Translations under genes and position numbers: made by a program | Shown here: positions 1 through 64,000 of the stretch, in pieces | How positions within the stretch are numbered: the stretch's first letter is position 1 | Layout of the letters: every line of letters starts with the position of its first letter | Source of the DNA: Candidatus Cybelea sp. | Lineage (GTDB): Bacteria; Vulcanimicrobiota; Vulcanimicrobiia; Vulcanimicrobiales; Vulcanimicrobiaceae | NCBI GenBank assembly: GCA_035695445.1 | Contig: DASRSI010000009.1 | Location: 9,974 to 73,973, forward strand | Direction: 5' to 3' | Length of the DNA stretch: 64,000 bases | Notes under the pieces: model-generated | The model's input: only the letters and a program-made list of their open reading frames with translations | What the model was told of the DNA's origin: nothing | Databases searched by the model: none

Positions 1-1103
1 AAGGTCTTCGCGCCGACTAACGTACCGATACCGTCATCCTGCAGCGCGCCGGCGGTAATCTCGGATGCCGACGCCGTGTATTGATTTACCAGCACGGTCA
101 CCGGTAAGTTGATCGAAGGGTCGCCGTCGGCATCGATCGTCGTCGCGCGCTTGCCGCGCTCTTCAACCGTGAGCAGCGCTTTGTTGGCGATGAAGCGCGA
201 GCTGATGTCGAGCGCCGAGTTCACGTATCCGCCGCCGTCGTTGCGCAAATCGAGGATGAGCGCCTTCGCGCCGAGTCCGTTCAAGCGCGAGACCGCGGTA
301 TCGAACTCGTTGGGCGTCGCTTTGCCGAACTCCATGACCCAGATGTAGCCGATTCCGTTGGGGAGCATCTTGAAGACGACCGTCGGTGGCTGCACGTCTT
401 CCCGGGTGATCGAAAGGACCGAGGGTGCGGTCGTGCGCGAAATCGTTACCGCAACGGTCGTTCCGGCTTTTCCGCGGAGCCGCCCGCTGACGCTTTCGAC
501 GCTCTGACCCTTCGTGGGCTTTCCGTCGACGGCGGTGATCACGTCGCCGGCGGCCATTCCGGCGCGCTCGGCCGGCGTCGACGGCAGAACGTACGTCACG
601 CGGACGCAACCGCTGGTCGGGTCGGGTTCGATAATCACCCCGATGCCGCCGATCCGTTCCGGATCGAGCGCGTCGTTGAACGCTTTGAACTCGGCCGGCG
701 TGAAGAACTGCGTGTATCGGTCGTTCGTCGCCTTCGCCATTCCTACGATCGCGGCATACGCGAAATCGCTCGGCGAGGCGTGCGCGCTGTTCGCGGCAGA
801 CGTGATCGCCCCATCGAGTTCGGAGATGGTCGCGTCGCGATCGCCTTCGACTTTGAGCGCGGGCGGCGCGATCGTCACGCCGTGTTTGTGCGCGGCATCC
901 GCAAGTGCGTTAGCCGCAGCAGCAAGCAGCGTCTGCGGATCGACGGTGTCGTAATAGGTGCTCGTCAAGAGCGCAAAGCTCTCGGTCACGTCACCGACGA
1001 CTTGATAGGGAAGCGCTTGCGGTGCGGGTGTCGCACCCAAGCAGAGCGCGAGCAGAACGGAAGCGGCAACGGTACGTCCGACGAGCTCAGAAAACGGCAT
1101 CAT
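1..1103 (-). CDS. S41 family C-terminal processing peptidase (Ctp/Prc-like); 3' end runs off the window
   Basis: Absent from the ORF track because there is no stop in the window. Reverse translation from ATG 1103/1100 gives a signal-like N-terminus MMPFSELVGRTVAASVLLALCLGA. It also gives a PDZ-like segment PAERAGMAAGDVITAVDGKP and S41 core motifs ALILDLRNDGGGYVNSA and VLVNQYTASASEI. Confidence 0.85.
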   Translation of the reverse strand, partial: MMPFSELVGRTVAASVLLALCLGATPAPQALPYQVVGDVTESFALLTSTYYDTVDPQTLLAAAANALADAAHKHGVTIAPPALKVEGDRDATISELDGAITSAANSAHASPSDFAYAAIVGMAKATNDRYTQFFTPAEFKAFNDALDPERIGGIGVIIEPDPTSGCVRVTYVLPSTPAERAGMAAGDVITAVDGKPTKGQSVESVSGRLRGKAGTTVAVTISRTTAPSVLSITREDVQPPTVVFKMLPNGIGYIWVMEFGKATPNEFDTAVSRLNGLGAKALILDLRNDGGGYVNSALDISSRFIANKALLTVEERGKRATTIDADGDPSINLPVTVLVNQYTASASEITAGALQDDGIGTLVGAKT

Positions 1104-1146
1104 GGATCCTTCCTTCGATTCTTACCGTGATAACGCATAGCAAGCG

Positions 1147-2106
1147 TCAAGCGTTTCGGCTCGCCGCCGCTCGTGCGAGGCGGTCCATCATCGCGAGGCC
1201 CAGACCTAGAAGGGGGAAAGGCTGTGCGTCGATCCGCTCGATTCCAAGGGAATCGAGCTCGTGGAGCGCTTCGAAGAAGAATGCTGCTGCCTCGCGCAAG
1301 TCCCCTGCTCGAGAGAGCGTTCGCCCTGCCGCATAACCCTCGAACTCATCGCGCAGCGCGAGCCATCCGGCCCCACGGCGTTCTGCAGGCGGCACGCTCG
1401 CCGGGTCGATGAGTCGCAGGGGCGTTCGCGGGGCGTAATGGTGCGCGAGTCGCCCCGGAGCAGCCGCGGCAGCCGGTCCGCCCTCCCGATCGAGCGGGCC
1501 GGCGATGGCCTCGATCGCCTCGACGGGAATCGCTCCCGGCCGGAGCAGTACCGGGCGCGGCTCGAGAGCGACGATCGTCGACTCGAGACCGTGCTCGGTC
1601 GCGCCGGCGTCGAGAATCATATCGACCCGATCGCCGAGACCGCCGGCAACGTGCTGCGCCCGCGTGGGACTCAAGCCCCCGAACGGGTTCGCGCTTGGTG
1701 CAGCGAGCGGCGCCTCGGCCGCCGCGAGCAGCGCGCGGGCGATCGGATGCGAAGGCATACGCACGGCGACGTGCGAGAGGCCCGCCGTGACCAGATCCGG
1801 GAGCGCCGTTCTCTTCTCGAGCACCAGCGTCAGCGGGCCAGGCCAAAAATGTGCGGCGAGCCTTTGCGCCGCTTCCGGCATATCTGCGATCACTGCCGCG
1901 AGCATTTCGCGATCGAGCACGTGCACGATCAGCGGATCGAAGTTCGGCCGCGCTTTGATCTCGAAAATTCGTGCGACCGCGGCACGGTCGAAAGCGAGCG
2001 CTCCCAAGCCGTAGACGGTCTCGGTGGGGAACGCGACGACTCCGCCGCGACGCAACGTTTCGCCCGCTCGCGTAACGTTCTGCGAATCGGCCGGGAGGAT
2101 GGTCAC
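1147..2106 (-). CDS. tsaC: L-threonylcarbamoyladenylate synthase (Sua5/YwlC/TsaC family, long form)
   Basis: 319 aa. YrdC-fold motif GGVVAFPTETVYGLGA near the N-terminus, plus a Sua5-type C-terminal extension. Confidence 0.88.
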   Translation of the reverse strand: MTILPADSQNVTRAGETLRRGGVVAFPTETVYGLGALAFDRAAVARIFEIKARPNFDPLIVHVLDREMLAAVIADMPEAAQRLAAHFWPGPLTLVLEKRTALPDLVTAGLSHVAVRMPSHPIARALLAAAEAPLAAPSANPFGGLSPTRAQHVAGGLGDRVDMILDAGATEHGLESTIVALEPRPVLLRPGAIPVEAIEAIAGPLDREGGPAAAAAPGRLAHHYAPRTPLRLIDPASVPPAERRGAGWLALRDEFEGYAAGRTLSRAGDLREAAAFFFEALHELDSLGIERIDAQPFPLLGLGLAMMDRLARAAASRNA

Positions 2107-2146
2107 GAGGAAGGGATGGAGCCCGACCCCGGACGATACCTTTTAA

Positions 2147-3487
2147 ATGCGGCTTTTAGCGCGCGCCGTGCTCGTCGTCGCGGTGATGCTCCCCATCTTG
2201 CTCGACGGCTGCAGCAGCGGGGGCGGCGGCTCGTCCCCGTCGGGGCCGCTGCCCCCGCCGCCTCCGGCGAAAGCGGGTAAATACTTCACCCACATCGTGA
2301 TCATCATTCAAGAGAACCGTACGTTCGATAACCTCTTCGCAACGTTTCCCGGCGCCGACGGAGCGACGCGCGGCAAGACGAGTAAAGGCGGAACGATCCC
2401 CCTGCGTAAGGCCAATCTCGATAGCACGATCTCGCCGAACAACGGCTATCTCTTCTGGAAGCGAGACTGGAATAACGGGAAGATGAACGGCTTCGACACC
2501 GTTCCGGTCGGAAAATCTCCCGGGACGTACGTCTACCAGTACGTCGATCCCAATCAGATTCGCCCGTATTGGGATCTCGCGGAGCGGTACGTACTCGCCG
2601 ATCACACCTTTCAAACGCAAGGCAGCGGAAGCTTTACCGCGCATCAAGATCTCATTCGCGGCGGTACTGAGGTCAACACCGACAAGAGCCTGATCGATTT
2701 TCCCAGCTCCGCGCCGTGGGGATGCGATTCGCCGGCGGGAACGCGAACCTCGCTGATTACCGAAAGCAATCAATACGAGCATCTTCAGGGACCGTTTCCG
2801 TGCCTCACCTATCGTACGCTGCGCGATTTGCTCGATGCCAATGGCGTTTCGTGGCGATACTATACGCCGTCGATCGGCGGCTTTGCCGGAAACCTTTGGA
2901 ACGCTTTCGACTCAATCGCGGCGGTGCGTCAAGGACCGGAGTGGACGACGAACGTCATCTCGCCGGAGACCGACGTTTTTACCGATATCAGCCGCAATAC
3001 GTTGCCCGCCATCTCGTGGGTGATTCCGGACCTTCGCAACTCCGATCACCCCGGCACGAACTTCGATAGCGGCCCCTCATGGGTCGCCGGCGTCGTCAAT
3101 GCGATCGGAGAGAGTCCCGCGTGGAAGACGACCGCAATCCTCATCGTGTGGGACGATTGGGGCGGATGGTACGATCACGTTCCGCCGCCGGGCAAGCGCC
3201 AGTACGGCGGCTTGGGCTTTCGATTTCCGTTCATCACCGTCGCTCCGTATGCCAAGGCCGGCTACATCGCACATGCCGAGTACCAAACGGGTAGCATCGT
3301 GCGTTTCGTCGAGGACAATTGGGATCTCGGGCGCCTCGGTACGACCGACGAAGAATCCGCCAGCTTTGTCAACGACTTTTTCGATTTCACTCAGAACCCG
3401 CGCAAGTACGTGCCGATTCAAGCACCGTACTCCAAAACGTATTTGCTGAAGCAGCCTCCGTCGAACGAGCCGGTCGACACGGAATAA
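2147..3487 (+). CDS. Phosphoesterase-family (AcpA acid phosphatase / phospholipase C-like) lipoprotein, clade A copy A1
   Basis: ATG at 2147; lipobox LLDGC. Motifs [52 protein letters not shown] and GLGFRFP. C-terminal tail PVDTE. Confidence 0.9.
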   Translation: MRLLARAVLVVAVMLPILLDGCSSGGGGSSPSGPLPPPPPAKAGKYFTHIVIIIQENRTFDNLFATFPGADGATRGKTSKGGTIPLRKANLDSTISPNNGYLFWKRDWNNGKMNGFDTVPVGKSPGTYVYQYVDPNQIRPYWDLAERYVLADHTFQTQGSGSFTAHQDLIRGGTEVNTDKSLIDFPSSAPWGCDSPAGTRTSLITESNQYEHLQGPFPCLTYRTLRDLLDANGVSWRYYTPSIGGFAGNLWNAFDSIAAVRQGPEWTTNVISPETDVFTDISRNTLPAISWVIPDLRNSDHPGTNFDSGPSWVAGVVNAIGESPAWKTTAILIVWDDWGGWYDHVPPPGKRQYGGLGFRFPFITVAPYAKAGYIAHAEYQTGSIVRFVEDNWDLGRLGTTDEESASFVNDFFDFTQNPRKYVPIQAPYSKTYLLKQPPSNEPVDTE

Positions 3488-3489
3488 AA

Positions 3490-4833
3490 GTGACCAAGAT
3501 TAGTGACGCATATCAACCATTGGCCCGCACGCGATCCGTCAAATGGAAGGCCGTAGCAGATGGCGAACCCTCGCCAGACTTCGGTATGCATATTTTAGAA
3601 AGATCCTGGGGGGCAATTGCCCCGAAAACGCGAGTACAGAGCGTGCCCGTCGTCCTCTCCGACTTCGAGCGCGTCGACGTCACTGCGCCCGTCGCGCAAG
3701 ACGAGCTCAAAGAGATTCAAGCGCACTTTATGACGATCGCGCAGGGCGCTGCGCGCGGACTCACCGACCCGAGCGAGCGCGAACAGCTCGCGACCAATCT
3801 GCGAGAACGCATGGCGCGCTACGGAACTTCATCGGAATATATTGCGCAACGCCAGGTCAGCGTGCTCACCTCGTGTTTCGTCAAAGCCGATGCCGATAAT
3901 TCCTCGGAGCTGGTGCAGCGTTACGGCAACCTTCGCGCGCCGACCGGCGAAGCGCTCGACGAACGGATGACGCTCTTCGAAGAAGTTGCCTGCGACGTCT
4001 TCGAGCGCGTCTATCGCGATACCGAAGCACCGGCACCCGACGACATCGTGCACGTCAGCTGCTCGGGCTACGTGTCGCCGAGCCCCGTCCAAACGTTTCT
4101 CTCGCGGCGCGGATGGCTCAACGTGGGCGTCACGCACTCGTATCACATGGGATGCTACGGTGCGTTTCCCGCGATCCGTACGGCCGTCGGTCTGGTCGGA
4201 TCGTCCTACGTCTCGCTCACAAAGCAGAAGCGCCGCGTCGATCTGGTTCACACCGAGTTTCTCTCGCTCCACTTCGACCTGCTCGGCGACGAGCCCGATA
4301 ACTTCGTTACCTCGACGCTCTTTGCCGACGGTTTCATCAAGTATTCGGCCTATCCCGAAGCATCGTTTCCGAAGCAGGGCCGCAGCGGGCTCAAGGTACT
4401 CGCGATTGACGAACATATTCTTCCCGACTCGCTGCCCGAGATGACGCTGCGGCCCGGTCCGCTGCAGTTCGACATGTCGCTCTCTAAGCGCGTGCCGTTC
4501 ATGATCCGCGACTCGGTCGCCGATTTCGTCCACGCGCTCTGCGCGCAGACCGGTCTCGATTTCGAGCGCGAGAAGGAGTCGATGATCTTTGCAATCCACC
4601 CCGGCGGTCCGGCGATCCTCAACCAGATCCGCAACCGCCTCGGCATCGAGGAGTCGCAGGTCGCGCTGAGCCGCCGCGTGCTCCACGAGCATGGCAACAT
4701 GGCCTCGGCCACCGCGCCCCACATCTGGCAGCACATCGTGGAATCGCCCTCGATTCCCACCGGGTCGAAGGTGCTGAGCATGGCATTCGGACCCGGCTTA
4801 ACGGTTATAGGCGCACTCTTCGAGAAAGTGTAG
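3490..4833 (+). CDS. Type III polyketide synthase (chalcone/stilbene synthase superfamily)
   Basis: C-terminal signatures AIHPGGPAILNQI, HEHGNMASATAPHI and FGPGLTVIGALFEKV; candidate active-site Cys in VSCSGYVSPSP. The track ORF start (3319) lies inside the upstream gene. The in-frame GTG at 3490 sits 3 nt after the upstream stop. ATG 3586 is an alternative start. Confidence 0.82.
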   Translation: MTKISDAYQPLARTRSVKWKAVADGEPSPDFGMHILERSWGAIAPKTRVQSVPVVLSDFERVDVTAPVAQDELKEIQAHFMTIAQGAARGLTDPSEREQLATNLRERMARYGTSSEYIAQRQVSVLTSCFVKADADNSSELVQRYGNLRAPTGEALDERMTLFEEVACDVFERVYRDTEAPAPDDIVHVSCSGYVSPSPVQTFLSRRGWLNVGVTHSYHMGCYGAFPAIRTAVGLVGSSYVSLTKQKRRVDLVHTEFLSLHFDLLGDEPDNFVTSTLFADGFIKYSAYPEASFPKQGRSGLKVLAIDEHILPDSLPEMTLRPGPLQFDMSLSKRVPFMIRDSVADFVHALCAQTGLDFEREKESMIFAIHPGGPAILNQIRNRLGIEESQVALSRRVLHEHGNMASATAPHIWQHIVESPSIPTGSKVLSMAFGPGLTVIGALFEKV

Positions 4834-4839
4834 GCCCCG

Positions 4840-6006
4840 ATGGCTACCACCGAGACCAAGACACCGCAGAAATTCTCCGTGCCGAGCCCTTTCTATTGGA
4901 GCGTGCGGACCGTCCATGCGGCCGCTCCGCTCTTCGTTGGGCTTGGAAATCTCGAATCGCTGATGCTCTCGCGCAGCATAGCAGCGCAACAAGTCGATCG
5001 CCCGGTCTATATCTGCGGACTTCCGCGGGCCGGCACCACGATCACGCTGCAGATGCTCAGCGAGCATCCCGACGTCGCGACCCACAAGTACGCCGATTTT
5101 CTCATGCCCTACATGCCGTGGGTCTGGAACAACGTCTTCCCGCGCATTCCGGTCGACGCGATGCGCAAGCCGGTTCCGCGCATTCACCGCGATCGCATCG
5201 AGGTGACGCGCGACAGCGCCGAGATGGGCGAGGAGATCTTATGGGAACACTTCTTCCCCTTCGTCCACGACGAATCGAAGTATAGCGTCCTCGACGGTTC
5301 GGTCTCCAATCCGAGCTTCGAACGTTTTTACAGCGAGCATTTGCGCAAGCTCGCGCTGGTGCGCGGGCGCGACCGCTACGTCAGCAAAGCGATTCTCTGC
5401 GTTTTGCGCATGCAGTACCTGCGCAAGATTTTTCCCGACGCGCGGTTCCTGCTCTACGTCCGCAACCCCATCGATCACGTCGCGTCGCTGATCAAACAGG
5501 ACCGCATTTGGGCCGAGCTCGAGCGCAGCGATCCGCGCCAGATCGAGATCATCGAGCTTACCGGACACCACGAGTTCGGCACGCGTCAGGTGATGGCGAA
5601 CGTGGGCGACCCGCAGCGGCTCGCCGAAATTCGCCGGCTCTTCGACGACGGCAAGTGGGCGCAGTCACGTGCGCGTTATTGGGCCTACGTCTACGGCTTT
5701 GTTGCCAAACAACTCGATTCGGATCCCGAGCTCGCGCGCAGCGTCTGCGTCGTGCGCTACGAGGATCTCTGTAACGACTCCCCGGGGACGATCGATCGCA
5801 TTCTCGCGCATACCGGCCTCGATGCGCCGAGCTTCGCCGCGGCGAAGGCAAAATACAGCGAGAAGCTTTCGTTCCCGGACTACTACAAACCGACGTTCAC
5901 CGCCGACGTCATGGATGAGATCGTCGCATGCACCTCCGAAACGGCCAAACGATTCGATTACGATGTTCCCGCCATCGCCCAGAGAGTCGGCGTTGTTCCG
6001 ACGTGA
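4840..6006 (+). CDS. PAPS-dependent sulfotransferase family protein
   Basis: 5'-PSB loop-like motif GLPRAGTTITLQML near the N-terminus. 388 aa. Starts 6 nt after the PKS stop. Confidence 0.75.
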   Translation: MATTETKTPQKFSVPSPFYWSVRTVHAAAPLFVGLGNLESLMLSRSIAAQQVDRPVYICGLPRAGTTITLQMLSEHPDVATHKYADFLMPYMPWVWNNVFPRIPVDAMRKPVPRIHRDRIEVTRDSAEMGEEILWEHFFPFVHDESKYSVLDGSVSNPSFERFYSEHLRKLALVRGRDRYVSKAILCVLRMQYLRKIFPDARFLLYVRNPIDHVASLIKQDRIWAELERSDPRQIEIIELTGHHEFGTRQVMANVGDPQRLAEIRRLFDDGKWAQSRARYWAYVYGFVAKQLDSDPELARSVCVVRYEDLCNDSPGTIDRILAHTGLDAPSFAAAKAKYSEKLSFPDYYKPTFTADVMDEIVACTSETAKRFDYDVPAIAQRVGVVPT

Positions 6007-7424
6007 CGCTTCGCGCCCGCGCTCTCTGCTCTTGGGCGATTGCCGCTAGCTTCGCGCTGACCGCCTGCGGCGGCGGATCGAACGGCCTCGCGCCCGTCTC
6101 GAGTCCCGGCAGCCGCCAACAGGGCTCCGGAAGCTCGCCGATCCAGCACGTCATCCTGATCGTTCAGGAGAATCGCACCTTCAACAATCTCTTTGCCGGC
6201 TTTCCGGGTGCGACCAGCACGATGACCGGCGCAGAACTGGTCAAACAAGGCAGCAAATACGTCGAGCAGCCGCTCGCGCTGAGCGAAGCCAAGCTCTACG
6301 ACAAGACGAACATCGCGCATCTCTACAAAGCATTTTTGACCGGCTGGCAGAAGGGCGCGATGGACGGTTTCAGTCTCATCAAATTCACGCGCAGCGGCCA
6401 GCCCGAAGGCAAGACGCCGTATCAATACGTCAATCCCGCGCAGATCGTACCCTACCGCACGATGGCGGCGCAGTGGGGTCTTGCAGACGAAATGTTCCAG
6501 ACTCAGGGCAGCGACAGTTTCACCGCCCACCAGGATTTGATTCGCGGAGGCACCTTCGTCAGTCCGGACTCGAGCATGATCGATCCGCCAACGGCGCCTT
6601 ACACGTGGGGTTGCGATTCGAACCCCGGCACGAAGACGACCATCATCACGAAGAAGTTGCAGCTCAAGGTCGACAAAGGTCCCTTCCCCTGCTCGAACGC
6701 GTTTCCGAATTACGGCGGCAAAGGTTACGACACGCTGCGCGACTTGCTCGACGCGAAGTCGCTCTCGTGGAAATACTATACGCCGACCTTCGAACGGAAG
6801 GCCCCCAACGGCATGTGGAATGCCTTCGACGTGATCGCGCCGGTGCGGTACGGCCCGGAGTGGACCGATAATATCTCCTCGCCCGAAACGACGATCCTCA
6901 GTGACATCAGTAACAACAAGCTGCCGGCAATGTCGTGGGTGATTCCCGACGCCGCGAACTCCGATCACCCCGGCTACGGCGGCAAGGATACCGGACCGTC
7001 GTGGGTCGCGGATATCGTCAATGCGATCGGTGGAAGTTCGTATTGGAATACGACCGCGGTCATCGTCGTCTGGGATGATTGGGGCGGTTTTTACGATCCG
7101 GTTCCTCCGCCGCCGAGGGATCATCAAGGTGGTCCCGGTTTCCGCGTTCCGATGATCGTCGTCTCGCCCTACGTCATTGCGGGAAGCGGCAGCCAAAACG
7201 GGTATGTCTCCCATACGGTCTATGGGTTCGGCAGCATCTTACGATTCATCGAAGACAACTTTGGGCTCGGCCGGCTCGGAACGACCGATTCCACCTGTAC
7301 CAGCATCGGCGACATGTTCGACCTCAGCCAATCGCCGCGCAGCTTCCAAACGATTCCAACGAAGTACTCGAAGCAGTACTTCTTACGCGAGAGGCCGTCG
7401 AACTTGCCGGTCGATACGGAGTAG
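6003..7424 (+). CDS. Phosphoesterase-family lipoprotein, clade A copy A2
   Basis: In-frame GTG at 6003 overlaps the sulfotransferase stop (GTGA) and gives the signal VTLRARALCSWAIAASFALTAC. Motifs [52 protein letters not shown] and GPGFRVP. Tail PVDTE. Confidence 0.9.
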   Translation: MTLRARALCSWAIAASFALTACGGGSNGLAPVSSPGSRQQGSGSSPIQHVILIVQENRTFNNLFAGFPGATSTMTGAELVKQGSKYVEQPLALSEAKLYDKTNIAHLYKAFLTGWQKGAMDGFSLIKFTRSGQPEGKTPYQYVNPAQIVPYRTMAAQWGLADEMFQTQGSDSFTAHQDLIRGGTFVSPDSSMIDPPTAPYTWGCDSNPGTKTTIITKKLQLKVDKGPFPCSNAFPNYGGKGYDTLRDLLDAKSLSWKYYTPTFERKAPNGMWNAFDVIAPVRYGPEWTDNISSPETTILSDISNNKLPAMSWVIPDAANSDHPGYGGKDTGPSWVADIVNAIGGSSYWNTTAVIVVWDDWGGFYDPVPPPPRDHQGGPGFRVPMIVVSPYVIAGSGSQNGYVSHTVYGFGSILRFIEDNFGLGRLGTTDSTCTSIGDMFDLSQSPRSFQTIPTKYSKQYFLRERPSNLPVDTE

Positions 7425-8841
7425 CACCGCGGTCCGTCTAGCGTATCTTCCGACGCTCGCGGCAATTCTTGCCCTCGCCGGCTGCGGTGGCAGAGGATTC
7501 TCAGCGCTCCTTCCGCCGTCGGGAGCGAACGAGCCGCCGGCGAGTTCGGCACCAAAGATCAAGCACATCGTGCTGATGATTCAGGAGAATCGCACCTTCA
7601 ACAATCTCTTCGCCGGTTTTCCGAAGGCGAAAAGTTCGTTGACGGGTGTCGAGCTCGTCAAACAAGGCGGCCATCGCGTCAAAAAGACGGTCAATCTCAC
7701 CAAAGCCAATCTCACGTTCAAGGGTAACCTCGTCCATCTCTACGCCGCCTATCAAATCGCGTGGCAGAAGGGCGACATGGACGGCTTCAACCTGAACAAA
7801 TACGTGGTGAACGGCCAGCCGGAAGGATTAGCGCCGTATCAATACGTCGATCCTTCGCAGATTCAGCCCTACCGCACGCTGGCGGCGCAGTGGGGACTCG
7901 CCGATGAGATGTTTCAGACGCAGGGCAGCGACAGTTTCACCGCCCATCAAGACTTGATTCGCGGCGGCACGTTTATCAACCCGACCGAAAGCCTGATCGA
8001 TCCGCCGACCTCACCCGACGCGTGGGGTTGCGATTCGTCACAGGGTTCGAAGACGCAGCTGATTACGACCCAACTCAAATATCTGAAAAACGCCGGGCCA
8101 TTTCCGTGCACGAAAGACTTTCCGGATTACACAACCTACGGCTACAAGACGCTGCGCGACCTGCTCGATGCAAAATCGCTCTCGTGGAAGTACTACGCGC
8201 CGCCGTTCGCCCATTCGCAGCCGAACGGCCTGTGGAATGCCTTCGATCTTGTCGCGGCGGTTCGTTATGGCAGCGAATGGACGACGAATATTTCCTCGCC
8301 CGAGACCAACGTGCTATCAGACGTCCAGCACGGGAAGTTGCCGGCACTGTCGTGGGTGATTCCCGACGCCGCAAACTCCGACCATCCGGGTTACGCGGCG
8401 CACGACACCGGACCGTCGTGGATCGCGAGCGTCGTCAACGCGATCGGCCAGAGCAAATACTGGGACTCGACTGCGGTCATCGTCGTGTGGGACGACTGGG
8501 GCGGCTTCTACGATCCGGTCGCGCCGCCGCCGCAGGACGATCAAGGCGGCCCCGGCTTCCGCGTCGCTATGATCGTCGCGTCGCCCTACGTGCGACTCGG
8601 AAGCAACGGCAAACCGGGCTACGTCTCGCATACCCTCTACTCGTTCGGCAGCATCGTCCGCTTCATCGAAGATACGTTCAACCTGGGAAGGCTGGGAACG
8701 ACCGACTCCACCTGCACGAGTATCGGCAATATGTTCGATTTCACGCAATCTCCGCGCACGTTCACAAAGATTCAAGCGCGCTACACGCGCTCGTTCTTCC
8801 TCCACCAACGCCCCTCGGGCCTACCGGTCGACACCGACTAG
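7414..8841 (+). CDS. Phosphoesterase-family lipoprotein, clade A copy A3 (start uncertain)
   Basis: Motifs [52 protein letters not shown]; tail PVDTD. Lipobox LALAGC at about 7480. No ATG/GTG/TTG lies between the A2 stop (7424) and the lipobox. The nearest plausible initiator is ATA 7414. The track start 7177 and TTG 7261 lie deep inside A2. Confidence 0.85.
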   Translation: MRSSTAVRLAYLPTLAAILALAGCGGRGFSALLPPSGANEPPASSAPKIKHIVLMIQENRTFNNLFAGFPKAKSSLTGVELVKQGGHRVKKTVNLTKANLTFKGNLVHLYAAYQIAWQKGDMDGFNLNKYVVNGQPEGLAPYQYVDPSQIQPYRTLAAQWGLADEMFQTQGSDSFTAHQDLIRGGTFINPTESLIDPPTSPDAWGCDSSQGSKTQLITTQLKYLKNAGPFPCTKDFPDYTTYGYKTLRDLLDAKSLSWKYYAPPFAHSQPNGLWNAFDLVAAVRYGSEWTTNISSPETNVLSDVQHGKLPALSWVIPDAANSDHPGYAAHDTGPSWIASVVNAIGQSKYWDSTAVIVVWDDWGGFYDPVAPPPQDDQGGPGFRVAMIVASPYVRLGSNGKPGYVSHTLYSFGSIVRFIEDTFNLGRLGTTDSTCTSIGNMFDFTQSPRTFTKIQARYTRSFFLHQRPSGLPVDTD

Positions 8842-8846
8842 CGCAT

Positions 8847-8962
8847 CCCTTCGCGGTTCGCCCTTCGTGGTTCGCCCTTCGTGGTTCGCCCTTCGACTAC
8901 GCATCGCTTCGCGATGCTACGCTCAGGATGACACGGGTTGGGTCGCTACGCTCACCATGACA
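8847..8962. repeat. REP/MITE-like element, copy a (intergenic, between convergent A3 and B1)
   Basis: Three tandem GGTTCGCCCTTCG units, then CCCTTCGACTACGC. This is followed by the hairpin GCATCGC-TTC-GCGATGC, then CTACGCTCAGGATGACA and a second degenerate GCTACGCTCACCATGACA. Confidence 0.8.
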
Positions 8963-8972
8963 AGGTGTGAGG

Positions 8973-10295
8973 TTACTGTTCGTCGGGGATTTGGCCGTCG
9001 TTGGGTTGATTGAGGAAGAAACGTGCATCAAGCGGCGCCGCGATCGGCACGAAGCGACGCGGCTTCCGATTGAAGTCGAGGCAATCTTTTGCGGGTGAGG
9101 TGGCGCGCGAATCGGCGGCCGAGAGACGATCGAGCCCGAAGAGATCTTCGGCATAGCGCAGCACGCTCGCCGTCTCGTATTGCACGTGCGAAACGTAATC
9201 GCTCTTCGCATACGGCGAAATGACCATCAACGGCACACGAAAACCTAAACCGTCGTAATCCTTGAAGGGCGGTGGAACCGGATCGTAGAGGCCGCCCCAG
9301 TCGTCCCACTGCACGAAAATGACCGTCGAATCCCAGAACTGGCTCTCGCCGACGGCGTTGACCACGGAGGCGACCCACGAGGGACCATCGCCGCCGCCGC
9401 AATCGGTGTGATCGGAATCGGGACAGAGCGGCGTAACCCAGGTAAAGGCTGCGAGCTTGCCCTTTGCAACGTCGCTGAGAAACCGGCGCTGCGGCGTGAT
9501 GATGTTTCTCTTCCAGTCGGGACCGTAAAAAATATGCTTGACCGCCTGATAGCCCGACCAGAGTCCGCTATACGGGCGATTGTATTTGGCGGTATAGAAG
9601 CGCCACTTTAATCCGGCGTGGTCGAGCTCGTCGCCGAAGGTCGTGTAATTGAAGCACGGGCGCTGCGGCGTTGAATAGGTTCGTTTCAACGTGATGGTCG
9701 CTTCCGGATCGCCCTTTCCGCCCTCGCAACCCCACCAGCCATCCGGCACGTCGACGCTGGAGTGCGCTTGCGCCGCGATGATGTATTGATGCGCCACGAA
9801 ACTCTCGTCGAGCTGCGACTGGAACATGCGATCGGCGAGAACCCACTCGTGCGCCATATCCCAGTACGGCTTCGATTCCGAATGGGGAACGAAGGTGTAC
9901 TCGCGGTTTTCAGGACCGCCGATGCCGCCTTCGCGGTTGAAGCCGTCCATCCGGCACTTCGTCCCCGGCAGCCGCCCGGTTCCGTTGCAGGCCGCGAACA
10001 TGTCTTTCGCCCCGTGGCCGATCTCGAAGATGGTCTTGAGGCTCACTGCTTTGAGCGTAATCGTCTTACCGTAAGAATCCTTGCCTTTTGACACGGTATA
10101 GGCGCCCGGATAACCCTGGAACATGTCGTTAAAGCTGCGGTTCTCTTGCACGACCCAAACGACGTGACGAATCTTTCCGGCACCCATGGCATTGAGCGCC
10201 TGCAACGGCGTTCCGCCGCTCATGTAGGGCACGACGGTGCGTCCGCAAGCCGTCAGCGCGAACGCGGCCGCAAGCGCAAAGATGCGCTTACTCAT
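8973..10295 (-). CDS. Phosphoesterase-family lipoprotein, clade B copy B1
   Basis: Internal ATG at 10295 gives MSKRIFALAAAFALTAC and overlaps the B2 stop by 8 nt (ATGAGTAA). Motifs [59 protein letters not shown] and GLGFRVP. Tail IPDEQ. Confidence 0.9.
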   Translation of the reverse strand: MSKRIFALAAAFALTACGRTVVPYMSGGTPLQALNAMGAGKIRHVVWVVQENRSFNDMFQGYPGAYTVSKGKDSYGKTITLKAVSLKTIFEIGHGAKDMFAACNGTGRLPGTKCRMDGFNREGGIGGPENREYTFVPHSESKPYWDMAHEWVLADRMFQSQLDESFVAHQYIIAAQAHSSVDVPDGWWGCEGGKGDPEATITLKRTYSTPQRPCFNYTTFGDELDHAGLKWRFYTAKYNRPYSGLWSGYQAVKHIFYGPDWKRNIITPQRRFLSDVAKGKLAAFTWVTPLCPDSDHTDCGGGDGPSWVASVVNAVGESQFWDSTVIFVQWDDWGGLYDPVPPPFKDYDGLGFRVPLMVISPYAKSDYVSHVQYETASVLRYAEDLFGLDRLSAADSRATSPAKDCLDFNRKPRRFVPIAAPLDARFFLNQPNDGQIPDEQ

Positions 10296-11616
10296 AATCC
10301 GGCGCGAAATAGTCGTCGGGCAGGGGACGCATGAAGAACTTCGGCGGATAGGGCGCATCGATCTTGACGAATGGACGGGGCTTCTGCGAGAAGTCGAAGG
10401 AATCTTTGCCCGGCGCATTCGCGCGCCGGTCGGCACCGGAGAGCTGACGCAAGCCGAAGAGATTCTCGGCAAACCGCAGCACGCTCGCAGTCTCGTATTG
10501 CACGTGGGTAACGCGCCGGCGAGCGTAGGGCGAGATCATCAACAACGGCACGCGAAAGCCGAGTCCGTCGCGTCCTTCGTACGGCGGCGGAACGTGATCG
10601 TAGAGACCACCCCAATCATCCCATTGCACGAAGATCGCCGTTGAATCCCAGAACTTGCTCTCTCCAACGGTATTGACGAGTGCGGTGACCCACGATGGCC
10701 CGTACGCTCCGGGACAGTTCACGTGGTCGGAATCGTCGCAGACCGGAGTAATCCAGGTGAAGTTCGCGAGTTTACCCTGACGAACGTCGACGATGAACTG
10801 CCAGTTCGGCGAGACGACGTTCTTCCAATCGGGCCCGTAGCGGATATGTTTGACTGCCTGATAACTCGACCACTCGGTGCCGCTGCCGCCCTGCGAGCCG
10901 CTTCCGTATTTGCTCGCGTAGAACCGCCAGCTCAACTTCGCTCGGTCGAGCTCGTCACCGAGCGTCTGGTAATCGAAGCACGGATGCATCGTCGGTTTGG
11001 TTACGATGCGCATTTTCGTGATCGTGGAAACGAGGTCGAATTTTCCGCCGCCGCAACCCCAGCGCCCGCCGGGCAAGTCGACGGCCCAGTCCGCCTGCGC
11101 GGCGATCACGTACTGATGCGCGACGAAACTCTCGTCGAGCTGCGACTGAAACATGCGATCGGCGAGCACCCAGTTGCGCGCCATATCCCAGTATGGTTTT
11201 ACCTCTTTGTGCGACGCGTAGACGTACTCGCGGTGCGCCGGGCCGCCGAATCCGGACTCCTGATCGAATCCGTCCATCCTACAATCGGTGCCCGGAAGGG
11301 CGCCGGTTCCGCGGCACGCACTGAACATTGCTTCGGCCGAGTGATCGATGTCGTAGGGATGTCCGAGTGGATAGGGGCGCAGCTTGATGGTCTTTCCTTG
11401 CGAATCCTTACCGCTCGAAACGGTGTCGGCGCCCGGATACGCTTGGAAGAGGTTATCGAAGCTGCGATTCTCCTGCACGATGTAGACGATGTGTTGGATC
11501 TTTCCGGCACCGGTCGCATCGAGTGCCGGCAACGCCACGCTCTCGCGCATATACGGCAGCGAGTGCGACGAGCAGCCGGCGAAGGCGACGGCCATGATAA
11601 CCGGCGCCGCGCGCAT
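10288..11616 (-). CDS. Phosphoesterase-family lipoprotein, clade B copy B2
   Basis: ATG at 11616 gives MRAAPVIMAVAFAGC and overlaps the B3 stop (TAATG). Motifs [55 protein letters not shown]. Tail APDYE. Confidence 0.9.
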   Translation of the reverse strand: MRAAPVIMAVAFAGCSSHSLPYMRESVALPALDATGAGKIQHIVYIVQENRSFDNLFQAYPGADTVSSGKDSQGKTIKLRPYPLGHPYDIDHSAEAMFSACRGTGALPGTDCRMDGFDQESGFGGPAHREYVYASHKEVKPYWDMARNWVLADRMFQSQLDESFVAHQYVIAAQADWAVDLPGGRWGCGGGKFDLVSTITKMRIVTKPTMHPCFDYQTLGDELDRAKLSWRFYASKYGSGSQGGSGTEWSSYQAVKHIRYGPDWKNVVSPNWQFIVDVRQGKLANFTWITPVCDDSDHVNCPGAYGPSWVTALVNTVGESKFWDSTAIFVQWDDWGGLYDHVPPPYEGRDGLGFRVPLLMISPYARRRVTHVQYETASVLRFAENLFGLRQLSGADRRANAPGKDSFDFSQKPRPFVKIDAPYPPKFFMRPLPDDYFAPDYE

Positions 11617-12962
11617 TACTGTTCGTCGGGGATGCGTGGGTCGACCGGCTGCGTTAGGAAGAACGCCGCGCCTTTCGGCGCCTTGATCGGAATGAATTTG
11701 CGCGGCGGCTGATTGAAATCGAGACAATCCTTTGCCGGCGAGGCCGCACGCCTGTCGGCAGCCGAAAGCTGCGAGAGGCCGTAGAGATCTTCAGCGTAGC
11801 GCAGCACACTCGCCGTTTCGTATTGCACGTGCGAGACGAAGTCTTTCTTCGCGTACGGAGAGATGATCATGAGCCCAACACGGAAGCCGAGGCCGTCGTA
11901 ATCTTTGAACGGCGGCGCAACGTGATCGTACATGCCGCCCCAGTCGTCCCATTGCACGAAGACGACGGTCGAGTTCCAGAACTTGCTCTTACCGATGGCA
12001 TCGACGAGCGACGTTACCCACGACGGCCCGAGCCCGCCGCCGCAATCGGAGTGATCGGAGTCGGGACAGGTCGGCGTGATCCAGGTGAAGCTGGCGAGAT
12101 GTCCCTTCGGACCGGCGACGTCCTTGAGGAAGCGGCGCTGCGGCGTGATGATGTCTTTCTTCCAATCGGGTCCGTGAAAGATATGCCTCACCGCCTGATA
12201 ACTCGACCAGAAGCCGCCATACGGTATCGTGTACTTGCTCGTGTAGAAGCGCCACTCCAGGCCGGCCTTATCGAACTCGTCGCCAAGAGTTTGGTAGTCG
12301 AAACACGGCACGATGGACTTCCCGTACTGGCGGGTCTTGGTAATCGTCGAAACCTCGTCGGCCGGGCCTCCGCCGCAGCCCCAATAGTAATCGGGGACGT
12401 CCACCGCCGAGTGGGCCTGTGCCGCAATGATGTATTGGTGCGCCACGAAACTCTCGTCGAGCTGCGACGCAAACGTCCGGTCACTCAAAACGAACTCGTG
12501 TGCCATGTCGAAATAGGGCTTCGATTCTTCGTGCGGTACGTATCCGTACTGGCCGTAATAGGGACCACCGTAAATGTGTTCGTTATTGAAGCCGTTCATG
12601 AGGCACTTCGTTCCCGGCAGTTTGCCGGTGCCGTTGCACGCATAGAACATGCCTTGCGCGGAGTGATCGATCTCGTAGGACGTCTTGAGCGAGATCGCCT
12701 GAAGCGGAATCGTGTCGCCGTGGGAATCCTTGCCTTTCGAAACCGTGTCCGCTCCCGGGTATCCTTGGAACATGTCGTCGAAGCTGCGATTCTCTTGAAC
12801 GATCCAGACGATATGTTTGATCTTTCCCGCGCCGCTGTCGAGCATCGTCTGAACGTTTGCGGGGCCTCCTGCCGGCGGGAGTCCCGGGGCGTTCGAGGCG
12901 CTGCATGCGGAAAAAATGAAGAGTGCGGCTGATAGTGCCGCAGCGGAAAAAGGCCGGATCAT
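11616..12962 (-). CDS. Phosphoesterase-family lipoprotein, clade B copy B3
   Basis: ATG at 12962 gives MIRPFSAAALSAALFIFSAC. Motifs [59 protein letters not shown]. Tail IPDEQ. First gene of a three-gene overlapping string, B3-B2-B1. Confidence 0.9.
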   Translation of the reverse strand: MIRPFSAAALSAALFIFSACSASNAPGLPPAGGPANVQTMLDSGAGKIKHIVWIVQENRSFDDMFQGYPGADTVSKGKDSHGDTIPLQAISLKTSYEIDHSAQGMFYACNGTGKLPGTKCLMNGFNNEHIYGGPYYGQYGYVPHEESKPYFDMAHEFVLSDRTFASQLDESFVAHQYIIAAQAHSAVDVPDYYWGCGGGPADEVSTITKTRQYGKSIVPCFDYQTLGDEFDKAGLEWRFYTSKYTIPYGGFWSSYQAVRHIFHGPDWKKDIITPQRRFLKDVAGPKGHLASFTWITPTCPDSDHSDCGGGLGPSWVTSLVDAIGKSKFWNSTVVFVQWDDWGGMYDHVAPPFKDYDGLGFRVGLMIISPYAKKDFVSHVQYETASVLRYAEDLYGLSQLSAADRRAASPAKDCLDFNQPPRKFIPIKAPKGAAFFLTQPVDPRIPDEQ

Positions 12963-13159
12963 GCGGGAAACTGCCCCAAGCACCCCCGGCATCCCTCCGT
13001 TCGATTCGGCCAAGCCGAGCAGGCATCCGCCTAGACGCCTTGCGACCTTTTGACCCGCGCGCGCGTTCCTTAAATGCCGCTTCCAGGGGAGGGAGGCGGC
13101 CCGACCAGACATAAGTCAGGCTCTCCCCCGATAGGCCTATCTAAACTTAAGGAGCATCT

Positions 13160-14323
13160 GTGAACGCACCCAAGCTAGTGGTGCCGCTTCTTGCGACACT
13201 CGCATTTGCCGCATGTAATGCTGGCGGCACTTCGAACTTGCCGGGCACGCCCGAACAAGTGACATCCCAGAGCCATACCGTTCCGCAAGCACAAACACTC
13301 TTAACCCGCGTGTGCCCCGACATGGGACCGGGCTTTGCGCGCTGCGATGCGTTGCTGATCAACAACGGTAAGGTTCAACCCGACGAACCGGGTTGGCAGC
13401 CCCTCGATTTCCAGACGCGCTACAAGCTGCCCATTACCAAGGGATCGGGCCAGATCGTTGCGATCGTCGACGCCTACGATAACCCGAATGCGGCGACGGA
13501 CCTTGCGACCTACCGTACCGAGTACGGGCTCGGAACCGCGAACTTCGCCAAGTACAATCAGACCGGCCAGCAGAGCAACTATCCGGCCGGCAATAAGGGC
13601 TGGGGACTCGAGGAAGACCTCGATATCGAGATGGTCTCGGCTTCCTGTCCTAAGTGCACCATCTACTTGGTCGAAGCGAACGGCGCCGACACGAACGATC
13701 TCGACACCGCCGAAGCCGAAGCGGTGACGCTCGGCGCGCACGTCGTCAGCAACAGCTGGGGCGGCGGCTCGGTTGTCGGTTCGTACTTCGACACGCCAGG
13801 CGTCGTCTATCTTGCCTCGGCAGGCGACAGTGGATATGGCACGCAGGCCCCGGCCGATCTTGCAAGCGTCGTTGCGGTTGGCGGCACGGTCCTGGCCAAG
13901 AGCGGTTCGGGCGTCTACAGCGAGATGGCCTGGAGAGGAACCGGATCGGGATGCGCGACCGGCGTCGCCAAGCCGGCGTGGCAGCACGATACCGGCTGCA
14001 CTTTCCGCACAATGAATGACGTTTCTGCGGTTGCGATGCAAGTCTCCGAGTACGATTCATACCAGGAAGGAGGCTGGTTCACGGTCGCTGGAACGAGCGT
14101 CTCTTCGCCGCTGGTCAGTGGCGTTTTCGGTCTCGCCGGCAATGCCAAAAAGCTCGATGCCGGTAAGAAATTCTGGAGCCTCAAGAAAAAGGCTCGCAAG
14201 AAAGATCTCAACGATATTACCACCGGGACCAATGGCTCGTGCGGCAATTATCTCTGCACCGCGGGACCCGGATACGATGGACCGACCGGGTGGGGAACGC
14301 CCAAAGGCATCGGCGCATTCTAA
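13160..14323 (+). CDS. S53 (sedolisin/kumamolisin-like) serine-carboxyl peptidase lipoprotein, copy 1
   Basis: AAGGAG lies 6 nt upstream of the GTG at 13160. Lipobox LAFAAC. Motifs FQTRYKLP, GQIVAIVDAYDNP, GWGLEEDLDIEMVSA (Glu/Asp pair), VVSNSWG, ASAGDSGYG and AGTSVSSPLVSG (Ser). Confidence 0.8.
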   Translation: MNAPKLVVPLLATLAFAACNAGGTSNLPGTPEQVTSQSHTVPQAQTLLTRVCPDMGPGFARCDALLINNGKVQPDEPGWQPLDFQTRYKLPITKGSGQIVAIVDAYDNPNAATDLATYRTEYGLGTANFAKYNQTGQQSNYPAGNKGWGLEEDLDIEMVSASCPKCTIYLVEANGADTNDLDTAEAEAVTLGAHVVSNSWGGGSVVGSYFDTPGVVYLASAGDSGYGTQAPADLASVVAVGGTVLAKSGSGVYSEMAWRGTGSGCATGVAKPAWQHDTGCTFRTMNDVSAVAMQVSEYDSYQEGGWFTVAGTSVSSPLVSGVFGLAGNAKKLDAGKKFWSLKKKARKKDLNDITTGTNGSCGNYLCTAGPGYDGPTGWGTPKGIGAF

Positions 14324-14336
14324 AAAGGAGCAGTGA

Positions 14337-15530
14337 ATGAACGCACATATGAAACTCGCCGCGCCGTTCGTGGCAGCGCTCGCGCTGGCCGCGTGTAACG
14401 CAGGCGGCACTTCGAGCTTGCCCGGATCGCCCGGACAAAGCACTTCCATGACCCAAAGCCATCGCGTTCCTGAGTGGCAAGCGAAAGGTCTCGCGCGCCA
14501 CGTATGCGGCGACGTGGGTCCCGGCGAAGCGCGTTGCGACGCGCTCTTGATCAACAACGGAAAGATCCAACCCGACGAACCGGGTTGGCAGCCCCTCGAT
14601 TTCCAGACGCGCTACAAGCTGCCCATTACCAAGGGATCGGGCCAGATCGTTGCAATCGTCGACGGATACGATAACCCGAACGCGGCGACGGACATCGCGA
14701 CCTACCGTACCGAGTACGGGCTCGGAACCGCGAATTTCACCAAGTACAATCAAAAAGGTCAAAAGAGCAACTATCCTACGGGCAACGCAAACTGGGGCCT
14801 CGAAGAAGATCTCGACATCGAGATGGTCTCGGCTTCCTGTCCTAAGTGCACGATCTACCTGGTCGAAGCGAACACGAACAGCACCAAAGATCTCGAAGCC
14901 GCGGAGGCCGAAGCGGTGAAGCTCGGCGCGCATATCATCAGCAACAGCTGGGGATGCCCCGGTAGCAACGCCTGCGTCAACAAGAAGTCCTTCGATCACG
15001 CGGGCGTACTCTATCTCTCGTCGGCCGGTGACGACGGCTACGGAACGCAGGCTCCGGCCGCGCTCGCGAGCGTCGTTTCAGTCGGCGGCACCGTCTTCTC
15101 CAAGAACGGTTCGGGCGTCTACAGCGAGACGGTCTGGGACGGCACCGGATCCGGATGTGCGACCGGCGTCGCGAAGCCGGCGTGGCAGCACGACTCCGGT
15201 TGTAGCTCACGCACCATGAATGACGTTTCCGCAATCGCCTTCCAAGTCAGCGAGTACGATTCATACGGTTACGGCGGCTGGTTTACGGTCGGCGGAACGA
15301 GCGTCGCATCGCCGCTGGTTGGCGGCGTTTTCGGTCTGGCCGCCAATGCCAGCAAGCAAGATGCCGGTAAGAAGTTCTGGAGCCTGAAGAAAAAGGCGCT
15401 CAAGAAAGACCTTAACGACATCACGAGCGGAAGCAATGGCCAGTGCAGCGGAAGTTATCTCTGCACCGGGGGCGTCGGATACGACGGACCGACCGGCTGG
15501 GGAACTCCGAAAGGCATCGGCGCGTTCTAA
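14337..15530 (+). CDS. S53 sedolisin-like peptidase lipoprotein, copy 2
   Basis: AAGGAG before ATG 14337; lipobox LALAAC. Same motif set as copy 1: GQIVAIVDGYDNP, EEDLDIEMVSA, SNSWG, SSAGDDGYG, GGTSVASPLVGG. Contains 86 nt identical to copy 1. Confidence 0.8.
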   Translation: MNAHMKLAAPFVAALALAACNAGGTSSLPGSPGQSTSMTQSHRVPEWQAKGLARHVCGDVGPGEARCDALLINNGKIQPDEPGWQPLDFQTRYKLPITKGSGQIVAIVDGYDNPNAATDIATYRTEYGLGTANFTKYNQKGQKSNYPTGNANWGLEEDLDIEMVSASCPKCTIYLVEANTNSTKDLEAAEAEAVKLGAHIISNSWGCPGSNACVNKKSFDHAGVLYLSSAGDDGYGTQAPAALASVVSVGGTVFSKNGSGVYSETVWDGTGSGCATGVAKPAWQHDSGCSSRTMNDVSAIAFQVSEYDSYGYGGWFTVGGTSVASPLVGGVFGLAANASKQDAGKKFWSLKKKALKKDLNDITSGSNGQCSGSYLCTGGVGYDGPTGWGTPKGIGAF

Positions 15531-15558
15531 CGCCCGAACGGCCGCAGCGACACAAAAT

Positions 15559-15597
15559 GAGAGGCGGCGCATTGCGCCGCCTCTCGTCATTCTTCGT
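15559..15597 (+). terminator. Rho-independent terminator-like hairpin after S53 copy 2
   Basis: GAGAGGCGGCGC-ATT-GCGCCGCCTCTC, a 12-bp perfect stem, followed by the T-rich GTCATTCTTCGT. Confidence 0.6.
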
Positions 15598-15683
15598 GGG
15601 GAATGCGCACGTCGGGCGCTGCAGGCGGATTCTCCTCGTTGCCCAAATTCCCCATCCTCAAAGGCATTAGCAAAGGAGCATAT

Positions 15684-16883
15684 GTGAACGCAACCATACG
15701 ACTCGTGGTGCCGCTGGCCGCGACGCTCGCGTTCGCCGCCTGTAATGCGGGCGGAACGACCGGCGTACCGGCCTCCGGCGACACCACTGCACAAACGCAA
15801 TCGCGCGGTACTACGCCGCAAGGACAGGCGAAAGGTTTCGGCACACCGGCGTGTCCGCAAGTCGCCGGCAAAATAACGTGCCTGACGCTCATCCAATCGA
15901 AGAGCGGCATCAGCCCCGACGTCGCCGGCTGGGGGCCCCCCGACTTCCAGACGCGCTACCATCTGCCGTCGTCCAAGAAGGGCAAGGGGCAGATCGTCGC
16001 AATCGTCGACGCCTTCGACAATCCGGACGTCGCTTCAGACCTCGCGGCGTACCGCACCGAGTTTGGTATGCCCGCGGCCAAATTCTCTAAGTACAACCAA
16101 GAAGGCCAACAGAGTAACTATCCAAGTGGGAACACCGGTTGGGGCGTTGAGATCGACCTCGACGTCGATATGGTCTCGGCCGCATGTCCGAACTGCACCA
16201 TCTACTTAGTTGAAGCGAACAGCAACGATACGAGCGATCTGGAAGCCGCGGAGCTCGAAGCGGTGACGCTCGGCGCCCACATCATCAGCAATAGCTGGAT
16301 CTGCTACGGCAGCGTATCGTGCGGGACGTCGCCGTCGGACTTCGACGCGCCGGGCGTGCTCTATCTGGCTGCCTCCGGTGACGCCGGCTATAACGAGGTT
16401 GGGCCACCGAGCAGCTTCTCGACGGTCGTGGCGGTCGGCGGCACGGTTCTTTCCAAGAACGGCTCGGGCGTCTACAACGAATCCGCCTGGCCCGATGCCG
16501 GTTCGGGTTGCTCGCCGAGCGTAGCGAAGCCGAAATGGCAGCACGACAAGGGCTGCACCACGCGCACTGCCTCCGACGTTGCGTCGGTTGCACAGCAAGT
16601 CGCCGAGTACGACACCTATGGCGAGGGCGGCTGGTTCACGGTCGGCGGCACGAGCGCGGCATCGCCGCTCATCGCCGGCGTCTATGGCCTTGCCGGAAAT
16701 GCCGCCAAGCAAGACGGCGCGAAGAAAATCTGGTCGCTCTCGAAAAAGCACCGCAAGAAATGGCTGAACGATATCACGACCGGCAGCAACGGCTCGTGCG
16801 GCGGAAGCTATCTCTGCACCGCGGGCGTTGGTTATGACGGACCGACCGGATGGGGAACGCCTCACGGCATCGGCGCCTTCTAA
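15684..16883 (+). CDS. S53 sedolisin-like peptidase lipoprotein, copy 3
   Basis: AAAGGAG lies 6 nt before the in-frame GTG at 15684 and gives VNATIRLVVPLAATLAFAAC. The track start 15603 lies upstream of the RBS. Motifs GQIVAIVDAFDNP, GVEIDLDVDMVSA, SNSW, ASGDAGY and GGTSAASPLIAG. Confidence 0.8.
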   Translation: MNATIRLVVPLAATLAFAACNAGGTTGVPASGDTTAQTQSRGTTPQGQAKGFGTPACPQVAGKITCLTLIQSKSGISPDVAGWGPPDFQTRYHLPSSKKGKGQIVAIVDAFDNPDVASDLAAYRTEFGMPAAKFSKYNQEGQQSNYPSGNTGWGVEIDLDVDMVSAACPNCTIYLVEANSNDTSDLEAAELEAVTLGAHIISNSWICYGSVSCGTSPSDFDAPGVLYLAASGDAGYNEVGPPSSFSTVVAVGGTVLSKNGSGVYNESAWPDAGSGCSPSVAKPKWQHDKGCTTRTASDVASVAQQVAEYDTYGEGGWFTVGGTSAASPLIAGVYGLAGNAAKQDGAKKIWSLSKKHRKKWLNDITTGSNGSCGGSYLCTAGVGYDGPTGWGTPHGIGAF

Positions 16884-16903
16884 CGGGTACCGCAATACGA
16901 ACC

Positions 16904-16930
16904 AAGAGCCCGGCTTTGCGCCGGGCTCTT
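16904..16930 (+). terminator. Stem-loop between S53 copies 3 and 4 (terminator or attenuator candidate)
   Basis: AAGAGCCCGG-CTTTGCG-CCGGGCTCTT, a 10-bp perfect stem. The trailing sequence TCAAAG is not T-rich. The only plausible start codon of copy 4 (TTG 16916) lies in the loop. Confidence 0.4.
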
Positions 16931-18058
16931 TCAAAGCTGGCGGCGCTGCTCGTTGTAGCGCTCGCGGTCGCGGCATGCGGTAGCCCGTCGGATCTGCCGG
17001 CTCCGAACCGTCAAACCACGCCTGCGCTGCGCGCATGCCCCGGGAGCCGTGCGGCCCAGGTTCAATGCGACCTCTTGGTGGAGAAGACGGGCGTTCGCCC
17101 GGAACTGGCAGGCTGGTCGCCGAAAAATTTGCGATCAGCCTACAATTTGCCGTCAACGAAAAAGGGCGTGGGGCAGATCGTCGCAATCGTCGATGCGTTC
17201 GACAATCCCAACGTGACGAACGACCTCGAGGCGTACCGTAGCTACTTCAATATGCCGCCCGTGCGGTTCGTCAAGTACAATCAAGAGGGGAAAGAGAGCG
17301 ACTATCCGCGGCACGATAAAGGATGGGGCCAAGAGATCGACCTCGACGTTGAAATGGTTTCGGCGATCTGCCCAAACTGTTCGATTGACCTGATCGAGGC
17401 GCAGAGCAATGCCCAGCGCAACCTTTACGCGGCGGAAAAAACCGCGACGACGCTCGGCGCCCCGATCGTCAGCAATAGCTGGGGCAGCTACGGCGATTAT
17501 CCGTCGAACGGCGCGTTCGACGTACCCGGCATTACCTACGTCGCCAGCGCCGGCGACGATGGATACGGCACGCAAGAGCCCTCGGATTATACGACCGTCG
17601 TTTCGGTCGGCGGCACGGTGCTCTCGAAGAGCGCCGGAAAATACGGCGAGACCGTCTGGGAGAACACCGGCGGCGGATGCTCCGATCTTCCCAAGCCACA
17701 ATGGCAGCACGATCCGGGTTGCCGGCGTCGCACCGGAAACGACCTCGCAGCGGTCGCTTCGAGCGTTGCGTTCTACGATACGTACGGCCTCGATGGATGG
17801 GGCACCGCCGACGGCACGAGCGTCGCTGCGCCGATCATCGCCTCGGTCTTCGCGCTCGCCGGCAATGCCGCGCAGCAACGCGCCGGAAGGAAGTTCTGGC
17901 ACTCCGCGCACCACCTGCATGCGGTGACGAGCGGTCAGATCGCTAACTGCCCGCCGAGCTTGAAGGGCAGCTATCTCTGCGCGGCCGGCACCGGTCAATT
18001 CAAAACCTATTCGGGACCCACCGGATGGGGCACGCCAAACGGCATCGCCGACTTCTAA
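16916..18058 (+). CDS. S53 sedolisin-like peptidase lipoprotein, copy 4 (most divergent)
   Basis: TTG at 16916 gives MRRALSKLAALLVVALAVAAC. The track start 16850 overlaps copy 3. Motifs GQIVAIVDAFDNP, GQEIDLDVEMVSA, SNSWG, ASAGDDGYG and DGTSVAAPIIAS. Confidence 0.78.
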   Translation: MRRALSKLAALLVVALAVAACGSPSDLPAPNRQTTPALRACPGSRAAQVQCDLLVEKTGVRPELAGWSPKNLRSAYNLPSTKKGVGQIVAIVDAFDNPNVTNDLEAYRSYFNMPPVRFVKYNQEGKESDYPRHDKGWGQEIDLDVEMVSAICPNCSIDLIEAQSNAQRNLYAAEKTATTLGAPIVSNSWGSYGDYPSNGAFDVPGITYVASAGDDGYGTQEPSDYTTVVSVGGTVLSKSAGKYGETVWENTGGGCSDLPKPQWQHDPGCRRRTGNDLAAVASSVAFYDTYGLDGWGTADGTSVAAPIIASVFALAGNAAQQRAGRKFWHSAHHLHAVTSGQIANCPPSLKGSYLCAAGTGQFKTYSGPTGWGTPNGIADF

Positions 18059-18062
18059 CGCG

Positions 18063-19436
18063 ATGATTGTCATGCGCGTGCGATGGTTGATTGCTGCAGT
18101 GATGCTGCTCTCAATCACGGCATGCTCGTCCTTCGACTCCGGCCCTCGCTTCGCTCGTGCCTACGCTCCGTACGATACGCAGAGAGCGCGCACGGCGACC
18201 ACCACCTCTCCGATACAGCACGTGGTCTTCATCATTCAAGAGAACCGTTCGTTCAACAACCTCTTCATGGGCTTTCCCAAAGCGGAGACGAAGAGCTTCG
18301 GCTACGACCAAAGCGGCGATAAGATCGTGCTGCGTTCGCAAGCATTGGCGACGCAGTGGGATATCGATCACGTTTCGGAGTCCTTCTACGCTGCGTGCGA
18401 CAGCAAGAAAGGTCTACCCGGTACGCATTGCAAGATGGACGGCTGGAACAACGAGCAAGCCGGAATTGGGCATCCTGCGAACGCCCCGTACGCGTACGTC
18501 ACTCGCAGCCAAATCAAGCCGTATTGGACCATGGCGCAGCAATACGTGCTCGCCGACAAGATGTTCGCGTCGAACCTCGACGCCAGTTTTATCGCGCATC
18601 AATACGCGGTCGCCGCATATGCAAGCCACACCGTCGACGGGCCGTTGACGAGCTGGGGCTGCGAGGGCGGCCCGAGCGACACGATCAGGATTCTCACGAA
18701 AAAGCGCAAAGACGGCGCTTCGATCGTGGCCTGCTTCAATAACCCGACGATCGGCACCAACGCCGACACGGCCGGCGTGAGCTGGCGCTTCTACGCGGGC
18801 GGCATCAACGCCGACGGCGGCCTTTGGTCGGCCTACCAGGCGATCAGTCCGGTTTACAACGGGCCCGACTGGAGCAGCAACGTGATCAACCCGCCGGCGC
18901 AGTTCCTAACCGACATCAAGAATAATGAGCTCGCGAACGTCACCTGGATCACCCCGAACCTGGCAGACTCCGATCATCCCGGGCTCAGCGCAAGCGACGG
19001 GCCGGCCTGGGTGGCGAGCCTCGTTGACGCCGTCGGCAAGAGCAAGTTCTGGAACTCGACGGCAATCTTCGTGATGTGGGACGACTGGGGAGGGTGGTTC
19101 GATCCGGTGCAGCCGATCTACAAGGATTACGACGGGCTCGGCTTTCGCGTACCGCTGATCGTGATCTCACCGTATGCCAAGAAGGGCTCGGTGACGCATA
19201 CGCAATACGAAACCTCAAGCGTCGTCCGCTTCATCGAAGATAACTTCAACCTGCCGCAGATGGCGCCCAGCGACACGCGCGCGAAAGATCCCGCGATCGA
19301 TCCGGCGGTCTTCGACTACGCCCAGGCGCCGCGGCCATTCAAGAAAATCCCGGGTTCGAAGCCGGCCTCGTTTTGGTTTAAACTCGGCGGTGGCGCGACG
19401 CACGGGAAGCCCAACGGAATAATCGGTGACGATTAG
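18063..19436 (+). CDS. Phosphoesterase-family lipoprotein, clade C copy C1
   Basis: ATG lies 4 nt after the stop of S53 copy 4. Lipobox LSITAC. Motifs [57 protein letters not shown] and GLGFRVP. Tail IIGDD. Confidence 0.9.
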   Translation: MIVMRVRWLIAAVMLLSITACSSFDSGPRFARAYAPYDTQRARTATTTSPIQHVVFIIQENRSFNNLFMGFPKAETKSFGYDQSGDKIVLRSQALATQWDIDHVSESFYAACDSKKGLPGTHCKMDGWNNEQAGIGHPANAPYAYVTRSQIKPYWTMAQQYVLADKMFASNLDASFIAHQYAVAAYASHTVDGPLTSWGCEGGPSDTIRILTKKRKDGASIVACFNNPTIGTNADTAGVSWRFYAGGINADGGLWSAYQAISPVYNGPDWSSNVINPPAQFLTDIKNNELANVTWITPNLADSDHPGLSASDGPAWVASLVDAVGKSKFWNSTAIFVMWDDWGGWFDPVQPIYKDYDGLGFRVPLIVISPYAKKGSVTHTQYETSSVVRFIEDNFNLPQMAPSDTRAKDPAIDPAVFDYAQAPRPFKKIPGSKPASFWFKLGGGATHGKPNGIIGDD

Positions 19437-20889
19437 GGCTCTCGTCGCAGCGCTCGTCTGCACGTTTTTGCTGAGCGCCTGCTCGACCACAACCGTAACC
19501 CCTAACCAGCCGATTGCACCATCACTTTGTCATCCTGAGCGTAGTGAGCGAAGCGAACCTGGTCGAAGGGGTACGTCGCAACCCTGTGTCATCCTGAGCG
19601 TAGCGTCGCGAAGCGACGCGGAGTCGAAGGGCGAAGGGCGAACCACGAACACCTCTCCCATCAAGCACGTCGTCTTCATCGTTCAGGAGAACCGTTCGTT
19701 CAATAATCTCTTCATGAACTTCCCCGGCGCGACGACGCAGAGCTACGGTTACGACACCTCCGGCAATAAGATTCCACTGCAGTCAATCGACTTAAAGACA
19801 CCCTACGATATCGATCATTCGTCGAACGGCTTCTTCGCGGCGTGCGATGGCACCGGAGAGCTGCCCGGCACGAACTGCAAGATGGACGGCTGGAACAACG
19901 AGAAAACGACGCTCCATGCGCCCGCCAATGCGCCCTACGCGTACGTGTCGCAAAGCGTCATCAAACCGTACTGGTCGATTGCGAAGCAGTACGTGCTCTC
20001 CGACGAAACCTTCGCTTCGAATCTCGATGCCAGCTTCGTCGCCCACCAGTACGTGGTCGCCGCGTATGCCGCTCGCACCGTCAACGGCCCCGACGGTCCG
20101 TGGGGCTGCGAAGGCGGAAAGGCCGATACCACCCCAATTCTCACGAAGAAGCGCACGATCGGGAAGAACCGCATCGTGACGTGCTTTACGTTTACCACGA
20201 TGGGGAACGAGGCCGACGCAGCGGGTTTGAGCTGGCGGTTCTACTCGGAAGGAATCTATGATTACGGCGGCATCTGGTCGTCGTACCAGGCTGACGACAA
20301 AATCTATCACGGCGCCGACTGGAGCACCAACGTCATCAATCCGGGCGCGCAGTTCCTCACCGACATCGGTAACGGCCAGCTTGCGAACATCACCTGGATC
20401 ACCCCTACCTACAAGAACTCCGATCACTCGGGGCTGGGCGCGACGAGTGGACCGGCGTGGGTCGCCTCGCTCGTCAACGCGATCGGCAAAAGTACGTTCT
20501 GGAAGTCGACCGCGATCTTCATCATGTGGGACGACTGGGGCGGCTGGTTCGATCCGGTGGCGCCCGTCTTCAAGGATTACGACGGTTTAGGCTTTCGCGT
20601 GCCGCTGCTGATGGTCTCGCCCTACGCGAAGAAAGGCTCCGTGACGCACACGCAATACGAAACGTCGAGCGTGCTCCGATTCATGGAAGATACCTTCGGT
20701 TTGGCGCCGATGGCCAAGAGCGACGCACGAGCGAGCGATCCCGCCAACGATGCCGCCGCCTTCGATTTCTCGCAGAAGCCGCGCGCGTTCAAGAAGATCG
20801 CCGGCGCGAAGCCGGCATGGTATTGGTTCGAGCGCGAACGTTTGGAGAACGCCAAGCCGAGGCCGAAAACCATGTTCGGCGACGACTAA
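19426..20889 (+). CDS. Phosphoesterase-family lipoprotein, clade C copy C2 (REP-like element in frame in the linker)
   Basis: GTG at 19426 overlaps the end of C1 by 11 nt. Lipobox FLLSAC. Motifs [56 protein letters not shown]. Tail MFGDD. The linker is about 40 aa longer than in C1. Confidence 0.9.
   Translation: MTIRALVAALVCTFLLSACSTTTVTPNQPIAPSLCHPERSERSEPGRRGTSQPCVILSVASRSDAESKGEGRTTNTSPIKHVVFIVQENRSFNNLFMNFPGATTQSYGYDTSGNKIPLQSIDLKTPYDIDHSSNGFFAACDGTGELPGTNCKMDGWNNEKTTLHAPANAPYAYVSQSVIKPYWSIAKQYVLSDETFASNLDASFVAHQYVVAAYAARTVNGPDGPWGCEGGKADTTPILTKKRTIGKNRIVTCFTFTTMGNEADAAGLSWRFYSEGIYDYGGIWSSYQADDKIYHGADWSTNVINPGAQFLTDIGNGQLANITWITPTYKNSDHSGLGATSGPAWVASLVNAIGKSTFWKSTAIFIMWDDWGGWFDPVAPVFKDYDGLGFRVPLLMVSPYAKKGSVTHTQYETSSVLRFMEDTFGLAPMAKSDARASDPANDAAAFDFSQKPRAFKKIAGAKPAWYWFERERLENAKPRPKTMFGDD
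19528..19646. repeat. REP/MITE-like element, copy b (inverted relative to copy a; inside the C2 coding sequence)
   Basis: TGTCATCCTGAGCGTAG occurs twice. Then the hairpin GCGTCGC-GAA-GCGACGC, then GAGTCGAAGGGCGAAGGGCGAACCAC. Translated in frame as LCHPERSERSEPGRRGTSQPCVILSVASRSDAESKGEGRTT. Confidence 0.8.
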
Positions 20890-20923
20890 GCTTACTCGTT
20901 CCTGGGAAAGATGATGCTCAACC

Positions 20924-21271
20924 ATGCGAATCGATCGACGACGTCTGATGCGCTGGCAAGCGCTCTACTATTGCGCGAGCGGCCTCTCGCCGCTTATTTC
21001 GATGGAGTTCTTCGAAAAGATCACCGGCCGAAAGCACGACCGCTGGCTCGTGCAAACGGTCGGCCTGCTCGCCGCGGCGATCGGCGCGTCGCTCTGGGTG
21101 AGTAGTCAATCGGAGAAGCTCGAACCGAGCGCGCTCGTGCTTTCGAATACTTCGGCGCTCGCCTTTGCCGGCATCGACGTCGTGCACGTTGCGCGAGGCC
21201 GCATCTCGCCGGTCTATCTGGCCGATGCGGCGGTCGAACTCGCCATTCTTGCGTTGACGCTCCAATGGTGA
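20924..21271 (+). CDS. Small hypothetical integral membrane protein
   Basis: 115 aa with three or four hydrophobic segments: WQALYYCASGLSPLI, LVQTVGLLAAAIGASLWV, ALVLSNTSALAFAGI and LADAAVELAILALTL. No family recognised. Confidence 0.45.
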   Translation: MRIDRRRLMRWQALYYCASGLSPLISMEFFEKITGRKHDRWLVQTVGLLAAAIGASLWVSSQSEKLEPSALVLSNTSALAFAGIDVVHVARGRISPVYLADAAVELAILALTLQW

Positions 21272-21537
21272 GCCTTCCCCGCGCCCTCGAACCCGGCGAC
21301 GAGGTGATCTTGAGCACGGGCGCCGTCGCGGTGGTGCGTAAAAGCTATCCGAAGGGCTATCGCGGACAGGTGGAGTTCGAGCTCGATGGACGTCTGGAGT
21401 CAGACGACGTCGGGTCGCTCACGTTGCAAGACGCGGCTCAGCCCCAGGATGCAGCCGCGCTCGGGACGTCGGACCGCGACGACCGGGAAGGCGAAGAGTC
21501 GAACGTCCGCGCCCCGAGCACGCGCATGGAGGATTGA
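21265..21537 (+). CDS. Small hypothetical protein
   Basis: 90 aa. Its ATG overlaps the upstream stop (ATGGTGA). The N-terminal half looks like a small beta-domain (LEPGDEVILSTGAVAVVRKSYPKGYRGQVEFELDG) and the tail is acidic and low-complexity. Confidence 0.4.
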   Translation: MVSLPRALEPGDEVILSTGAVAVVRKSYPKGYRGQVEFELDGRLESDDVGSLTLQDAAQPQDAAALGTSDRDDREGEESNVRAPSTRMED

Positions 21538-22891
21538 GCCCGCGAAGAACGCCGTTCTCGCCCTCGCGTTTGCCGTCACGCTCGCGTCGTGCGGCCACTC
21601 CTCCGTGCCGAATCTCACCCCGAACGCAGCGTCGCGAAGCGACGCGGTTGTGCAGACCACGCCCATCAAGCACGTGGTTTTCGTTATTCAAGAGAACCGT
21701 TCGTTCAACAATCTCTTCGAAGGTTTTCCCGGCGCGAAGACGGCGAAGTACGGCTTCGACCAGACCGGCAAGCGGATCACGCTGCGAAAGACTGCGCTCG
21801 GAATCTATTGGGACCTTGGGCATTCGGGTGAAGCATTTTATACGGACTGCCACGGTGCGGGCAAAATTCGCGGCACCGATTGCCGCAACGACGGTTGGAA
21901 CAAGGAGGTCGTCGTGGGGAATCATCCGCCGAACCCAGCCTACACGTTTGTAAACCAACAGCAGATCGCTCCGTACTGGACGATGGCCAAGCAGTACGTG
22001 CTTGCCGATGAAATGTCCTCTTCGAATCTCGACGGCAGTTTCATCTCACATCAATACGCCATAGCCGCCTTTGCGAGTCACGCCTGGGATTATCCGAGCG
22101 GGGATTGGGGATGCGAGGGCGGAGCGAAGGATACGATCGCGACGGTGCAACCCGGGCGCAAGCTCGGTCCGCGCATTGTGGTTTGCTTTAAGAATCCGAC
22201 GATCGGTTCCGAAGCCGACGCGAGCGGCGTTACCTGGCGTTTTTATAGCAGCACGCCCACCGGCGACGGCGGTCTGTGGTCGGCCTATCAGGCCGATCGT
22301 GAGATCTATTACGGCTCCGACTGGAAGGCCGACGTGATCAATCCGGCTTCGCGGTTCCTCACCGATATCGGAGCCGGCAAACTCGCGAGCGTCACCTGGA
22401 TTACGCCGACGTTCGAAACGTCGGATCACCCGGGCGTCAACGCAACGCAGGGGCCTGCGTGGGTCGCGAGCATCGCCGACGCCGTCGGCGAGAGCAAGTT
22501 CTGGAAGAGCACCGCGGTCTTCATCATGTGGGACGACTGGGGCGGATTCTTCGATCCGGTCAAGCCGATCTACAAAGATTACGATGGGCTGGGATATCGC
22601 GTGCCGCTCATCGTGGTCTCGCCTTATGCCAAGCAAGGCTCGGTGACGCACGTCCAGTACGAGACGACGAGCGTGCTCCGTTTCATCGAGGGGAACTTCG
22701 GCCTAGCGGAACTCAGCGGGAGCGACGCCCGCGCGGCCGATCCCGCAAGCGATCCCGCCGCATTCGACTTCAAGCAGAAGCCGCGGGTGTTCAAGAAGAT
22801 TCCGGGCGCGAAGCCGCCGTCGTACTGGAACGACCTCGAACGGAACTACGAACTACACGGTATTGCGGGAACGATTCTCGGCGACGACTAG
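21533..22891 (+). CDS. Phosphoesterase-family lipoprotein, clade C copy C3 (start uncertain)
   Basis: Motifs [56 protein letters not shown]. Tail ILGDD. Lipobox VTLASC. The only initiator giving a normal-length signal peptide is ATT 21533, which overlaps the upstream TGA (ATTGA). Canonical alternatives ATG 21449 and 21386 overlap the upstream ORF by 89 nt or more. Confidence 0.85.
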   Translation: MEPAKNAVLALAFAVTLASCGHSSVPNLTPNAASRSDAVVQTTPIKHVVFVIQENRSFNNLFEGFPGAKTAKYGFDQTGKRITLRKTALGIYWDLGHSGEAFYTDCHGAGKIRGTDCRNDGWNKEVVVGNHPPNPAYTFVNQQQIAPYWTMAKQYVLADEMSSSNLDGSFISHQYAIAAFASHAWDYPSGDWGCEGGAKDTIATVQPGRKLGPRIVVCFKNPTIGSEADASGVTWRFYSSTPTGDGGLWSAYQADREIYYGSDWKADVINPASRFLTDIGAGKLASVTWITPTFETSDHPGVNATQGPAWVASIADAVGESKFWKSTAVFIMWDDWGGFFDPVKPIYKDYDGLGYRVPLIVVSPYAKQGSVTHVQYETTSVLRFIEGNFGLAELSGSDARAADPASDPAAFDFKQKPRVFKKIPGAKPPSYWNDLERNYELHGIAGTILGDD

Positions 22892-22901
22892 AGACGCCGC
22901 C

Positions 22902-24284
22902 TCATTCATAATCCGGGGCGAAGTAGTCGTTCGGAAGGTGCCCGATAAAGAACTTCGGAGGATGCGGCGCGGCGATCTTGACGAACGGACGCGGCTTCTG
23001 CGCAAAATCGAAACAGTCTTTGGCCGGCGAGTTCGCTCGCCGATCGGCCGCCGCAAGCTGACTTAGGCCCCAGAGGTCCTCGGCGAAGCGCAGCACGCTG
23101 GCCGTTTCGTAGTGCACGTGCGAAACGCGCCCGGCTCGCGCGTACGGCGAAATCACCAGCAACGGCACGCGGAATCCGAGGCCGTCGTAATCGACAAACG
23201 CCGGCGGCACGTGATCGTAGAGACCGCCCCAATCGTCCCAAATGACGAAGATCGCCGTCGAACTCCAGAATTCGCTCTTCCCCACGGTATTGACCAAGGC
23301 TGCGACCCACGAGGGGCCGAAACCGCCGCCGCACTGCGAGTGATCCGAATCGGAACAGACCGGTGTGATCCATGTAAAGTTCGCAAGATTCCCTTTGCGG
23401 ACGTCGAGGATGAACTTGTAGTCCGGCGAGATAACCTTCTTCCAATCGGGGCCGTACCGGATATGCTTAACGGCCTGATAACCCGACCAACCGTTTCCGC
23501 TGCCGCTCTCCTTCGTGCCGTAGGAGCTTGCGTAAAACCGCCAGCGGATTCCCGCCGCATCGAACTCGTCGCCGAGCGTCTGATAATCGTAACAGGGTTT
23601 GATCCTCGGACCCAGCGTGCGATCGTCAGTAAGCGTCGCAATCGTGTCCGTCCTGCCGCCGCCGCATCCCCAAAATCCCATCGGTGTATTCACGCTGGAA
23701 TCGGCCTGAGCCGCGACGATATATTGATGCGCGGTGAAGCTCTCGTCGAGCTGCGATTGAAACATTCGATCGGCGAGAACCCCTTCGCGCGCCATGTCGA
23801 AGTACGGCTTCGACTCCTTGTGCGGCACGTAGACATACTGAGGATTCGGGGGGCCAAAGTACGACCGCTCATTGTTGAAGCCGTTCATGCGGCACTTCGT
23901 GCCGGGGAGCTTGCCCCTGCCGTTACATGCCTCAAACATCGCTTCGGCCGAGTGGTCGATCTGGTAGGCGGTCGCGAGGCTGACCGGCGCCAACTGAATC
24001 GTTTCACCTTTCGAATTCATGCCGCTCGAGACGGTGTCGGCGCCGGGATACCCCTGAAAGAGGTTGTCGAAGCTGCGGTTCTCCTGGACGATGAATACGA
24101 TGTGTTTGATCTTGCCGGCCCCGGTGGCGTCGAGAGCCTGCAACGCCGAACCGCTGCGCATGTACGGGAGTGACGACGGCTGCGAACCGCTCGCGCAGCC
24201 CACTAAGAGCGCGCCGGAAAAGAGGCCTCCGAGAATGCAAAGTAGCCGAGCAACAATGCCGCGACGCGGCGCTGAGCGCACCAT
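22902..24284 (-). CDS. Phosphoesterase-family lipoprotein, clade B copy B4
   Basis: ATG at 24284 ([30 protein letters not shown]) aligns with the B5 start; ATG 24293 is an alternative. Motifs [58 protein letters not shown]. Tail APDYE. Confidence 0.9.
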
Positions 24285-24336
24285 TGGGAGCATATGCGAG
24301 GGAGGCTGCTCGCGTCCCTGTCGGGAACGTTCGGGC
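24285..24336. promoter_or_regulatory. Conserved bidirectional control region between divergent B4 and C4
   Basis: A gap of about 52 bp whose core GCGAGGGAGGCTGCTCGCGTCCCTGTCGGGAAC is homologous to the B5/C5 gap at 27118-27170. Confidence 0.4.
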
Positions 24337-25749
24337 GTGCCACGCTCTTTGAGTCTGTGGGGCCGCACGGCATGGGCTTTCGCGGCGGTTCCGGCTGCGC
24401 TTGCGCTAAATGCGTGCACGAGCAGCACGCGCTTGGTTGAAGAACCCTTCGCCAGACGCCCTTCGACTTCGGCGCTGCGTGCCTACGCTCAGCATGACAC
24501 GGAGACAACAACGGCATCGCCCATCAAGCACGTCGTCTTCATCATTCAAGAGAACCGCTCGTTCAACAATCTTTTCATGGGATATCCCGGCGCGACAACC
24601 GCGACGTTCGGGTATAACGAACGCCATCACAAAATTGCGCTGCACTCTCAAGGCCTCGCCACTGCGTGGGATCTCGGGCACACTTCGCAGGCGTTCTTCA
24701 CCGCCTGCGACGGCAAAGGCACGCTTCCGGGAACCAAGTGCAAGATGGACGGCTGGAATCACGAGCAAGCCACCACCGGCCATCCAAAGAACTTCGCCTA
24801 TGCGTACGTGCCGCAAGACGAGATCGCGCCGTATTGGCAAATGGCCAAGCAGTACGTGCTCGCCGATCGCATGTTTACATCCGAGATCGACGGCAGCTTC
24901 GTCGCGCATCAGTATGCCGTCGCCGCTTTTGCGAGCCACGCCATCGATAGTCCGCTGACCAAGTGGGGCTGCACCGGCGGCACAACCGATACGGTCACGA
25001 CGTTCACGAAGCTTCGGACGTACGGTCCTTCCATTCGTGCCTGCTTCAATAATGCGACGCTCGGCGCTGCAGCCGACAGCGCCGGCCTGAGCTGGCGATA
25101 CTACGCCGGCGATCTGAAATCGAGCGGCTTCTTTTGGTCGGCCTATCAAGTCGATCGCCCGATCTTCAGAGGTCCCGATTGGAGCGCCGACGTCATCAAC
25201 CCGCCCGCGCAAGTGCTCACCGACATCGCCAACGGCGAGCTCGCAAACATCACGTGGGTCACGCCCACGTTCACAACCTCCGACCATCCCGGATTGCTCG
25301 GTGATTCAACGGAAGGCCCCGCATGGGTGGCGAGCGTCGTCGACGCAATTGGCGAGAGTAAGTTCTGGGATTCGACGGCAATCTTCGTGATGTGGGACGA
25401 TTGGGGCGGCTGGTACGATCCCGTGAAACCGGTCTACGAAGATTACGACGGGCTCGGCTTTCGTGTGCCGCTGTTGATGATCTCTCCGTATGCGAAGAAA
25501 GGCTACGTTACCCACGTCCAATACGAAACGGCGAGCGTCTTGCGCTATATCGAAGATAACTTTGGACTGCCCCCGCTTGCGACGAGCGACAAGCGCGCAA
25601 ACGATCCCGTGACGGATGCGTTCGATTACAAACAGAAACCGCGCGCGTTCAAAAATATTGGGAGCGCGAAACCTTCATCGTATTGGACGCAGCTCGAGCG
25701 GTTACCGGAAGGGCTTCCACCGCCGGGCAGTATGCTCGGCGACGACTGA
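24337..25749 (+). CDS. Phosphoesterase-family lipoprotein, clade C copy C4
   Basis: GTG at 24337 (or TTG 24349) gives (M)[26 protein letters not shown]. Motifs [56 protein letters not shown]. Tail MLGDD. The track start 24064 is antisense to B4. Confidence 0.9.
24445..24499. repeat. Degenerate REP/MITE-like element, copy d (inside the C4 linker)
   Basis: CCCTTCGCCAGACGCCCTTCGACTTCGGCGCTGCGTGCCTACGCTCAGCATGACA. Translated in frame as [19 protein letters not shown]. Confidence 0.55.
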
Positions 25750-27117
25750 CTATTCGTAATCCGGCGCTTGCTCCCCACCATACTGGTCCATGAAAAACTT
25801 GGGAGGATACGGCGCTTTGATTTTCACGAAGGCACGAGGTTTCTGCGAGAAATCGAAGCAGTCTTTGGCCGGTGAGGTTGCCCGCGCGTCCGCTGTCGAA
25901 AGCTGCGCGAGTCCGAAGAGATCCTCGGCGAAGCGCAGCACGCTCGTTGTTTCGTATTGGACGTGCGACACGTAGCGTTGCTTGGCGTACGGCGAGATCA
26001 CGAGCAGCGGAACGCGGAAGCCCAATGAGTCCGGGCCGAGATACGGCGGTGGCACGTGATCGTAGAGGCCGCCCCAATCATCCCACATCACGAAGATCGC
26101 CGTCGAATCCCAGAACTTGCTCTTTCCGACGGCATTGACGAGCGTGGCGACCCACGACGGTCCCTTCCCGCCATTGGGACACGCAACATGATCGGAATCG
26201 TCGCACACGGGAGTGATCCAGGTAAAATTGGCAAGTTTTCCCGCCTGCACGTCGGTGAGGAACTGCCAATTCGGCGAGATTACGTTTTTCCAGTCGGGAC
26301 CGTAGCGGATGTGATGCACGGCGAGGAAACCCGACCACGGAGCGCCCTGGCCACTCTGACCGCTGCCATACGTGCTGGCATAGAACCGCCACGAGAGCTT
26401 GGCAGCGTCGAGCTCGTCGGCGAGCGTTTGGTAATCGAAGCACGGATGCTCTTTGGGCCCGTTGGTCTTGCGCTGCGCCGTGATCGTACGAATCGTGTCG
26501 GTCTTTCCGCCGCCGCATCCCCACGCCCCGGTCGGCAAGTTCACCGCCGCCGTGGCCTGCGCGGCAATGACGTATTGGTGCGCAACAAAGCTCTCGTCGA
26601 GCTGCGATTGGAACATTTTATCGGCGAGCACCCATTCGTGCGCCATATCCCAATAGGGCTTCGACTCGCTGTGCGGCACGTAGACGTACTCGCGATTACG
26701 CGGACCGCCGGCGCCGATCTCGCGATTGAATCCGTCCATTCGGCACTTCGTCCCGGGAAGCCGATGCGATCCGTGACAGGCGGCGAACATGGCTTCTGCC
26801 GAGTGGTCGATCACGTAAACTTTCGAAAGCGACTCGGGTTGAAGCTCGATCGTCTGACCGCGCGAATTCTTTCCGCTCGAAACCGTATCGGCGCCCGGAT
26901 AGCCCTCGAACATGTTGTCGAAGCTGCGGTTTTCCTGAATGATGAAAACGACGTGCTTGATTTTACCGGCCCCGGTGGCGCCGAGGGCGCTCAGCGCGGC
27001 TGCGCTGCGCATATACGGCAGCGCCGGTTGCGAGCTCGGCGAGCAGCCTGCCAGCGCGTTTCCGAAAGCAAAACAGGCGAGCAACAATGCCGCGGAGCGG
27101 CAACCCCGGCACACCAT
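25750..27117 (-). CDS. Phosphoesterase-family lipoprotein, clade B copy B5
   Basis: ATG at 27117 gives MVCRGCRSAALLLACFAFGNALAGC. Motifs [55 protein letters not shown]. Tail APDYE. Its stop codon abuts the C4 stop with 0 nt between. Confidence 0.9.
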   Translation of the reverse strand: MVCRGCRSAALLLACFAFGNALAGCSPSSQPALPYMRSAAALSALGATGAGKIKHVVFIIQENRSFDNMFEGYPGADTVSSGKNSRGQTIELQPESLSKVYVIDHSAEAMFAACHGSHRLPGTKCRMDGFNREIGAGGPRNREYVYVPHSESKPYWDMAHEWVLADKMFQSQLDESFVAHQYVIAAQATAAVNLPTGAWGCGGGKTDTIRTITAQRKTNGPKEHPCFDYQTLADELDAAKLSWRFYASTYGSGQSGQGAPWSGFLAVHHIRYGPDWKNVISPNWQFLTDVQAGKLANFTWITPVCDDSDHVACPNGGKGPSWVATLVNAVGKSKFWDSTAIFVMWDDWGGLYDHVPPPYLGPDSLGFRVPLLVISPYAKQRYVSHVQYETTSVLRFAEDLFGLAQLSTADARATSPAKDCFDFSQKPRAFVKIKAPYPPKFFMDQYGGEQAPDYE

Positions 27118-27170
27118 CGAGAAGGTTATGCGCGGGAGGCTGTGCCTGCCCCTGTCGGGAAACCTCAAGC
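27118..27170. promoter_or_regulatory. Conserved bidirectional control region between divergent B5 and C5
   Basis: GCGCGGGAGGCTGTGCCTGCCCCTGTCGGGAAAC, homologous to 24285-24336. Confidence 0.4.
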
Positions 27171-28556
27171 GTGCCGCGCTCTTTGAATTCATGGAGCCGT
27201 CGGGCTTGCAATCCCCTCTGGGTCGTCGCCGCGCTCGCGGCGAACGCATGCTCGGGCGCCCCGTCATTCGACGCGGCTCCCTTTCGACAAACTCAGGGCG
27301 ATGCGAGGTCGAAGCGCGGACCGGCGACAACCACGCCGATCAAGCACATCGTTTTCATCATTCAAGAGAACCGTTCGTTCAACAATCTTTTCATGGGGTT
27401 TCCCAACGCGACAACGGCCTCGTTCGGATACGATTCGCACGGCAATAGAGTACGGGTGCGGCCGCGCGATCTCTGGAGCAAGTGGGATCCGGGCCATAAC
27501 TCACAGGACTTTTTTCTCGCCTGCGACGGGAAGGGAAAGCTCCCCGGCACCAAGTGCACGATGGACGGATTTGAGAACGAGAAATCCGAGCCGAATGCGC
27601 CGCTGAACCTACCGTTCTCGTACGTGCCGCAGAGCGAGATCGCGCCGTATTGGACGCTTGCGCGCGACTACGTGCTCGCGGATCACATGTTTGCCTCCAA
27701 TCTCGACGGCAGCTTCATCGCCCATCAATACGGCATCGCCGCCTACGCGAGCCGCGCCGTCGATTATCCCGTTGGGACGTGGGGATGCGAAGGCGGCAAG
27801 AGCGACACGGTCACCACGCTGACGAAAGCACGCAAGATCGGCGCGTCGATCACGGCGTGCTTCAGCAATCCGACCATCGCGTCGGAGGCCGACGCCGCGG
27901 GCGTGAGCTGGCGCTTCTACGCCGATTCCATTTACGGCACCGGAGGCTTTTGGTCGGCGTATCAAGCCAACGAGCCGATCTACGATGGCCCGGACTGGAA
28001 AAACGACGTCGTCAATCCTCCGTCGCAGTTTCTTACCGATGTTGCCAAAGGCCAGCTCGCCGCGATCACCTGGATCACGCCGATCTGGGCAAACTCGGAT
28101 CACCCCGTCGGAGCAAAGGGGGGCCCGGCCTGGATCGCGAGTCTCGTCAACGCAATCGGCACGAGCAAGTTCTGGAAATCGACCGCCGTTTTCATCATGT
28201 GGGACGATTGGGGCGGCTGGTTCGATCCGGTAAAGCCGATCTATAAAGATTATGACGGCTTGGGATTTCGCGTGCCGCTCTTGATCGTCTCACCATATGC
28301 ACGCAAGGGTTCGGTAACCCACGAGCAATACGAGACGGCGAGCATCTTGCGGTTCGAAGAGGACGATTTCGGCCTCGGACAGCTCGCAAAGGCCGATGCT
28401 CGCGCGAACGACCCTGCAAACGACCCCGCGACCTTCGACTTCACGCAGAAGCCGCGCAAGTTCAAGAAAATCACCGGCTCGAAGCCGGCATCATTCTGGA
28501 TGCAGCTCGAGCGCACACCGTCGCAGCGGCCGGCCGACGACGGGCTCGGAGACTAA
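27171..28556 (+). CDS. Phosphoesterase-family lipoprotein, clade C copy C5
   Basis: GTG at 27171 (or TTG 27183) gives (M)PRSLNSWSRRACNPLWVVAALAANAC. Motifs [55 protein letters not shown]. Tail GLGD. Confidence 0.9.
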   Translation: MPRSLNSWSRRACNPLWVVAALAANACSGAPSFDAAPFRQTQGDARSKRGPATTTPIKHIVFIIQENRSFNNLFMGFPNATTASFGYDSHGNRVRVRPRDLWSKWDPGHNSQDFFLACDGKGKLPGTKCTMDGFENEKSEPNAPLNLPFSYVPQSEIAPYWTLARDYVLADHMFASNLDGSFIAHQYGIAAYASRAVDYPVGTWGCEGGKSDTVTTLTKARKIGASITACFSNPTIASEADAAGVSWRFYADSIYGTGGFWSAYQANEPIYDGPDWKNDVVNPPSQFLTDVAKGQLAAITWITPIWANSDHPVGAKGGPAWIASLVNAIGTSKFWKSTAVFIMWDDWGGWFDPVKPIYKDYDGLGFRVPLLIVSPYARKGSVTHEQYETASILRFEEDDFGLGQLAKADARANDPANDPATFDFTQKPRKFKKITGSKPASFWMQLERTPSQRPADDGLGD

Positions 28557-29894
28557 ATGAAACGCTTCCTCTCGTTAGTGGCCGCATTCGCGGCCGCCGC
28601 TTGTTCGCCGGTCGCCCCATCCATCACACCGCAGAGAGCCTTCGTGAGCAGTCCAAACACTTCAGGCAGCCCGATCAAGCACGTCGTCTTCATCGTCCAG
28701 GAGAACCGCTCGTTCAACAATCTCTTCATGGGTTTTCCGGGCGCGACGACGGCGAACTTCGGCTTCGACAACAAGGGCAACAAGATTAAGCTGCTTCCAA
28801 ACGATCTCTCGACCAAATGGGACGTCGGGCATGGGTCGGCGGCCTTCTTCGCCGCATGCGACGGCACCGGATCGGTTCCCGGAACCGACTGCAAGATGGA
28901 CGGGTGGAACCAGGAAGGCACGCTGCCGAGTGCGCCGGCGAACGCGGCATATTCGTATGTACCGAAGAGTGAGACTGCGCCCTACTGGACGATGGCGAAG
29001 CAGTACGTACTCGCCGACAACACCTTTGCGTCAAATCTCGACGGCAGCTTCGTCGCACATCAATACATCGTCGCCGCTTACGCAAAGAGCACGGTCGATT
29101 TTCCCGTCGGTCAGGTGTGGGGCTGCGCGGGCGGCAAGACCGATACGGTGGGGACGATCACCAAAAAGCGCACCTACGGAAAGTCCATTCAGGCCTGCTT
29201 TAACATCCCGACCATCGCCGCCGAGGCCGACGCGGCAAAATTGAGCTGGCGCTTTTACACGGGAGAGATCGAGGGTGACGGGGGCCTCTGGTCGTCGTAC
29301 CAAGCCGACAGACCGATCTTTAACTCGAAGGATTGGAGCACCGACGTCATCAACCCGCCCTCGCAATTTCTCACCGATGTCGGGAAGGGGAACCTGGCAG
29401 CCATCACCTGGATCACCCCGCTCGACGAGTCGTCCGACCATCCCGGCTTTAACGCATCGAAAGGGCCGGCCTGGATTGCGAGCGTCGTCGACGCGATCGG
29501 CACGAGCTCGTTCTGGGATTCGACGGCGATCTTTATTTTTTGGGACGATTGGGGCGGCATGTTCGATCCGGTGAAACCGCCATATGAGGATTACGACGGC
29601 CTGGGTCTGCGCGTGCCGCTTATCGCCATCTCGCCGTACGCGCGTCAAGGATACGTGACGCACGTACAATACGAAACGGCGAGCGTGCTGCGCTACATGG
29701 AAGACAACTTCGGGCTCGCGCCCCTGGCGGCTGCCGACACACGCGCGGCCGATCCCGCCTCCGATGTTTTCGACTACAACCAGAAGGCGCGAAAATTCCG
29801 AAAAATCTCAGGGAGCGAACCGGCAGCCTACTGGCGAGCGCTGCAACTCCAAAGAGTGCATGGGCCGCCACGGCATATCATCGGCGATGATTAG
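28557..29894 (+). CDS. Phosphoesterase-family lipoprotein, clade C copy C6
   Basis: ATG immediately follows the C5 stop (TAAATG). Lipobox FAAAAC. Motifs [57 protein letters not shown]. Tail IIGDD. Confidence 0.9.
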   Translation: MKRFLSLVAAFAAAACSPVAPSITPQRAFVSSPNTSGSPIKHVVFIVQENRSFNNLFMGFPGATTANFGFDNKGNKIKLLPNDLSTKWDVGHGSAAFFAACDGTGSVPGTDCKMDGWNQEGTLPSAPANAAYSYVPKSETAPYWTMAKQYVLADNTFASNLDGSFVAHQYIVAAYAKSTVDFPVGQVWGCAGGKTDTVGTITKKRTYGKSIQACFNIPTIAAEADAAKLSWRFYTGEIEGDGGLWSSYQADRPIFNSKDWSTDVINPPSQFLTDVGKGNLAAITWITPLDESSDHPGFNASKGPAWIASVVDAIGTSSFWDSTAIFIFWDDWGGMFDPVKPPYEDYDGLGLRVPLIAISPYARQGYVTHVQYETASVLRYMEDNFGLAPLAAADTRAADPASDVFDYNQKARKFRKISGSEPAAYWRALQLQRVHGPPRHIIGDD

Positions 29895-29930
29895 ACTCGC
29901 CGCTGCAACTGTGGCCTCGGCGACGAACGG

Positions 29931-31265
29931 CTACTCGTAGTCGGGAGCGATGTCGTCGTCGGGAAGCGGTCCCTCGAAGAATTTCGCGCCGTGCGGAGCG
30001 CCGATCGTAACGAAGGCACGCGGCTTCTGATTGAAATCAAAACAGTCTTGCGCCGGCGAGTTCGCGCGGCGATCGGCCGACGCGAGCTGATCGAGTCCAA
30101 AGAGGTCTTCGGCAAACCGTAGCACGCTCGCCGTTTCGTACTGCACGTGCGAAACGTAGTTCTGCTTTGCATAGGGTGAAATAACGAGCAGCGGCACGCG
30201 AAAACCGAGGCTATCGCGATAGTATGGGGGCGGCGGCGGCACGTGATCGTACAGACCGCCCCAATCGTCCCACATCACGAAGATCGCCGTTGAATCCCAG
30301 AATTGGCTCTTGCCGATGGTATTGACGAGCGCCGCGACCCACGATGGGCCAAAACCGTGGCCGCAGCTCACGTGGTCGGAATCGGCACAGACCGGAGTGA
30401 TCCAGGTGAAGCTTGCGAGCGTGCCGGCCTTAACGTCGGTGAGGAACTTCCAGTTGGGCGAGATCACGTACTTCCAGTCGCGGCCGTACCGGATGTGCTT
30501 GACGGCCTGATATCCCGACCACATCGTGCCCCCGCCGCTCGAGTCGCTGCCGTACGTACTGGCGTAGAAGCGCCACGAAAGCTTCGCCTTGTCGAGCTCG
30601 TCGCCCAGCGTTTGATAGTTGAAGCAGGGAGGAACGGTCGGACCGTACAGGTTGCGCTCCTTCGTGATCGTGTTGATCTTGTTGCTGGCACCTTCGCCGC
30701 AGCCCCATCGGCCGTTCGGAGTATTCACGGTCCAGGCGGCTTGCGCTGCGATCACGTACTGATGGGCGACGAAGCTCTCGTCGAGCTGCGACTGGAACAT
30801 CCGATCGGCGAGCACCCACTGATTCGCCATGTCGAAGTACGGCTTCGATTCCGATTGGGGAACGTAAACGTACTGCGGGTGTTTGGGCCCCGAGAACGAT
30901 TGCTCGAGATTGAAGCCGTCCATGCGGCAGTCGCTGCCCGGCAAACTGCCGGTTCCGTCGCACGCCGCGATCATGCCGGCGGCCGAGTGCTCGATCGTGT
31001 ACTCTCGCTTCAGCGAGACGGGTCGCAGTTGAATCGTTCTGCCGTAGATGTTCTTGCCGCTCGAGACGGTGTCGGCGCCCGGATAGCCTTGGAAGAGGTT
31101 ATCGAAGCTGCGATTCTCTTGAATGATGAAGACGACGTGCTTGATCTTACCGGCACCCGTCGAGTTGAGCAAGCGCAGCGCGTTACCGCTCGACATATAA
31201 GGCAACTCGCTCCCACCGCAAGCGGCAAGGACGAGCGTCAGGATCGCACAGAGCACTCGCTTCAT
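29931..31265 (-). CDS. Phosphoesterase-family lipoprotein, clade B copy B6
   Basis: ATG at 31265 gives [16 protein letters not shown] and overlaps the B7 stop (ATGA). Motifs [60 protein letters not shown]. Tail APDYE. Confidence 0.9.
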
Positions 31266-32599
31266 TGCGTGTCGGGCATACGCGGGTCGAGCGGCTGGTT
31301 TAGAAAGAAGGCTTCGTCTTCCGGGGCTTTGATCGGCACGAACTTTCGTGGTTTCTGATTGAAATCGAAGCAATCGGCGGCGGGCGATTTTGCGCGCGCA
31401 TCGGCGCCCGTGAGCTGCGCCAAGCCGAAGAGATCCTCGGCAAAGCGCAGCACGCTCGCCGACTCATACTGCGCGTGCGAGACGTGATTCTGCCGCGCAT
31501 ACGGTGAGATCACGAGCAACGGAACCCGGAAGCCCAAGCCATCGTAACCGCGGTGCGGCGGCGGCACGTGATCGTAGAAGCCGCCCCAATCATCCCATTG
31601 CACGAAGATCGCGGTCGAGTTCCAGAACTTGCTCTCACCGACGGCATTCACAATGGCGCTTACCCACGAAGGCCCGTGCCCACCGCCGCAGACGGGATGG
31701 TCGGAGTCGGTGCAGAGCGGCGTGATCCACGTAAAGTTTGCGAGCTTGCCGGCTTTGACGTCTTTGAGAAATTGCTTTTGCGGCGTGATAACGTTCGCCC
31801 AATCGGGCCCGTAGAAGATATGCTTCACGGCCTGATAGCCCGACCAGAAGCCTTGCGGCACTTGCCCGTATTGGCTCGTATAGAAGCTCCAGCTGAGCCC
31901 CGCACTGTCGAGCTCGTCACCGAGCGTTTGGTAGTCGAAACAGGGACGCTGATGTTTGCCGAGGGTGCGCTTGCGCGTGATCGTTTCAACGTAGGTCGGC
32001 TTCTTGTCGGCACAGCCCCAGCCGGTTCCCACCGGAGAGTCGACGCTCGAGTGCGCCTGCGCGGCAATCGCGTATTGGTGGGCGACGAAGCTCTCGTCGA
32101 TCTGCGACTGAAACATCCGGTCGGCAACCACGAACTCGTGCGCCATGTCGAAATAGGGCTTCGATTCGGAGTGCGGCACGTAGGAATACTGCGCGTTTGG
32201 GGGAGCCTCGTAGATGCGCTCGCGATTGAAACCGTCCATCCGGCACTGCGTCCCCGGAAGTTTCCCCCGGCCGCGGCAATCTTCGAACATGGCGCGCGCC
32301 GAGTGATCCGTGTCGAACTCCGTCTTCAACGAGATCGGCTGCAGCGCAATCGTTTGCCCATCCGACGTTCCTCCGCTCGAGACCGTGTCGGCGCCGGGAT
32401 AGCCCTGGAAGAGATCGTCGAAGCTGCGATTCTCTTGAATCACGTAGACGACGTGCGTAATTTTTCCGCTACCGGTGCTCGCGAACATCGTGCGCGTACC
32501 GGCGAACGGCGTCGCACGCTCGGTTTGCGGGGCGGAGCAGGCCGCGAGCATGAGCGCGCCAACGAAGAAGATCGCCACACGAAACGGGTTGCGCGTCAT
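31262..32599 (-). CDS. Phosphoesterase-family lipoprotein, clade B copy B7
   Basis: [21 protein letters not shown]. Motifs [58 protein letters not shown]. Tail MPDTQ. Confidence 0.9.
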
Positions 32600-32640
32600 T
32601 CATCAGAGTTGGACCGGCACCGGCAGCCTTCCCTCCGCGA

Positions 32641-32675
32641 TAAAAGAGAAGAGGCCCGGCGGTTGCCGAGCCTCT
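32641..32675 (-). terminator. Rho-independent terminator after the 32699-33256 lipoprotein gene
   Basis: On the minus strand: AGAGGCTCGGC-AACC-GCCGGGCCTCT, an 11-bp stem with one mismatch, followed by TTCTCTTTTA. Confidence 0.6.
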
Positions 32676-32698
32676 CCAACCTGTCTAAAAGACGGGAG

Positions 32699-33256
32699 CT
32701 ATGATCCGGTTCCGGCTTCGACGATGACGCCGGTCGGCTCAACGAAGGAATCGCCCTTGATCGAACCGCTCTTTACGACGGCCGTCCAGGTCGCGTCGTA
32801 TTGGGGCGTGCCCGTACCGGGGTGCACGCTGGCCTTCGTGGTGACGGTGTCATAGATGAGACCGACCTGCGTCGCCGGCGGGCCGAACTTCGATTTAACG
32901 CGTCCGTTGCAACCGGTCGGACCATCGGTCTGAGCGGCGTTGGGGGCGCAAGCCGTGGTCTTCCAGTTGACCTTACCAGCGTAGAGACCGCTGGTGCAGT
33001 TTCCGCTCGTGCTGAGGCACCAGCCGAACTCTTCGGTCGACCCCGGGGTCGTGATGTAGCAGATGTAGTACGGCGAGGTGCAAGTTTGCGGCTTGCGGGC
33101 GCCGACATTGACGAGATGGTAGCCATGGTGGGCCATCGGCGCCGAAGCGGACGAGCCGCCCGGGATCGCCGAGGAGCTTCCGGCACCGCCGGAACATGCT
33201 GCAAGCATGAGGCTAGCTGCGAGCGCAGTGCTCGCACATAGAAGGGTGAAACGCAC
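32699..33256 (-). CDS. Cys-rich hypothetical lipoprotein
   Basis: AAGGAG precedes the GTG at 33256. Lipobox LMLAAC followed by a Gly/Ser linker. The mature part has several Cys: CTSPYYICY, WCLSTSGNC, TTAC, PTGC. No family recognised. Confidence 0.55.
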   Translation of the reverse strand: MRFTLLCASTALAASLMLAACSGGAGSSSAIPGGSSASAPMAHHGYHLVNVGARKPQTCTSPYYICYITTPGSTEEFGWCLSTSGNCTSGLYAGKVNWKTTACAPNAAQTDGPTGCNGRVKSKFGPPATQVGLIYDTVTTKASVHPGTGTPQYDATWTAVVKSGSIKGDSFVEPTGVIVEAGTGS

Positions 33257-33365
33257 GTTTGGACTCCTTCAATAGCTAGGTGTTAAAGCTGCGCCCGTCT
33301 TAAAGGCGCTGCTTGGGCCGGGTTGCAATCCAGGCCGTGATTCTCCTGCTAAAAGCCGTCCCTCG

Positions 33366-34442
33366 TCACTTTTTTTTCACGACATTTGCCGCAAAGGCCC
33401 CAGCCTCCACGTCGTACTCCTGATTGAGCCCCTTGTGGAAGCTGTAGAGGTACGTGACGCTCGTCGGCTTATACGAATAGACGTCCACTTGACCGTAGGC
33501 AATGTCGCCGATCGCTAGCTCGTCACCTTTGGAGTTGAGGTTCCCATAAAAGGAATCGCCATTCAGCGGGAAGGGTCCGCCGACCACCTTGCAGCCCGGG
33601 TTACACCCGTCGTAGACCCAGATCGCGGGGGTCTCCCAGTCGACCGAGATCAGGTGACCGCCGTGGTCGCGCATGAGGCCGCCATAAAAGGCGTTCTTCC
33701 AGCCCGTTGCAGCCTGCCCCGAGCCCTTGCAGGCTTTAAAGAACGTCAAGGTCGCCTTGCTGAACGAGGGATTGTCTTCGGAGGAAATCCAGCAGTCGCC
33801 GGTCGTTTTCGCGTAGGCAACGCCGCCGCCGTAGTAGCCGATATGCGAGCTGTGCAGCACCCGCGTGCACCCGCCTTTGAGCGTGCAGACGGCGATATTT
33901 CCCACCTTCTTGCTGGCGCTCTCCTCGATGTTTCCAACCACGATCGTTCCGGTCGTGGCGTCGGCCGCAACGGCGTCGCTCGCCTGACCGTATGAATCGG
34001 TGAACTTGCCGACCAGCGTCTTGCAGGCGTGCGGGCCTTTGTAGACGCTCACCGCTGCCGGATAGCCATTCGGAACGACCAGATCGCCGAGATTGTCAAC
34101 GCTGAAACCGTTGACGAACGAGGCCGCGACATGGCAGATCGCCTTCTCGTCTTTCTTATTCGGAGAGACGTAGCCGAGCAGATCGGGACCGTCAAACTGC
34201 GCGGCGTAGAGGCCAACCATCTTCTTCTTATGCTTTTTATCGTCGTAGACGAATGGTTGCGAGGGCTCCGTGCGCAGCATGAACGGATGGATCCATGGCG
34301 GCACGACGCTGACGGGAGCGTCGGCGGAAGTTCCGGCGGATGAGGCTGCTGCGTAGAGTGCCGGCGCGAGATTGCGAGCACCACAGCCCGCGAGGAAAAG
34401 GGAAACGAGCGCTACACAGAGCGCTTTCGTATCGGGGCGCAT
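33366..34442 (-). CDS. Hypothetical lipoprotein, beta-propeller-like (paralog family with 34524-35537 and 55436-56515)
   Basis: Lipobox LFLAGC. Repeated short beta-strand and Gly-turn pattern (DNLGDLVVPNGYPAAVSVY, TTGTIVVGNIEE). No catalytic motif recognised. Confidence 0.55.
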   Translation of the reverse strand: MRPDTKALCVALVSLFLAGCGARNLAPALYAAASSAGTSADAPVSVVPPWIHPFMLRTEPSQPFVYDDKKHKKKMVGLYAAQFDGPDLLGYVSPNKKDEKAICHVAASFVNGFSVDNLGDLVVPNGYPAAVSVYKGPHACKTLVGKFTDSYGQASDAVAADATTGTIVVGNIEESASKKVGNIAVCTLKGGCTRVLHSSHIGYYGGGVAYAKTTGDCWISSEDNPSFSKATLTFFKACKGSGQAATGWKNAFYGGLMRDHGGHLISVDWETPAIWVYDGCNPGCKVVGGPFPLNGDSFYGNLNSKGDELAIGDIAYGQVDVYSYKPTSVTYLYSFHKGLNQEYDVEAGAFAANVVKKK

Positions 34443-34523
34443 GACTTCGAGTCTCCTTGCAAATTAGTAGTTCCTAGTACGGAGGACTTCCCTCTCAATG
34501 CGACTTTGGAGGGATCGATTCCT

Positions 34524-35537
34524 TCAGGACCCGCCGGCGCTGCTGACGACGGCTCCAACCGGCTGGGTGAAGCCGGTCACCCGCGCAGTAGGCCTCCCGC
34601 CGGCCGGATAGGGCCAGAGATCGGCGCTGCTCCCCTTATGGGAGCAGTTCGCGTAATCGCCCCCCGCGACGCGGGCCGCCGAAATCCACGCTTGCGCGAC
34701 GTCGCAGGCTCCGCCCAATGGCGTGGCGCCGGCGATTCGGGCGGTCTTCCCGCTGACGGTGAGGCGGTAGAGACAAGAGCTCGCGGTGTTTTTGCAACGT
34801 TGGTCGCCGAGCACGAGTTGTGTGCCGCTCCATGCAACCGTTCCCGGAAAGTAGATCGTGCCGCCGGAGAGCGTGACGAGCGCGATTGAATGCGCACCGC
34901 GCGCCAGCACGCCGAGTGAGAACGCGCTCTGGGAGCTTCGCGCGCTGACGTAAAGATTGCCCTGCGAATCGTAGGCGGCGAAATAGAACGAGACGAGATT
35001 GGTGTTTCCGTAGACGGCCGGCGTTCCACGCGCGCGCTTATAGACCAGCACGTTGGCGTTGCCGCTGAAGTTCTCAATGTTGGTCACCGCGAGATTGCCG
35101 CTCTTCGGATCGACGGCGCAACCCGCGGGATAGCCGAGCGCGTCGCTCACTCGCGCGATCTCCTTCGTTCCGCCGTGCGCGTACTCGCGTAGGTCGGTGC
35201 CCTCGCTGTTCGCAATCCAGATGTTGCCGGCTCTATCCACGCACTCGCCCTGCGGCTGGACGAATCCGGTCAGCTTTCCCGCCGGCTTGAGCGCCGGATA
35301 GGTGAAGACGCGAACGTCGAAGTTTCCCAAATCGGAGACGTAGAGCAGCGATCCCGATGCCGCGCCCGGCTCGATGAACGATGCACCGGTGTCGGGACGT
35401 CCTTCGACTACGCTCCCGGTGGTCGCTACGCTCAGGATGACACTACTATGGGAAGCGGCAGGCGGCTCGCCGTCGCACGCGGTGAGCGCGACGAACGCGG
35501 GCGCGAAGAGCGCGAACACCAAAATGCGGCGCATCAC
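34524..35537 (-). CDS. Hypothetical lipoprotein, NHL/SMP-30-like beta-propeller (REP-like element in the linker)
   Basis: GTG 35537 / ATG 35534; the ATG overlaps the A4 stop (TGATG). Lipobox VALTAC. Repeats of the type GNIWIANSEG, GNLAVTNIEN, GNLYVSARS. Confidence 0.6.
   Translation of the reverse strand: MMRRILVFALFAPAFVALTACDGEPPAASHSSVILSVATTGSVVEGRPDTGASFIEPGAASGSLLYVSDLGNFDVRVFTYPALKPAGKLTGFVQPQGECVDRAGNIWIANSEGTDLREYAHGGTKEIARVSDALGYPAGCAVDPKSGNLAVTNIENFSGNANVLVYKRARGTPAVYGNTNLVSFYFAAYDSQGNLYVSARSSQSAFSLGVLARGAHSIALVTLSGGTIYFPGTVAWSGTQLVLGDQRCKNTASSCLYRLTVSGKTARIAGATPLGGACDVAQAWISAARVAGGDYANCSHKGSSADLWPYPAGGRPTARVTGFTQPVGAVVSSAGGS
35400..35442. repeat. REP/MITE-like element, copy e (inside the lipoprotein linker)
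   Basis: TCCTTCGACTACGCTCCCGGTGGTCGCTACGCTCAGGATGACA. Read on the minus strand as SSVILSVATTGSVVEG. Confidence 0.7.
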
Positions 35538-36913
35538 ATATCCGTGTCAACGGGCAAGTACGATGGCTTCGCGTGTAAGAAGTGCGCGCGCGAGTACTTC
35601 GCCTTGATCGGCTGGAAGAGGATCGGCTTTTGCGAGTAATTGAAGCAGTCGGCGATGCTCGTCGCGCGGCTATCGGTACGCTTGAGCGACTTGAGACCAA
35701 AATTTTCCTCGATGTATTTCAGAACGCTGCCAAACTCGTACTGCGTCGTCGAAATGGTCCCGGCTTTTGCGTAGGGCGAGACGATGATGGCTGGAACGCG
35801 GAAGCCGAGGCCGCCATATCCCTTCTGCGGCGGTGCGTCGTTATCGTATAAGCCGCCCCAATCGTCCCAAAGAATGACGATCGCCGTCGAGTTCCAGTAC
35901 GAGCTCTCGCCGATTGCGTTCACCACGCTCGCTACCCACGACGGACCGGTGTCGGAGCTCGTTCCCGGATGATCGGAATCGTTCTCATCGGGAATCACCC
36001 ACGAAACCTCTTGGAGGTGCCCGGTGAGATCGCTGAAGATCTTTTTCTGCGAGACGATGTGGCCGTCGCTCCACTCCGAGCCTTCGCGCACGGCTTTGAT
36101 GGCGTCGAACGCGTCGAGCAGCTTCCCGTTTGTCGAACAGCACTCCGGGGGAACGTAATAACGCCACGTGACGCCCTTGGCGTCGAGCCGGTCGCGCAGT
36201 GTCGGATAGGTGAGGCACGGATACGGGCCTTGAGCCGGCTGAAAGACGTTATCTTTCGTGATCAGCGACGTGCGCGTGCCCTTCGGCGCGTCGCAGCCCC
36301 AGGGCGGCGCACTCGGCAGATCGATAAGTGCCTCGTTCGGCGAGATCACGGTGTCGCCGGCAATCAGATCCTGGTGCGCGGTGAAACTGCTGCTCCCTTG
36401 CGTCGGAAACATGTGCTCGGCGAGCACGTATTGTTTCGCCATCTGCCAGTAGGGCCGAATGTCGGACGGTTTGGTGTACTGATAGGGAAAGGTGCATTCG
36501 GGAGTGGAGTGGTCTCCGAAGATGATCAAATCGAATCCGTCCATGGAACCGCCGTCGCGAGCCTTGTTGTAGCCCTCGTAGGCATGGATCAGATCGTGCG
36601 GCGACCCTTTGTAGAGTGTGATGAGCCCGCTCTCTTTGAGTTTGATCGTCGATTTGGTCTTGATCTTGCAGGCCGGATTGGGCAGTACGACGCCGGTGGT
36701 CGACCCGTCGGCGCCGGGAAAGGTAGCGAAGAAGTCGTTGAACGTGCGGTTCTCTTGAATGATGACGACCACGTGCTCGATTGGGGAGGTGGCGTTTCTG
36801 CGCGTTAGGGCGCTCTGTGACGCTCCACTGGTTCGGAGACTCGGCGTGACGCTGTTGGCGTTGCACCCGGCCACGAGGACGAGTGCGAACGCGGCGAGCC
36901 TAGCCCTCGGCAA
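35534..36913 (-). CDS. Phosphoesterase-family lipoprotein, clade A copy A4
   Basis: TTG at 36913 overlaps the end of the MBL gene by 14 nt. Lipobox LVLVAGC. Motifs [51 protein letters not shown] and GLGFRVP. Tail PVDTDM. Confidence 0.9.
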   Translation of the reverse strand: MPRARLAAFALVLVAGCNANSVTPSLRTSGASQSALTRRNATSPIEHVVVIIQENRTFNDFFATFPGADGSTTGVVLPNPACKIKTKSTIKLKESGLITLYKGSPHDLIHAYEGYNKARDGGSMDGFDLIIFGDHSTPECTFPYQYTKPSDIRPYWQMAKQYVLAEHMFPTQGSSSFTAHQDLIAGDTVISPNEALIDLPSAPPWGCDAPKGTRTSLITKDNVFQPAQGPYPCLTYPTLRDRLDAKGVTWRYYVPPECCSTNGKLLDAFDAIKAVREGSEWSDGHIVSQKKIFSDLTGHLQEVSWVIPDENDSDHPGTSSDTGPSWVASVVNAIGESSYWNSTAIVILWDDWGGLYDNDAPPQKGYGGLGFRVPAIIVSPYAKAGTISTTQYEFGSVLKYIEENFGLKSLKRTDSRATSIADCFNYSQKPILFQPIKAKYSRAHFLHAKPSYLPVDTDM

Positions 36914-38309
36914 TGCTGGTCACCGCCGTCACCAGCGAATCTTTTCCCCTCGTTGCGGTGCGGACGGCCATTCGGACGTAATCGATGACTTCGGGCAGGC
37001 GTCGCGCGTAGCCGCTCAGGAATCGCCACGAGAAGAGGCGCTTCGGCGAGAGATACTCGGCTTCGTACAGTAAGAGCAGATTCGTCAGGATAAAGTGGCG
37101 CATCGCTCGGCCACGGTTGATGTGAACGCGCCAGCGCTTCGAGATGTCGACGTTGGTGAAGACGTCGTTGCGCAGCGAGCCCGAGAGAACCGCGGGGCTC
37201 ACCGAAATGACGCTGTCGTAACGCTGCGGCATCCCTTCGCTGCGCTCGATCGCCGCCTTACCGAAGTCGACCGTCCAATACTCCGGCTGCTCCTTCTCGA
37301 TGGTGAAGACCCAGCGCGTGTTGCGGATGAGCGGGCGCACCAGGCTCGTCGCGCGGAAAAACTTCGCGAAGTATTTCGAAAAATCGTCGAAGGCGATCTC
37401 TTTGGTCGCTTCGGAGCGATAGGTCTTTTCGAGCCGCTCGCCGACCTCTTGCGCGCGCTGTTCGGCATAGGCGACCATATCGTCGACGCCGTTATCGGTC
37501 AGGTCGAATCCCGAAGCCGACGACCAGCGGCTGCCGACCGGCATGATCGTCAGCGACGTCCCCGGCGTACGCGAGGCATTCGACTCGAAGTACTCCTTCA
37601 TTTGAGCGGCGGAGACCAGGAAACGATTCTCGTCGCGCACCTCGCGGTGTAGATGGCAGATGCCGCTCGCAAACGGAATCGCATAGCGGGGCCGCAGTTG
37701 CTGCGCGGCGGCAACGAAAGCTTCCATATAGGTGCGTCCGTCGACGGGAAGCCGGTCGGCGGGATCTTCAAAGGTGTAGCGGGTGGGGTACGACCATGCC
37801 GGCGAGTGGCTGCGCAGCATGAAATCGGGCTTCGGATACTTCGCGCGGAAGGCGCGCCAGGTTGACGGCAACGGCTTGGCGTCGTTGAGATCAACGAGCA
37901 CCGTGCCGCCCGATTCGACGACCGCGACGCTATCGTCTTGAAAACTGATCTGATAACTCGTCAGCGAGAAATCCTCGCCGAGGGCAAGACGCTCGCCGTG
38001 TTTGAGCTCGACGACTTTTTCAAAACCGATCTCGGTCAACTGCTGCTTCAGACCGGAGATCGGGAACTTCGGAACGACGGCCGTCGTGGTCTTTCCGAAC
38101 TTCCGCAACGTCTTGGGATCGAAGTGATCGAAGTGCCAGTGCGTGATGTAAATGTAGTCCGCGCTAAAAATCTCGTCGGTGAAGATCGGCGGCGGCGCGT
38201 GCCACCAAGCCGACCAATAGGTTGGTTCGTTCAACCAGGGATCGATAACGAGTCGCTTGCCGGCGGCCTTCACTTCGAGGCAGGCGTGACTTACGATGCG
38301 GAACTCCAT
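36900..38309 (-). CDS. MBL-fold metallo-hydrolase with a long C-terminal extension
   Basis: The N-terminal roughly 230 aa carries the metallo-beta-lactamase-fold motif YIYITHWHFDHFD (HxHxDH). There is no signal peptide. The C-terminal roughly 230 aa belongs to no family I recognise. Confidence 0.7.
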   Translation of the reverse strand: MEFRIVSHACLEVKAAGKRLVIDPWLNEPTYWSAWWHAPPPIFTDEIFSADYIYITHWHFDHFDPKTLRKFGKTTTAVVPKFPISGLKQQLTEIGFEKVVELKHGERLALGEDFSLTSYQISFQDDSVAVVESGGTVLVDLNDAKPLPSTWRAFRAKYPKPDFMLRSHSPAWSYPTRYTFEDPADRLPVDGRTYMEAFVAAAQQLRPRYAIPFASGICHLHREVRDENRFLVSAAQMKEYFESNASRTPGTSLTIMPVGSRWSSASGFDLTDNGVDDMVAYAEQRAQEVGERLEKTYRSEATKEIAFDDFSKYFAKFFRATSLVRPLIRNTRWVFTIEKEQPEYWTVDFGKAAIERSEGMPQRYDSVISVSPAVLSGSLRNDVFTNVDISKRWRVHINRGRAMRHFILTNLLLLYEAEYLSPKRLFSWRFLSGYARRLPEVIDYVRMAVRTATRGKDSLVTAVTSIAEG

Positions 38310-38337
38310 TACCGCCCCTTCTTCGCTCTTTGTCCCC

Positions 38338-38443
38338 CCGTCCTTCGCGCTAACAAGTTCCTTAACGCCTGCGCGAAGCGGTCCTTCGACTACGCGCCCT
38401 TCGTCTCGCTGCGCTCGCTTAGGGCGCTACGCTCAGGATGACA
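38338..38443. repeat. REP/MITE-like element, copy f (intergenic, between the A5 stop and the MBL start)
   Basis: ...GTCCTTCGACTACGCGCCCTTCGTCTCGCTGCGCTCGCTTAGGGCGCTACGCTCAGGATGACA, with an extra CCTTCGCGC unit at the left end. Confidence 0.7.
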
Positions 38444-38454
38444 ACAGTTAACGT

Positions 38455-39864
38455 TTATTCGGTGTCGACGGGAAGATACGATGGCCGCTGGTGCAAAAAG
38501 TAAGCGCGCGAGTACTTTGTGGTAATTGTCGTAAAGGCGCGCGGCGGCTGCGTGAAGTCGAAGCAGTCGATAATACTGGCCGCGCGTTTGTCGGTCGTTC
38601 CCAATCGCCCCAGCCCCCAGATGTTTTCGACGAACTTGAGAATGCTGCCGAACTCGTACTGCGTGTGTGAAACATAGCCGGGCACGCTCGGAGTGGCCTC
38701 ACGCGCGTACGGTGAAACGACAATCATCGGAACGCGAAATCCCAAGCCTCCCCATTCGTCGAAGAAGGGCGGCGGTTCGTGATCGTACATGCCTCCCCAA
38801 TCGTCCCAGACCACGATGATGGCGCTCGTATTCCAATAGTCGCTCTTGCCGATCGCGTTGACGATGCTCGCAACCCACGACGGTCCGGTATCGGAGTGAT
38901 TTCCGGGATGATCGGAGTTCGGGTTATCGGGCACGATCCAAGAGACCGCGGGCAGCTTTCTGGCGGCAACGTCGCTGAAGAAAAGGTTCGACTCGGCAAT
39001 GTTGGTCGTCCATTCCGGACCTTCGCGTACGGCTTTGATGGCGTCGAACGCATTCCAGTATCTACCGGTGCTGGCTTCCTTGGGCGAGTAGTATTTCCAA
39101 CTCAGCCTGTTGGCATCGAGCAAATCGCGCAGCGTTAGATAGTCGAAGCACGGGAACGGCCCGCGCCGGTATTCGAAGTGGATCTTCTTATTGGGAGTGG
39201 CGTGGAGCAGCGACGTGTCGGTGCCCGTCGGCGCGTCGCAGCCCCACGGCTGCGCAGTCGGAAAGTCGACGATGCTCTTCGTGTCGCGGGGCCGGTTGAT
39301 GATCGTCGCTCCGGCGATCAGATCTTGATGTGCGGTGAAACTGCCGCTGCCTTGCGTCTGAAAGAGATGATCGGCGAGCACGTATTCTTTGGCGAGATCC
39401 CAGTCGGGTGCGAGCTGGGCCGGATCGACGTATTGATAGACCTTTGTGCCGGCCGGCCCGCGGCATTTTTTTCCGGCGCCCTCGAGACCGAAACCATCCA
39501 TCTTTCCGCCGTCGTAATCGAGCCTGACGGCGCGATAGGAGTGGCCGAAATCGCATGGCCCGACGAGGTCGACTTTTTGCAGCGGTACGTAGGTGTCGCC
39601 CGATCCCGACGAATTCTTCATGTAGCCAAATGTCGTTCCATCGGCATTCGGAAACGTCGCAAAAAAATTATCGAAGCTGCGATTCTCCTGAATGACGATC
39701 ACCACGTGCGAGATCGGAACGCTGCCTGCAGGCGGACGCCCAGCGGCGCGCAGCGACGCGTCAACGGAGGGCGACGTTCGCAGAACGGACGCCCCGCACG
39801 AGGTAAGCGCGAGCGCCGCGATACAATAAGCGGCGGCGCGTGCAACCCCGCGCCGCAATCTCAC
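38455..39864 (-). CDS. Phosphoesterase-family lipoprotein, clade A copy A5
   Basis: In-frame GTG at 39864 overlaps the DUF4097 stop (GTGA) and gives VRLRRGVARAAAYCIAALALTSC. Motifs [51 protein letters not shown]. Tail PVDTE. The upstream 640 nt of the track ORF is an Arg-rich out-of-frame shadow of the DUF4097 gene. Confidence 0.9.
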   Translation of the reverse strand: MRLRRGVARAAAYCIAALALTSCGASVLRTSPSVDASLRAAGRPPAGSVPISHVVIVIQENRSFDNFFATFPNADGTTFGYMKNSSGSGDTYVPLQKVDLVGPCDFGHSYRAVRLDYDGGKMDGFGLEGAGKKCRGPAGTKVYQYVDPAQLAPDWDLAKEYVLADHLFQTQGSGSFTAHQDLIAGATIINRPRDTKSIVDFPTAQPWGCDAPTGTDTSLLHATPNKKIHFEYRRGPFPCFDYLTLRDLLDANRLSWKYYSPKEASTGRYWNAFDAIKAVREGPEWTTNIAESNLFFSDVAARKLPAVSWIVPDNPNSDHPGNHSDTGPSWVASIVNAIGKSDYWNTSAIIVVWDDWGGMYDHEPPPFFDEWGGLGFRVPMIVVSPYAREATPSVPGYVSHTQYEFGSILKFVENIWGLGRLGTTDKRAASIIDCFDFTQPPRAFTTITTKYSRAYFLHQRPSYLPVDTE

Positions 39865-40571
39865 GGATGCTGCCGAAGTGCGATTGCGCCCGTCGTCGTC
39901 GCGAGCTTGATGCGCCCGCTCCCGGTGCCGATCGTGCCTCCGCCGCGCGCGCCAACGAGATTCTCGCGCGTCTGCGTCACGCCCGGAATATTGCTGGTGA
40001 AGTCGCCGACGGTGCTCGCCGCTTGCACGGTCGCACTGCTGCCGGGGGCGACGATCAGGGTTAGGGCGCCGGTCGTCGCGCGCAGATCGATCGAGCGGTT
40101 TCGCTCGACCAGGCCGACGTCGGCCGTAATCTCGCCGGCCTCGGTTTGAATCTGCACGTCGCCCCGCACACCCGCGATATCGACGGCTCCGGCGTCGTTG
40201 GAGATTTGCAGCGACGCGTCGTGGGGAACGAAGATGCGATAGCGCACGCCGCCTCCGTGCACGCCTCTTCCATAATGTGTCGCGATCGAGACTCCGCCGG
40301 GCTCTCGCGCCACGGCAATCGCGACGCGATGCAGTTCCTCCGCATTGTATCCGTACTTCGTCGCCTCGACGTCGACGATCGGCTTCGCCCATGCCTCGAC
40401 CCGAACGGCTCCGGCCACGTTTTCGATCACGACGGCAGGGGCAGAGCCGGCCGAAACCGTCTGGTGAACCTCCTCCCGAACGCGCTCGCCGAAGGCCCCG
40501 CTGCACGCCTCGAGGATTGCGAAAATCGCGAAGGCGGCGGCGATTCCTCGAGCGAAGGCAGAAAGCCCCAT
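39861..40571 (-). CDS. DUF4097-like beta-strand repeat protein (LiaG/YvlB-like putative adhesin), membrane-anchored
   Basis: ATG at 40571 gives MGLSAFARGIAAAFAIFAILEAC. This is followed by repeated motifs of the type V..V.G.V.V and G.I....G: VIENVAGAVRVEA, ISNDAGAVDIAGVRGDVQIQTEAGEITA, ATTGALTL. Confidence 0.6.
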   Translation of the reverse strand: MGLSAFARGIAAAFAIFAILEACSGAFGERVREEVHQTVSAGSAPAVVIENVAGAVRVEAWAKPIVDVEATKYGYNAEELHRVAIAVAREPGGVSIATHYGRGVHGGGVRYRIFVPHDASLQISNDAGAVDIAGVRGDVQIQTEAGEITADVGLVERNRSIDLRATTGALTLIVAPGSSATVQAASTVGDFTSNIPGVTQTRENLVGARGGGTIGTGSGRIKLATTTGAIALRQHP

Positions 40572-40650
40572 AGCCGCGGTCACTCCGCGTCTAAGGAGGA
40601 CATTCCCTCCCTCATTCGCTCGCACGCAAAGGGACGTACATCAGAGCACG

Positions 40651-41292
40651 ATGGCTATAGCGCCGCCACGAGTCCTATTCATCGCCTCCTTCCCGACTCG
40701 GGAACGAGGGGTCGCATCCTTCACGCAGGACCTCGTGATGAATTACGCCGCGCTGAGCGGGTCGCGCATAGACGTGGTTGCGGTGGCAAATCCCGACCTT
40801 CGCGACACGATTGCGTACCGTGTCGTAGGCCACATTGATATCGTGCATCCTCAGTCGTTTTACGATGCGGCCGCACGCGCGAATCGCGATCCGTACGATG
40901 TCGTGAGCATTCAGCACGAGTACCGCTCGTTCGGCAGCGATGCCGGCGAGTGGTGCATCGGATTCATGCGTGCGCTGCGCAAACCGGTCGCGCTCTCCTT
41001 GCATAGCGTCACACCGAGCCCGGGAGCGAAACACGGCTCGCTGGTGCGCGCGCTCTGCAACGCCGCAGCGAAGATCGTCGTGCTCGGCCGCGGCTCGCGT
41101 CGGCTCCTGATCAGCGATTACGGAATCGACCCGCTCAAAATCAAGGTCGTTCTCTGCGATCTTCCGGAGATGCCGAACGGATTGCGAATCGCACGATCGC
41201 ACGCAGTGCTCTTCAAGGCAGTTCGCAGCTGGAACGTGATGCGCTCGCTGCCGCTGATGACGCCGGTCAGCCTGCCAAACCTCGCCGTTTAG
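40651..41292 (+). pseudogene. Truncated GT4-type glycosyltransferase (N-terminal domain only)
   Basis: RVLFIASFPTRERGVASFTQDL and VVSIQHEY resemble the Glyco_trans_4 N-terminal domain. The ORF ends at 213 aa without the C-terminal Glycos_transf_1 half. The next gene starts 30 nt later. Confidence 0.4.
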
Positions 41293-41322
41293 CGACGAAC
41301 CGCATAGAACGGTAGCCCGATC

Positions 41323-42561
41323 ATGGCCGAGCGGTTCGCACTGCTCATCGGACTCTCGCTCTTCTTCGGCTTCGCGTTCGAAGAGTTCTACTCCGGAGAG
41401 CTGCCGCGGCGTCCTGGCGGGGTTCGCACGTTTCCGCTGCTGGCGCTCACCGGTGGCGGCCTCTATCTGATCGAGCCGCGCTACGGCGCGCCTTTCATCG
41501 CCGGCCTCTTTATTATCGGCGCTTGGATCTTCGCCTACGTGCGGCGTCAGGGTAAGATCGATGCGAACGGCGTCGAGGGCGCCTTCATCGTACCGATCTG
41601 CAACTTGCTCGCGTTCGCGCTCGGAGCGATCGCGCTCACTCAGCCGCTCTGGCTCTCCGTCGGCATTGCGGTCGCGGCGGTGCTCCTGCTCGGCGGAAGG
41701 CGCACGCTGCACGACTGGGCGGCGCGCGTTTCGGGCCAAGAGATCGTGACGGCGGGGCAGTTCTTGATTTTGGTCGGCGTCGTCTTGCCGCTGCTTGCGG
41801 ACCGGCCGCCGATTCCCTATACGACCGTCACACCGTTTGGCGTTTGGCTCGCGGTCGTCGCGGTCTCGTCGATTTCGTATGCGAGTTATCTCCTCGAACG
41901 CTTCGTCTTTCCCAGCGCCGGTACGATCGTGACGTCGCTCCTCGGCGGCCTCTACTCGTCGACGGCGACGACCACCGTGCTCGCACGCCGCGCGTTCGAC
42001 GAAGGCATGACCGCCGAGATCGAAGCCGGCATGGTCGCGGCGACGGCGATGATGTACCTGCGCGTGCTCGTGGTCTGCTCGATCTTCAACCTCGCGCTCG
42101 GCGAGGCGCTCGCGATTCCACTGCTCGCGCTCGCCGCGATCGCCGGCGCGTTCGCTGCGTGGCGCTTTCGTTCGGCAAAGCCCTCGTCGCCAACGACCGA
42201 TTTCCCGAACCCGTTGCAGATTTGGACGGCACTCGTCTTTGCGGTGCTCTTCGTCGCGGTCTCGATGCTGGCGACGTTGGCACAAACCCATCTCGGACGA
42301 TCGGGCGTCTTTGCCCTCGCGGGCATCGTCGGCGTCACCGACATTGACCCGTTCGTCTTGAGTCTCGCGCAAGGCGGCGCTGCGGGAATCGGCGTGACGA
42401 CGGCGGCGGCGGCAATCCTGATCGCGGCCTCATCGAACAATCTGCTCAAAGCCGTCTACACGCTGCTCTTCTCGCGGGGCCGTGCCGGCGCGGGCCCAGC
42501 GGTCACGCTCGGCGCTCTCGCGGCGCTTGGTGTTGCCGCCGCGTTTTTCATAATCAGGTAA
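41323..42561 (+). CDS. Polytopic membrane protein, MgtC/DUF4010-like
   Basis: 412 aa with about 10-12 hydrophobic segments. The N-terminus LLIGLSLFFGFAFEEF resembles the MgtC/SapB start, and the long hydrophobic C-terminal part resembles DUF4010. Assignment is by eye only. Confidence 0.5.
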   Translation: MAERFALLIGLSLFFGFAFEEFYSGELPRRPGGVRTFPLLALTGGGLYLIEPRYGAPFIAGLFIIGAWIFAYVRRQGKIDANGVEGAFIVPICNLLAFALGAIALTQPLWLSVGIAVAAVLLLGGRRTLHDWAARVSGQEIVTAGQFLILVGVVLPLLADRPPIPYTTVTPFGVWLAVVAVSSISYASYLLERFVFPSAGTIVTSLLGGLYSSTATTTVLARRAFDEGMTAEIEAGMVAATAMMYLRVLVVCSIFNLALGEALAIPLLALAAIAGAFAAWRFRSAKPSSPTTDFPNPLQIWTALVFAVLFVAVSMLATLAQTHLGRSGVFALAGIVGVTDIDPFVLSLAQGGAAGIGVTTAAAAILIAASSNNLLKAVYTLLFSRGRAGAGPAVTLGALAALGVAAAFFIIR

Positions 42562-42732
42562 GCATCCTTACCGCGCGATCAACGAATGAACGCTCGACAG
42601 CTTCGCACTTGCTTACGGCGCGACGCGCGAAAAAGTTTCTGAGTTGAGCGCAATCCAAATCGAGCTTTGATCCGTTCACGGACAACATCCCTATCCCAGA
42701 TACTCGAGATTCTCTCGAGATAAGGAGCACCC

Positions 42733-43677
42733 GTGAACGGAGATCTTCGCAGCGTCGCCGCCGTGGCGACGCTCGCGCTATGCGCGCTCAGTGCGTGCGC
42801 ACCGCAACAATCAGATTCGCTCGGCGGCTTGCCTGCCGGTGGATCGGCATCGAGTTCGGGCTATCAGCGATCGTACGCATACGATCCCGATACAACGGCG
42901 AACACTCTACCGGGGGCGGCGACGCTCGACACGCTCGATCCATTTGCCGCCCGTATACACGACAATCAGACGGTCGGCTTCGGCGCCGGCCAGCGCCTCA
43001 TCTTCAACTATCAACAGCAGTTCGATTGCGTCGTTCAACCCTCCGACGACCGGAACTATAACGGCAAGGAAGCGGCGCTCGATCCAAAGGAGCTTTACAC
43101 GCCCGAGTGCCAAGTCGGCGCGCCCTCGACGATCGACCCAACCGGAGCCTCGGTGAAGAAGAGCGATCCGCTCTACGTACTGGTCCCGTTCTTTGAGACC
43201 AACAAGAAGACGCCGGCCTTTACCAAAGCGCTCGGTCAAGCGCTCAAGAAGCTTTTCGGCTTCGTCCCCGATGCGTTCAAGCCCGACCCCGGCGTCGCGG
43301 TTCAATGCCCCACACCAAAGGACAAGCCCGGCAGCTGCACGATGCATCCGCTGCAGACCGACCTCGGTCCCTTGCTGACCGCTCTCGGCCTGCTTCCGCA
43401 GAATACGAACCTCTACGTGCCGCTGGTCAATCACGACCATCTGCTCGCCGATAGCGACGTGAACCAGACCAAAGAGTGGTGGCAGGTCATCGTCTTGCTC
43501 GTCGAAGATCCGAAGGCGTGGCCGAATGCGCAGGGCACGAGCGGCATCACCTCGGTCGCCAAACTGCAAGCGGCTCAACAGAAGAAACAGGCTAGTGCAA
43601 ACGTCGCTACCAACTTCTTTCTCTACTTCAACTCAAAAGCGATGGCCAAGGGCATGAATCGGATGCCCGGAATGTAA
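42733..43677 (+). CDS. Hypothetical lipoprotein
   Basis: AAGGAG lies 6 nt before the GTG at 42733. Lipobox CALSAC. No family recognised. Confidence 0.55.
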   Translation: MNGDLRSVAAVATLALCALSACAPQQSDSLGGLPAGGSASSSGYQRSYAYDPDTTANTLPGAATLDTLDPFAARIHDNQTVGFGAGQRLIFNYQQQFDCVVQPSDDRNYNGKEAALDPKELYTPECQVGAPSTIDPTGASVKKSDPLYVLVPFFETNKKTPAFTKALGQALKKLFGFVPDAFKPDPGVAVQCPTPKDKPGSCTMHPLQTDLGPLLTALGLLPQNTNLYVPLVNHDHLLADSDVNQTKEWWQVIVLLVEDPKAWPNAQGTSGITSVAKLQAAQQKKQASANVATNFFLYFNSKAMAKGMNRMPGM

Positions 43678-43764
43678 TCAACGGCGCCGCCACGTTTACC
43701 TAGTGGTTCTTGGTGGGAAGAAGGGAGCGACTTACTTCTTACCGCTACGGAAATCGGAGGATCG

Positions 43765-44202
43765 ATGCGGATTTTTCAATCGGCGGCACTCGTCGTAAGC
43801 CTCGGTGTCGGATTAACGGCAACGGGGCTCGCGGCAACCAACACGATGAATCACGTCAACAATGCGATGTCCGCGCATTCGATGACGATCAATCTCGGAG
43901 CCCAAAACGGCTCCAAACAGGATGGCCAAGCCTTCTTAAACGACACCTCGGCGGGTCTGCGGGTCAAGCTTCAGGTGAAGAACGAACCCGCGGGCGCTGC
44001 TGAGCCGGCGCACATCCATCAGGGCACCTGTGCGAAGCTGAATCCCGCGCCGTGGAAGGGACTTTCGAACGTCGTCGGCGGCGTCTCGGTGACGACGATT
44101 CCGAATCTCACGCTGGCCGACCTCAAGAAGGCCCACTACGCGATCAATATTCACGAGAGCGCCGCAAACCTCAAACATTACGTTTCGTGCGGTGACCTCT
44201 AA
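43765..44202 (+). CDS. Small secreted protein with His-rich CHRD/Cu,Zn-SOD-like motifs
   Basis: GGAGGA precedes the ATG. Signal peptide MRIFQSAALVVSLGVGLTATGLAA. Motifs PAHIHQGTC and AINIHES. Family assignment is tentative. Confidence 0.5.
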   Translation: MRIFQSAALVVSLGVGLTATGLAATNTMNHVNNAMSAHSMTINLGAQNGSKQDGQAFLNDTSAGLRVKLQVKNEPAGAAEPAHIHQGTCAKLNPAPWKGLSNVVGGVSVTTIPNLTLADLKKAHYAINIHESAANLKHYVSCGDL

Positions 44203-45508
44203 AGCCAAACCCGCGCAGAACAAGAAGCGGCCGGAGAGCAACCCTCTCCGGCCGCTCGTTAACTTTTTCCGCGTTCTTGGACCGGGTTTAATTACCGGCG
44301 CGGCCGACGACGATCCGTCGGGCATCTCCACGTACTCCGTGGCCGGCGCGTCGGCCGGCTTCTCGATGCTCTGGCTCACGCTCATCTCCACGCCCATGAT
44401 GTCGGTCGTGCAAGGAATGTGTGCGAGAATCGCCATGGTCACGGGGGAAGGCCTCGCGGCGCTCATGCGCAAGCGGCTGCCCATTGCGCTCTCCTACTCG
44501 CTCGCGGCGCTGGTCATCGTAGCCAACACCTTCAACGTGGGCGCCGATCTCGGCGGCATGGCCGACGCGGCGCACTTGGTGATTCCGCTGCCGGTCGACG
44601 CGTGGGTCTTCTTCTTTGGTGTCGGGCTGATCGCCGCGCAGACCTGGCTCTCCTATACGATGCTCGCCCGCGTCTTCAAGTGGCTCACCCTCTCGCTCTT
44701 CGCCTATATCGTCACGGCCTTCGTCGTGCGCCCGAACTGGGGCACCGTGCTCTTTCACTTCGCCATTCCGCACATCGAGCTGAACGGGGCGTGGCTTTCG
44801 ACCATGGTCGGCGTCCTGGGGACGACGATCACGCCGTATCTCTTCTTCTGGCAAGCCTCCCTGATGGTCGAGGAAGATAAGCAGGCCGGCAACGCCACGC
44901 TCGCGTCGCGGCGCGGCACCGAGAAGAACGCCGTTAAGAACATGCATACCGACGTCAACAGCGGCATGATCTTCTCCAACCTCGTGGCGTTCTTCATCAT
45001 CGTCACCACCGCAGCCACGCTCAACCTGCACGGCAAGCACGATATCGCAACCGCGCAGCAAGCCGCGGAAGCGCTGCGGCCCTTGGCTGGGAACTTCGCC
45101 TACCTGCTCTTTACGCTGGGCATGGTGGGAACGGGCGTGTTGGCGGTGCCGGTGCTCGCAGGATCGTCGGCGTATGTCGCCGCGCAGACCTTTCGCTTCC
45201 GAGAGGGGCTCAACGAGCCGCCGAAGCGCGCGCCGAAATTTTACGGAATCCTCACGGCCGGAATCGTCATCGGAATCGCGATGAACCTCTTGAAAATCGA
45301 CGCGATCAGGGCGCTCTTCTGGTCGGCCGTTCTCAACGGCGTAGCCGCGGTACCGCTCATCGCGGTGATCGTCTGGTTCGCCTCGAGTACATCGATTATG
45401 GGCAAATGGAAGAGCTCGATCGTAGCGCGGGTTTGGGGATGGGGTACGGTTGCGCTCATGGGCGCGGCAACGCTTGGAATGTTCTACTTCATGGCAAAAG
45501 GCGCGTAG
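44192..45508 (+). CDS. mntH: Nramp-family divalent metal (Mn2+/Fe2+) transporter
   Basis: GPGLITGAADDDPSGISTYSVAGA matches the Nramp signature region. About 11 hydrophobic segments. GTG at 44192 overlaps the upstream gene by 11 nt. Confidence 0.85.
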   Translation: MTSKAKPAQNKKRPESNPLRPLVNFFRVLGPGLITGAADDDPSGISTYSVAGASAGFSMLWLTLISTPMMSVVQGMCARIAMVTGEGLAALMRKRLPIALSYSLAALVIVANTFNVGADLGGMADAAHLVIPLPVDAWVFFFGVGLIAAQTWLSYTMLARVFKWLTLSLFAYIVTAFVVRPNWGTVLFHFAIPHIELNGAWLSTMVGVLGTTITPYLFFWQASLMVEEDKQAGNATLASRRGTEKNAVKNMHTDVNSGMIFSNLVAFFIIVTTAATLNLHGKHDIATAQQAAEALRPLAGNFAYLLFTLGMVGTGVLAVPVLAGSSAYVAAQTFRFREGLNEPPKRAPKFYGILTAGIVIGIAMNLLKIDAIRALFWSAVLNGVAAVPLIAVIVWFASSTSIMGKWKSSIVARVWGWGTVALMGAATLGMFYFMAKGA

Positions 45509-45515
45509 CACCGCC

Positions 45516-47396
45516 TTACATTCGCACCTCGATGCCGAGCCGCGCGAGCGCGTCGGGGGGAATCCCGAGCGACGAGGTCACGCTGCGCGCGTTGCGGCGC
45601 AAAACGACGTAGAGACCGCGCCAGAACGCGTGGAATACTCCCCCACCCTCGGCAATGATCTGCGGATCGGCGCTGTAGTAGGTGGTATCCTCGCCGCCGA
45701 TGTGAAGTCCGGCTGCCGCGCAGGCGTGCGTGATGCGAGCGATATCGAGTTTCTCCATGAACCCGAAACTCGCGGTCACGCGCACCAAGCCTTCCGAGAG
45801 CCACTCCACTTCGACGCGCCGTTCGCCACGGACGTAGGGCTCGGTGGACGGGATGATCGTGAGCAGAACGATCTTCTCGTCGATGCTGTGCGTGCGCGCC
45901 CAGTGGTGACGAAGCACGAACGGAATTCCCTGGGGATCGCCGGTTAAAAAGACGGCCGTTCCCTGATAGGGAACGCCCAAGCGCCCTTGCACTTCGCGCA
46001 GAAAATCGCTCACCGGCTGCGATTGCTCGCGCTGCACGATGGCGACGCGCCGTTTCCCCGCCCGCCAGCTGCCGGCAATAACGAAGATCGCCGCGCTCAC
46101 CACGAGCGGAATCCAGCCGCCTTCGAGCACCTTGGGAAGACTCCCGATGACGAACAATATTTCCACGGCCAGGAAGGGTACCGTCGAAAGGAGCGCCGCA
46201 CTCAAGCTCCACCGGAAGCGCACGCGCACGACCTCGAAATAGGCGATCGAGGTGACGACCATCGTTGCGGCGACGGCGAGCCCGTAGGCGTTGGCCAGGC
46301 GCGCCGAGCTCTGGAACGTCACCACCAAGAGGATGCAGATCACCGCGAGGAGCCGGTTCACAAACGGAACGTAGACCTGGCCGCGGTGCGCCAGCGACGT
46401 GTAGATCACGCGCATGCGCGGGATGAATCCCAAACTGATGCCTTGTTTCGTGAGCGTGAAGACGCCGGAAATGAGCGCCTGCGATGCGATGATCGTCGCG
46501 ACCGTTGCGATTGCGACGACGGGATAGAGTGCCCAGCTCGGCGCCAACCGGTAGAACGGATTCTCCAGGCTGGCGGGTTGGGCTAGCACCAGCGCTCCTT
46601 GCCCGAGGTAGTTCAAAACGAGCGCCGGAAAGACGACGACCGTCCACGCCAGCGCAATCGGCGCGCGCCCGAAGTGCGACATATCCGCATAGAGCGCCTC
46701 CACCCCCGAAACGCAGAGCACGATCGCGCCGAATACGGTGAGTCCTGCCACGCCGTGATGCGCGAAGAAGCGCACGATATACCACGGATTAAAGGCCCAG
46801 AGCGCCGCCGGATATTTGGCAATGCCAAGCACGCCGAGCAATCCGATCGTAACGAACCACGCGAGCATGATCGGACCGAAGACCGATCCGATTCGGCCGG
46901 TGCCGCGGTTCTGAACGACAAATAACGCGACGAGAATACCGGCAGCAATCGGCACGATGTATGGCTGAGCATCCGAGGTCGCGACGCGAAGGCCTTCCAC
47001 CGACGAGAGCACCGAGACGGCCGGGGTGATGATACCGTCGCCGAAAAGCATTCCCGCACCGAGGATGATCAAGAAGGTCAACCAGGTGGCTTTGGGCGGT
47101 ACGCCGCGCTTCACCGGCGGCAGGATGAACGCCAATAGCGCCAGGATACCGCCTTCGCCGCCGTGCGCGATTCGCATCACCATCCCGATATACCGAACGA
47201 AAACGATGAGAATCAGCGACCAGAGGATCAAACTCAGCAGCCCTAGCACGTTCTCGTGCGTCGGAGCGACCATCAGCAAACCGGCAAAGCATTGCCGGAA
47301 CGCGTAGAGCGGGCTCGTTCCGATATCGCCAAAGACGATTCCAAGCGCGCCAAGGGCCAACGCGGCCCCGAGCGGCCGATGCGCCTTATCCCCCAT
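45516..47396 (-). CDS. kup: KUP/HAK/KT potassium uptake transporter
   Basis: LGALGIVFGDIGTSPLYAF is the Kup N-terminal signature. 626 aa, with about 12 TM segments plus a cytoplasmic C-terminal domain. Confidence 0.92.
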   Translation of the reverse strand: MGDKAHRPLGAALALGALGIVFGDIGTSPLYAFRQCFAGLLMVAPTHENVLGLLSLILWSLILIVFVRYIGMVMRIAHGGEGGILALLAFILPPVKRGVPPKATWLTFLIILGAGMLFGDGIITPAVSVLSSVEGLRVATSDAQPYIVPIAAGILVALFVVQNRGTGRIGSVFGPIMLAWFVTIGLLGVLGIAKYPAALWAFNPWYIVRFFAHHGVAGLTVFGAIVLCVSGVEALYADMSHFGRAPIALAWTVVVFPALVLNYLGQGALVLAQPASLENPFYRLAPSWALYPVVAIATVATIIASQALISGVFTLTKQGISLGFIPRMRVIYTSLAHRGQVYVPFVNRLLAVICILLVVTFQSSARLANAYGLAVAATMVVTSIAYFEVVRVRFRWSLSAALLSTVPFLAVEILFVIGSLPKVLEGGWIPLVVSAAIFVIAGSWRAGKRRVAIVQREQSQPVSDFLREVQGRLGVPYQGTAVFLTGDPQGIPFVLRHHWARTHSIDEKIVLLTIIPSTEPYVRGERRVEVEWLSEGLVRVTASFGFMEKLDIARITHACAAAGLHIGGEDTTYYSADPQIIAEGGGVFHAFWRGLYVVLRRNARSVTSSLGIPPDALARLGIEVRM

Positions 47397-47477
47397 GCGC
47401 CAGTATTCCCCGCGTTTGGCCGCTTACCGTGTTGGGAACGCTAAGAATGGCACTGCTACGTAAGGAAGGCGGATGGA

Positions 47478-47738
47478 ATGGGAATTCTGGCGTGGATTAT
47501 TTTCGGCTTAATCGTGGGAGCCATCGCGAAGTTCTTCGTACCCGGCGACGGGCCCGGCGGCCTGATCGGTGACATTATTATCGGCATCGTCGGCGCCGTG
47601 ATCGGCGGATTTATTTACGGCTTCTTCGGTCATGTGGGGGTGACGGGATTCAACATCGGCAGTATGGTCTGCGCGCTTATCGGCGCGATCGTTCTGCTGG
47701 CGATTATTCGGGCCGTCACTCGTCCGTCGGCAGCGTAA
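47478..47738 (+). CDS. GlsB/YeaQ/YmgE family stress-response membrane protein
   Basis: 86 aa. MGILAWIIFGLIVGAIAKFFVPG and Gly-zipper TM segments typical of the transglycosylase-associated protein family. Confidence 0.85.
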   Translation: MGILAWIIFGLIVGAIAKFFVPGDGPGGLIGDIIIGIVGAVIGGFIYGFFGHVGVTGFNIGSMVCALIGAIVLLAIIRAVTRPSAA

Positions 47739-47751
47739 TCACCGCCTAGGA

Positions 47752-48138
47752 CTAGCGTTGGGATCGGCGCCGTCGAACGCGGCCCAGATCTTCCTTGAGA
47801 TCGGCGATTGTCTGCTCCGGCACGAACGGCGCAGCTTCGCCGATCTTCTTGCGTCCGGCGAGCGCGAGAGCCGCCGTCGCCGCCGCCCAGAGAATGGTAA
47901 CGACGAGTACGGCGCTCCACATTGGCAACACCAAGCCGAGCAGCAGCGCGACGAGCACCGACCCCGACGCGAGCGTAAAGAATCCCGCAAGCGCCGAGCC
48001 GCTGAGCATGCCCGCGCCCATACCGGCAGACTTCGCCTTCTCGACCATTTCCTGACGGGCAATGGCGAGCTCGTCGCGGATCAACACCGTGATGTCGCCG
48101 ACGAGCTGCTTGAGCGGCTCCGCGGGAGCATCCTTCAT
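47752..48138 (-). CDS. Holin-X-like (phage holin superfamily III / DUF1469-like) membrane protein
   Basis: The internal ATG at 48138 gives a 128-aa protein. It has an amphipathic N-terminus (LVGDITVLIRDELAIARQEMVEKAKSAG), two TM segments, and a tail PEQTIADLKEDL. The upstream part of the track ORF has no protein-like character. Confidence 0.7.
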   Translation of the reverse strand: MKDAPAEPLKQLVGDITVLIRDELAIARQEMVEKAKSAGMGAGMLSGSALAGFFTLASGSVLVALLLGLVLPMWSAVLVVTILWAAATAALALAGRKKIGEAAPFVPEQTIADLKEDLGRVRRRRSQR

Positions 48139-48142
48139 ATCG

Positions 48143-48331
48143 CTAAGGAATACGGCTCGGGTCGTCGTCGAGACAACCGTTGAGCTGCGTCCGCAGATTT
48201 CGCAACTTCGATCGAAGCGTTCCGGTGCCTCGCACGTCGGCGTCGAGATCTTGCGGCCGTTGCAGCAGCGTCGTGATTTGGTCGACGGCGCCCGCGATAA
48301 GGAGACGTTCGAGTACTGGATCCCGGTCCAT
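48143..48331 (-). CDS. Small hypothetical protein (62 aa) upstream of the holin-X-like gene
   Basis: ATG at 48331. The stop lies 4 nt before the downstream start. Helical-looking sequence MDRDPVLERLLIAGAVDQITTLLQ. Weak call. Confidence 0.3.
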   Translation of the reverse strand: MDRDPVLERLLIAGAVDQITTLLQRPQDLDADVRGTGTLRSKLRNLRTQLNGCLDDDPSRIP

Positions 48332-48395
48332 ACGATACGTAGTACCCAAGTTTCGAATCGCTCCATCGCGGGCAAGCTGCGGAGGGAGGTAGAGA

Positions 48396-48758
48396 ATGGC
48401 TGCTCGCAAGGTATCGAAGAAATCCGCAACTCGAAAGAAGTCCACAACGCGGAAAAAACAGAGTGCAACGCGTTCAAAAGGCGCCGCGAAACGCACATCG
48501 GCCGTTTCGAAAGCCATGAAGAAGGCGTCGACGACCGCCAAAAAAGGCGCAAAGAGCGCGACGAAGCGCGTGAAAGCCATCGCGGCCGATCCGGAGCGCA
48601 CGGTCAAGCAGGCTGCACGCGGCGTTCGTAAAGGCGCAGCGCGCGCGCACGATATCGGCGAGAGCGTCGCCCGCGCGGGTGAGCTCATTCAAAAGACCGC
48701 CGAACTCGTGAATGAAGTCGCGGCGCGTGCCGGCACGCGCCGCCGAAAACGGCGCTAG
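48396..48758 (+). CDS. Lys/Ala-rich basic protein (histone H1-like low-complexity)
   Basis: GGAGGGAGG precedes the ATG. 120 aa with an N-terminal KKSATRKKSTTRKK-type repeat and a helical C-terminal half. Confidence 0.5.
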   Translation: MAARKVSKKSATRKKSTTRKKQSATRSKGAAKRTSAVSKAMKKASTTAKKGAKSATKRVKAIAADPERTVKQAARGVRKGAARAHDIGESVARAGELIQKTAELVNEVAARAGTRRRKRR

Positions 48759-48831
48759 CGGCCGACACTTCTTTTTAATCGGAGAGATCGCTCCAGGCGC
48801 TGAAAACGGGAGCGCCAAATAGAGTATCACG

Positions 48832-51540
48832 GTGATTGTTCGACCGGTCCTCTGCCGTCCGTTCATTGGACGCCGGGCTGAGCTTGCTTATCTGCGAGAG
48901 CGCCGCCTCGAGGCGGGCTCGTCGCGTGGCAGTTTAGTCTTTGTCGGCGGAGACCCAGGCATGGGCAAGTCGCGGCTCATTTCGGAGTTTTGCGCCTCTT
49001 TGGCCTACACGCGTTGTCGAATCGCCTACGGACTCTGCCGGGAGTTCGGAGGCCGTCCCTACGGTCCGATCTTGGAAGCGTTATCGAGGCTCGACCCGAG
49101 CGCGGTCCAATTAACGCGCACCGAATCGAAGCGGCAGTATTTTGATGCGATCGTCGATCGTTTCGTGGAAATTGCCTCACGCAAAGCGCTCGTGGTCATC
49201 ATCGAGGATTTGCACTGGGCCGACGCGGCAACCCTCGACTTACTGGCCTTTCTCGGTTCGCGACTTCACCGTATGCGCGTGCTTTTGGTCGCCTCATTTC
49301 GCCCCGACGATCTGCACGCCGAACATCCTGCAACCGCCGGCATCGAGAGAGTCGGACGTTCGGCGCAGGCTTCCCGTATTGATTTGCCGCCGCTCGAGGG
49401 GGTCGAGTTGCGCAGATTTATCGACGAGGCGCTATCCGGTTTCGAGGTGAGCGCGCAGCAACGGCGCAGCATTGCGCTCGCCGGCGAAGGCAATCCGTTC
49501 TTTACCGAAGAGCTGCTCAAGAACGCCGTCCAAGATGTCCCCGACGGTCGCGGGAGTCACCAAACCGGTCGCGTTCCGCAAAGCGTACGGTCGACGCTGC
49601 TCGAGAGGTTACGGCCGTTCGAAAGCGAGGATCGCCGCATCGTCACACATGCCGCCGTCATCGGGCGCACCTTTACGCTGAGCCTGCTTTCGTCGGTTGC
49701 CGGTGCCCAACCCGAGCGCATACTTTCGGCGTTGCGTCGCGCTCGCGACTTTCAGCTCATCGAGGAACTCGAACCGAGCCTCTTCCGGTTTCGCCACGGC
49801 CTGACGCGAGAAGCAATCTGCGGTGATTTTCTCCGTACGGAACTTCGCCCGCTGCATCACCGGATCGCCCTGATATTAGAGAGCGCACCGGAGAACGAGC
49901 GGTCGATCGAAGCGCTAGCGTATCACTCCTGGGCAGCTGGTGACGACGAGCGGTGCGTTCGATATAACGAATTGGCCGGCGATGCGGCACGGCAAGTGCA
50001 CGCGTACGACGACGCCATCGCCTTTTACGAGCGCGCCCTCGAGTCGAAGAGCGTTGCTGCGTTCACCCGGGGTGCCCTGTTGGAAAAAGTGGCGAATCTG
50101 CGCTTAGTCTTGACCGCGCGCGAAGAGAGCGAGGCAACGTATCAGGCCGCAGCCGATTCGTTTGCGATCGCGAAGGCGTTTGAGCGCGAGGCGGTCTGCC
50201 GCGTTCGTGCAGCCATGACCGCATACACGGTCACCCTTTCAGATACGACCGCCCCGCTCGAGCAAATGCTCGTGCGGATCGATGATAGCGAGCGTCTTGC
50301 CCGGGCCCGGCTGCATCTGGGGATTGCGTGGATCGCCGCTGCGTTACGGTTTCCATCGCGAGCACAAGCTCATCTGGCGCACGTCGATCTGCGGGTGGCG
50401 GCAGGCGTGACCGATGTCCAGGTTCGATACCATCACGTTGCGGCGATCGTCAGCACGGCGCTCGGCGACGCCGACGGTTTGCGTCGCGAGCACGCGGCGT
50501 GGCTCGATGCGGCACGCGCTCACGGTGCGGGTGCCGTTGCCGGCGTCTATTACAACGGGGCGAAATATTTTGCGTCGTTTGGTCTGCACGAGGAGGCGCA
50601 AGAGAGCATCCGCCAAGCGCTTCGGTTGGCGGGCGAAGTGCGTAATCGCCATGCCGAAGAGTGCGCGCACGCAACCGCGGCGCTCTGCTATGTTTTGAGC
50701 GGCGATTTGCAAGCCGCCCGCAAGGCAGTCGAGGCGGTTCCCACGACCTCCGATAACCGCGTCAACATTACGTTTGCGACCGCCGCCGGCACGGCGCTGG
50801 GAACGTATCTCGGAGACGACCGCTTGATCGAGAAATGGTTTGACGGATTCGAAGCGTCGATCTTATCCGCCCCGGAGATCGAGTGCGGTTACGGTTTTGC
50901 CGAAGTACTCGTCCGCCGCGGACGGCGGAAGGAAGCCGAAGCGTTCTTACATCGCGCTCTGCCCGATTGCGAGCTCGTTCGGGGCGAAGTGTTGACGATG
51001 CTTGAGATCGCTCGTTATGGAGCAGCCGGCGATCGCGCGCGGGCGCGCCGATATCTCGCGCGAGCGAGCGAAGCCGGCGACTCGCTCGAGCGCCCGGCCC
51101 TTGCGCTCTTCGATGCGATATGTGAATCCGGCGATCGTCCGGAGCGAGCAAAGCAGCTAGCTCGCGCCGCGGCGGAGGGTTTCCGGCGCTTTCGCACGCC
51201 GCTCATCGAGGCTGCCGCGCTCGAAGTGGCCGGAGAGGCCGAATTGGCGTTGCTGCTCTATCGTCGATGCGGCGCGACCCATCACGTGCGCCGGCTCGAA
51301 GGCATTGGCTCCAACGCTCTGCCCGCGTTCGAACCGCCGGGCGGAGCGGAAATGGCGCTCCTTTCGGCACGAGAGCGTGAGATCGCCCTTCTCGCCGCGC
51401 GCGGGCAATCGAATCTGGAGATCGCCGACGCCCTTTCCATCAGCCATAAGACCGTAGAAAAACATCTCGGCTCCGCCTATCAAAAGCTCGGCGTTTCATC
51501 GCGCCGCGCGCTTCGATCGTATGTCGGCGAGAATCGCTAG
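48832..51540 (+). CDS. LuxR-family transcriptional regulator of the large ATP-binding (LAL/MalT-like) class
   Basis: FIGRRAELAYL followed by Walker A GGDPGMGKSRL. A long helical (TPR-like) middle. C-terminal LuxR HTH: LSAREREIALLAARGQSNLEIADALSISHKTVEKHLGSAYQKLGV. Confidence 0.88.
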   Translation: MIVRPVLCRPFIGRRAELAYLRERRLEAGSSRGSLVFVGGDPGMGKSRLISEFCASLAYTRCRIAYGLCREFGGRPYGPILEALSRLDPSAVQLTRTESKRQYFDAIVDRFVEIASRKALVVIIEDLHWADAATLDLLAFLGSRLHRMRVLLVASFRPDDLHAEHPATAGIERVGRSAQASRIDLPPLEGVELRRFIDEALSGFEVSAQQRRSIALAGEGNPFFTEELLKNAVQDVPDGRGSHQTGRVPQSVRSTLLERLRPFESEDRRIVTHAAVIGRTFTLSLLSSVAGAQPERILSALRRARDFQLIEELEPSLFRFRHGLTREAICGDFLRTELRPLHHRIALILESAPENERSIEALAYHSWAAGDDERCVRYNELAGDAARQVHAYDDAIAFYERALESKSVAAFTRGALLEKVANLRLVLTAREESEATYQAAADSFAIAKAFEREAVCRVRAAMTAYTVTLSDTTAPLEQMLVRIDDSERLARARLHLGIAWIAAALRFPSRAQAHLAHVDLRVAAGVTDVQVRYHHVAAIVSTALGDADGLRREHAAWLDAARAHGAGAVAGVYYNGAKYFASFGLHEEAQESIRQALRLAGEVRNRHAEECAHATAALCYVLSGDLQAARKAVEAVPTTSDNRVNITFATAAGTALGTYLGDDRLIEKWFDGFEASILSAPEIECGYGFAEVLVRRGRRKEAEAFLHRALPDCELVRGEVLTMLEIARYGAAGDRARARRYLARASEAGDSLERPALALFDAICESGDRPERAKQLARAAAEGFRRFRTPLIEAAALEVAGEAELALLLYRRCGATHHVRRLEGIGSNALPAFEPPGGAEMALLSAREREIALLAARGQSNLEIADALSISHKTVEKHLGSAYQKLGVSSRRALRSYVGENR

Positions 51541-51669
51541 CTTCGCGCAGCGAGCCGCCGCGGGGTAGGGTCGCCCACCCATACCGCGCCGCCCGGCGCT
51601 CCCGTACGATGTTTCCTAAGACGGCCCGTTTTGCGGCGCCGCCACTCTTGGAAAGGGAGCTTTGTTCGG

Positions 51670-53070
51670 ATGGGAGACTTACGTCAAATCGCCACAACAG
51701 CGATCCTTCTCGGATTTCCACTCGCGTTTACCAGCGGCTGCGGCGGAGCGGCGAGCGCCCCGGTTACACCTGCTTCGTCGGCGACCCAATCGGTGCAGTC
51801 CGGTACGGCACACGTAGCGAACCGGAGGCACGACGCGAAAGCGGGCGAGTGGCCCCAGTTCGGCTATAACCCGGGTCACAGCGGCTACAATCGGTTCGAA
51901 GATACCATCACGACACAGAACGTGTCGAACCTCCAGGTCGCCTGGAACGATTCAAGTCTCATTCAGCCCGGCGGGATCGTTCTCAGTGACGGCGTCGCCT
52001 ATGTTGACGATATGGGACAAGCAAACGAAGGCTTATACGCGCTCGATGCCGCGACCGGTGCGCAGAAGTGGTATGCGAATCTCAACCTCAACGGCTCCTG
52101 GGGCAATATGACTCATGCCGTTCCAGTGGTCGCCGGCAACGTCGTGGTCTCGCCGTGCAGCAACGGCTCGTCGAGCCCGTTCTTGACCGGCCTCTGCGGG
52201 GTGAATGCGAGAAGCGGCCAGCTCTTGTGGACGTATTATTGTACGCAGTATCAGGGCGGCGGATGCTCCGGCCTCGTGAACGGTTCCTCGCCGGCCCTCT
52301 ATCAGCGGCTCGTCTACGCGCAGATCACGCAAGGCATCAACGAGCAGCCTGACACCGAGGCACTCAATCCAAAGACCGGCGCGGTGGTTTGGGATGTTCC
52401 CGGCGTCTTTCACTGCCCCGATGGAGGTGCGAGCCAAGGCACTCCTCTGCCGGCCTCCAATGGCCTCGTATTTGCCGTGCTCGCATGTCAGGGCTCATCG
52501 GGTGCCACGGAAATCTGCGCCCTTTCGGCTGCCTCGGGAAGCGCGGCCTGGTGCGAATCGACGAGCAACATTTACGTTGAGACGCTGATTGCCGGCGGCG
52601 GCAAACTCTTTGCCGCCGAAACGATCGGCAGCAACACCGACGTGATTGCGTTCGACGCAACGAGCGGATCTCAAGTTTGGACGGCGACGTTGCCGGGCGC
52701 GAACTCTGCAACGTTAGCCATGGCGAATAACCGCCTCTTTGTCGACGATGGCGGAGTAGGCATTTTTGCCCTCAACGCACACAACGGCAAACCGGTCTGG
52801 AGTTACACGGCAAACTCGAACTTGACCCAAGGCGGCGTTTTATCGGTCGCTAACGGCATCGTCTATGCAGACGGCGGCGGCGGCAACAACGGAAACGTCG
52901 CGCTCGCCGCATTCGACGAAACGACGGGATCGGTCATATGGACGAGCAGTTCGGTCGGAAACGGTGCCGCACCGGCGACGCCGGTGATTCTCGATGGGAC
53001 GGTTTACGCCGGGTGCTACACCATGTGCGCGTTCGCGTTATCGTCTTCGGGAGAACACCGGAAACGATAG
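51670..53070 (+). CDS. PQQ-like / BamB-like beta-propeller repeat lipoprotein
   Basis: ATG at 51670 gives MGDLRQIATTAILLGFPLAFTSGC. Repeated motifs of the type G...W: DAATGAQKWY, ARSGQLLWTY, PKTGAVVWD, ATSGSQVWT, AHNGKPVWSY, ETTGSVIWT. Confidence 0.7.
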   Translation: MGDLRQIATTAILLGFPLAFTSGCGGAASAPVTPASSATQSVQSGTAHVANRRHDAKAGEWPQFGYNPGHSGYNRFEDTITTQNVSNLQVAWNDSSLIQPGGIVLSDGVAYVDDMGQANEGLYALDAATGAQKWYANLNLNGSWGNMTHAVPVVAGNVVVSPCSNGSSSPFLTGLCGVNARSGQLLWTYYCTQYQGGGCSGLVNGSSPALYQRLVYAQITQGINEQPDTEALNPKTGAVVWDVPGVFHCPDGGASQGTPLPASNGLVFAVLACQGSSGATEICALSAASGSAAWCESTSNIYVETLIAGGGKLFAAETIGSNTDVIAFDATSGSQVWTATLPGANSATLAMANNRLFVDDGGVGIFALNAHNGKPVWSYTANSNLTQGGVLSVANGIVYADGGGGNNGNVALAAFDETTGSVIWTSSSVGNGAAPATPVILDGTVYAGCYTMCAFALSSSGEHRKR

Positions 53071-53098
53071 CTAGCCACTCGGGGCGTTTTCAAAAGAC

Positions 53099-54730
53099 TC
53101 ACCACGTGCGCAATCCGGGAGCGAGGTAACCCGGATTGCGCAGCAGCTCGCCGACAGGGCCCGCGTACGCGAGCACCGCGAAAATGAAGGCGAGAACTCC
53201 CCATCGGTAGAGATGCTGCAATGGCGCCGGCGTCGTTAATCCGCCGTCGGCCGGCGTTGCGAACGTGACGGCGGCGTACTCCGCGCGTTCGTTCTGAACG
53301 AGCGTTCCGATCGCCACGGCGACGAACGTCATGATGCTCACGAAGAGAAAGAATCCGCCGGCGGCCGCGAGCAGCATCAGCGGCTGCCATGCATTGGCCG
53401 CCCCTGCGCCCATATAACCAACCTCGGCCGTCCGGCGCGGCGCGCCTTGCAATCCCGCAAAGTGCATCGAGAACGACATGATCAGCATGCCGAAGAACCA
53501 GAGGCGCGTCTGAAAGAGCGCCAACTGAGGCTGCCAAAGCGCGCGTCCGGTGAGGCGCGGAATCATCCAGTAGGCCGCGCCCAAAAACGTCAGCGCGACC
53601 GGGCCACCGACCGTCACGTGAAAGTGGCCGACGATCCAGATTGTATTGTGCACGACCATATCCATGCTATACGATGCGTTGACCAAGCCGCCGAAGCCGC
53701 CCAGGATGAAGAGGATCATCCCGAGACCGGCGCCGCTAAAGGTCGGATCGTTCCACGGAAGGGCTCTGACGGTTGCGATGAACCCTTTGCGCCCTTGTTT
53801 GATTGCGAAGAGCTCGAAGGATGCGAAGATCGCAAACGCGGTAATGAACGACGGAATCGCGACGCCGTAGGTGTTCACGGCGTGAAGCATCTTCCAAACC
53901 GACGAAATCCCCGGTTCCATGAACTCGTGATGAATGCCGACCGGCGTCGAGAGCAGAATCAGCATGATGAATGCCAGCCGGGTGAGCGCGTCGCTGAAAA
54001 CGTTTCCGCCGTATCGCGTGGGAATCACGTTATACCAGATGATGTACGCGCCCATGATCCAGAAATAGACCAGCGGATGGCCGAAGTACCAGAAGAACAT
54101 CCGCGTCAGCATCACGTTGACGCCCGACGTCCAGCCAAAGGCCCACGGAATGAGCAAGCACATCTCCGCAATGACGCCGAGCGTCGCGATCAACCACATC
54201 ACGAAGGTTGCCGCGGCGCAGAAGACCACGAGCGGCACCGGTCTGCCGGGATTGGTTCGCCGGAAGAAGTTGACGTTTCCGAAAACTTCGAACGCGACGA
54301 CCCACGTTCCGAGCACGAGCAGCGTCGCTCCAACGTAGAACCACGGACTCGCTTTGAGTGGCGCGTAGAACGTGTAGAGAACGGTCGCATCGCCCTTGAG
54401 AATCGTCAGCGCCGCCATCACCGTTCCGAAGAGCATCAGCGCCCAGCCGAACCACCCGGCGGCCAGACTTCGCTCGCGCGGAATGGCGCGATAGGTCACG
54501 AAGAGCGAGAGTCCGGTAATGAAGAACGTGGTGAAGACGAGCGCCATCAGCACGCCGTGCATGGTAAGCACGCGATAGTAATCGAACCAGCCGGGCGCGC
54601 CGAAGGCGCCCGTGCGCGCGAACCCTTGGAAGACGCCGAAGATCGCGCCGAGCGCGATCGCGGCGGTCGCCGTGTACACGTGGGCGATGACGATCCGATC
54701 TTCGCCGCGCATGCCGGCCGATTCGCTCAC
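53099..54730 (-). CDS. cbaA: Cytochrome c oxidase subunit I, B-family (ba3-type)
   Basis: GHPLVYFWIMGAYIIWYNVIP and HHEFMEPG resemble the Thermus ba3 motifs. GHFHVTVGG carries the heme ligands. 543 aa, about 13 TM segments. Confidence 0.88.
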   Translation of the reverse strand: MSESAGMRGEDRIVIAHVYTATAAIALGAIFGVFQGFARTGAFGAPGWFDYYRVLTMHGVLMALVFTTFFITGLSLFVTYRAIPRERSLAAGWFGWALMLFGTVMAALTILKGDATVLYTFYAPLKASPWFYVGATLLVLGTWVVAFEVFGNVNFFRRTNPGRPVPLVVFCAAATFVMWLIATLGVIAEMCLLIPWAFGWTSGVNVMLTRMFFWYFGHPLVYFWIMGAYIIWYNVIPTRYGGNVFSDALTRLAFIMLILLSTPVGIHHEFMEPGISSVWKMLHAVNTYGVAIPSFITAFAIFASFELFAIKQGRKGFIATVRALPWNDPTFSGAGLGMILFILGGFGGLVNASYSMDMVVHNTIWIVGHFHVTVGGPVALTFLGAAYWMIPRLTGRALWQPQLALFQTRLWFFGMLIMSFSMHFAGLQGAPRRTAEVGYMGAGAANAWQPLMLLAAAGGFFLFVSIMTFVAVAIGTLVQNERAEYAAVTFATPADGGLTTPAPLQHLYRWGVLAFIFAVLAYAGPVGELLRNPGYLAPGLRTW

Positions 54731-54731
54731 G

Positions 54732-55199
54732 TTACCGCACCTCGATGGTCGCGAACATATTCTGATGGCCGATTCCGCAGTACTCGTGGCAGATGAGCAA
54801 GAAGTCGCCGGGGCGTCGAAACGTGTGCGTCTCTTCGTTCACCCAGCCCGGCACGGCCATCATATTGATATCCGTGTTGGGAATGAAGAAACCGTGCACC
54901 ACGTCGGAACTCGTAACGTAAAACGTCACCGTGCTGCCGGCGGGAATGCGGAGCCGCGAGGGCATGAACTGGAAGACTTGGGCGACGTAGTAGGCTTCGT
55001 ACGTTCCGTCGGGCTTGCGGCGCAAGCCGGGCCGGTCGAAGGGCGGCGTTTGCGAGACTTTGGTCGGATCGATCTGCTGCATGTCGCTGGGCGGATTGAT
55101 ACCGTCGGCAAATGCGGCGAACGCGATCAACGATAAAAAGAAGACCAGCATCGTTACGCCGAACGTCAGCCACCAGCGCTCGTATTTGTGGATGTGCAT
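54732..55199 (-). CDS. cbaB: Cytochrome c oxidase subunit II (cupredoxin, CuA)
   Basis: ATG at 55199 gives MHIHKYERWWLTFGVTMLVFFL (one TM segment). CuA site HGF...CHEYCGIGHQNM. The stop lies 1 nt before the subunit I start. Confidence 0.85.
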   Translation of the reverse strand: MHIHKYERWWLTFGVTMLVFFLSLIAFAAFADGINPPSDMQQIDPTKVSQTPPFDRPGLRRKPDGTYEAYYVAQVFQFMPSRLRIPAGSTVTFYVTSSDVVHGFFIPNTDINMMAVPGWVNEETHTFRRPGDFLLICHEYCGIGHQNMFATIEVR

Positions 55200-55200
55200 G

Positions 55201-55314
55201 CTACCAGCGCAATCGCAGCAGCGCGTACATCGCGAGCCAGCAGATGAGAAACCCCGCACCCATCACAAAGACGAAGCGCAGGGTGCCGACGAGGGGGGCG
55301 TCGTCGTCCTTCAC
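55201..55314 (-). CDS. cbaD: 37-aa single-TM peptide, candidate ba3 oxidase subunit IIa
   Basis: Not in the ORF track (below its size cut-off). GTG at 55314 to TAG at 55201 encodes MKDDDAPLVGTLRFVFVMGAGFLICWLAMYALLRLRW. The stop lies 1 nt before the subunit II ATG. Position and architecture match Thermus cbaD-cbaB-cbaA. Confidence 0.5.
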   Translation of the reverse strand: MKDDDAPLVGTLRFVFVMGAGFLICWLAMYALLRLRW

Positions 55315-55435
55315 GAGCTAACCGCAGATCCCAGCAGCTCAGCCATGGACGCCATCATCTTCCCAAATGCCGGCCGGCCGGGTCAAGGACTCTTGTCGCG
55401 AACCGGAGAGAGGTCGGAGCGGCGCGCGCGGCCCT

Positions 55436-56515
55436 TCAGGGCGCTAAGAAGAGGTGCTCTAGTTTGTCACAATCGTATGAGCCCGCGAGGCATTTGAGCG
55501 AAACCGTGGGCTGCGCGTTCTGCTTCATCGGTAACGGAAAGACGTTCAGCGTGCCGTCGTCCGCGTCGAGCGTATAATAGCTATAGCGATAGGTGTCGGC
55601 GGCAAGAGCTCCCGCAACCGTATCGGTGTGCGCGTCGGGAAAGAGCCCGACTTGCGGATTGAAGGGTTGCGGAAACTGCGCCGTCACATCGACGGGCGGC
55701 GACGGCGGCGTCCCCGGTCTCGGCGACCGCAGCGCGCCGTCATACTGGCCCAAGAGAAGCGCGGGCGAGTTGGGAGCCGTCGGCGGCCAATCGCTAGCAT
55801 CGACGAAGTCGGCTTGCTTTAAATCGAGTCCGGTCGTGCCGGGCTGTTTCGCATAGGGAAACGCGACTTTGAAGAGTCGCGAACGATAGCTGGCACTCGC
55901 GTAGAAATAGAGCGTCGCGTTGATATCGAAGCGCCCTTGCGTCAACACCGTAAAGCCGGAGGTCTTCGAGCCTTTTGCCCCCACGATAATGATGACCGAG
56001 GCAACGCTCTGCTGTTTGATCGGCGGCCGCAGCTCCGTAATGCCGCCCAATCCTCCCAAGTTGTTGAAGAGCCAGAGATTCTCGTTCGGATCGAATTCGA
56101 TATCAACGAGTAACGCGCCGTCGGGCCCGATGCCCGTCATCGCGGGAGTCAACTTGATCTTCGTTTGCGCGTGCGACGGATCGAATGAAACAATCGGCGC
56201 TCGAAAGATGCGCAGTTCCGTCGGGCTCGCCAGCGCTACGTTACCGTATTGATCGGCAGTGAACTGCGGCGTCACCGGTAGGTGGGGCCACTCGGTCAGC
56301 GTACGCACGGGCTTCGAACTCTGCGTCAATGGCAAGCGGTACTCGAAAAACGAGCCGTTGTGGTCGACGTAGAGCAGACCTGGCTTCGGCGTCGAGGTCG
56401 GCTGAGGCGGTTGCTCGAGGCTCAACGGCGCCGGCCCACTCGAACCGCAACCTGCAGCAAACGCCGCGATCGCGGCAACGGCTGCCAGCGTGAGAAACGT
56501 CGTCGAAAGCTTCAC
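55436..56515 (-). CDS. Hypothetical lipoprotein, beta-propeller-like
   Basis: GTG at 56515 overlaps the upstream stop (GTGA). Lipobox FAAGC. Begins GLLYVDHNG, like the 34524 and 33366 paralogs. Confidence 0.55.
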   Translation of the reverse strand: MKLSTTFLTLAAVAAIAAFAAGCGSSGPAPLSLEQPPQPTSTPKPGLLYVDHNGSFFEYRLPLTQSSKPVRTLTEWPHLPVTPQFTADQYGNVALASPTELRIFRAPIVSFDPSHAQTKIKLTPAMTGIGPDGALLVDIEFDPNENLWLFNNLGGLGGITELRPPIKQQSVASVIIIVGAKGSKTSGFTVLTQGRFDINATLYFYASASYRSRLFKVAFPYAKQPGTTGLDLKQADFVDASDWPPTAPNSPALLLGQYDGALRSPRPGTPPSPPVDVTAQFPQPFNPQVGLFPDAHTDTVAGALAADTYRYSYYTLDADDGTLNVFPLPMKQNAQPTVSLKCLAGSYDCDKLEHLFLAP

Positions 56516-57312
56516 TTATCGAGACTCCCGAAAACCGGGCCGGGCGGCCCGCTGCCGCCTTGGGTATCGGCATCGAAGAGAAAGAGCGAGAGGCGCTCGA
56601 TGGCGTGAAACGGCAATGCGTTCCGTTTATCGAATGGGTTGATTCCCTGCGGCGTCTCTACGCCGATCAGGTGGCCGGGCGTGCCGACGAATCCGCCGAG
56701 ATTGCTCACGCTCGTGCCGAGCGTCACCGTGGAAAGCGTGCCGAACTTGGCGCTGCCAAGCTGCTTGAATTGCGACGAACTCGATGCTGCAAAGCTGCCG
56801 AAACCGGCTTGCGCCGTGCTCGGCGAGGCTTCGTAGAGTGAGAGTTGCGCGCCCTTGCCCGCGCCGGGCTCCTCAAACGTGAGCACCTGATAGTTAGGAT
56901 ACGACCCGACGACGATGAGTGTGTATTGTTTGCCGGCACCCAGCGGCGCCGATTTTAACGGCCCGACGGAGAAGCCAAGCGTGTCGCGCGCCGTGAGCGC
57001 GAGCGTGCCGGCGTTCATGCGCTCGAATGGCGTCATCGAGCCGTAAACGAATTGCGAGGCGACCGTCTGCGCATTCGCTTGAAGATAGGCATCCAATCCG
57101 AGCGGTTGCGGAACGCCGTTGTTCAGTGCGTCGAGCAATGGCGCGCCGTCAATAAAACGCACGTCCGCTGTTCCCGACTGTGCCGGGATCGCGCTCGACG
57201 ACGAAGACGACGAGCCGCAACCGGCGAGCACGGCCATCGCGCACGCGAAGACGAGGGAGTTTATGCGCGCCGCATTGCTGCGGCGCGCATAAACGTTGCT
57301 GCTGGTTGGGAT
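56512..57312 (-). CDS. DUF4397-like lipoprotein (start uncertain)
   Basis: Lipobox VLAGC with a Ser-rich linker. DVRFIDGAP...YTLIVVG pattern as in DUF4397. No canonical start lies between the upstream stop and the lipobox. ATC 57312 overlaps the upstream TAA (TAATC). Confidence 0.5.
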   Translation of the reverse strand: MPTSSNVYARRSNAARINSLVFACAMAVLAGCGSSSSSSSAIPAQSGTADVRFIDGAPLLDALNNGVPQPLGLDAYLQANAQTVASQFVYGSMTPFERMNAGTLALTARDTLGFSVGPLKSAPLGAGKQYTLIVVGSYPNYQVLTFEEPGAGKGAQLSLYEASPSTAQAGFGSFAASSSSQFKQLGSAKFGTLSTVTLGTSVSNLGGFVGTPGHLIGVETPQGINPFDKRNALPFHAIERLSLFLFDADTQGGSGPPGPVFGSLDK

Positions 57313-58754
57313 TACTGGAGGCAGGACGGGTTTCCAACGCCGTTGAGGGCGTTCTTGACTGCCGTGCGGATTTTGGCGCTGAGCGGCGTGTACTCGAGCG
57401 CACCGAGAAGCCCGCTCGCAGCCGATGAGGTTTCGTAGGTGATGAGCGCCTTCTTCTCGGTGAGGTGAATGCCGTTGTTGTTGCCGTAGAAGAGCCAGTA
57501 GCTCAGACCAACGATCGGGTAGTCGCCGGCGGCCGGGTTCACGAACTCGGTCGGCGGGATGTAGAGCTGGCACCACGGCGTGCTCGAGCCGAGCGGATTG
57601 CCATCGCTGCCGATGCCGTAGTCGATACTATTGGCCTTTGAGAGTGCGCGCGCGACCGCGGCCTTATTCGTCGGGCAGACGAACTTCGCGTTCGCGGTAT
57701 CGAGCAGGCACGCCTGAGCAACGCCGGCCGCGGCGGCCCATGCGCCTTCTGCGTAGCCGGTTCCGAACGGGTCGGCCTGGATTGCCGTGATCACGCCCGG
57801 GTTACCGCTCTCTCCATGGAAGCGCGAATTCGGATCGCCGGACGAGCCGGGGCCCGGCCAGGTCTGATTGACGCCGAAGGTCCAGGCGGCGTTGCGGTTC
57901 TTGCCGAGATTCTGGTAGGGATCCTTATTGTACGGAGCGCGCCACTTCTGGTTGCAGACGGTATTCAGCTTGTTGGTGGTGAGGTAGCTCGTGCCGCTGC
58001 CGTCGGACCGGAAGTAGAAGTTGAGCGTGTCGCCCGTGCCGCCGGTAACGGAGCCGCCGTTATCGGCGGTGATTGCCGCATCGTTCCAGTTGCTGATCGT
58101 GCCGTTGGCAATGGCGCAGTAGGTCCAGGTGGAGAGTTGGAGATTCGCACTCGTTCCGATTCCGCTGAATGACGACGCGTTATACGGGAATACGATCGGA
58201 CCGCCGAAGGTCGGGAGCTCGAAGGGTTGGCCCCAGCTCGGCGACGTGATGAGACGACCGTTGGAGTAGGTGGTTCCGGATGCACAGCACTCGGTCGATG
58301 CCATCGCGACGTCGCTTCCGACGAAGTCGAGTGGATCGCCCGGAGCGCCGAAACCGGCCGGAGATGCGGTGAGCGGTGCACAACCGACCGTGGCGGTGCC
58401 ATTGTTCGCTTCAAACTCTTTACGTCCGAAGCCGCTGCCGGTGAGACAGTAGTAGATTGCGCCCTTGGTTTTCTTCTGGGCGCCGAAGAGAACCGAGCCA
58501 GGGGCCGGCGTCGGTTGTCCCGGCCCCGGAGTGCCGACCGGCTGCGCCCCGAGGTTGTAACCATACGCCGGGAACGTTGCGCCGCCGCCATAGAGTGCGG
58601 CGCCGACCTTTTTATTGGGGTGGATCTTGCTCTGCGGCGCTGCGGCGCCGTTGGGAAGGGCGGATACGCCCGACCCGGCGGTACTTCCGTTACACGCGCT
58701 CAATACGAGCGCCGGAAGGGCTGCCAAGGCCAGGGTAGCGAGCCTGTTTTTCAT
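57312..58754 (-). CDS. PstS-family phosphate-binding protein-like lipoprotein (oversized, 480 aa)
   Basis: Lipobox LVLSAC. GGGATFPAYGY, FYFRSDGSGTSYLTT, GNPGVITAIQADPFGTGYAEGAWA and DYPIVGLSYWLF align by eye with E. coli PstS [49 protein letters not shown] and AWPITSTTFILI. Confidence 0.75.
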   Translation of the reverse strand: MKNRLATLALAALPALVLSACNGSTAGSGVSALPNGAAAPQSKIHPNKKVGAALYGGGATFPAYGYNLGAQPVGTPGPGQPTPAPGSVLFGAQKKTKGAIYYCLTGSGFGRKEFEANNGTATVGCAPLTASPAGFGAPGDPLDFVGSDVAMASTECCASGTTYSNGRLITSPSWGQPFELPTFGGPIVFPYNASSFSGIGTSANLQLSTWTYCAIANGTISNWNDAAITADNGGSVTGGTGDTLNFYFRSDGSGTSYLTTNKLNTVCNQKWRAPYNKDPYQNLGKNRNAAWTFGVNQTWPGPGSSGDPNSRFHGESGNPGVITAIQADPFGTGYAEGAWAAAAGVAQACLLDTANAKFVCPTNKAAVARALSKANSIDYGIGSDGNPLGSSTPWCQLYIPPTEFVNPAAGDYPIVGLSYWLFYGNNNGIHLTEKKALITYETSSAASGLLGALEYTPLSAKIRTAVKNALNGVGNPSCLQ

Positions 58755-58791
58755 GTGGTGCTATCCTTTATGTGAGGGTGGTGGAGTGGCA

Positions 58792-60774
58792 TCAACGGGG
58801 ATAAGCCGGACGGGCCTTGGCCTGCCCGGAAAGTGATGTGATCGCAAGCGCCGCCGGCGCGCTGAGTTGCGTCGACGAGCCGGCAATCTGTAACGACGGT
58901 TTCACCGGCCCGTTATCGCTCGAGGTAAACTCGTCGATCGCATTGTTGAAAACATCGGCTGCGAAGACCGACTGCTGGTAGAGCGTGATCTCGGGAAAGT
59001 ATCCGAGCAACGCGCTGCTTTGGCAGTTCTTGCTCGATGAGACGCCGTCGAGCGTCAGCACGCGAATCGGCGGGACGTCGGTGGTGTTGCCGCTCGCGCC
59101 CGCTGCGTAGACGTTCACCTCCGCCTGGCACGTGCCGCTGCTGCCGCTGCCATGCGTCGTCACGTTGCCGATGTAGATCTCACCGGCGGAGTCGAGTGAA
59201 ACGTTGGTCGTGAAGCCCGGCGCAAGCTCCGTGGTCGAATCCCAGGGAATCGTGCGGGCGGCGGATGCGTTGGCGTTGCCGATATCGGCCGCGGCGGCGA
59301 CGTAGAGTCCATAGTCGGAACTAAATCCGGCAACCAGCTTGCCGTTGACGTAGAAGTTGTTACTCGAATCGATCGCAAGGCCGGTGGGACCCGCGTTGTT
59401 GTACTTGAGATACGGCGATGCGAAGTTGAAGGCGTACTCGGGATCGACCGAGCCCGAGGCGCCGTTTGCATAGGTCAGCACGGCGCCTTTCGCGCTGCCG
59501 CTATTACCGTCGACGTTCGTGGCACCGTACGTGACGAGCCGGCCGGACGGATCGATCGCGATATAGACCGGATAGAGCGTCGAATCGTTCGGCGATGCTT
59601 TGGAGTTGACGGTCGCCACCGGCTGCGCGCTGCCGGTCGCTCCCGGCGCATAGACGGCGATCTCGTTCGCGGCATCGGGTTGACCCGTGCCCGGATTCAC
59701 GCCCGTCGAAGTATCGAGATAGCCGACATACAGGTTCCCGGCGGAATCGAGCGTGATGCTGCGCGCGTACAACTTGGAGTCGAGGGAGAGGGTGTTTTCC
59801 GGTGCCGCGTTGCCGTTTGCAGTTCCACTATACTCGGTCACGATTGCACCTTGGCCGGTGCCCTTCGAGCCGAGATTGAGCACGTAGATCGTGCCGACCG
59901 GCGGCGGCGGCGTCTTACCGTGCAGCTTGAAATTCGCGCTCGCCCCGACGGCGCTCGGGCCGTCGGTCGTTGCCTGCAGCGTAATCGACGACGCTTGTTT
60001 GCTGCCGTTGTACGCGAGCGTGATATCCGAGGTCGGCTTGCTGATCACGATCGAGCTTCCCGATTTGCTGCCTGCGTGCAGCAGAAAGGCTTTGGCCGAA
60101 TCGCCCTGGATTGCGAGCGTTATCGCGAGCGCGTAATCGCTCGGCCCGACGATCTCGGCGCCACTGGCGTCATAGGCCGCTAAGTTGACCGACGACTTCA
60201 TCGGCGTACCGCGCTTGCCGCTCTTCGGTGAAAGCACGAGCTTTAAGGATTCGATGATGCCGCCGATCGAGAGCGAAAGCTTGTTGCTGATCTGCACGCC
60301 GCCGCCGCCCGACTGGATCTTCGCTTGCACCGTGCCCGACGAAAGAACGCTGCCGTTCCCGTTCGTTGCCGAAAACGCCGTCACCGCGAAGAGATCCGCT
60401 CCCGGCGAGCCGGAGGCCGTCGCGCTGCAAACCGTCGCGCCGGCCTCCACTTTGCAGTCGCGCGCCTTCGGCGTGGTATTCATTGTCGTCGGATTGACGC
60501 CGGTTACGCCCTTACCGTCAACGGACGTTAGCCCGATCACGAGCGACTCGGTGTTCTCCGAAATATAATCGGGACGAACGCCCTTGCGAGTTTGCGCGGG
60601 CACCGTGACCGTTACTTTGACTTTGACGAGGTTCGTCGGCGGCGGATCGCTGCCGCCGGGCGAGTTCACGACCGAACCACTTGGAAACGTGCCGCCGCCC
60701 CCGCAGCCGGTCAGTGCTACGACGAGCATACCTGCCGTCACCGATGCCAGACGCCTGCTGAGTACGCGCGTCAC
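58792..60774 (-). CDS. Large hypothetical lipoprotein (Ig-like N-terminal region plus beta-propeller-like C-terminal region)
   Basis: GTG at 60774 overlaps the upstream stop (GTGA). Lipobox VALTGC. Repeats of the type GNLYVGY, GRLVTYG, NNFYVNG, GEIYIGN. Confidence 0.55.
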   Translation of the reverse strand: MTRVLSRRLASVTAGMLVVALTGCGGGGTFPSGSVVNSPGGSDPPPTNLVKVKVTVTVPAQTRKGVRPDYISENTESLVIGLTSVDGKGVTGVNPTTMNTTPKARDCKVEAGATVCSATASGSPGADLFAVTAFSATNGNGSVLSSGTVQAKIQSGGGGVQISNKLSLSIGGIIESLKLVLSPKSGKRGTPMKSSVNLAAYDASGAEIVGPSDYALAITLAIQGDSAKAFLLHAGSKSGSSIVISKPTSDITLAYNGSKQASSITLQATTDGPSAVGASANFKLHGKTPPPPVGTIYVLNLGSKGTGQGAIVTEYSGTANGNAAPENTLSLDSKLYARSITLDSAGNLYVGYLDTSTGVNPGTGQPDAANEIAVYAPGATGSAQPVATVNSKASPNDSTLYPVYIAIDPSGRLVTYGATNVDGNSGSAKGAVLTYANGASGSVDPEYAFNFASPYLKYNNAGPTGLAIDSSNNFYVNGKLVAGFSSDYGLYVAAAADIGNANASAARTIPWDSTTELAPGFTTNVSLDSAGEIYIGNVTTHGSGSSGTCQAEVNVYAAGASGNTTDVPPIRVLTLDGVSSSKNCQSSALLGYFPEITLYQQSVFAADVFNNAIDEFTSSDNGPVKPSLQIAGSSTQLSAPAALAITSLSGQAKARPAYPR

Positions 60775-61976
60775 TTCGGATACGAAGCCGTAAGGATTGA
60801 GGAGGTGCTAATGTCGGCTTGTCCGCTCGGGCTCTTGATCAGCGGAAGCTGTGAGAGATTCGAAGGATACGACGATTCGTACGCCGGCCAGTCGGCGCCG
60901 ACCGCATAGACCTCATACGTGGCGCCCGGACAGATCGTCGGCGTCTTTCCCCCCGAATCGTTGACCGGCCCGAGATTGTCGGGCAGGTTCACGTTTACGC
61001 GTCCGTTTCGGTGCGTTACGACGGTGTAGAACGTATCGGTCGTGTGCGTGAGGAGACACGGGCTGCTCGGCTGACCGCTGCCGCCGATGTCGCGAACGAT
61101 CGCCAAGGCTTCGCTCGCGCCGTCGGGCACTGCGAGTTGCACCGTCCCGCCGCCCTTGCCATCGGGCTTGAAACCGGGTACGGGAAACGCCGGCAGCGCT
61201 TTCAAATTCACGAGCTGCGCGCCGGCCGCCAAGATGCCCGGCGGCGGCGTGGGCGTTCCGTTGGGTCCGGGACTCGGTGTAGGATTGCCGGGCGTATCGA
61301 AGGACGGCGGAACGGCGGCATATAGGTTGTACTTGCCGATCACCGGTTGCACCGCGAAATCGGTGAAGCCGAGCGAGTAGCCTTCCCAGCCGATTGCGCG
61401 CAGCGCCGCGCCACCTGAGGGAAAGGCCGGCGGTCCGCCATACCAGGTGGTGAGTTCGCTGCCGTAGATCGGCAAGTTGTACGATTGATAGAGCGGCGTG
61501 AAGCCGTTGCCGGGTCCGGAGTCGGAGTTGCAGGTGCACAAACCGTAACCGAAAGCTCCGGTCGACGAACTCTTCGGACCGAGCGGCGGCTGCGTCCATT
61601 GCGTTTGATTGAGCGTGGCCCACGTTATGTGGTTGGTACCAAGGTCCGAACCCGCCGATTGAACTTCACTACCGGTCTCGGTCGACGTCAGCACCGAAAA
61701 GCTGCTGGGGCCGATGATGATCGGCACGTTGTAGAGCGTACCGGAGAGCCCGTCCTTCTGACGCAGCGTTTCGACCACGTTGAGGCCGTAGGCCGTGTCC
61801 GCGCCCCCTTTGAACGAGAGCGTCGCGACACCGACGGCAAACTGCAGCTTGCTCGTGGCCGCCGGATCGAGAGAGGTTATCGGCGGCTCGGATGCTCCGC
61901 CGTTCCCGCAACCGACGACGACCGCGACGGCAACGACGGGGAGTGCGCCACGCAATAAGTTATTTCTATACATCAT
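60771..61976 (-). CDS. Hypothetical lipoprotein
   Basis: ATG at 61976 overlaps the upstream stop (ATGA). Lipobox VVVGC. No family recognised. Confidence 0.5.
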   Translation of the reverse strand: MMYRNNLLRGALPVVAVAVVVGCGNGGASEPPITSLDPAATSKLQFAVGVATLSFKGGADTAYGLNVVETLRQKDGLSGTLYNVPIIIGPSSFSVLTSTETGSEVQSAGSDLGTNHITWATLNQTQWTQPPLGPKSSSTGAFGYGLCTCNSDSGPGNGFTPLYQSYNLPIYGSELTTWYGGPPAFPSGGAALRAIGWEGYSLGFTDFAVQPVIGKYNLYAAVPPSFDTPGNPTPSPGPNGTPTPPPGILAAGAQLVNLKALPAFPVPGFKPDGKGGGTVQLAVPDGASEALAIVRDIGGSGQPSSPCLLTHTTDTFYTVVTHRNGRVNVNLPDNLGPVNDSGGKTPTICPGATYEVYAVGADWPAYESSYPSNLSQLPLIKSPSGQADISTSSILTASYPK

Positions 61977-64000
61977 ATCGTCACTTGATAGTAGAGCCGG
62001 AACGAGATCGGTGCCTCATTCGGATAGGTGAGATAGGGCTGGTTGCCGTGCGCCGAGACGTCCGGCGGCGCGTATGGCGCGGTGGAATAGGTGCACGGCG
62101 CGTTGCCGCTCTGGAGACCCGACGTCACCGGCGCGCCGTAGCAACCGTTGTAGACCGGCACGTTATAGAGGTTGTTGAAGAGATTGACGACCTGCAGGCC
62201 AAAGACCGACTGCGCGATACCGCGCGTCATCGGGTGAAACTCAATCGTTAAGTTGGCATCCACGCGCGGCGCCGTGTAGAAACCGCCGGGCAGGCCCCGT
62301 TCGGCGATACCGCGAGTCGCGGCAATATTCGGCTTGGTGCACGATCCCGGATCGAGCGGGTCGATATAACCCGGCGTATTGGAGTAGAGCATGCCCAGGC
62401 TCGTGTTGGGGACGACCACCGGAATGCCGTTGCAGTAAATCGCCGTGTAGTAACCTGCGCCGTACGGATAGCCGGAGTTGGCGTAAATCACCGGATTGAA
62501 ACGCCAACCGTGTGAGTTGCGATAGTTGAACGCCGCGTTGAGCTGAAACGGCGAGAGATCGGGCGAGCGATAGACTTCCCCCACCGCGAGTGCCGCCGGT
62601 TGCAGGAACGTACCCGGCGGCTCGTTCCCGAACTGGCTGATGTAGGTCGCGCCGAGCTGCATCGAGAGCCCCAACGTAAGTTCTCGATTGTAGAGGGCTT
62701 CGATGCCGTAGGCCTTTTGAATGCCTTCGTTCGAGTACTGGACGTTGTTGAAAACGGGCGAGCCGGTTTGATAGTTGAAACCGACGATCTGCGCGGTCTG
62801 CTCGATCACGTTGTACCCGTGACGGTAAAACGGCGTGACTTTCATCGCCGATCCGTCGTGAAACTCGTGGGCCCACGAAATATCGACGTTGGTAAAGGTC
62901 GCTCCCACGAGGGGTGCCTCGAGCGTCGAGCTCCCGAAGCGATAGTCGCGCGTCAGCCAATAGAGCTGATCGCCGTAGTTGGCGCAGCGCTGATTGGCGA
63001 GTGGCCCACAATAGAGCGCCGCTTTGCCGGTGTCGTTATCGTATGAGGGAATATTCGCGAACGGCGCATACGGCGCGCGGCTGACGTCGCTGGCTATGAG
63101 CGATGGCAGCGGCATCGAGAGCGTATGCCCGAAGCCCAAGCGGATCGTGTCGCGATTATCCATGGCATCCGAGATGTCGAAGTGCGGCTCGTAGAGCCGC
63201 TGGTGTTCGGCTGCCGGAATCGAAGCCGGCGCGCCGGCCTGAAGCGGGATCTGGAAGTTGTAACCGTCCAGCCGCAGACCGGCCATCGCCTTCCAGCGAT
63301 TGCTCATCTCCAGCGTATCTTGCAGATAGAGGCCGTACTGCTGCTGCGTGACGGTCTGCACGTCTTCCTCAAACGGAAAGCGCACGCCGCCGGGAAAGTA
63401 CGAGAATAAATATCCGCAACCCGAGATTTGCTGCTGCGCGCAGAACGCCGGCGACATGAAGTCCTTCTCCAGTCCCGCCGCCGCAAACGGATTGTTATTT
63501 GGCAACAGGCCGGTGTAGGTATACGGCAGCGGCAGCGGCTGGAGCGGATGCGTGATCGGGTAGGTGATAATGTTCGCCGGGGTCGTGAACGCGGTGTACG
63601 ACGTAAAATCGTAGCGATTACCGTAGGGCACCACGTATTCGTAGATCCCGCCGTACTTCAAGGTGTTTTTCGTGCCGATCTGCGTCGTACCATCGATCTG
63701 TCCGGCGGTGCGCGTGCCTCCAAACGGCTGCGCGAAGATCCCTTGCGCGGGCATGTCTTGATTCTGTCCGGAGAACGTGCGCCAGAAGCGAGTCGTCAAT
63801 AATGTCGACGCTCCTAAGTTGACGTCATATTCGCCCTTATAGGCGAGGAACGGACTCTTTCGCTCGTCGGCCTGCGAGACGAACGCATACGTATTGGGCT
63901 GACCCGGAAAGAGCGGGATCAGACTATTGCAGGCGTAGTTTTGAGGCGCGGAGTTGACCGGCACGCCGTTGGGACCCTGAACCGGATAGGGCGCGCACTT
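61973..64000 (-). CDS. Outer-membrane beta-barrel protein, TonB-dependent-receptor-like (5' end outside the window)
   Basis: The reading frame stays open to the window edge. It is aromatic- and Gly-rich with alternating beta-strand patterning (YGIEALYNRELTLGLSMQLGATYISQF, FNYRNSHGWRFNPVIYANSGY). Plug domain and TonB box, if present, lie outside the window. The terminal residue is Ile rather than the usual aromatic. Confidence 0.45.
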   Translation of the reverse strand, partial: KCAPYPVQGPNGVPVNSAPQNYACNSLIPLFPGQPNTYAFVSQADERKSPFLAYKGEYDVNLGASTLLTTRFWRTFSGQNQDMPAQGIFAQPFGGTRTAGQIDGTTQIGTKNTLKYGGIYEYVVPYGNRYDFTSYTAFTTPANIITYPITHPLQPLPLPYTYTGLLPNNNPFAAAGLEKDFMSPAFCAQQQISGCGYLFSYFPGGVRFPFEEDVQTVTQQQYGLYLQDTLEMSNRWKAMAGLRLDGYNFQIPLQAGAPASIPAAEHQRLYEPHFDISDAMDNRDTIRLGFGHTLSMPLPSLIASDVSRAPYAPFANIPSYDNDTGKAALYCGPLANQRCANYGDQLYWLTRDYRFGSSTLEAPLVGATFTNVDISWAHEFHDGSAMKVTPFYRHGYNVIEQTAQIVGFNYQTGSPVFNNVQYSNEGIQKAYGIEALYNRELTLGLSMQLGATYISQFGNEPPGTFLQPAALAVGEVYRSPDLSPFQLNAAFNYRNSHGWRFNPVIYANSGYPYGAGYYTAIYCNGIPVVVPNTSLGMLYSNTPGYIDPLDPGSCTKPNIAATRGIAERGLPGGFYTAPRVDANLTIEFHPMTRGIAQSVFGLQVVNLFNNLYNVPVYNGCYGAPVTSGLQSGNAPCTYSTAPYAPPDVSAHGNQPYLTYPNEAPISFRLYYQVTI

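Follow-up and report, generated by a model that had tools for sequence, protein, structure and literature searches.

Extent and composition of the array

The DNA analysed here (the window: 64,000 nucleotides) belongs to a 'Candidatus Cybelea' metagenome-assembled genome of a soil bacterium (order Baltobacterales, in the little-studied phylum Eremiobacterota). Its interval 2147-39864 contains exactly 18 full-length open reading frames (ORFs) of the PF04185 phosphoesterase family, named c01 to c18 by position. They span 24,714 of 37,718 bp (65.5%), in agreement with the 18 copies and about two thirds of the interval given by an earlier, sequence-only reading. WDDWGG was found exactly 18 times in a six-frame motif scan, each time inside an ORF also bearing QENR(S/T)F, and a profile of the 18 copies again gave exactly 18 matches among all window ORFs of at least 250 aa. 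No further gene fragments were found by tblastn in the window with the 18 genes masked. PF04185 is matched by 18/18 from profile positions 1-2 to 355-356 of 356 (E 2e-41 to 2e-57); no copy matches any other Pfam family, DUF756 included, as had been anticipated. The 38-kb array is a confirmed observation; a literature search found no published description of it.

The three clades formerly drawn from a mid-protein motif are reproduced by the identity matrix (amino-acid identity: 34-73% overall, 34-53% between clades). Clade A includes five copies (49-65% identical): c01, the first gene of the array (2147..3487, +; 446 aa; PF04185 E 8.8e-57; ATG start); c02 (6003..7424, +; 473 aa; E 1.4e-47; GTG start; lipobox ALTAC); c03 (7426..8841, +; ORF intact from lipobox to stop; E 5e-49); c17 (35534..36913, -; 459 aa; E 8e-51); and c18, the last gene (38455..39864, -; 469 aa; E 4.5e-57; GTG start 22 codons ahead of lipobox ALTSC). 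Clade B includes seven (60-72% identical), all on the minus strand: c04 (8973..10295; 440 aa; E 3e-43; lipobox ALTAC), c05 (10288..11616; 442 aa; E 1e-48), c06 (11616..12962; 448 aa; E 2e-41), c10 (22902..24284; 460 aa; E 8e-48; start set by alignment with c12), c12 (25750..27117; 455 aa; E 1e-50), c15 (29931..31265; 444 aa; E 2.8e-48) and c16 (31262..32599; 445 aa; E 5.7e-51). The protein encoded by c12, the copy used for modelling, has an identical (100%) NCBI counterpart from 'Candidatus Cybelea sp.'. Clade C includes six (55-63% identical), all on the plus strand: c07 (18063..19436; 457 aa; E 2e-57; lipobox SITAC), c08 (19426..20889; 487 aa; E 8e-53), c09 (21545..22891; E 1e-47; lipobox TLASC), c11 (24337..25749; 470 aa; E 5e-49), c13 (27171..28556; 461 aa; E 9.5e-49) and c14 (28557..29894; 445 aa; E 1.3e-49). 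The shared motif set described earlier is present in all 18 copies, but some instances deviate: SFISHQ in c09, TSDH in c09 and c11, GPGFR in c02 and c03, SLGFR in c12 and c15.

Signal peptides and start codons

A cysteine follows a hydrophobic stretch in 18/18 copies, 32-44 residues ahead of QENR (68 in c08), and is also found in nearly all of 205 homologues. The lipobox ascribed to every copy is thus present as regards its cysteine, position -2 being atypical in three (c01, LLDGC; c11, ALNAC; c13, AANAC). These lipoprotein-type signals differ from the Tat signals of classical phospholipases C (PLCs), a distinction that the sequence-only reading had drawn correctly. As for the surface tether proposed in that reading, a lipoprotein-type signal is the part borne out; the proteins may face either the periplasm or the cell surface. 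The longer tether of c08 is due to two in-frame REP/MITE-like repeat units (GTCATCCTGAGCGTAGCG..., about 19520-19640).

The earlier statement that no copy is frameshifted calls for a reservation: two copies have no canonical start ahead of their signal peptide. Upstream of c03, no ATG, GTG or TTG occurs between the c02 stop and the lipobox Cys (7483); the JGI gene call starts at 7576, downstream of the signal peptide. In the L009 orthologue, an ATG stands 20 codons ahead of the Cys. For c09, no canonical start occurs within 40 codons upstream of the lipobox; an ATT lies in frame at 21533, and the ATG at 21525 is out of frame but would be brought into it by removal of one base. It is possible that c03 and c09 are not made as lipoproteins. 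Among the other products encoded in the window are a TonB-dependent-receptor-like barrel and a BamB-like protein, suggesting a diderm envelope.

Other genes and intergenic DNA within the array

An ArsC-like type III polyketide synthase (PKS) gene lies at 3586..4833 (+; Pfam Chal_sti_synt_C; start according to the JGI gene call). The best PDB match of its product is 3VS8/3VS9 (E 9e-92), which is Azotobacter vinelandii ArsC (PMC6274091); it is 77-87% identical, with position kept, in six related loci (L004, L009, L018, L021, L026, L027). The adjacent sulfotransferase gene (4840..6006, +; Pfam Sulfotransfer_3, E 2e-22), ending in a stop that overlaps the c02 start codon (GTG), has syntenic counterparts at 80-91% identity in seven related loci. 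Four tandem paralogues encoding S53 (sedolisin/kumamolisin-like) lipoprotein peptidases are found at 13160..18058 (+; longest ORFs: 13160-14323, 14337-15530, 15603-16883, 16850-18058). Their Pfam match is weak (Peptidase_S8); kumamolisin-As is matched in PDB over residues 78-384 (E 2e-12), and the lipoboxes are LAFAAC, LALAAC and LAVAAC. Related loci carry one to four copies at the equivalent place. The c16-c17 gap holds three other lipoprotein genes (32699..35537, -) whose products have lipobox-type N-termini: proteins of 185 and 358 aa, for which no family match was found, and a 337-aa NHL-repeat protein (E 7.6e-7), paralogues of which often accompany the arrays of related loci. A metallo-beta-lactamase (MBL)-fold protein (36900..38309, -; Pfam Lactamase_B_3 and Lactamase_B_2) has syntenic counterparts in L026 and L027 (75-76% identity).

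The divergent intergenic regions c10/c11 (24285..24336, 52 bp) and c12/c13 (27118..27170, 53 bp) are paralogous, sharing the blocks TATGCG.GGGAGGCTG and CCCTGTCGGGAA. The combined block pattern has two occurrences in the window and none in shuffled sequences.

Fold, active site and family placement

Each protein comprises, in order, a lipobox signal peptide, a disordered tether (about 30 residues before QENR), a single catalytic domain and a short acidic tail. The catalytic domain is one alkaline-phosphatase-superfamily domain. In the AlphaFold2 model of c12 (pLDDT 84.6, pTM 0.89), tether residues 1-20 are of low confidence or disordered, and the tail (422-431) is disordered.

Catalytic residues were placed by profile alignment to AcpA (2d1g; E 6e-38, nearly the whole chain). 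AcpA residues E43, N44, S175, H350, D386 and D387, whose roles are described (PMC6635428), correspond here to E62, N63, S176, H310, D346 and D347, all invariant in 18/18 copies and in a 67-sequence alignment (A2). The single-metal site (Glu-Asn, Asp-Asp), the Ser nucleophile and the His350 equivalent are thus common to AcpA and the window proteins, whereas AcpA His287/His288 have no counterpart here, so substrate binding should differ from that of AcpA. Two cysteines are invariant across the 18 copies.

The AcpA-like size noted before holds, but membership of AcpA does not: in addition to the missing His287/His288 counterpart, the score of 141 bits falls short of the TIGR03397 cutoff (362.75). 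The window proteins score under the NCBIfam cutoffs both for AcpA-type phosphatases and for PC-PLCs. Nor is small size an argument against PLC function, the best structural match of the c12 model being a 432-residue single-domain fungal non-specific PLC. All top Foldseek matches are PF04185 structures (TM 0.64-0.74), and the model agrees with both AcpA and PLC folds. Solved relatives are of mixed chemistry: AcpA, a monoesterase; PlcH, PlcN, NPC4 and RePLC, PLCs; and a glycerophosphoethanolamine phosphodiesterase. The 18 proteins make up a distinct lipoprotein subfamily of PF04185 phosphoesterases.

Sixty-two columns are invariant across clades. Nine are fixed within clades and different between them, four of these lying within 10 residues of the nucleophile. 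Only two fixed columns differ between clades B and C, so a substrate division between these two is thinly supported.

Selection and comparison with related loci

The closest sampled relative of 17 of the 18 copies is found in another species. In comparisons with orthologue-like genes dN/dS is about 0.10-0.19, and in those of closest paralogues 0.13-0.27 (dS 0.85-1.6). Compared with their L009 orthologues, c02 is 76% identical (dN/dS 0.18), c04 77%, c05 80% (dN/dS 0.095) and c06 78%; dN/dS of c03 is 0.17. Orthologues of c01 (67-73% identical) adjoin Sua5 in L004, L018, L021, L026 and L027, and c17 is syntenic in L027, where it adjoins the MBL-fold gene. Since dN/dS is 0.10-0.27, the copies are old genes under purifying selection, which, with their orthologues in other species, bears out the former suggestion that they are kept under selection.

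The idea of a singular oddity was not sustained. The locus between Sua5 and DUF4010 carries 18 copies in the window, 3 in L026, 5 in L027, at least 8 in each of L004, L018 and L021, and at least 11 in L009; further PF04185 arrays are found at other loci in related Eremiobacterota. Because arrays occur at both syntenic and other loci, the expansion is a lineage trait of which the window is the upper end. No genomic connection with phosphate regulation emerged: among about 80 loci, an array has pst genes nearby in only one genome.

Proposed function and alternative explanations

The array probably encodes diversified extracytoplasmic phosphoesterases for scavenging, in an enlarged version of a conserved Eremiobacterota gene-family hotspot. 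The smaller arrays of relatives at the same locus suggest such a diversified toolkit for extracellular phosphate or lipid harvest. The enzymes of a diderm cell would be exported and fixed in its envelope by a lipid anchor; a metal-activated serine would attack the phosphate ester, giving a phospho-enzyme intermediate and releasing phosphate or a phosphorylated head group. Phosphomonoesters, glycerophosphodiesters and phospholipid head groups may be among the substrates that the copies would have divided between them. In combination with the acid (S53) peptidase lipoproteins encoded alongside, the enzymes may free phosphate and carbon from dead cells and organic matter, the beneficiary being presumably an oligotroph of acidic soil and peat. 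Gene birth and death would shift the copy number of the locus between species, purifying selection keeping each retained copy.

It is unlikely that the array serves instead as a set of PLCs acting on own or foreign membrane phospholipids in phosphate-sparing membrane remodelling, in which the PF04185 lipoproteins would remove head groups and the co-transcribed PKS and sulfotransferase would provide, as replacements, anionic (sulfated) phenolic lipids free of phosphorus. Such remodelling would resemble that driven by NPC4 in phosphate-starved plants, and its products the phenolic lipids of Azotobacter cysts. It accords with the block c01-PKS-sulfotransferase-c02-c03, tightly spaced on one strand with the overlap described above and kept in seven related loci, and with the PKS and sulfotransferase (77-91%) being more conserved than the phosphoesterases. 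The nearest match of the PKS, A. vinelandii ArsC, takes long-chain acyl starters (PMC6274091), the model's top structural match is a single-domain non-specific PLC, and the PF04185 expansion of Malassezia has been called a phospholipase family expansion and discussed beside lipase gene families (PMC4634964). However, the synteny link is confined to one family of genomes, the PKS and sulfotransferase being absent from acidobacterial homologues and from the many other Eremiobacterota arrays; the phosphoesterases are exported proteins, but both of these enzymes are cytoplasmic; the nucleophile is the Ser of AcpA rather than the Thr of NPC4; a lipid-binding domain is absent; and there is no obvious need for 18 enzymes. 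Equally improbable is an array that serves chiefly to raise gene dosage, or that arose neutrally through tandem birth and death of genes at a locus prone to recombination, with copies that would be redundant in function. Copy number at the same locus does vary from 3 to 18 between species, the two-gene units c10/c11 and c12/c13 with their conserved intergenic DNA point to segmental duplication, REP/MITE-like repeats are scattered across the array, start codons are lost in c03 and c09, and L086 contains fragmented copies. Against this, a maximum protein identity of 73% and dS near saturation rule out recent amplification, purifying selection has acted on each copy from before the divergence of the other species, and clade-specific substitutions cluster beside the nucleophile.

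As lipoproteins with numerous paralogues, a flexible tether and a copy number that varies, the proteins might also serve as variable surface molecules, either adhesins or decoys for phages or predators, their enzymatic ancestry being of no consequence. This is very unlikely, given metal ligands and a nucleophile invariant in 18/18 and in homologues, the columns invariant across clades, and a gene-wide dN/dS (0.10-0.27) devoid of any sign of an arms race. Least credible is a metagenome mis-assembly that inflated few genes into many. The window does come from a metagenome-assembled contig, and the NCBI and JGI records, identical over 13.5 kb, probably derive from the same reads and hence are not independent. 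Nevertheless, DNA identity between paralogues is only 60-80%, too low for assembler confusion; over 300 nt, even the most similar copies stay at or below about 80% nucleotide identity, so the array is not an artefact of repeat collapse or expansion. Its gene order is also syntenic with relatives' long-read and 'chromosome: 1' assemblies (OY970207.1, CAWBUG010000002.1).

Copy number, clades and integrity of the array

The sequence-only reading had counted eighteen full-length phosphoesterase lipoprotein genes (c01 to c18, numbered by array order). This number was confirmed by a six-frame motif scan, by PF04185 matches and by a search with a profile built from the 18 copies. WDDWGG has 18 matches in the window, all at 2147-39864 and each in an ORF with QENR(S/T)F as well; SFxAHQ, xSDH and GxGxRxP are present in nearly all of the 18 ORFs. 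Start codons were set by the position of the lipobox cysteine. The 18 genes make up 65.5% of the interval, i.e. two thirds of 38 kb. The 18-copy profile found no nineteenth copy among the long ORFs of the window, tblastn with the 18 genes masked found no PF04185 gene fragments elsewhere in it, and no PF04185 copies lie upstream of c01 on a JGI contig (124.6 kb) that is identical to the window across all 13,487 bp compared.

The split into three clades was reproduced by pairwise protein identities, no pair exceeding 73% (clade A: c01, c02, c03, c17, c18; clade B: c04, c05, c06, c10, c12, c15, c16; clade C: c07, c08, c09, c11, c13, c14). DNA identity between copies is just 60-80%; assembler repeat confusion could therefore not have made the array, and an assembly artefact was rejected.

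All copies had also been described as intact. The ORFs of c03 and c09 are otherwise intact, but both are without a canonical start codon. No ATG, GTG or TTG is found from the c02 stop codon to the c03 lipobox (7414-7490), and the JGI gene call for c03 begins past the signal peptide; an ATG is present at the matching position in the c03 orthologue of L009 (L handles denote related genomic loci of about 20 kb fetched for comparison). c09 has an intact ORF and a lipobox (21520-21600) without a canonical start, an ATG at 21525 being one base out of frame. The missing start could be due to recent inactivation, sequencing error or non-canonical initiation. Since the ORFs are intact and dN/dS is 0.17 for c03 versus its orthologue, any inactivation must be very recent, unless the sequence is in error or a non-canonical start is used.

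Protein family, fold and active site

PF04185, the AcpA/PLC branch of the alkaline-phosphatase superfamily, is the sole Pfam family in all 18 proteins (143-195 bits versus a cutoff of 23; E 2e-41 to 2e-57), each of which covers the profile from positions 1-2 to 355-356 of 356; the expectation that Pfam would return PF04185 only, without DUF756, was borne out throughout. The best profile match of the copies is AcpA of Francisella tularensis (2D1G; E 6e-38, almost full length), the prototype acid phosphatase of PF04185, several PLCs coming next. E43, N44, S175, H350, D386 and D387 of AcpA align with E62, N63, S176, H310, D346 and D347; none of these six residues varies among the 18 copies or across a 67-sequence alignment. 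In AcpA, E43, N44, D386 and D387 are metal ligands and S175 is the nucleophile; a role is also described for H350 (PMC6635428). Together with H106, H287 and H288, H350 belongs to the four histidines that bind the substrate in AcpA. AcpA H106 has an equivalent in 17 of the 18 copies (Asn in c01). The positions of AcpA H287 and H288 are occupied in the copies by non-conserved, non-His residues.

The AlphaFold2 model of mature c12 has a pLDDT of 84.6 and a pTM of 0.89; the first ~20 residues past the lipid-anchor cysteine and the last 10 are disordered. The eleven best Foldseek matches are all PF04185 structures (TM 0.64-0.74, E 1e-21 to 1e-24, ~20% identity) and include a fungal single-domain non-specific PLC, a Streptomyces glycerophosphoethanolamine phosphodiesterase, plant NPC4, AcpA, PlcN and PlcH.

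One representative per clade was compared with the curated NCBIfam subfamilies. TIGR03397 (acid_phos_Burk, AcpA type) gives 141-142 bits versus a cutoff of 362.75, and TIGR03396 (PC-PLC type) gives 104-122 bits versus a cutoff of 580.25. On these sequence criteria, the proteins are catalytically equipped PF04185 members that form a subfamily of their own, because their scores fall far below both cutoffs. This lipoprotein subfamily is marked by the motifs SFxAHQ and WDDWGG and by two invariant cysteines; with c12 as the query, matches at E ≤1e-30 are found in about 1,000 clusters (50% identity). To our knowledge, the subfamily has no characterised member.

Nine columns are fixed within each clade yet differ between clades. 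Four of the nine are located at most 10 residues from the nucleophile, proximity to the catalytic motifs being taken along the chain. Near the nucleophile, clade A has GS.SFTAHQD; clades B and C have LD.SF.AHQY. The clade-fixed columns fit a divergence of the substrate pocket, at least for clade A versus clades B and C.

Lipoprotein signal and C-terminal tail

The lipobox is canonical ([LVI][ASTVI][GAS]C) in 15 of the 18 copies, c01, c11 and c13 having an atypical residue at position -2; a lipoprotein signal is found in nearly all of 205 homologues. The Tat test was negative: N-termini are short and of the lipoprotein type, an RR pair is found only in c10, c13 and c18, and the S/T-R-R-x-F-L-K context is complete in none of the 18. 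The C-termini of the 18 copies carry an acidic tail (for example at 3470-3487 and 25750-25770), which reads LPVDTE in clade A, PDYE or PDEQ in clade B and GDD in clade C. One Asp of the tail is invariant in the 18 copies, and 199 of 208 homologues have an Asp within the last four residues. The tail is predicted to be disordered by AlphaFold2 (pLDDT <50).

Distribution and conserved locus

c12 is 100% identical to an NCBI protein of a 'Candidatus Cybelea sp.' MAG, and the best 120 database relatives, all with an identity of 70% or more, stem from soil and peat metagenomes and Eremiobacterota MAGs. One genome per GTDB species was scanned, which gave at least 599 related stretches; the best 80 of these are almost all from Eremiobacterota (Vulcanimicrobiota in GTDB naming), with a few from Acidobacteria. 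Motif matches per ~20-kb locus number 10 in L009, 8 in L004, 8 in L018, 7 in L021 (from an assembly labelled 'chromosome: 1') and 5-6 in several others.

Gene-order comparison shows that the array occupies a conserved locus in relatives. In the window the order is Sua5, c01, type III PKS, sulfotransferase, c02(/c03), clade B copies, S53-like peptidases, clade C copies, NHL lipoprotein, MBL-fold gene with c17, c18, DUF4097 and DUF4010. This syntenic interval has 3 PF04185 genes in L026 and 5 in L027; L004, L018 and L021 have at least 8 each, L009 has at least 11 and the window has 18. Further, non-syntenic arrays are found in L012, L041, L057 and L086. Related genomes carry several such arrays, the largest sampled assemblies being 2.5-3.6 Mb, and additional clades of the family exist without a member in the window. 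The expansion is a lineage trait, because relatives hold arrays at the syntenic locus and at other loci, and the window is the largest sampled example. The earlier picture of the array as a singular oddity did not hold: related Eremiobacterota carry arrays too, at the same locus and elsewhere.

The non-syntenic array of L086, a long-read assembly, includes at 3121-7181 five short PF04185 calls (84-297 aa) beside four intact ones; the short calls are either decaying copies or assembly indel errors.

Several public bins carry unrelated taxon labels. L008 and L073 (Babeliales), P0017 (Nitrosotalea) and P0068 (Dormibacteraeota) have PF04185 genes 70-76% identical to Cybelea copies, those of L008 standing in arrays; for L063 (Alphaproteobacteria label) the identity is 44%. 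The contigs with these four labels are probably mis-binned Eremiobacterota.

Age and selection

All but one of the 18 copies have their closest sampled match in the locus of another species and not in the window. c02 to c06 are 76-80% identical to their L009 matches versus 65-73% to their best paralogue. Nei-Gojobori estimates of dN/dS are 0.10-0.19 for orthologue-like pairs and 0.13-0.27 for closest paralogues, with dS of 0.85-1.6, i.e. near saturation. The duplications are old and every copy is kept by purifying selection, which speaks against a recent dosage amplification and against neutral decay. The proposal that the copies are under selection is upheld by the overall dN/dS range of 0.10-0.27.

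Comparison with known systems

AcpA and the copies have in common a single domain, a similar size, a Ser nucleophile, Glu-Asn and Asp-Asp ligands, the His106 and His350 equivalents and the fold (TM 0.65-0.68). The copies differ from AcpA by ~20% identity, WDDWGG for YDDSDG, no counterpart of His287/His288, SFxAHQ at the nucleophile, a lipoprotein signal, the acidic tail and multi-copy tandem arrays.

Rasamsonia emersonii RePLC (8K3G) and Arabidopsis NPC4 (8HAV/8HAW) are the top Foldseek matches (TM 0.69-0.74) and have the same catalytic scaffold. RePLC is also similar in having ~430 residues without DUF756. Both are eukaryotic and only 19-20% identical to the copies; NPC4 has a Thr nucleophile and an extra C-terminal domain. 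The glycerophosphoethanolamine ethanolaminephosphodiesterase of Streptomyces sanglieri (8YK5) ranks second among the PDB matches, both by sequence (E 4.6e-34) and by structure. With this enzyme, the family extends to head-group diesterases whose substrates are soluble glycerophosphodiesters, compounds that are plausible substrates in soil; the enzyme differs from the copies by its 666 residues, extra domains, 21% identity and non-lipoprotein nature.

Pseudomonas aeruginosa PlcH/PlcN and M. tuberculosis PlcA-D (TIGR03396) belong to the same Pfam family and have the same fold as the copies. They have DUF756, Tat signals, a Thr nucleophile and 1-4 copies, whereas the array has no DUF756, lipoprotein signals, Ser and 18 copies. 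The small tandem plcABC cluster of M. tuberculosis is a modest bacterial precedent for tandem copies. In Malassezia, PF04185 is the most expanded gene family and the one with the fastest turnover, with extensive gain and loss between species tied to niche adaptation (PMC4634964). This birth-and-death pattern resembles that of the Eremiobacterota locus; the Malassezia enzymes are however fungal, secreted non-lipoproteins linked to lipid dependence on skin (PMC4634964).

Precedents exist for the fold, the chemistry and even the family expansion, and no new mechanism is involved. What is new is the lipoprotein subfamily outside both curated bacterial subfamilies, the 18-copy tandem scale, the conserved acidic tail and a conserved birth-and-death hotspot across Eremiobacterota. 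No published description of the Eremiobacterota PF04185 expansion was found in the papers searched, and PF04185 enzymes are not mentioned in the Vulcanimicrobium paper.

Proposed role

The copies combine an export-type signal, a tether and a complete one-metal active site with a Ser nucleophile. The context is diderm, since the window has a TonB-dependent-receptor-like barrel and a BamB-like gene. The enzymes would be lipid-anchored in the envelope and would cleave phosphate esters by way of a phosphoserine intermediate, the mechanism described for AcpA. By analogy with solved relatives, the esters cleaved could be monoesters, phospholipids or glycerophosphodiesters.

Acidic nutrient-poor soils, peat and polar deserts harbour abundant Eremiobacterota; we know of only one cultured species of the phylum. 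The favoured reading, which we hold to be reasonably probable, is a diversified set of envelope-tethered hydrolases for acidic nutrient-poor soils, where it would scavenge organic matter for phosphate and carbon. The phosphate-regulon context gives this reading no support: among ~80 loci searched with pstS, pstC, pstA and the PstS-like protein of the window as queries, pst genes are near an array in only one genome (L001-L003). A non-enzymatic role in surface variation was rejected, because metal ligands and nucleophile are invariant and dN/dS is 0.10-0.27.

Another reading concerns the beginning of the array, where an ArsC-like type III PKS gene (best PDB match 3VS8, E 9e-92) and a sulfotransferase gene lie between c01 and c02 (3586-6006, + strand), the stop codon of the sulfotransferase gene overlapping the start of c02. 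A five-gene same-strand block is conserved in L004, L009, L018, L021, L026, L027 and L054; the PKS and the sulfotransferase are 77-91% identical in these seven loci and more conserved than the phosphoesterases. Azotobacter ArsC makes long-chain phenolic lipids (PMC6274091), and the product of the PKS and sulfotransferase may be a sulfated phenolic lipid. That the c01/PKS/sulfotransferase/c02 block is a phosphorus-sparing membrane-remodelling module is proposed from synteny in one genome group and is unlikely. A joint reading is likewise unlikely. The block would remodel the envelope, its PF04185 lipoproteins stripping phospholipid head groups that lipids of the PKS and sulfotransferase would replace; the further copies would act on foreign lipids and organophosphates, and the acidic tail would be a new regulatory or sorting signal.

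The locus shows that, in members of Baltobacterales, one tethered phosphoesterase family takes up much of a conserved region. Substrate differences between the copies would make them a natural library of enzyme specificities, and the copies could then provide a major unrecognised route by which organic phosphorus or phospholipids are turned over in such soils. Without such differences, the locus is a clear bacterial case of long-term retention of tandem duplicates. The locus is unusual in scale and would be useful for questions on soil phosphorus and lipid cycling.

Companion genes and repeats in the window

Other lipoprotein genes are also found within the array. Four tandem paralogous genes encode S53 (kumamolisin/sedolisin-like) lipoproteins (13160-18058, + strand; PDB match E 2e-12). 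The S53 family is known for acid-active peptidases. The related part starts ~55 residues past the lipobox cysteine and corresponds in the alignment to the mature enzyme, no classical pro-domain being evident from this alignment in the four proteins. The first two genes are 86% identical over 300 nt and are the most similar duplicates of the window; 1-4 copies are found at the same place in related genomes. NHL-repeat lipoproteins (34524-35537 in the window) are highly paralogous near PF04185 genes in L031, L036, L011 and L032, where as many as six or seven share a 21-kb locus. Genomes with these loci appear to carry several expanded lipoprotein families.

A hairpin-capable REP/MITE-like repeat (GTCATCCTGAGCGTAGCG...CGAAGGG) is found at ~19520-19640, 8885-8934, 35424-35443 and 38425-38444. 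Two units are in frame within the c08 tether, adding ~35 residues, and one is inside the N-terminal region of the NHL lipoprotein; the others are intergenic.

The divergent intergenic regions c10/c11 (52 bp, 24285-24336) and c12/c13 (53 bp, 27118-27170) share the blocks TATGCG.GGGAGGCTG and CCCTGTCGGGAA, which together match 2 times in the window and 0 times in shuffles. Both blocks exceed the coding DNA on either side in conservation, a pattern that points to duplication of a two-gene unit (c10/c11, c12/c13) with a shared putative regulatory element. No Rfam families and no tRNAs were found in the window, and the conserved intergenic blocks match no known RNA.

At 57312-63964 (- strand), two ORFs without a family come after a TonB-dependent-receptor-like beta-barrel gene (61973-63964); next is a gene for a PstS-like (PBP_like_2) periplasmic binding protein (57312-58754), then DUF4397 and another unassigned ORF. 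This region may be an uptake system, located ~17 kb from the array.

Follow-up and report, generated by a model that had tools for sequence, protein, structure and literature searches.

We analysed a 64,000-nucleotide stretch of DNA (the window) from Candidatus Cybelea, an uncultured soil bacterium of the phylum Eremiobacterota. On the plus strand, the gene for phosphoesterase A1 (2147..3487, stop codon TAA at 3485-3487), a PF04185 lipoprotein of the AcpA/PLC family with the lipobox LLDGC, is followed by a conserved non-coding spacer of 98 nt (3488..3585) and by two genes without signal peptides, namely a predicted type III polyketide synthase (PKS) of the ArsB/ArsC type (3586..4833, 415 aa, stop codon TAG at 4831-4833), assigned by homology to ArsC and Chal_sti_synt_C, and a predicted PAPS-dependent sulfotransferase (4840..6006, 388 aa, Pfam Sulfotransfer_3). 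Two further PF04185 lipoprotein genes come next, A2 (6003..7424, lipobox LTAC) and, closely behind the A2 stop codon (7422-7424), A3 (7450..8841 with a putative start, lipobox LAGC). A3 is the final gene of the plus-strand run, and beyond it three convergent PF04185 genes lie on the minus strand (8973-13112). In the window and in related loci, the flanks hold only genes for S41 peptidase, Sua5, PF04185 and S53-like proteins.

Much of a preliminary description of this locus agrees with the sequence: the chalcone-synthase-like ORF contains AIHPGGPAIL, HGNMASA and FGPGLT, the sulfotransferase, a protein with LPRAGTT, begins at an ATG (4840) 6 nt after the PKS, its stop codon TGA (6004-6006) overlaps the GTG of A2 (6003) as GTGA, and the lipoprotein signals of A1, A2 and A3 contrast with the lack of any signal in the PKS and sulfotransferase. 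Given the 6 nt gap, the 4 nt overlap and the short gap after the PKS, the sulfotransferase, A2 and A3 genes are probably carried on one transcript with it. This tight packing, with A1 upstream behind the 98-nt spacer, makes co-expression of the PKS/sulfotransferase pair with the AcpA-like lipoproteins likely.

The 5′ boundary of the PKS had been placed differently, at GTG 3490, but the start is almost certainly ATG 3586. The protein of the database gene call, like most of its homologs, has 415 aa and begins at the residue matching M33 of the longer ORF, which is the ATG at 3586, and many relatives have stop codons in the PKS frame upstream of this conserved ATG; GTG 3490 was rejected on these grounds. 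In addition, the ArsC alignment to the GTG-3490 ORF begins only at residue 54. A1 is therefore followed by a 98-nt non-coding spacer and not by the gap of 2 nt described previously, which holds only for the GTG-3490 ORF, and with a conserved spacer between the two there is no support for A1 and the PKS being translationally coupled. Spacer length, measured in 74 relatives, is mostly 94-102 nt with a mode of 98 (overall range, 60-123; 119-123 in one subgroup). An alignment of 72 sequences revealed three conserved blocks: TAACCnnGATTAC right after the A1 stop codon, ATGGAA, which lies 43 nt upstream of the PKS start codon, and GGCGAA. An internal promoter or operator would be our guess at what the spacer contains. 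No consensus structure was found by RNAalifold on either strand and no match in Rfam, no upstream ORF is conserved within the spacer, and a simple scan for sigma-70 promoters and terminators returned nothing above the shuffled background. Three candidates were rejected: a leader peptide with the conserved ATGGAA as its start, whose ORF ranges from 2 to >200 codons without keeping its frame; a sigma-54 promoter at TGGAA...GC, the spacing of which, judged by eye, is one base less than GG-N10-GC requires; and a repeated operator, as TRACYNNGATTAV occurs 4 times in the window, where 3.5 matches would be expected.

Both genes look like those of a working enzyme. The closest solved relative of the PKS, which is also its closest characterised one, is ArsC of the Azotobacter vinelandii ars operon for cyst phenolic lipids (PDB 3VS8/3VS9, E 1e-91; 41% identity over 391 columns, covering residues 54-447 in the numbering of the GTG-3490 ORF), and about 100 further type III PKSs in the PDB match at E <= 0.01. 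Pfam Chal_sti_synt_C is matched at 3.5e-19 (69.7 bits against a cut-off of 27); the Pfam model of the N-terminal PKS domain gives no match, although the N-terminal half does align with ArsC. In that alignment the catalytic triad falls on the same residues as in ArsC, with Cys in HMGCYGAF (codon at 4153-4155), His in AIHPGGP (4597-4599) and Asn in HGNMASA (4696-4698), and it is invariant in 121 homologs. ArsB and ArsC convert C6-C22 acyl starters to alkylresorcinols and alkylpyrones, with Trp281 of ArsB leading to the resorcinol and Gly284 of ArsC to the pyrone (PMC6274091). At the corresponding position the Cybelea PKS has Leu (4447-4449), which is likewise invariant in the 121 homologs; being neither the Trp of ArsB nor the Gly of ArsC, this residue does not reveal the ring type. 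The 41% identity to ArsC suggests that the product chain is long. The locus differs from ars in this Leu, in having no second PKS paralog and in the absence of ArsA/ArsD-type fatty acid synthase partners from the flanks, both in the window and in relatives; conversely, the ars operon contains no sulfotransferase.

The sulfotransferase is matched by Sulfotransfer_3 (PF13469) at 2.2e-22 and contains both the P-loop-like 5′-PSB motif LPRAGTT of the form xxRxGTT (residues 61-67, positions 5020-5040) and the 3′-PB motif RNPIDHVAS of the form Rx7S (residues 208-216, positions 5461-5487), the latter aligning with the equivalent segment of TPST1. Comparison with 20 to 40 homologs at 35-45% identity showed no variation at G60, R63, G65, T67, R208 or S216, and P210 is invariant too. 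An AlphaFold model of the protein (pLDDT 91.7, pTM 0.91) was compared with the PDB using Foldseek, and all 27 matches at E <= 0.001 were PAPS sulfotransferases, led by Stf1 (2ZQ5), TPST2 and Stf9, with the sulfotransferase domain of CurM also among the top matches. Neither APS kinase nor sulfate adenylyltransferase genes were found in the flanks. An APS kinase (PF01583) is encoded on another contig of the same genome (C13:98271-98723, E 6e-60), and every one of the 26 genomes sampled from the genus encodes this enzyme. As it was found in 102 of 151 genomes, it does not discriminate pair-bearing genomes and was rejected as a phyletic marker of the pair.

The PKS and sulfotransferase genes show joint inheritance. 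PKS orthologs are confined to 32 of the 151 sampled Eremiobacterota genomes, and sulfotransferase orthologs to exactly those 32, which are 26/26 from the genus itself and the rest from four sister genera; the other 119 have neither. Gene order was counted in 80 related loci, all Cybelea-type, and the order phosphoesterase-PKS-sulfotransferase was present in every one, which is more than chance. Directly upstream of the PKS there is always a phosphoesterase (same strand in 79; median identity 69%), and another comes next after the sulfotransferase in 74 of 75 loci (same strand in 72), where the paralog at the A2 position diverges fast (median identity 53%). The linkage to phosphoesterases that the preliminary description had observed in a single locus is thus present in relatives as well. 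The gap between the PKS and sulfotransferase in 74 relatives is mostly 4-8 nt (range, 4-40), and an [AG]TGA overlap of the sulfotransferase with A2 is found in about half of the relatives. Across loci, the PKS has a median identity of 75% and the sulfotransferase one of 79%, compared with 69% for both Sua5 and A1, and the two genes exceed Sua5 and A1 in conservation in 61 of 62 loci. Complete within the genus, the phosphoesterase linkage is looser in the sister genera, where the pair lacks adjacent phosphoesterases in L017 and is split in L016 and L110.

These data bear on whether the two enzymes act on one compound at all. They might be merely co-regulated, with the sulfotransferase modifying a glycolipid, peptide or polysaccharide. 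Six distant relatives of the sulfotransferase (about 39-45% identical) have other neighbours and never a type III PKS (an arylsulfate sulfotransferase, a thiolase, an O-antigen-like cluster or genes that give no hint), so the family is not specific to polyketides; no PKS-sulfotransferase fusion was found among the distant relatives, the long ones of which carry a methyltransferase or an unassigned N-terminal domain instead. Moreover, the PKS and sulfotransferase genes are unlinked, 480 kb apart, in one sister genus. Yet even that genome has kept both, and the perfect phyletic co-occurrence (32/32 and 0/119) and the adjacency in 80/80 loci, mostly at 4-8 nt, make separate substrates very unlikely.

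The flanking phosphoesterases can be classified at the family level. PF04185 is matched by A1, A2 and A3 at 8.8e-57, 1.4e-47 and 8.6e-49, respectively, over positions 1-355 of the 356 in the model. The best solved relative of A1 is Francisella AcpA (PDB 2D1G, 1.1e-25), which belongs to the same Pfam family and with which the conserved QEN and DDxxGxYDH blocks align. The Cybelea proteins differ from AcpA and bacterial phospholipase C in their lipid anchors, in their number (about 55 PF04185 paralogs) and in falling below the equivalog cut-offs of NCBIfam acid_phos_Burk (122-141 bits against 363) and PC_PLC (97-122 bits against 580). In this 3.03 Mb genome, phosphoesterases make up about 2% of the sequence, and with so many paralogs, adjacency to a phosphoesterase is by itself weak evidence of function. 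These enzymes probably belong to the alkaline-phosphatase superfamily, which also includes sulfatases.

Exported enzymes of this kind beside the pair would suit a relay like that of caprazamycin, in which the sulfated polyketide is a carrier and an exported enzyme hands the sulfate on to an acceptor at the surface or outside the cell. The preliminary description had cited that system correctly: a type III PKS product (Cpz6) is sulfated by a PAPS-dependent sulfotransferase (Cpz8), and the arylsulfate sulfotransferase Cpz4 is needed to pass the sulfate on (Tang et al. 2013, cited in PMC11677658). Two distant relatives of the Cybelea sulfotransferase, on one contig each of Thorarchaeota and Alloalcanivorax, also adjoin arylsulfate sulfotransferase genes. 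However, neither PF05935 nor PF14269 arylsulfate sulfotransferases were found at E <= 0.01 in the genome under study (92% complete), which argues against such a relay, and the genome has no nucleoside-antibiotic cluster either. Nothing points to sulfate transfer by the PF04185 enzymes, and the long-chain ArsC-like PKS is unlike the short-chain pyrone synthase role of Cpz6. We consider this the least probable of the explanations weighed here. Of the earlier reading, the PKS/PAPS sulfotransferase pair is supported, and the A1-PKS coupling and the sulfate carrier are not.

The adp system is a closer precedent for the Cybelea pair than caprazamycin. In Streptomyces davaonensis, adpPKS and adpST produce mono- and di-sulfated alkylresorcinols, the 'sulfatostatins' (Pulliam et al. 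2025, PMC12135136). There, an alkylresorcinol type III PKS adjoins a co-oriented PAPS sulfotransferase acting on one or more ring hydroxyls, and the same two-step logic was demonstrated experimentally, the two sulfotransferases being alike at the superfamily level. The adp operon includes its own three-gene PAPS cassette, whereas Cybelea would rely on its housekeeping APS kinase, and adp is an accessory actinomycete cluster, whereas the Cybelea pair is fixed genus-wide among lipoprotein phosphoesterases. All characterised pairs of PKS and sulfotransferase (adp, cpz, tot) lie in secondary-metabolite clusters (PMC12135136), and the Cybelea product could by analogy resemble the sulfated adipostatins, as a diffusible enzyme inhibitor or antibiotic made from genes that were inserted beside Sua5 among phosphoesterases by accident. 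The ancestral position of the pair seems to be beside Sua5-S41, with the surrounding phosphoesterases varying in number and identity, and linkage of the sulfotransferase to an ABC-2 exporter was seen in one sister genus. Against this, the pair is present in 26/26 genomes of the genus and in 80/80 loci, with conservation above that of housekeeping genes, which is unusual for accessory clusters, and regulatory, resistance and additional tailoring genes are all missing from the cluster. A secondary metabolite is, in our view, an unlikely explanation.

The most likely product is a sulfated, long-chain alkylresorcinol or alkylpyrone, judging from the homology and analogies above, and we propose a cytoplasmic pathway of two enzymes that probably supplies such a compound as a standing lipid of the cell envelope. 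By homology, the ArsB/ArsC-type PKS would load a long-chain fatty acyl thioester onto its catalytic Cys, add malonyl-CoA and cyclise the chain to a 5-alkylresorcinol or a 6-alkyl-4-hydroxy-2-pyrone. The sulfotransferase would then transfer the sulfo group from PAPS, supplied by the housekeeping APS kinase, to a ring hydroxyl, as the co-inheritance of the genes and the experimental precedent suggest. The product would be an anionic, phosphorus-free amphiphile. The presence of the pair throughout the genus, with conservation above that of neighbouring housekeeping genes, is what leads us to read it as a standing envelope lipid rather than an optional antibiotic, and it is from this conservation that we infer the envelope role. 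In one sister genus, the sulfotransferase ortholog ends an operon of HlyD, an ABC ATPase and two ABC-2 permeases, a link that, like the cyst lipids of Azotobacter, hints at the envelope or at export; a search of the genome under study for orthologs of this exporter gave only generic ABC ATPase matches and one weak HlyD match.

The same chemistry could serve a more specific purpose, put forward in the preliminary description: a phosphate-sparing lipid made together with the surface phosphoesterases under phosphorus scarcity. In Cybelea and its sister genera, the sulfated polyketide would then be a phosphorus-free anionic membrane lipid and a core component, replacing anionic phospholipids while the AcpA/PLC-like lipoproteins encoded in the same operon recover phosphate; in a variant, the lipid shields the cell's own surface from those phosphoesterases. 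The full phosphoesterase-PKS-sulfotransferase-phosphoesterase order, with its tight spacing and overlap, is present in 72 of the 75 loci with downstream sequence, but a phosphoesterase neighbour is easily gained with 55 paralogs, and sister genera have the pair without adjacent phosphoesterases or split. Pair-bearing genomes are also those with the large PF04185 expansion (31-116 first-look candidates, compared with 1-19 elsewhere); however, all of the positive genomes form one clade, and the correlation therefore amounts to a single evolutionary event. In the genome under study, CdsA is present and no CDP-alcohol phosphatidyltransferase (PF01066), the usual route to PG and cardiolipin, was found, so that in a lineage apparently without this enzyme a sulfated lipid may provide negative surface charge; the absence of PF01066 is, however, common to the whole class and not specific to the clade. 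One sister genus has a PHO4/PiT phosphate transporter gene upstream of the PKS, and in Azotobacter the alkylresorcinols and alkylpyrones of the ars pathway enter membranes, with alkylresorcinols taking the place of phospholipids in cysts (PMC4824345). No common upstream motif was found, and the spacer motif does not exceed chance expectation in the window. Taken with these objections, phosphate sparing is a possible role to which we give limited weight.

PKS/sulfotransferase pairs were already known from Streptomyces; here such a pair is found genus-wide and within an operon of surface phosphatase-like lipoproteins. The same two-step logic would thus be a fixed, strongly conserved feature of an uncultured genus that is globally common in soil and peat. 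Both genes are small and self-contained, making the chemistry directly accessible by heterologous expression. If the product is a membrane lipid, a polyketide sulfolipid would join the few phosphorus-free membrane lipids known in bacteria and would help to explain life in phosphate-poor acidic soils. A polyketide sulfolipid as a core component of a bacterial membrane would then represent a new phosphate-sparing strategy.

In the window, a type III polyketide synthase (PKS) gene and a PAPS-dependent sulfotransferase gene are embedded among phosphoesterase lipoprotein genes of the AcpA/phospholipase C family (PF04185). The plus strand carries the phosphoesterase gene A1 (2147-3487, lipobox LLDGC), the chalcone-synthase-like PKS gene ending at 4833, the sulfotransferase gene (4840-6006, Sulfotransfer_3), and the phosphoesterase genes A2 (6003-7424, lipobox LTAC) and A3 (about 7450-8841, lipobox LAGC). 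On the minus strand, three further PF04185 genes lie in convergent orientation, followed by four S53-like lipoprotein genes. The sequence shows a gap of 6 nt between PKS and sulfotransferase, and the GTG of A2 is overlapped by the sulfotransferase stop codon (GTGA). Both readings, together with every motif quoted in the preliminary description, were recovered from the window sequence; only the PKS start in that description had to be moved. Because of their spacing, PKS, sulfotransferase, A2 and A3 are likely to form one transcript.

The start first assigned to PKS, GTG 3490, would have lain 2 nt past A1, and is rejected on the basis of homolog lengths and upstream stops. The database gene call for the identical protein starts at ATG 3586 and gives 415 aa, which is also the length of most of the more than 100 PKS homologs. 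Stop codons occur in the PKS frame 5′ of the conserved ATG in many relatives, and the alignment to ArsC of Azotobacter vinelandii begins only at residue 54. A1 and PKS are therefore separated by a non-coding spacer of 98 nt (3488-3585), measuring 94-102 nt in most of 74 relatives and 119-123 nt in a subgroup. It contains three conserved blocks, namely TAACCnnGATTAC, ATGGAA at -43 and GGCGAA. Neither a consensus RNA fold, an Rfam match nor a conserved small ORF was found in the spacer, and its motif is not repeated elsewhere within the window beyond chance. One possibility is that the spacer provides PKS, sulfotransferase and A2 with an internal promoter or operator. A separate conserved block, GGAAGGGATG(g/a)CgCCCg...GAtACC-TTTAA, lies within 2107-2146, between the points where Sua5 and A1 start in opposite directions, and recurs at the same place in loci L026-L105; the intergenic distance at this site is only about 30-120 nt.

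The best solved relatives of PKS were wild-type ArsC and the ArsC mutant G284W (3VS8 and 3VS9), matched at E 1e-91 with 41% identity across 391 aligned columns; the PDB matches ranking next were weaker by at least 70 orders of magnitude. On proper alignment, the catalytic Cys, His and Asn on which the preliminary description had made its assignment depend are present and invariant in 121 homologs. ArsB and ArsC extend C6-C22 acyl starters with malonyl-CoA, ArsB (Trp281) yielding alkylresorcinols and ArsC (Gly284) alkylpyrones (PMC6274091). In contrast, the window PKS has Leu at this cyclisation position (Leu288, counted from ATG 3586), invariant across the 121 homologs, and the ring type is therefore not predictable. 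No ArsA/ArsD-like synthase genes were found near PKS.

The sulfotransferase contains a 5′-PSB loop (LPRAGTT) and also the 3′-PB motif (RNPIDHVAS) that the earlier reading had left to be checked; the key residues of these motifs do not vary even among homologs sharing as little as 35% identity. A structure model built on 40 sequences (pLDDT 91.7) matched PAPS-dependent sulfotransferases only, namely mycobacterial Stf1 and Stf9, TPST and the CurM sulfotransferase domain, and the genome encodes an APS kinase. In Streptomyces davaonensis, adpPKS and adpST with a PAPS cassette produce mono- and di-sulfated alkylresorcinols in vivo and in vitro, and type III PKS and sulfotransferase genes occur together in two more clusters, cpz and tot (PMC12135136). 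Judged by homology, co-inheritance and this experimental precedent, the chemistry originally proposed for the pair, formation of a sulfated phenolic lipid or pyrone, is well supported as a prediction. In the caprazamycin pathway, the sulfated pyrone only carries the sulfate, which an arylsulfate sulfotransferase then passes on (Tang et al. 2013, cited in PMC11677658). Such a relay has a low probability in this organism, because its genome lacks an arylsulfate sulfotransferase of that kind.

The sulfotransferase family is wide, with 231 representatives at E <= 1e-30. No type III PKS was found beside distant relatives in six contexts (about 39-45% identity), of which two are beside arylsulfate sulfotransferase genes, two lie behind a thiolase gene and one belongs to an O-antigen-like cluster; the coupling to a type III PKS thus seems to have arisen locally, within the Cybelea-type clade. 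The relatives beside arylsulfate sulfotransferase genes come from a Thorarchaeota MAG (L107, 7001-10305) and from Alloalcanivorax (L108, 4603-8149), two small unassigned genes intervening in the latter, both relatives sharing about 39-42% identity. The two relatives located directly 3′ of a 417-aa thiolase gene (PF00108/PF02803; L118, 902-3636, and L119, 5653-8134), next to a divergent Mntp gene, are the closest outside Cybelea among those on long contigs (44-45% identity), and may be a further case of a condensing enzyme paired with a sulfotransferase. An unassigned N-terminal domain of about 240 aa is present in many of the remaining relatives, and one relative is a methyltransferase fusion.

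Among 151 genomes sampled evenly across the phylum, 32 encode a PKS ortholog, namely every one of the 26 from the window's genus and members of four sister genera, and sulfotransferase orthologs were detected in exactly the same 32; in this sample the pair is confined to 5 of 71 genera. The PKS of a 33rd genome is unrelated (34% identity). Related records carry the names Candidatus Cybelea, Baltobacteraceae, Eremiobacteraeota or Vulcanimicrobiota, and the isolate names of related MAGs point to peat and soil sites (palsa, SPRUCE and MFD). The linkage to phosphoesterases, for which conserved synteny had been the proposed check, is retained: the order phosphoesterase-PKS-sulfotransferase was found in 80/80 related loci, always beside the genes for Sua5 and the S41 peptidase, which are transcribed divergently. 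Of the 75 loci with downstream sequence, 74 have a phosphoesterase gene 3′ of the sulfotransferase. The linkage is looser in the sister genera: one has the pair without an adjacent phosphoesterase, two have phosphoesterases on the upstream side only, and in one PKS stands alone, with the sulfotransferase 480 kb off. That unlinked sulfotransferase ortholog is the last gene of an exporter-like operon (L110, G144:C1:2176000-2194000, 8201-14698, minus strand), after genes for an HlyD-type fusion protein, a double ABC ATPase and two ABC-2 permeases, a context which hints that the sulfated product is exported. The lone PKS of the same genome (L016, G144:C1:1692000-1711900) has PHO4/PiT phosphate transporter and ABC ATPase genes a few kb upstream (1908-3554) and a convergent phosphoglucose isomerase gene downstream.

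The nearest structure to A1 is Francisella AcpA, and the NCBIfam scores of A1 fall far below the equivalog cut-offs. The 3.03-Mb genome encodes about 55 PF04185 paralogs, of which the window's contig has 18 and contig C24 has 15, together with 11 paralogs of the S53-like lipoproteins; inside the window, these genes fall within 2147-39747. A first look gave 31-116 PF04185 candidates in genomes with PKS and sulfotransferase, versus 1-19 in others. This expansion fits a lineage-specific phosphate economy; PKS and sulfotransferase may share a function with the phosphoesterases, and the phosphate-limitation role suggested initially is possible. However, the positive genomes all belong to a single clade, which reduces the correlation to one evolutionary event, and a genome with this many paralogs can readily place one next to the pair.

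A CDP-alcohol phosphatidyltransferase (PF01066, PgsA/Pss type) was not detectable in the genome by Pfam search, nor by local phmmer and a motif scan of the six-frame translation with four such enzymes, taken from other classes within the phylum, as queries. Throughout the class (most genomes; relatives G001-G164) it is absent or hardly detectable, whereas other classes have 1-7 copies; CdsA is present in 31/31 relatives. If real, the absence would leave these bacteria without the standard route to anionic PG and cardiolipin; it points to an unusual head-group pathway and, possibly, to membranes free of PG or cardiolipin. Being class-wide, it does not single out the PKS-sulfotransferase clade. 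An accessory ORF of 231 aa, containing the degenerate CDP-alcohol transferase motif LDGMVAIEGG...GEIFNDMPD, occurs in four genomes of the genus (L115, G057:C16:20300-21500; L116; G132:C48; G125:C4) but not in that of the window. In at least G132 and G125, a second cdsA copy lies about 1 kb away from this ORF.

Compared across loci with the respective window protein, the sulfotransferase showed a median identity of 79% and PKS one of 75%, followed by the S41 peptidase (73%), Sua5 and A1 (69% each) and A2 (53%). In 61 of 62 loci, both PKS and sulfotransferase were more conserved than Sua5 and A1. Such conservation, combined with presence throughout the genus, points to a probable core function of the PKS-sulfotransferase pair in these bacteria rather than an optional metabolite.
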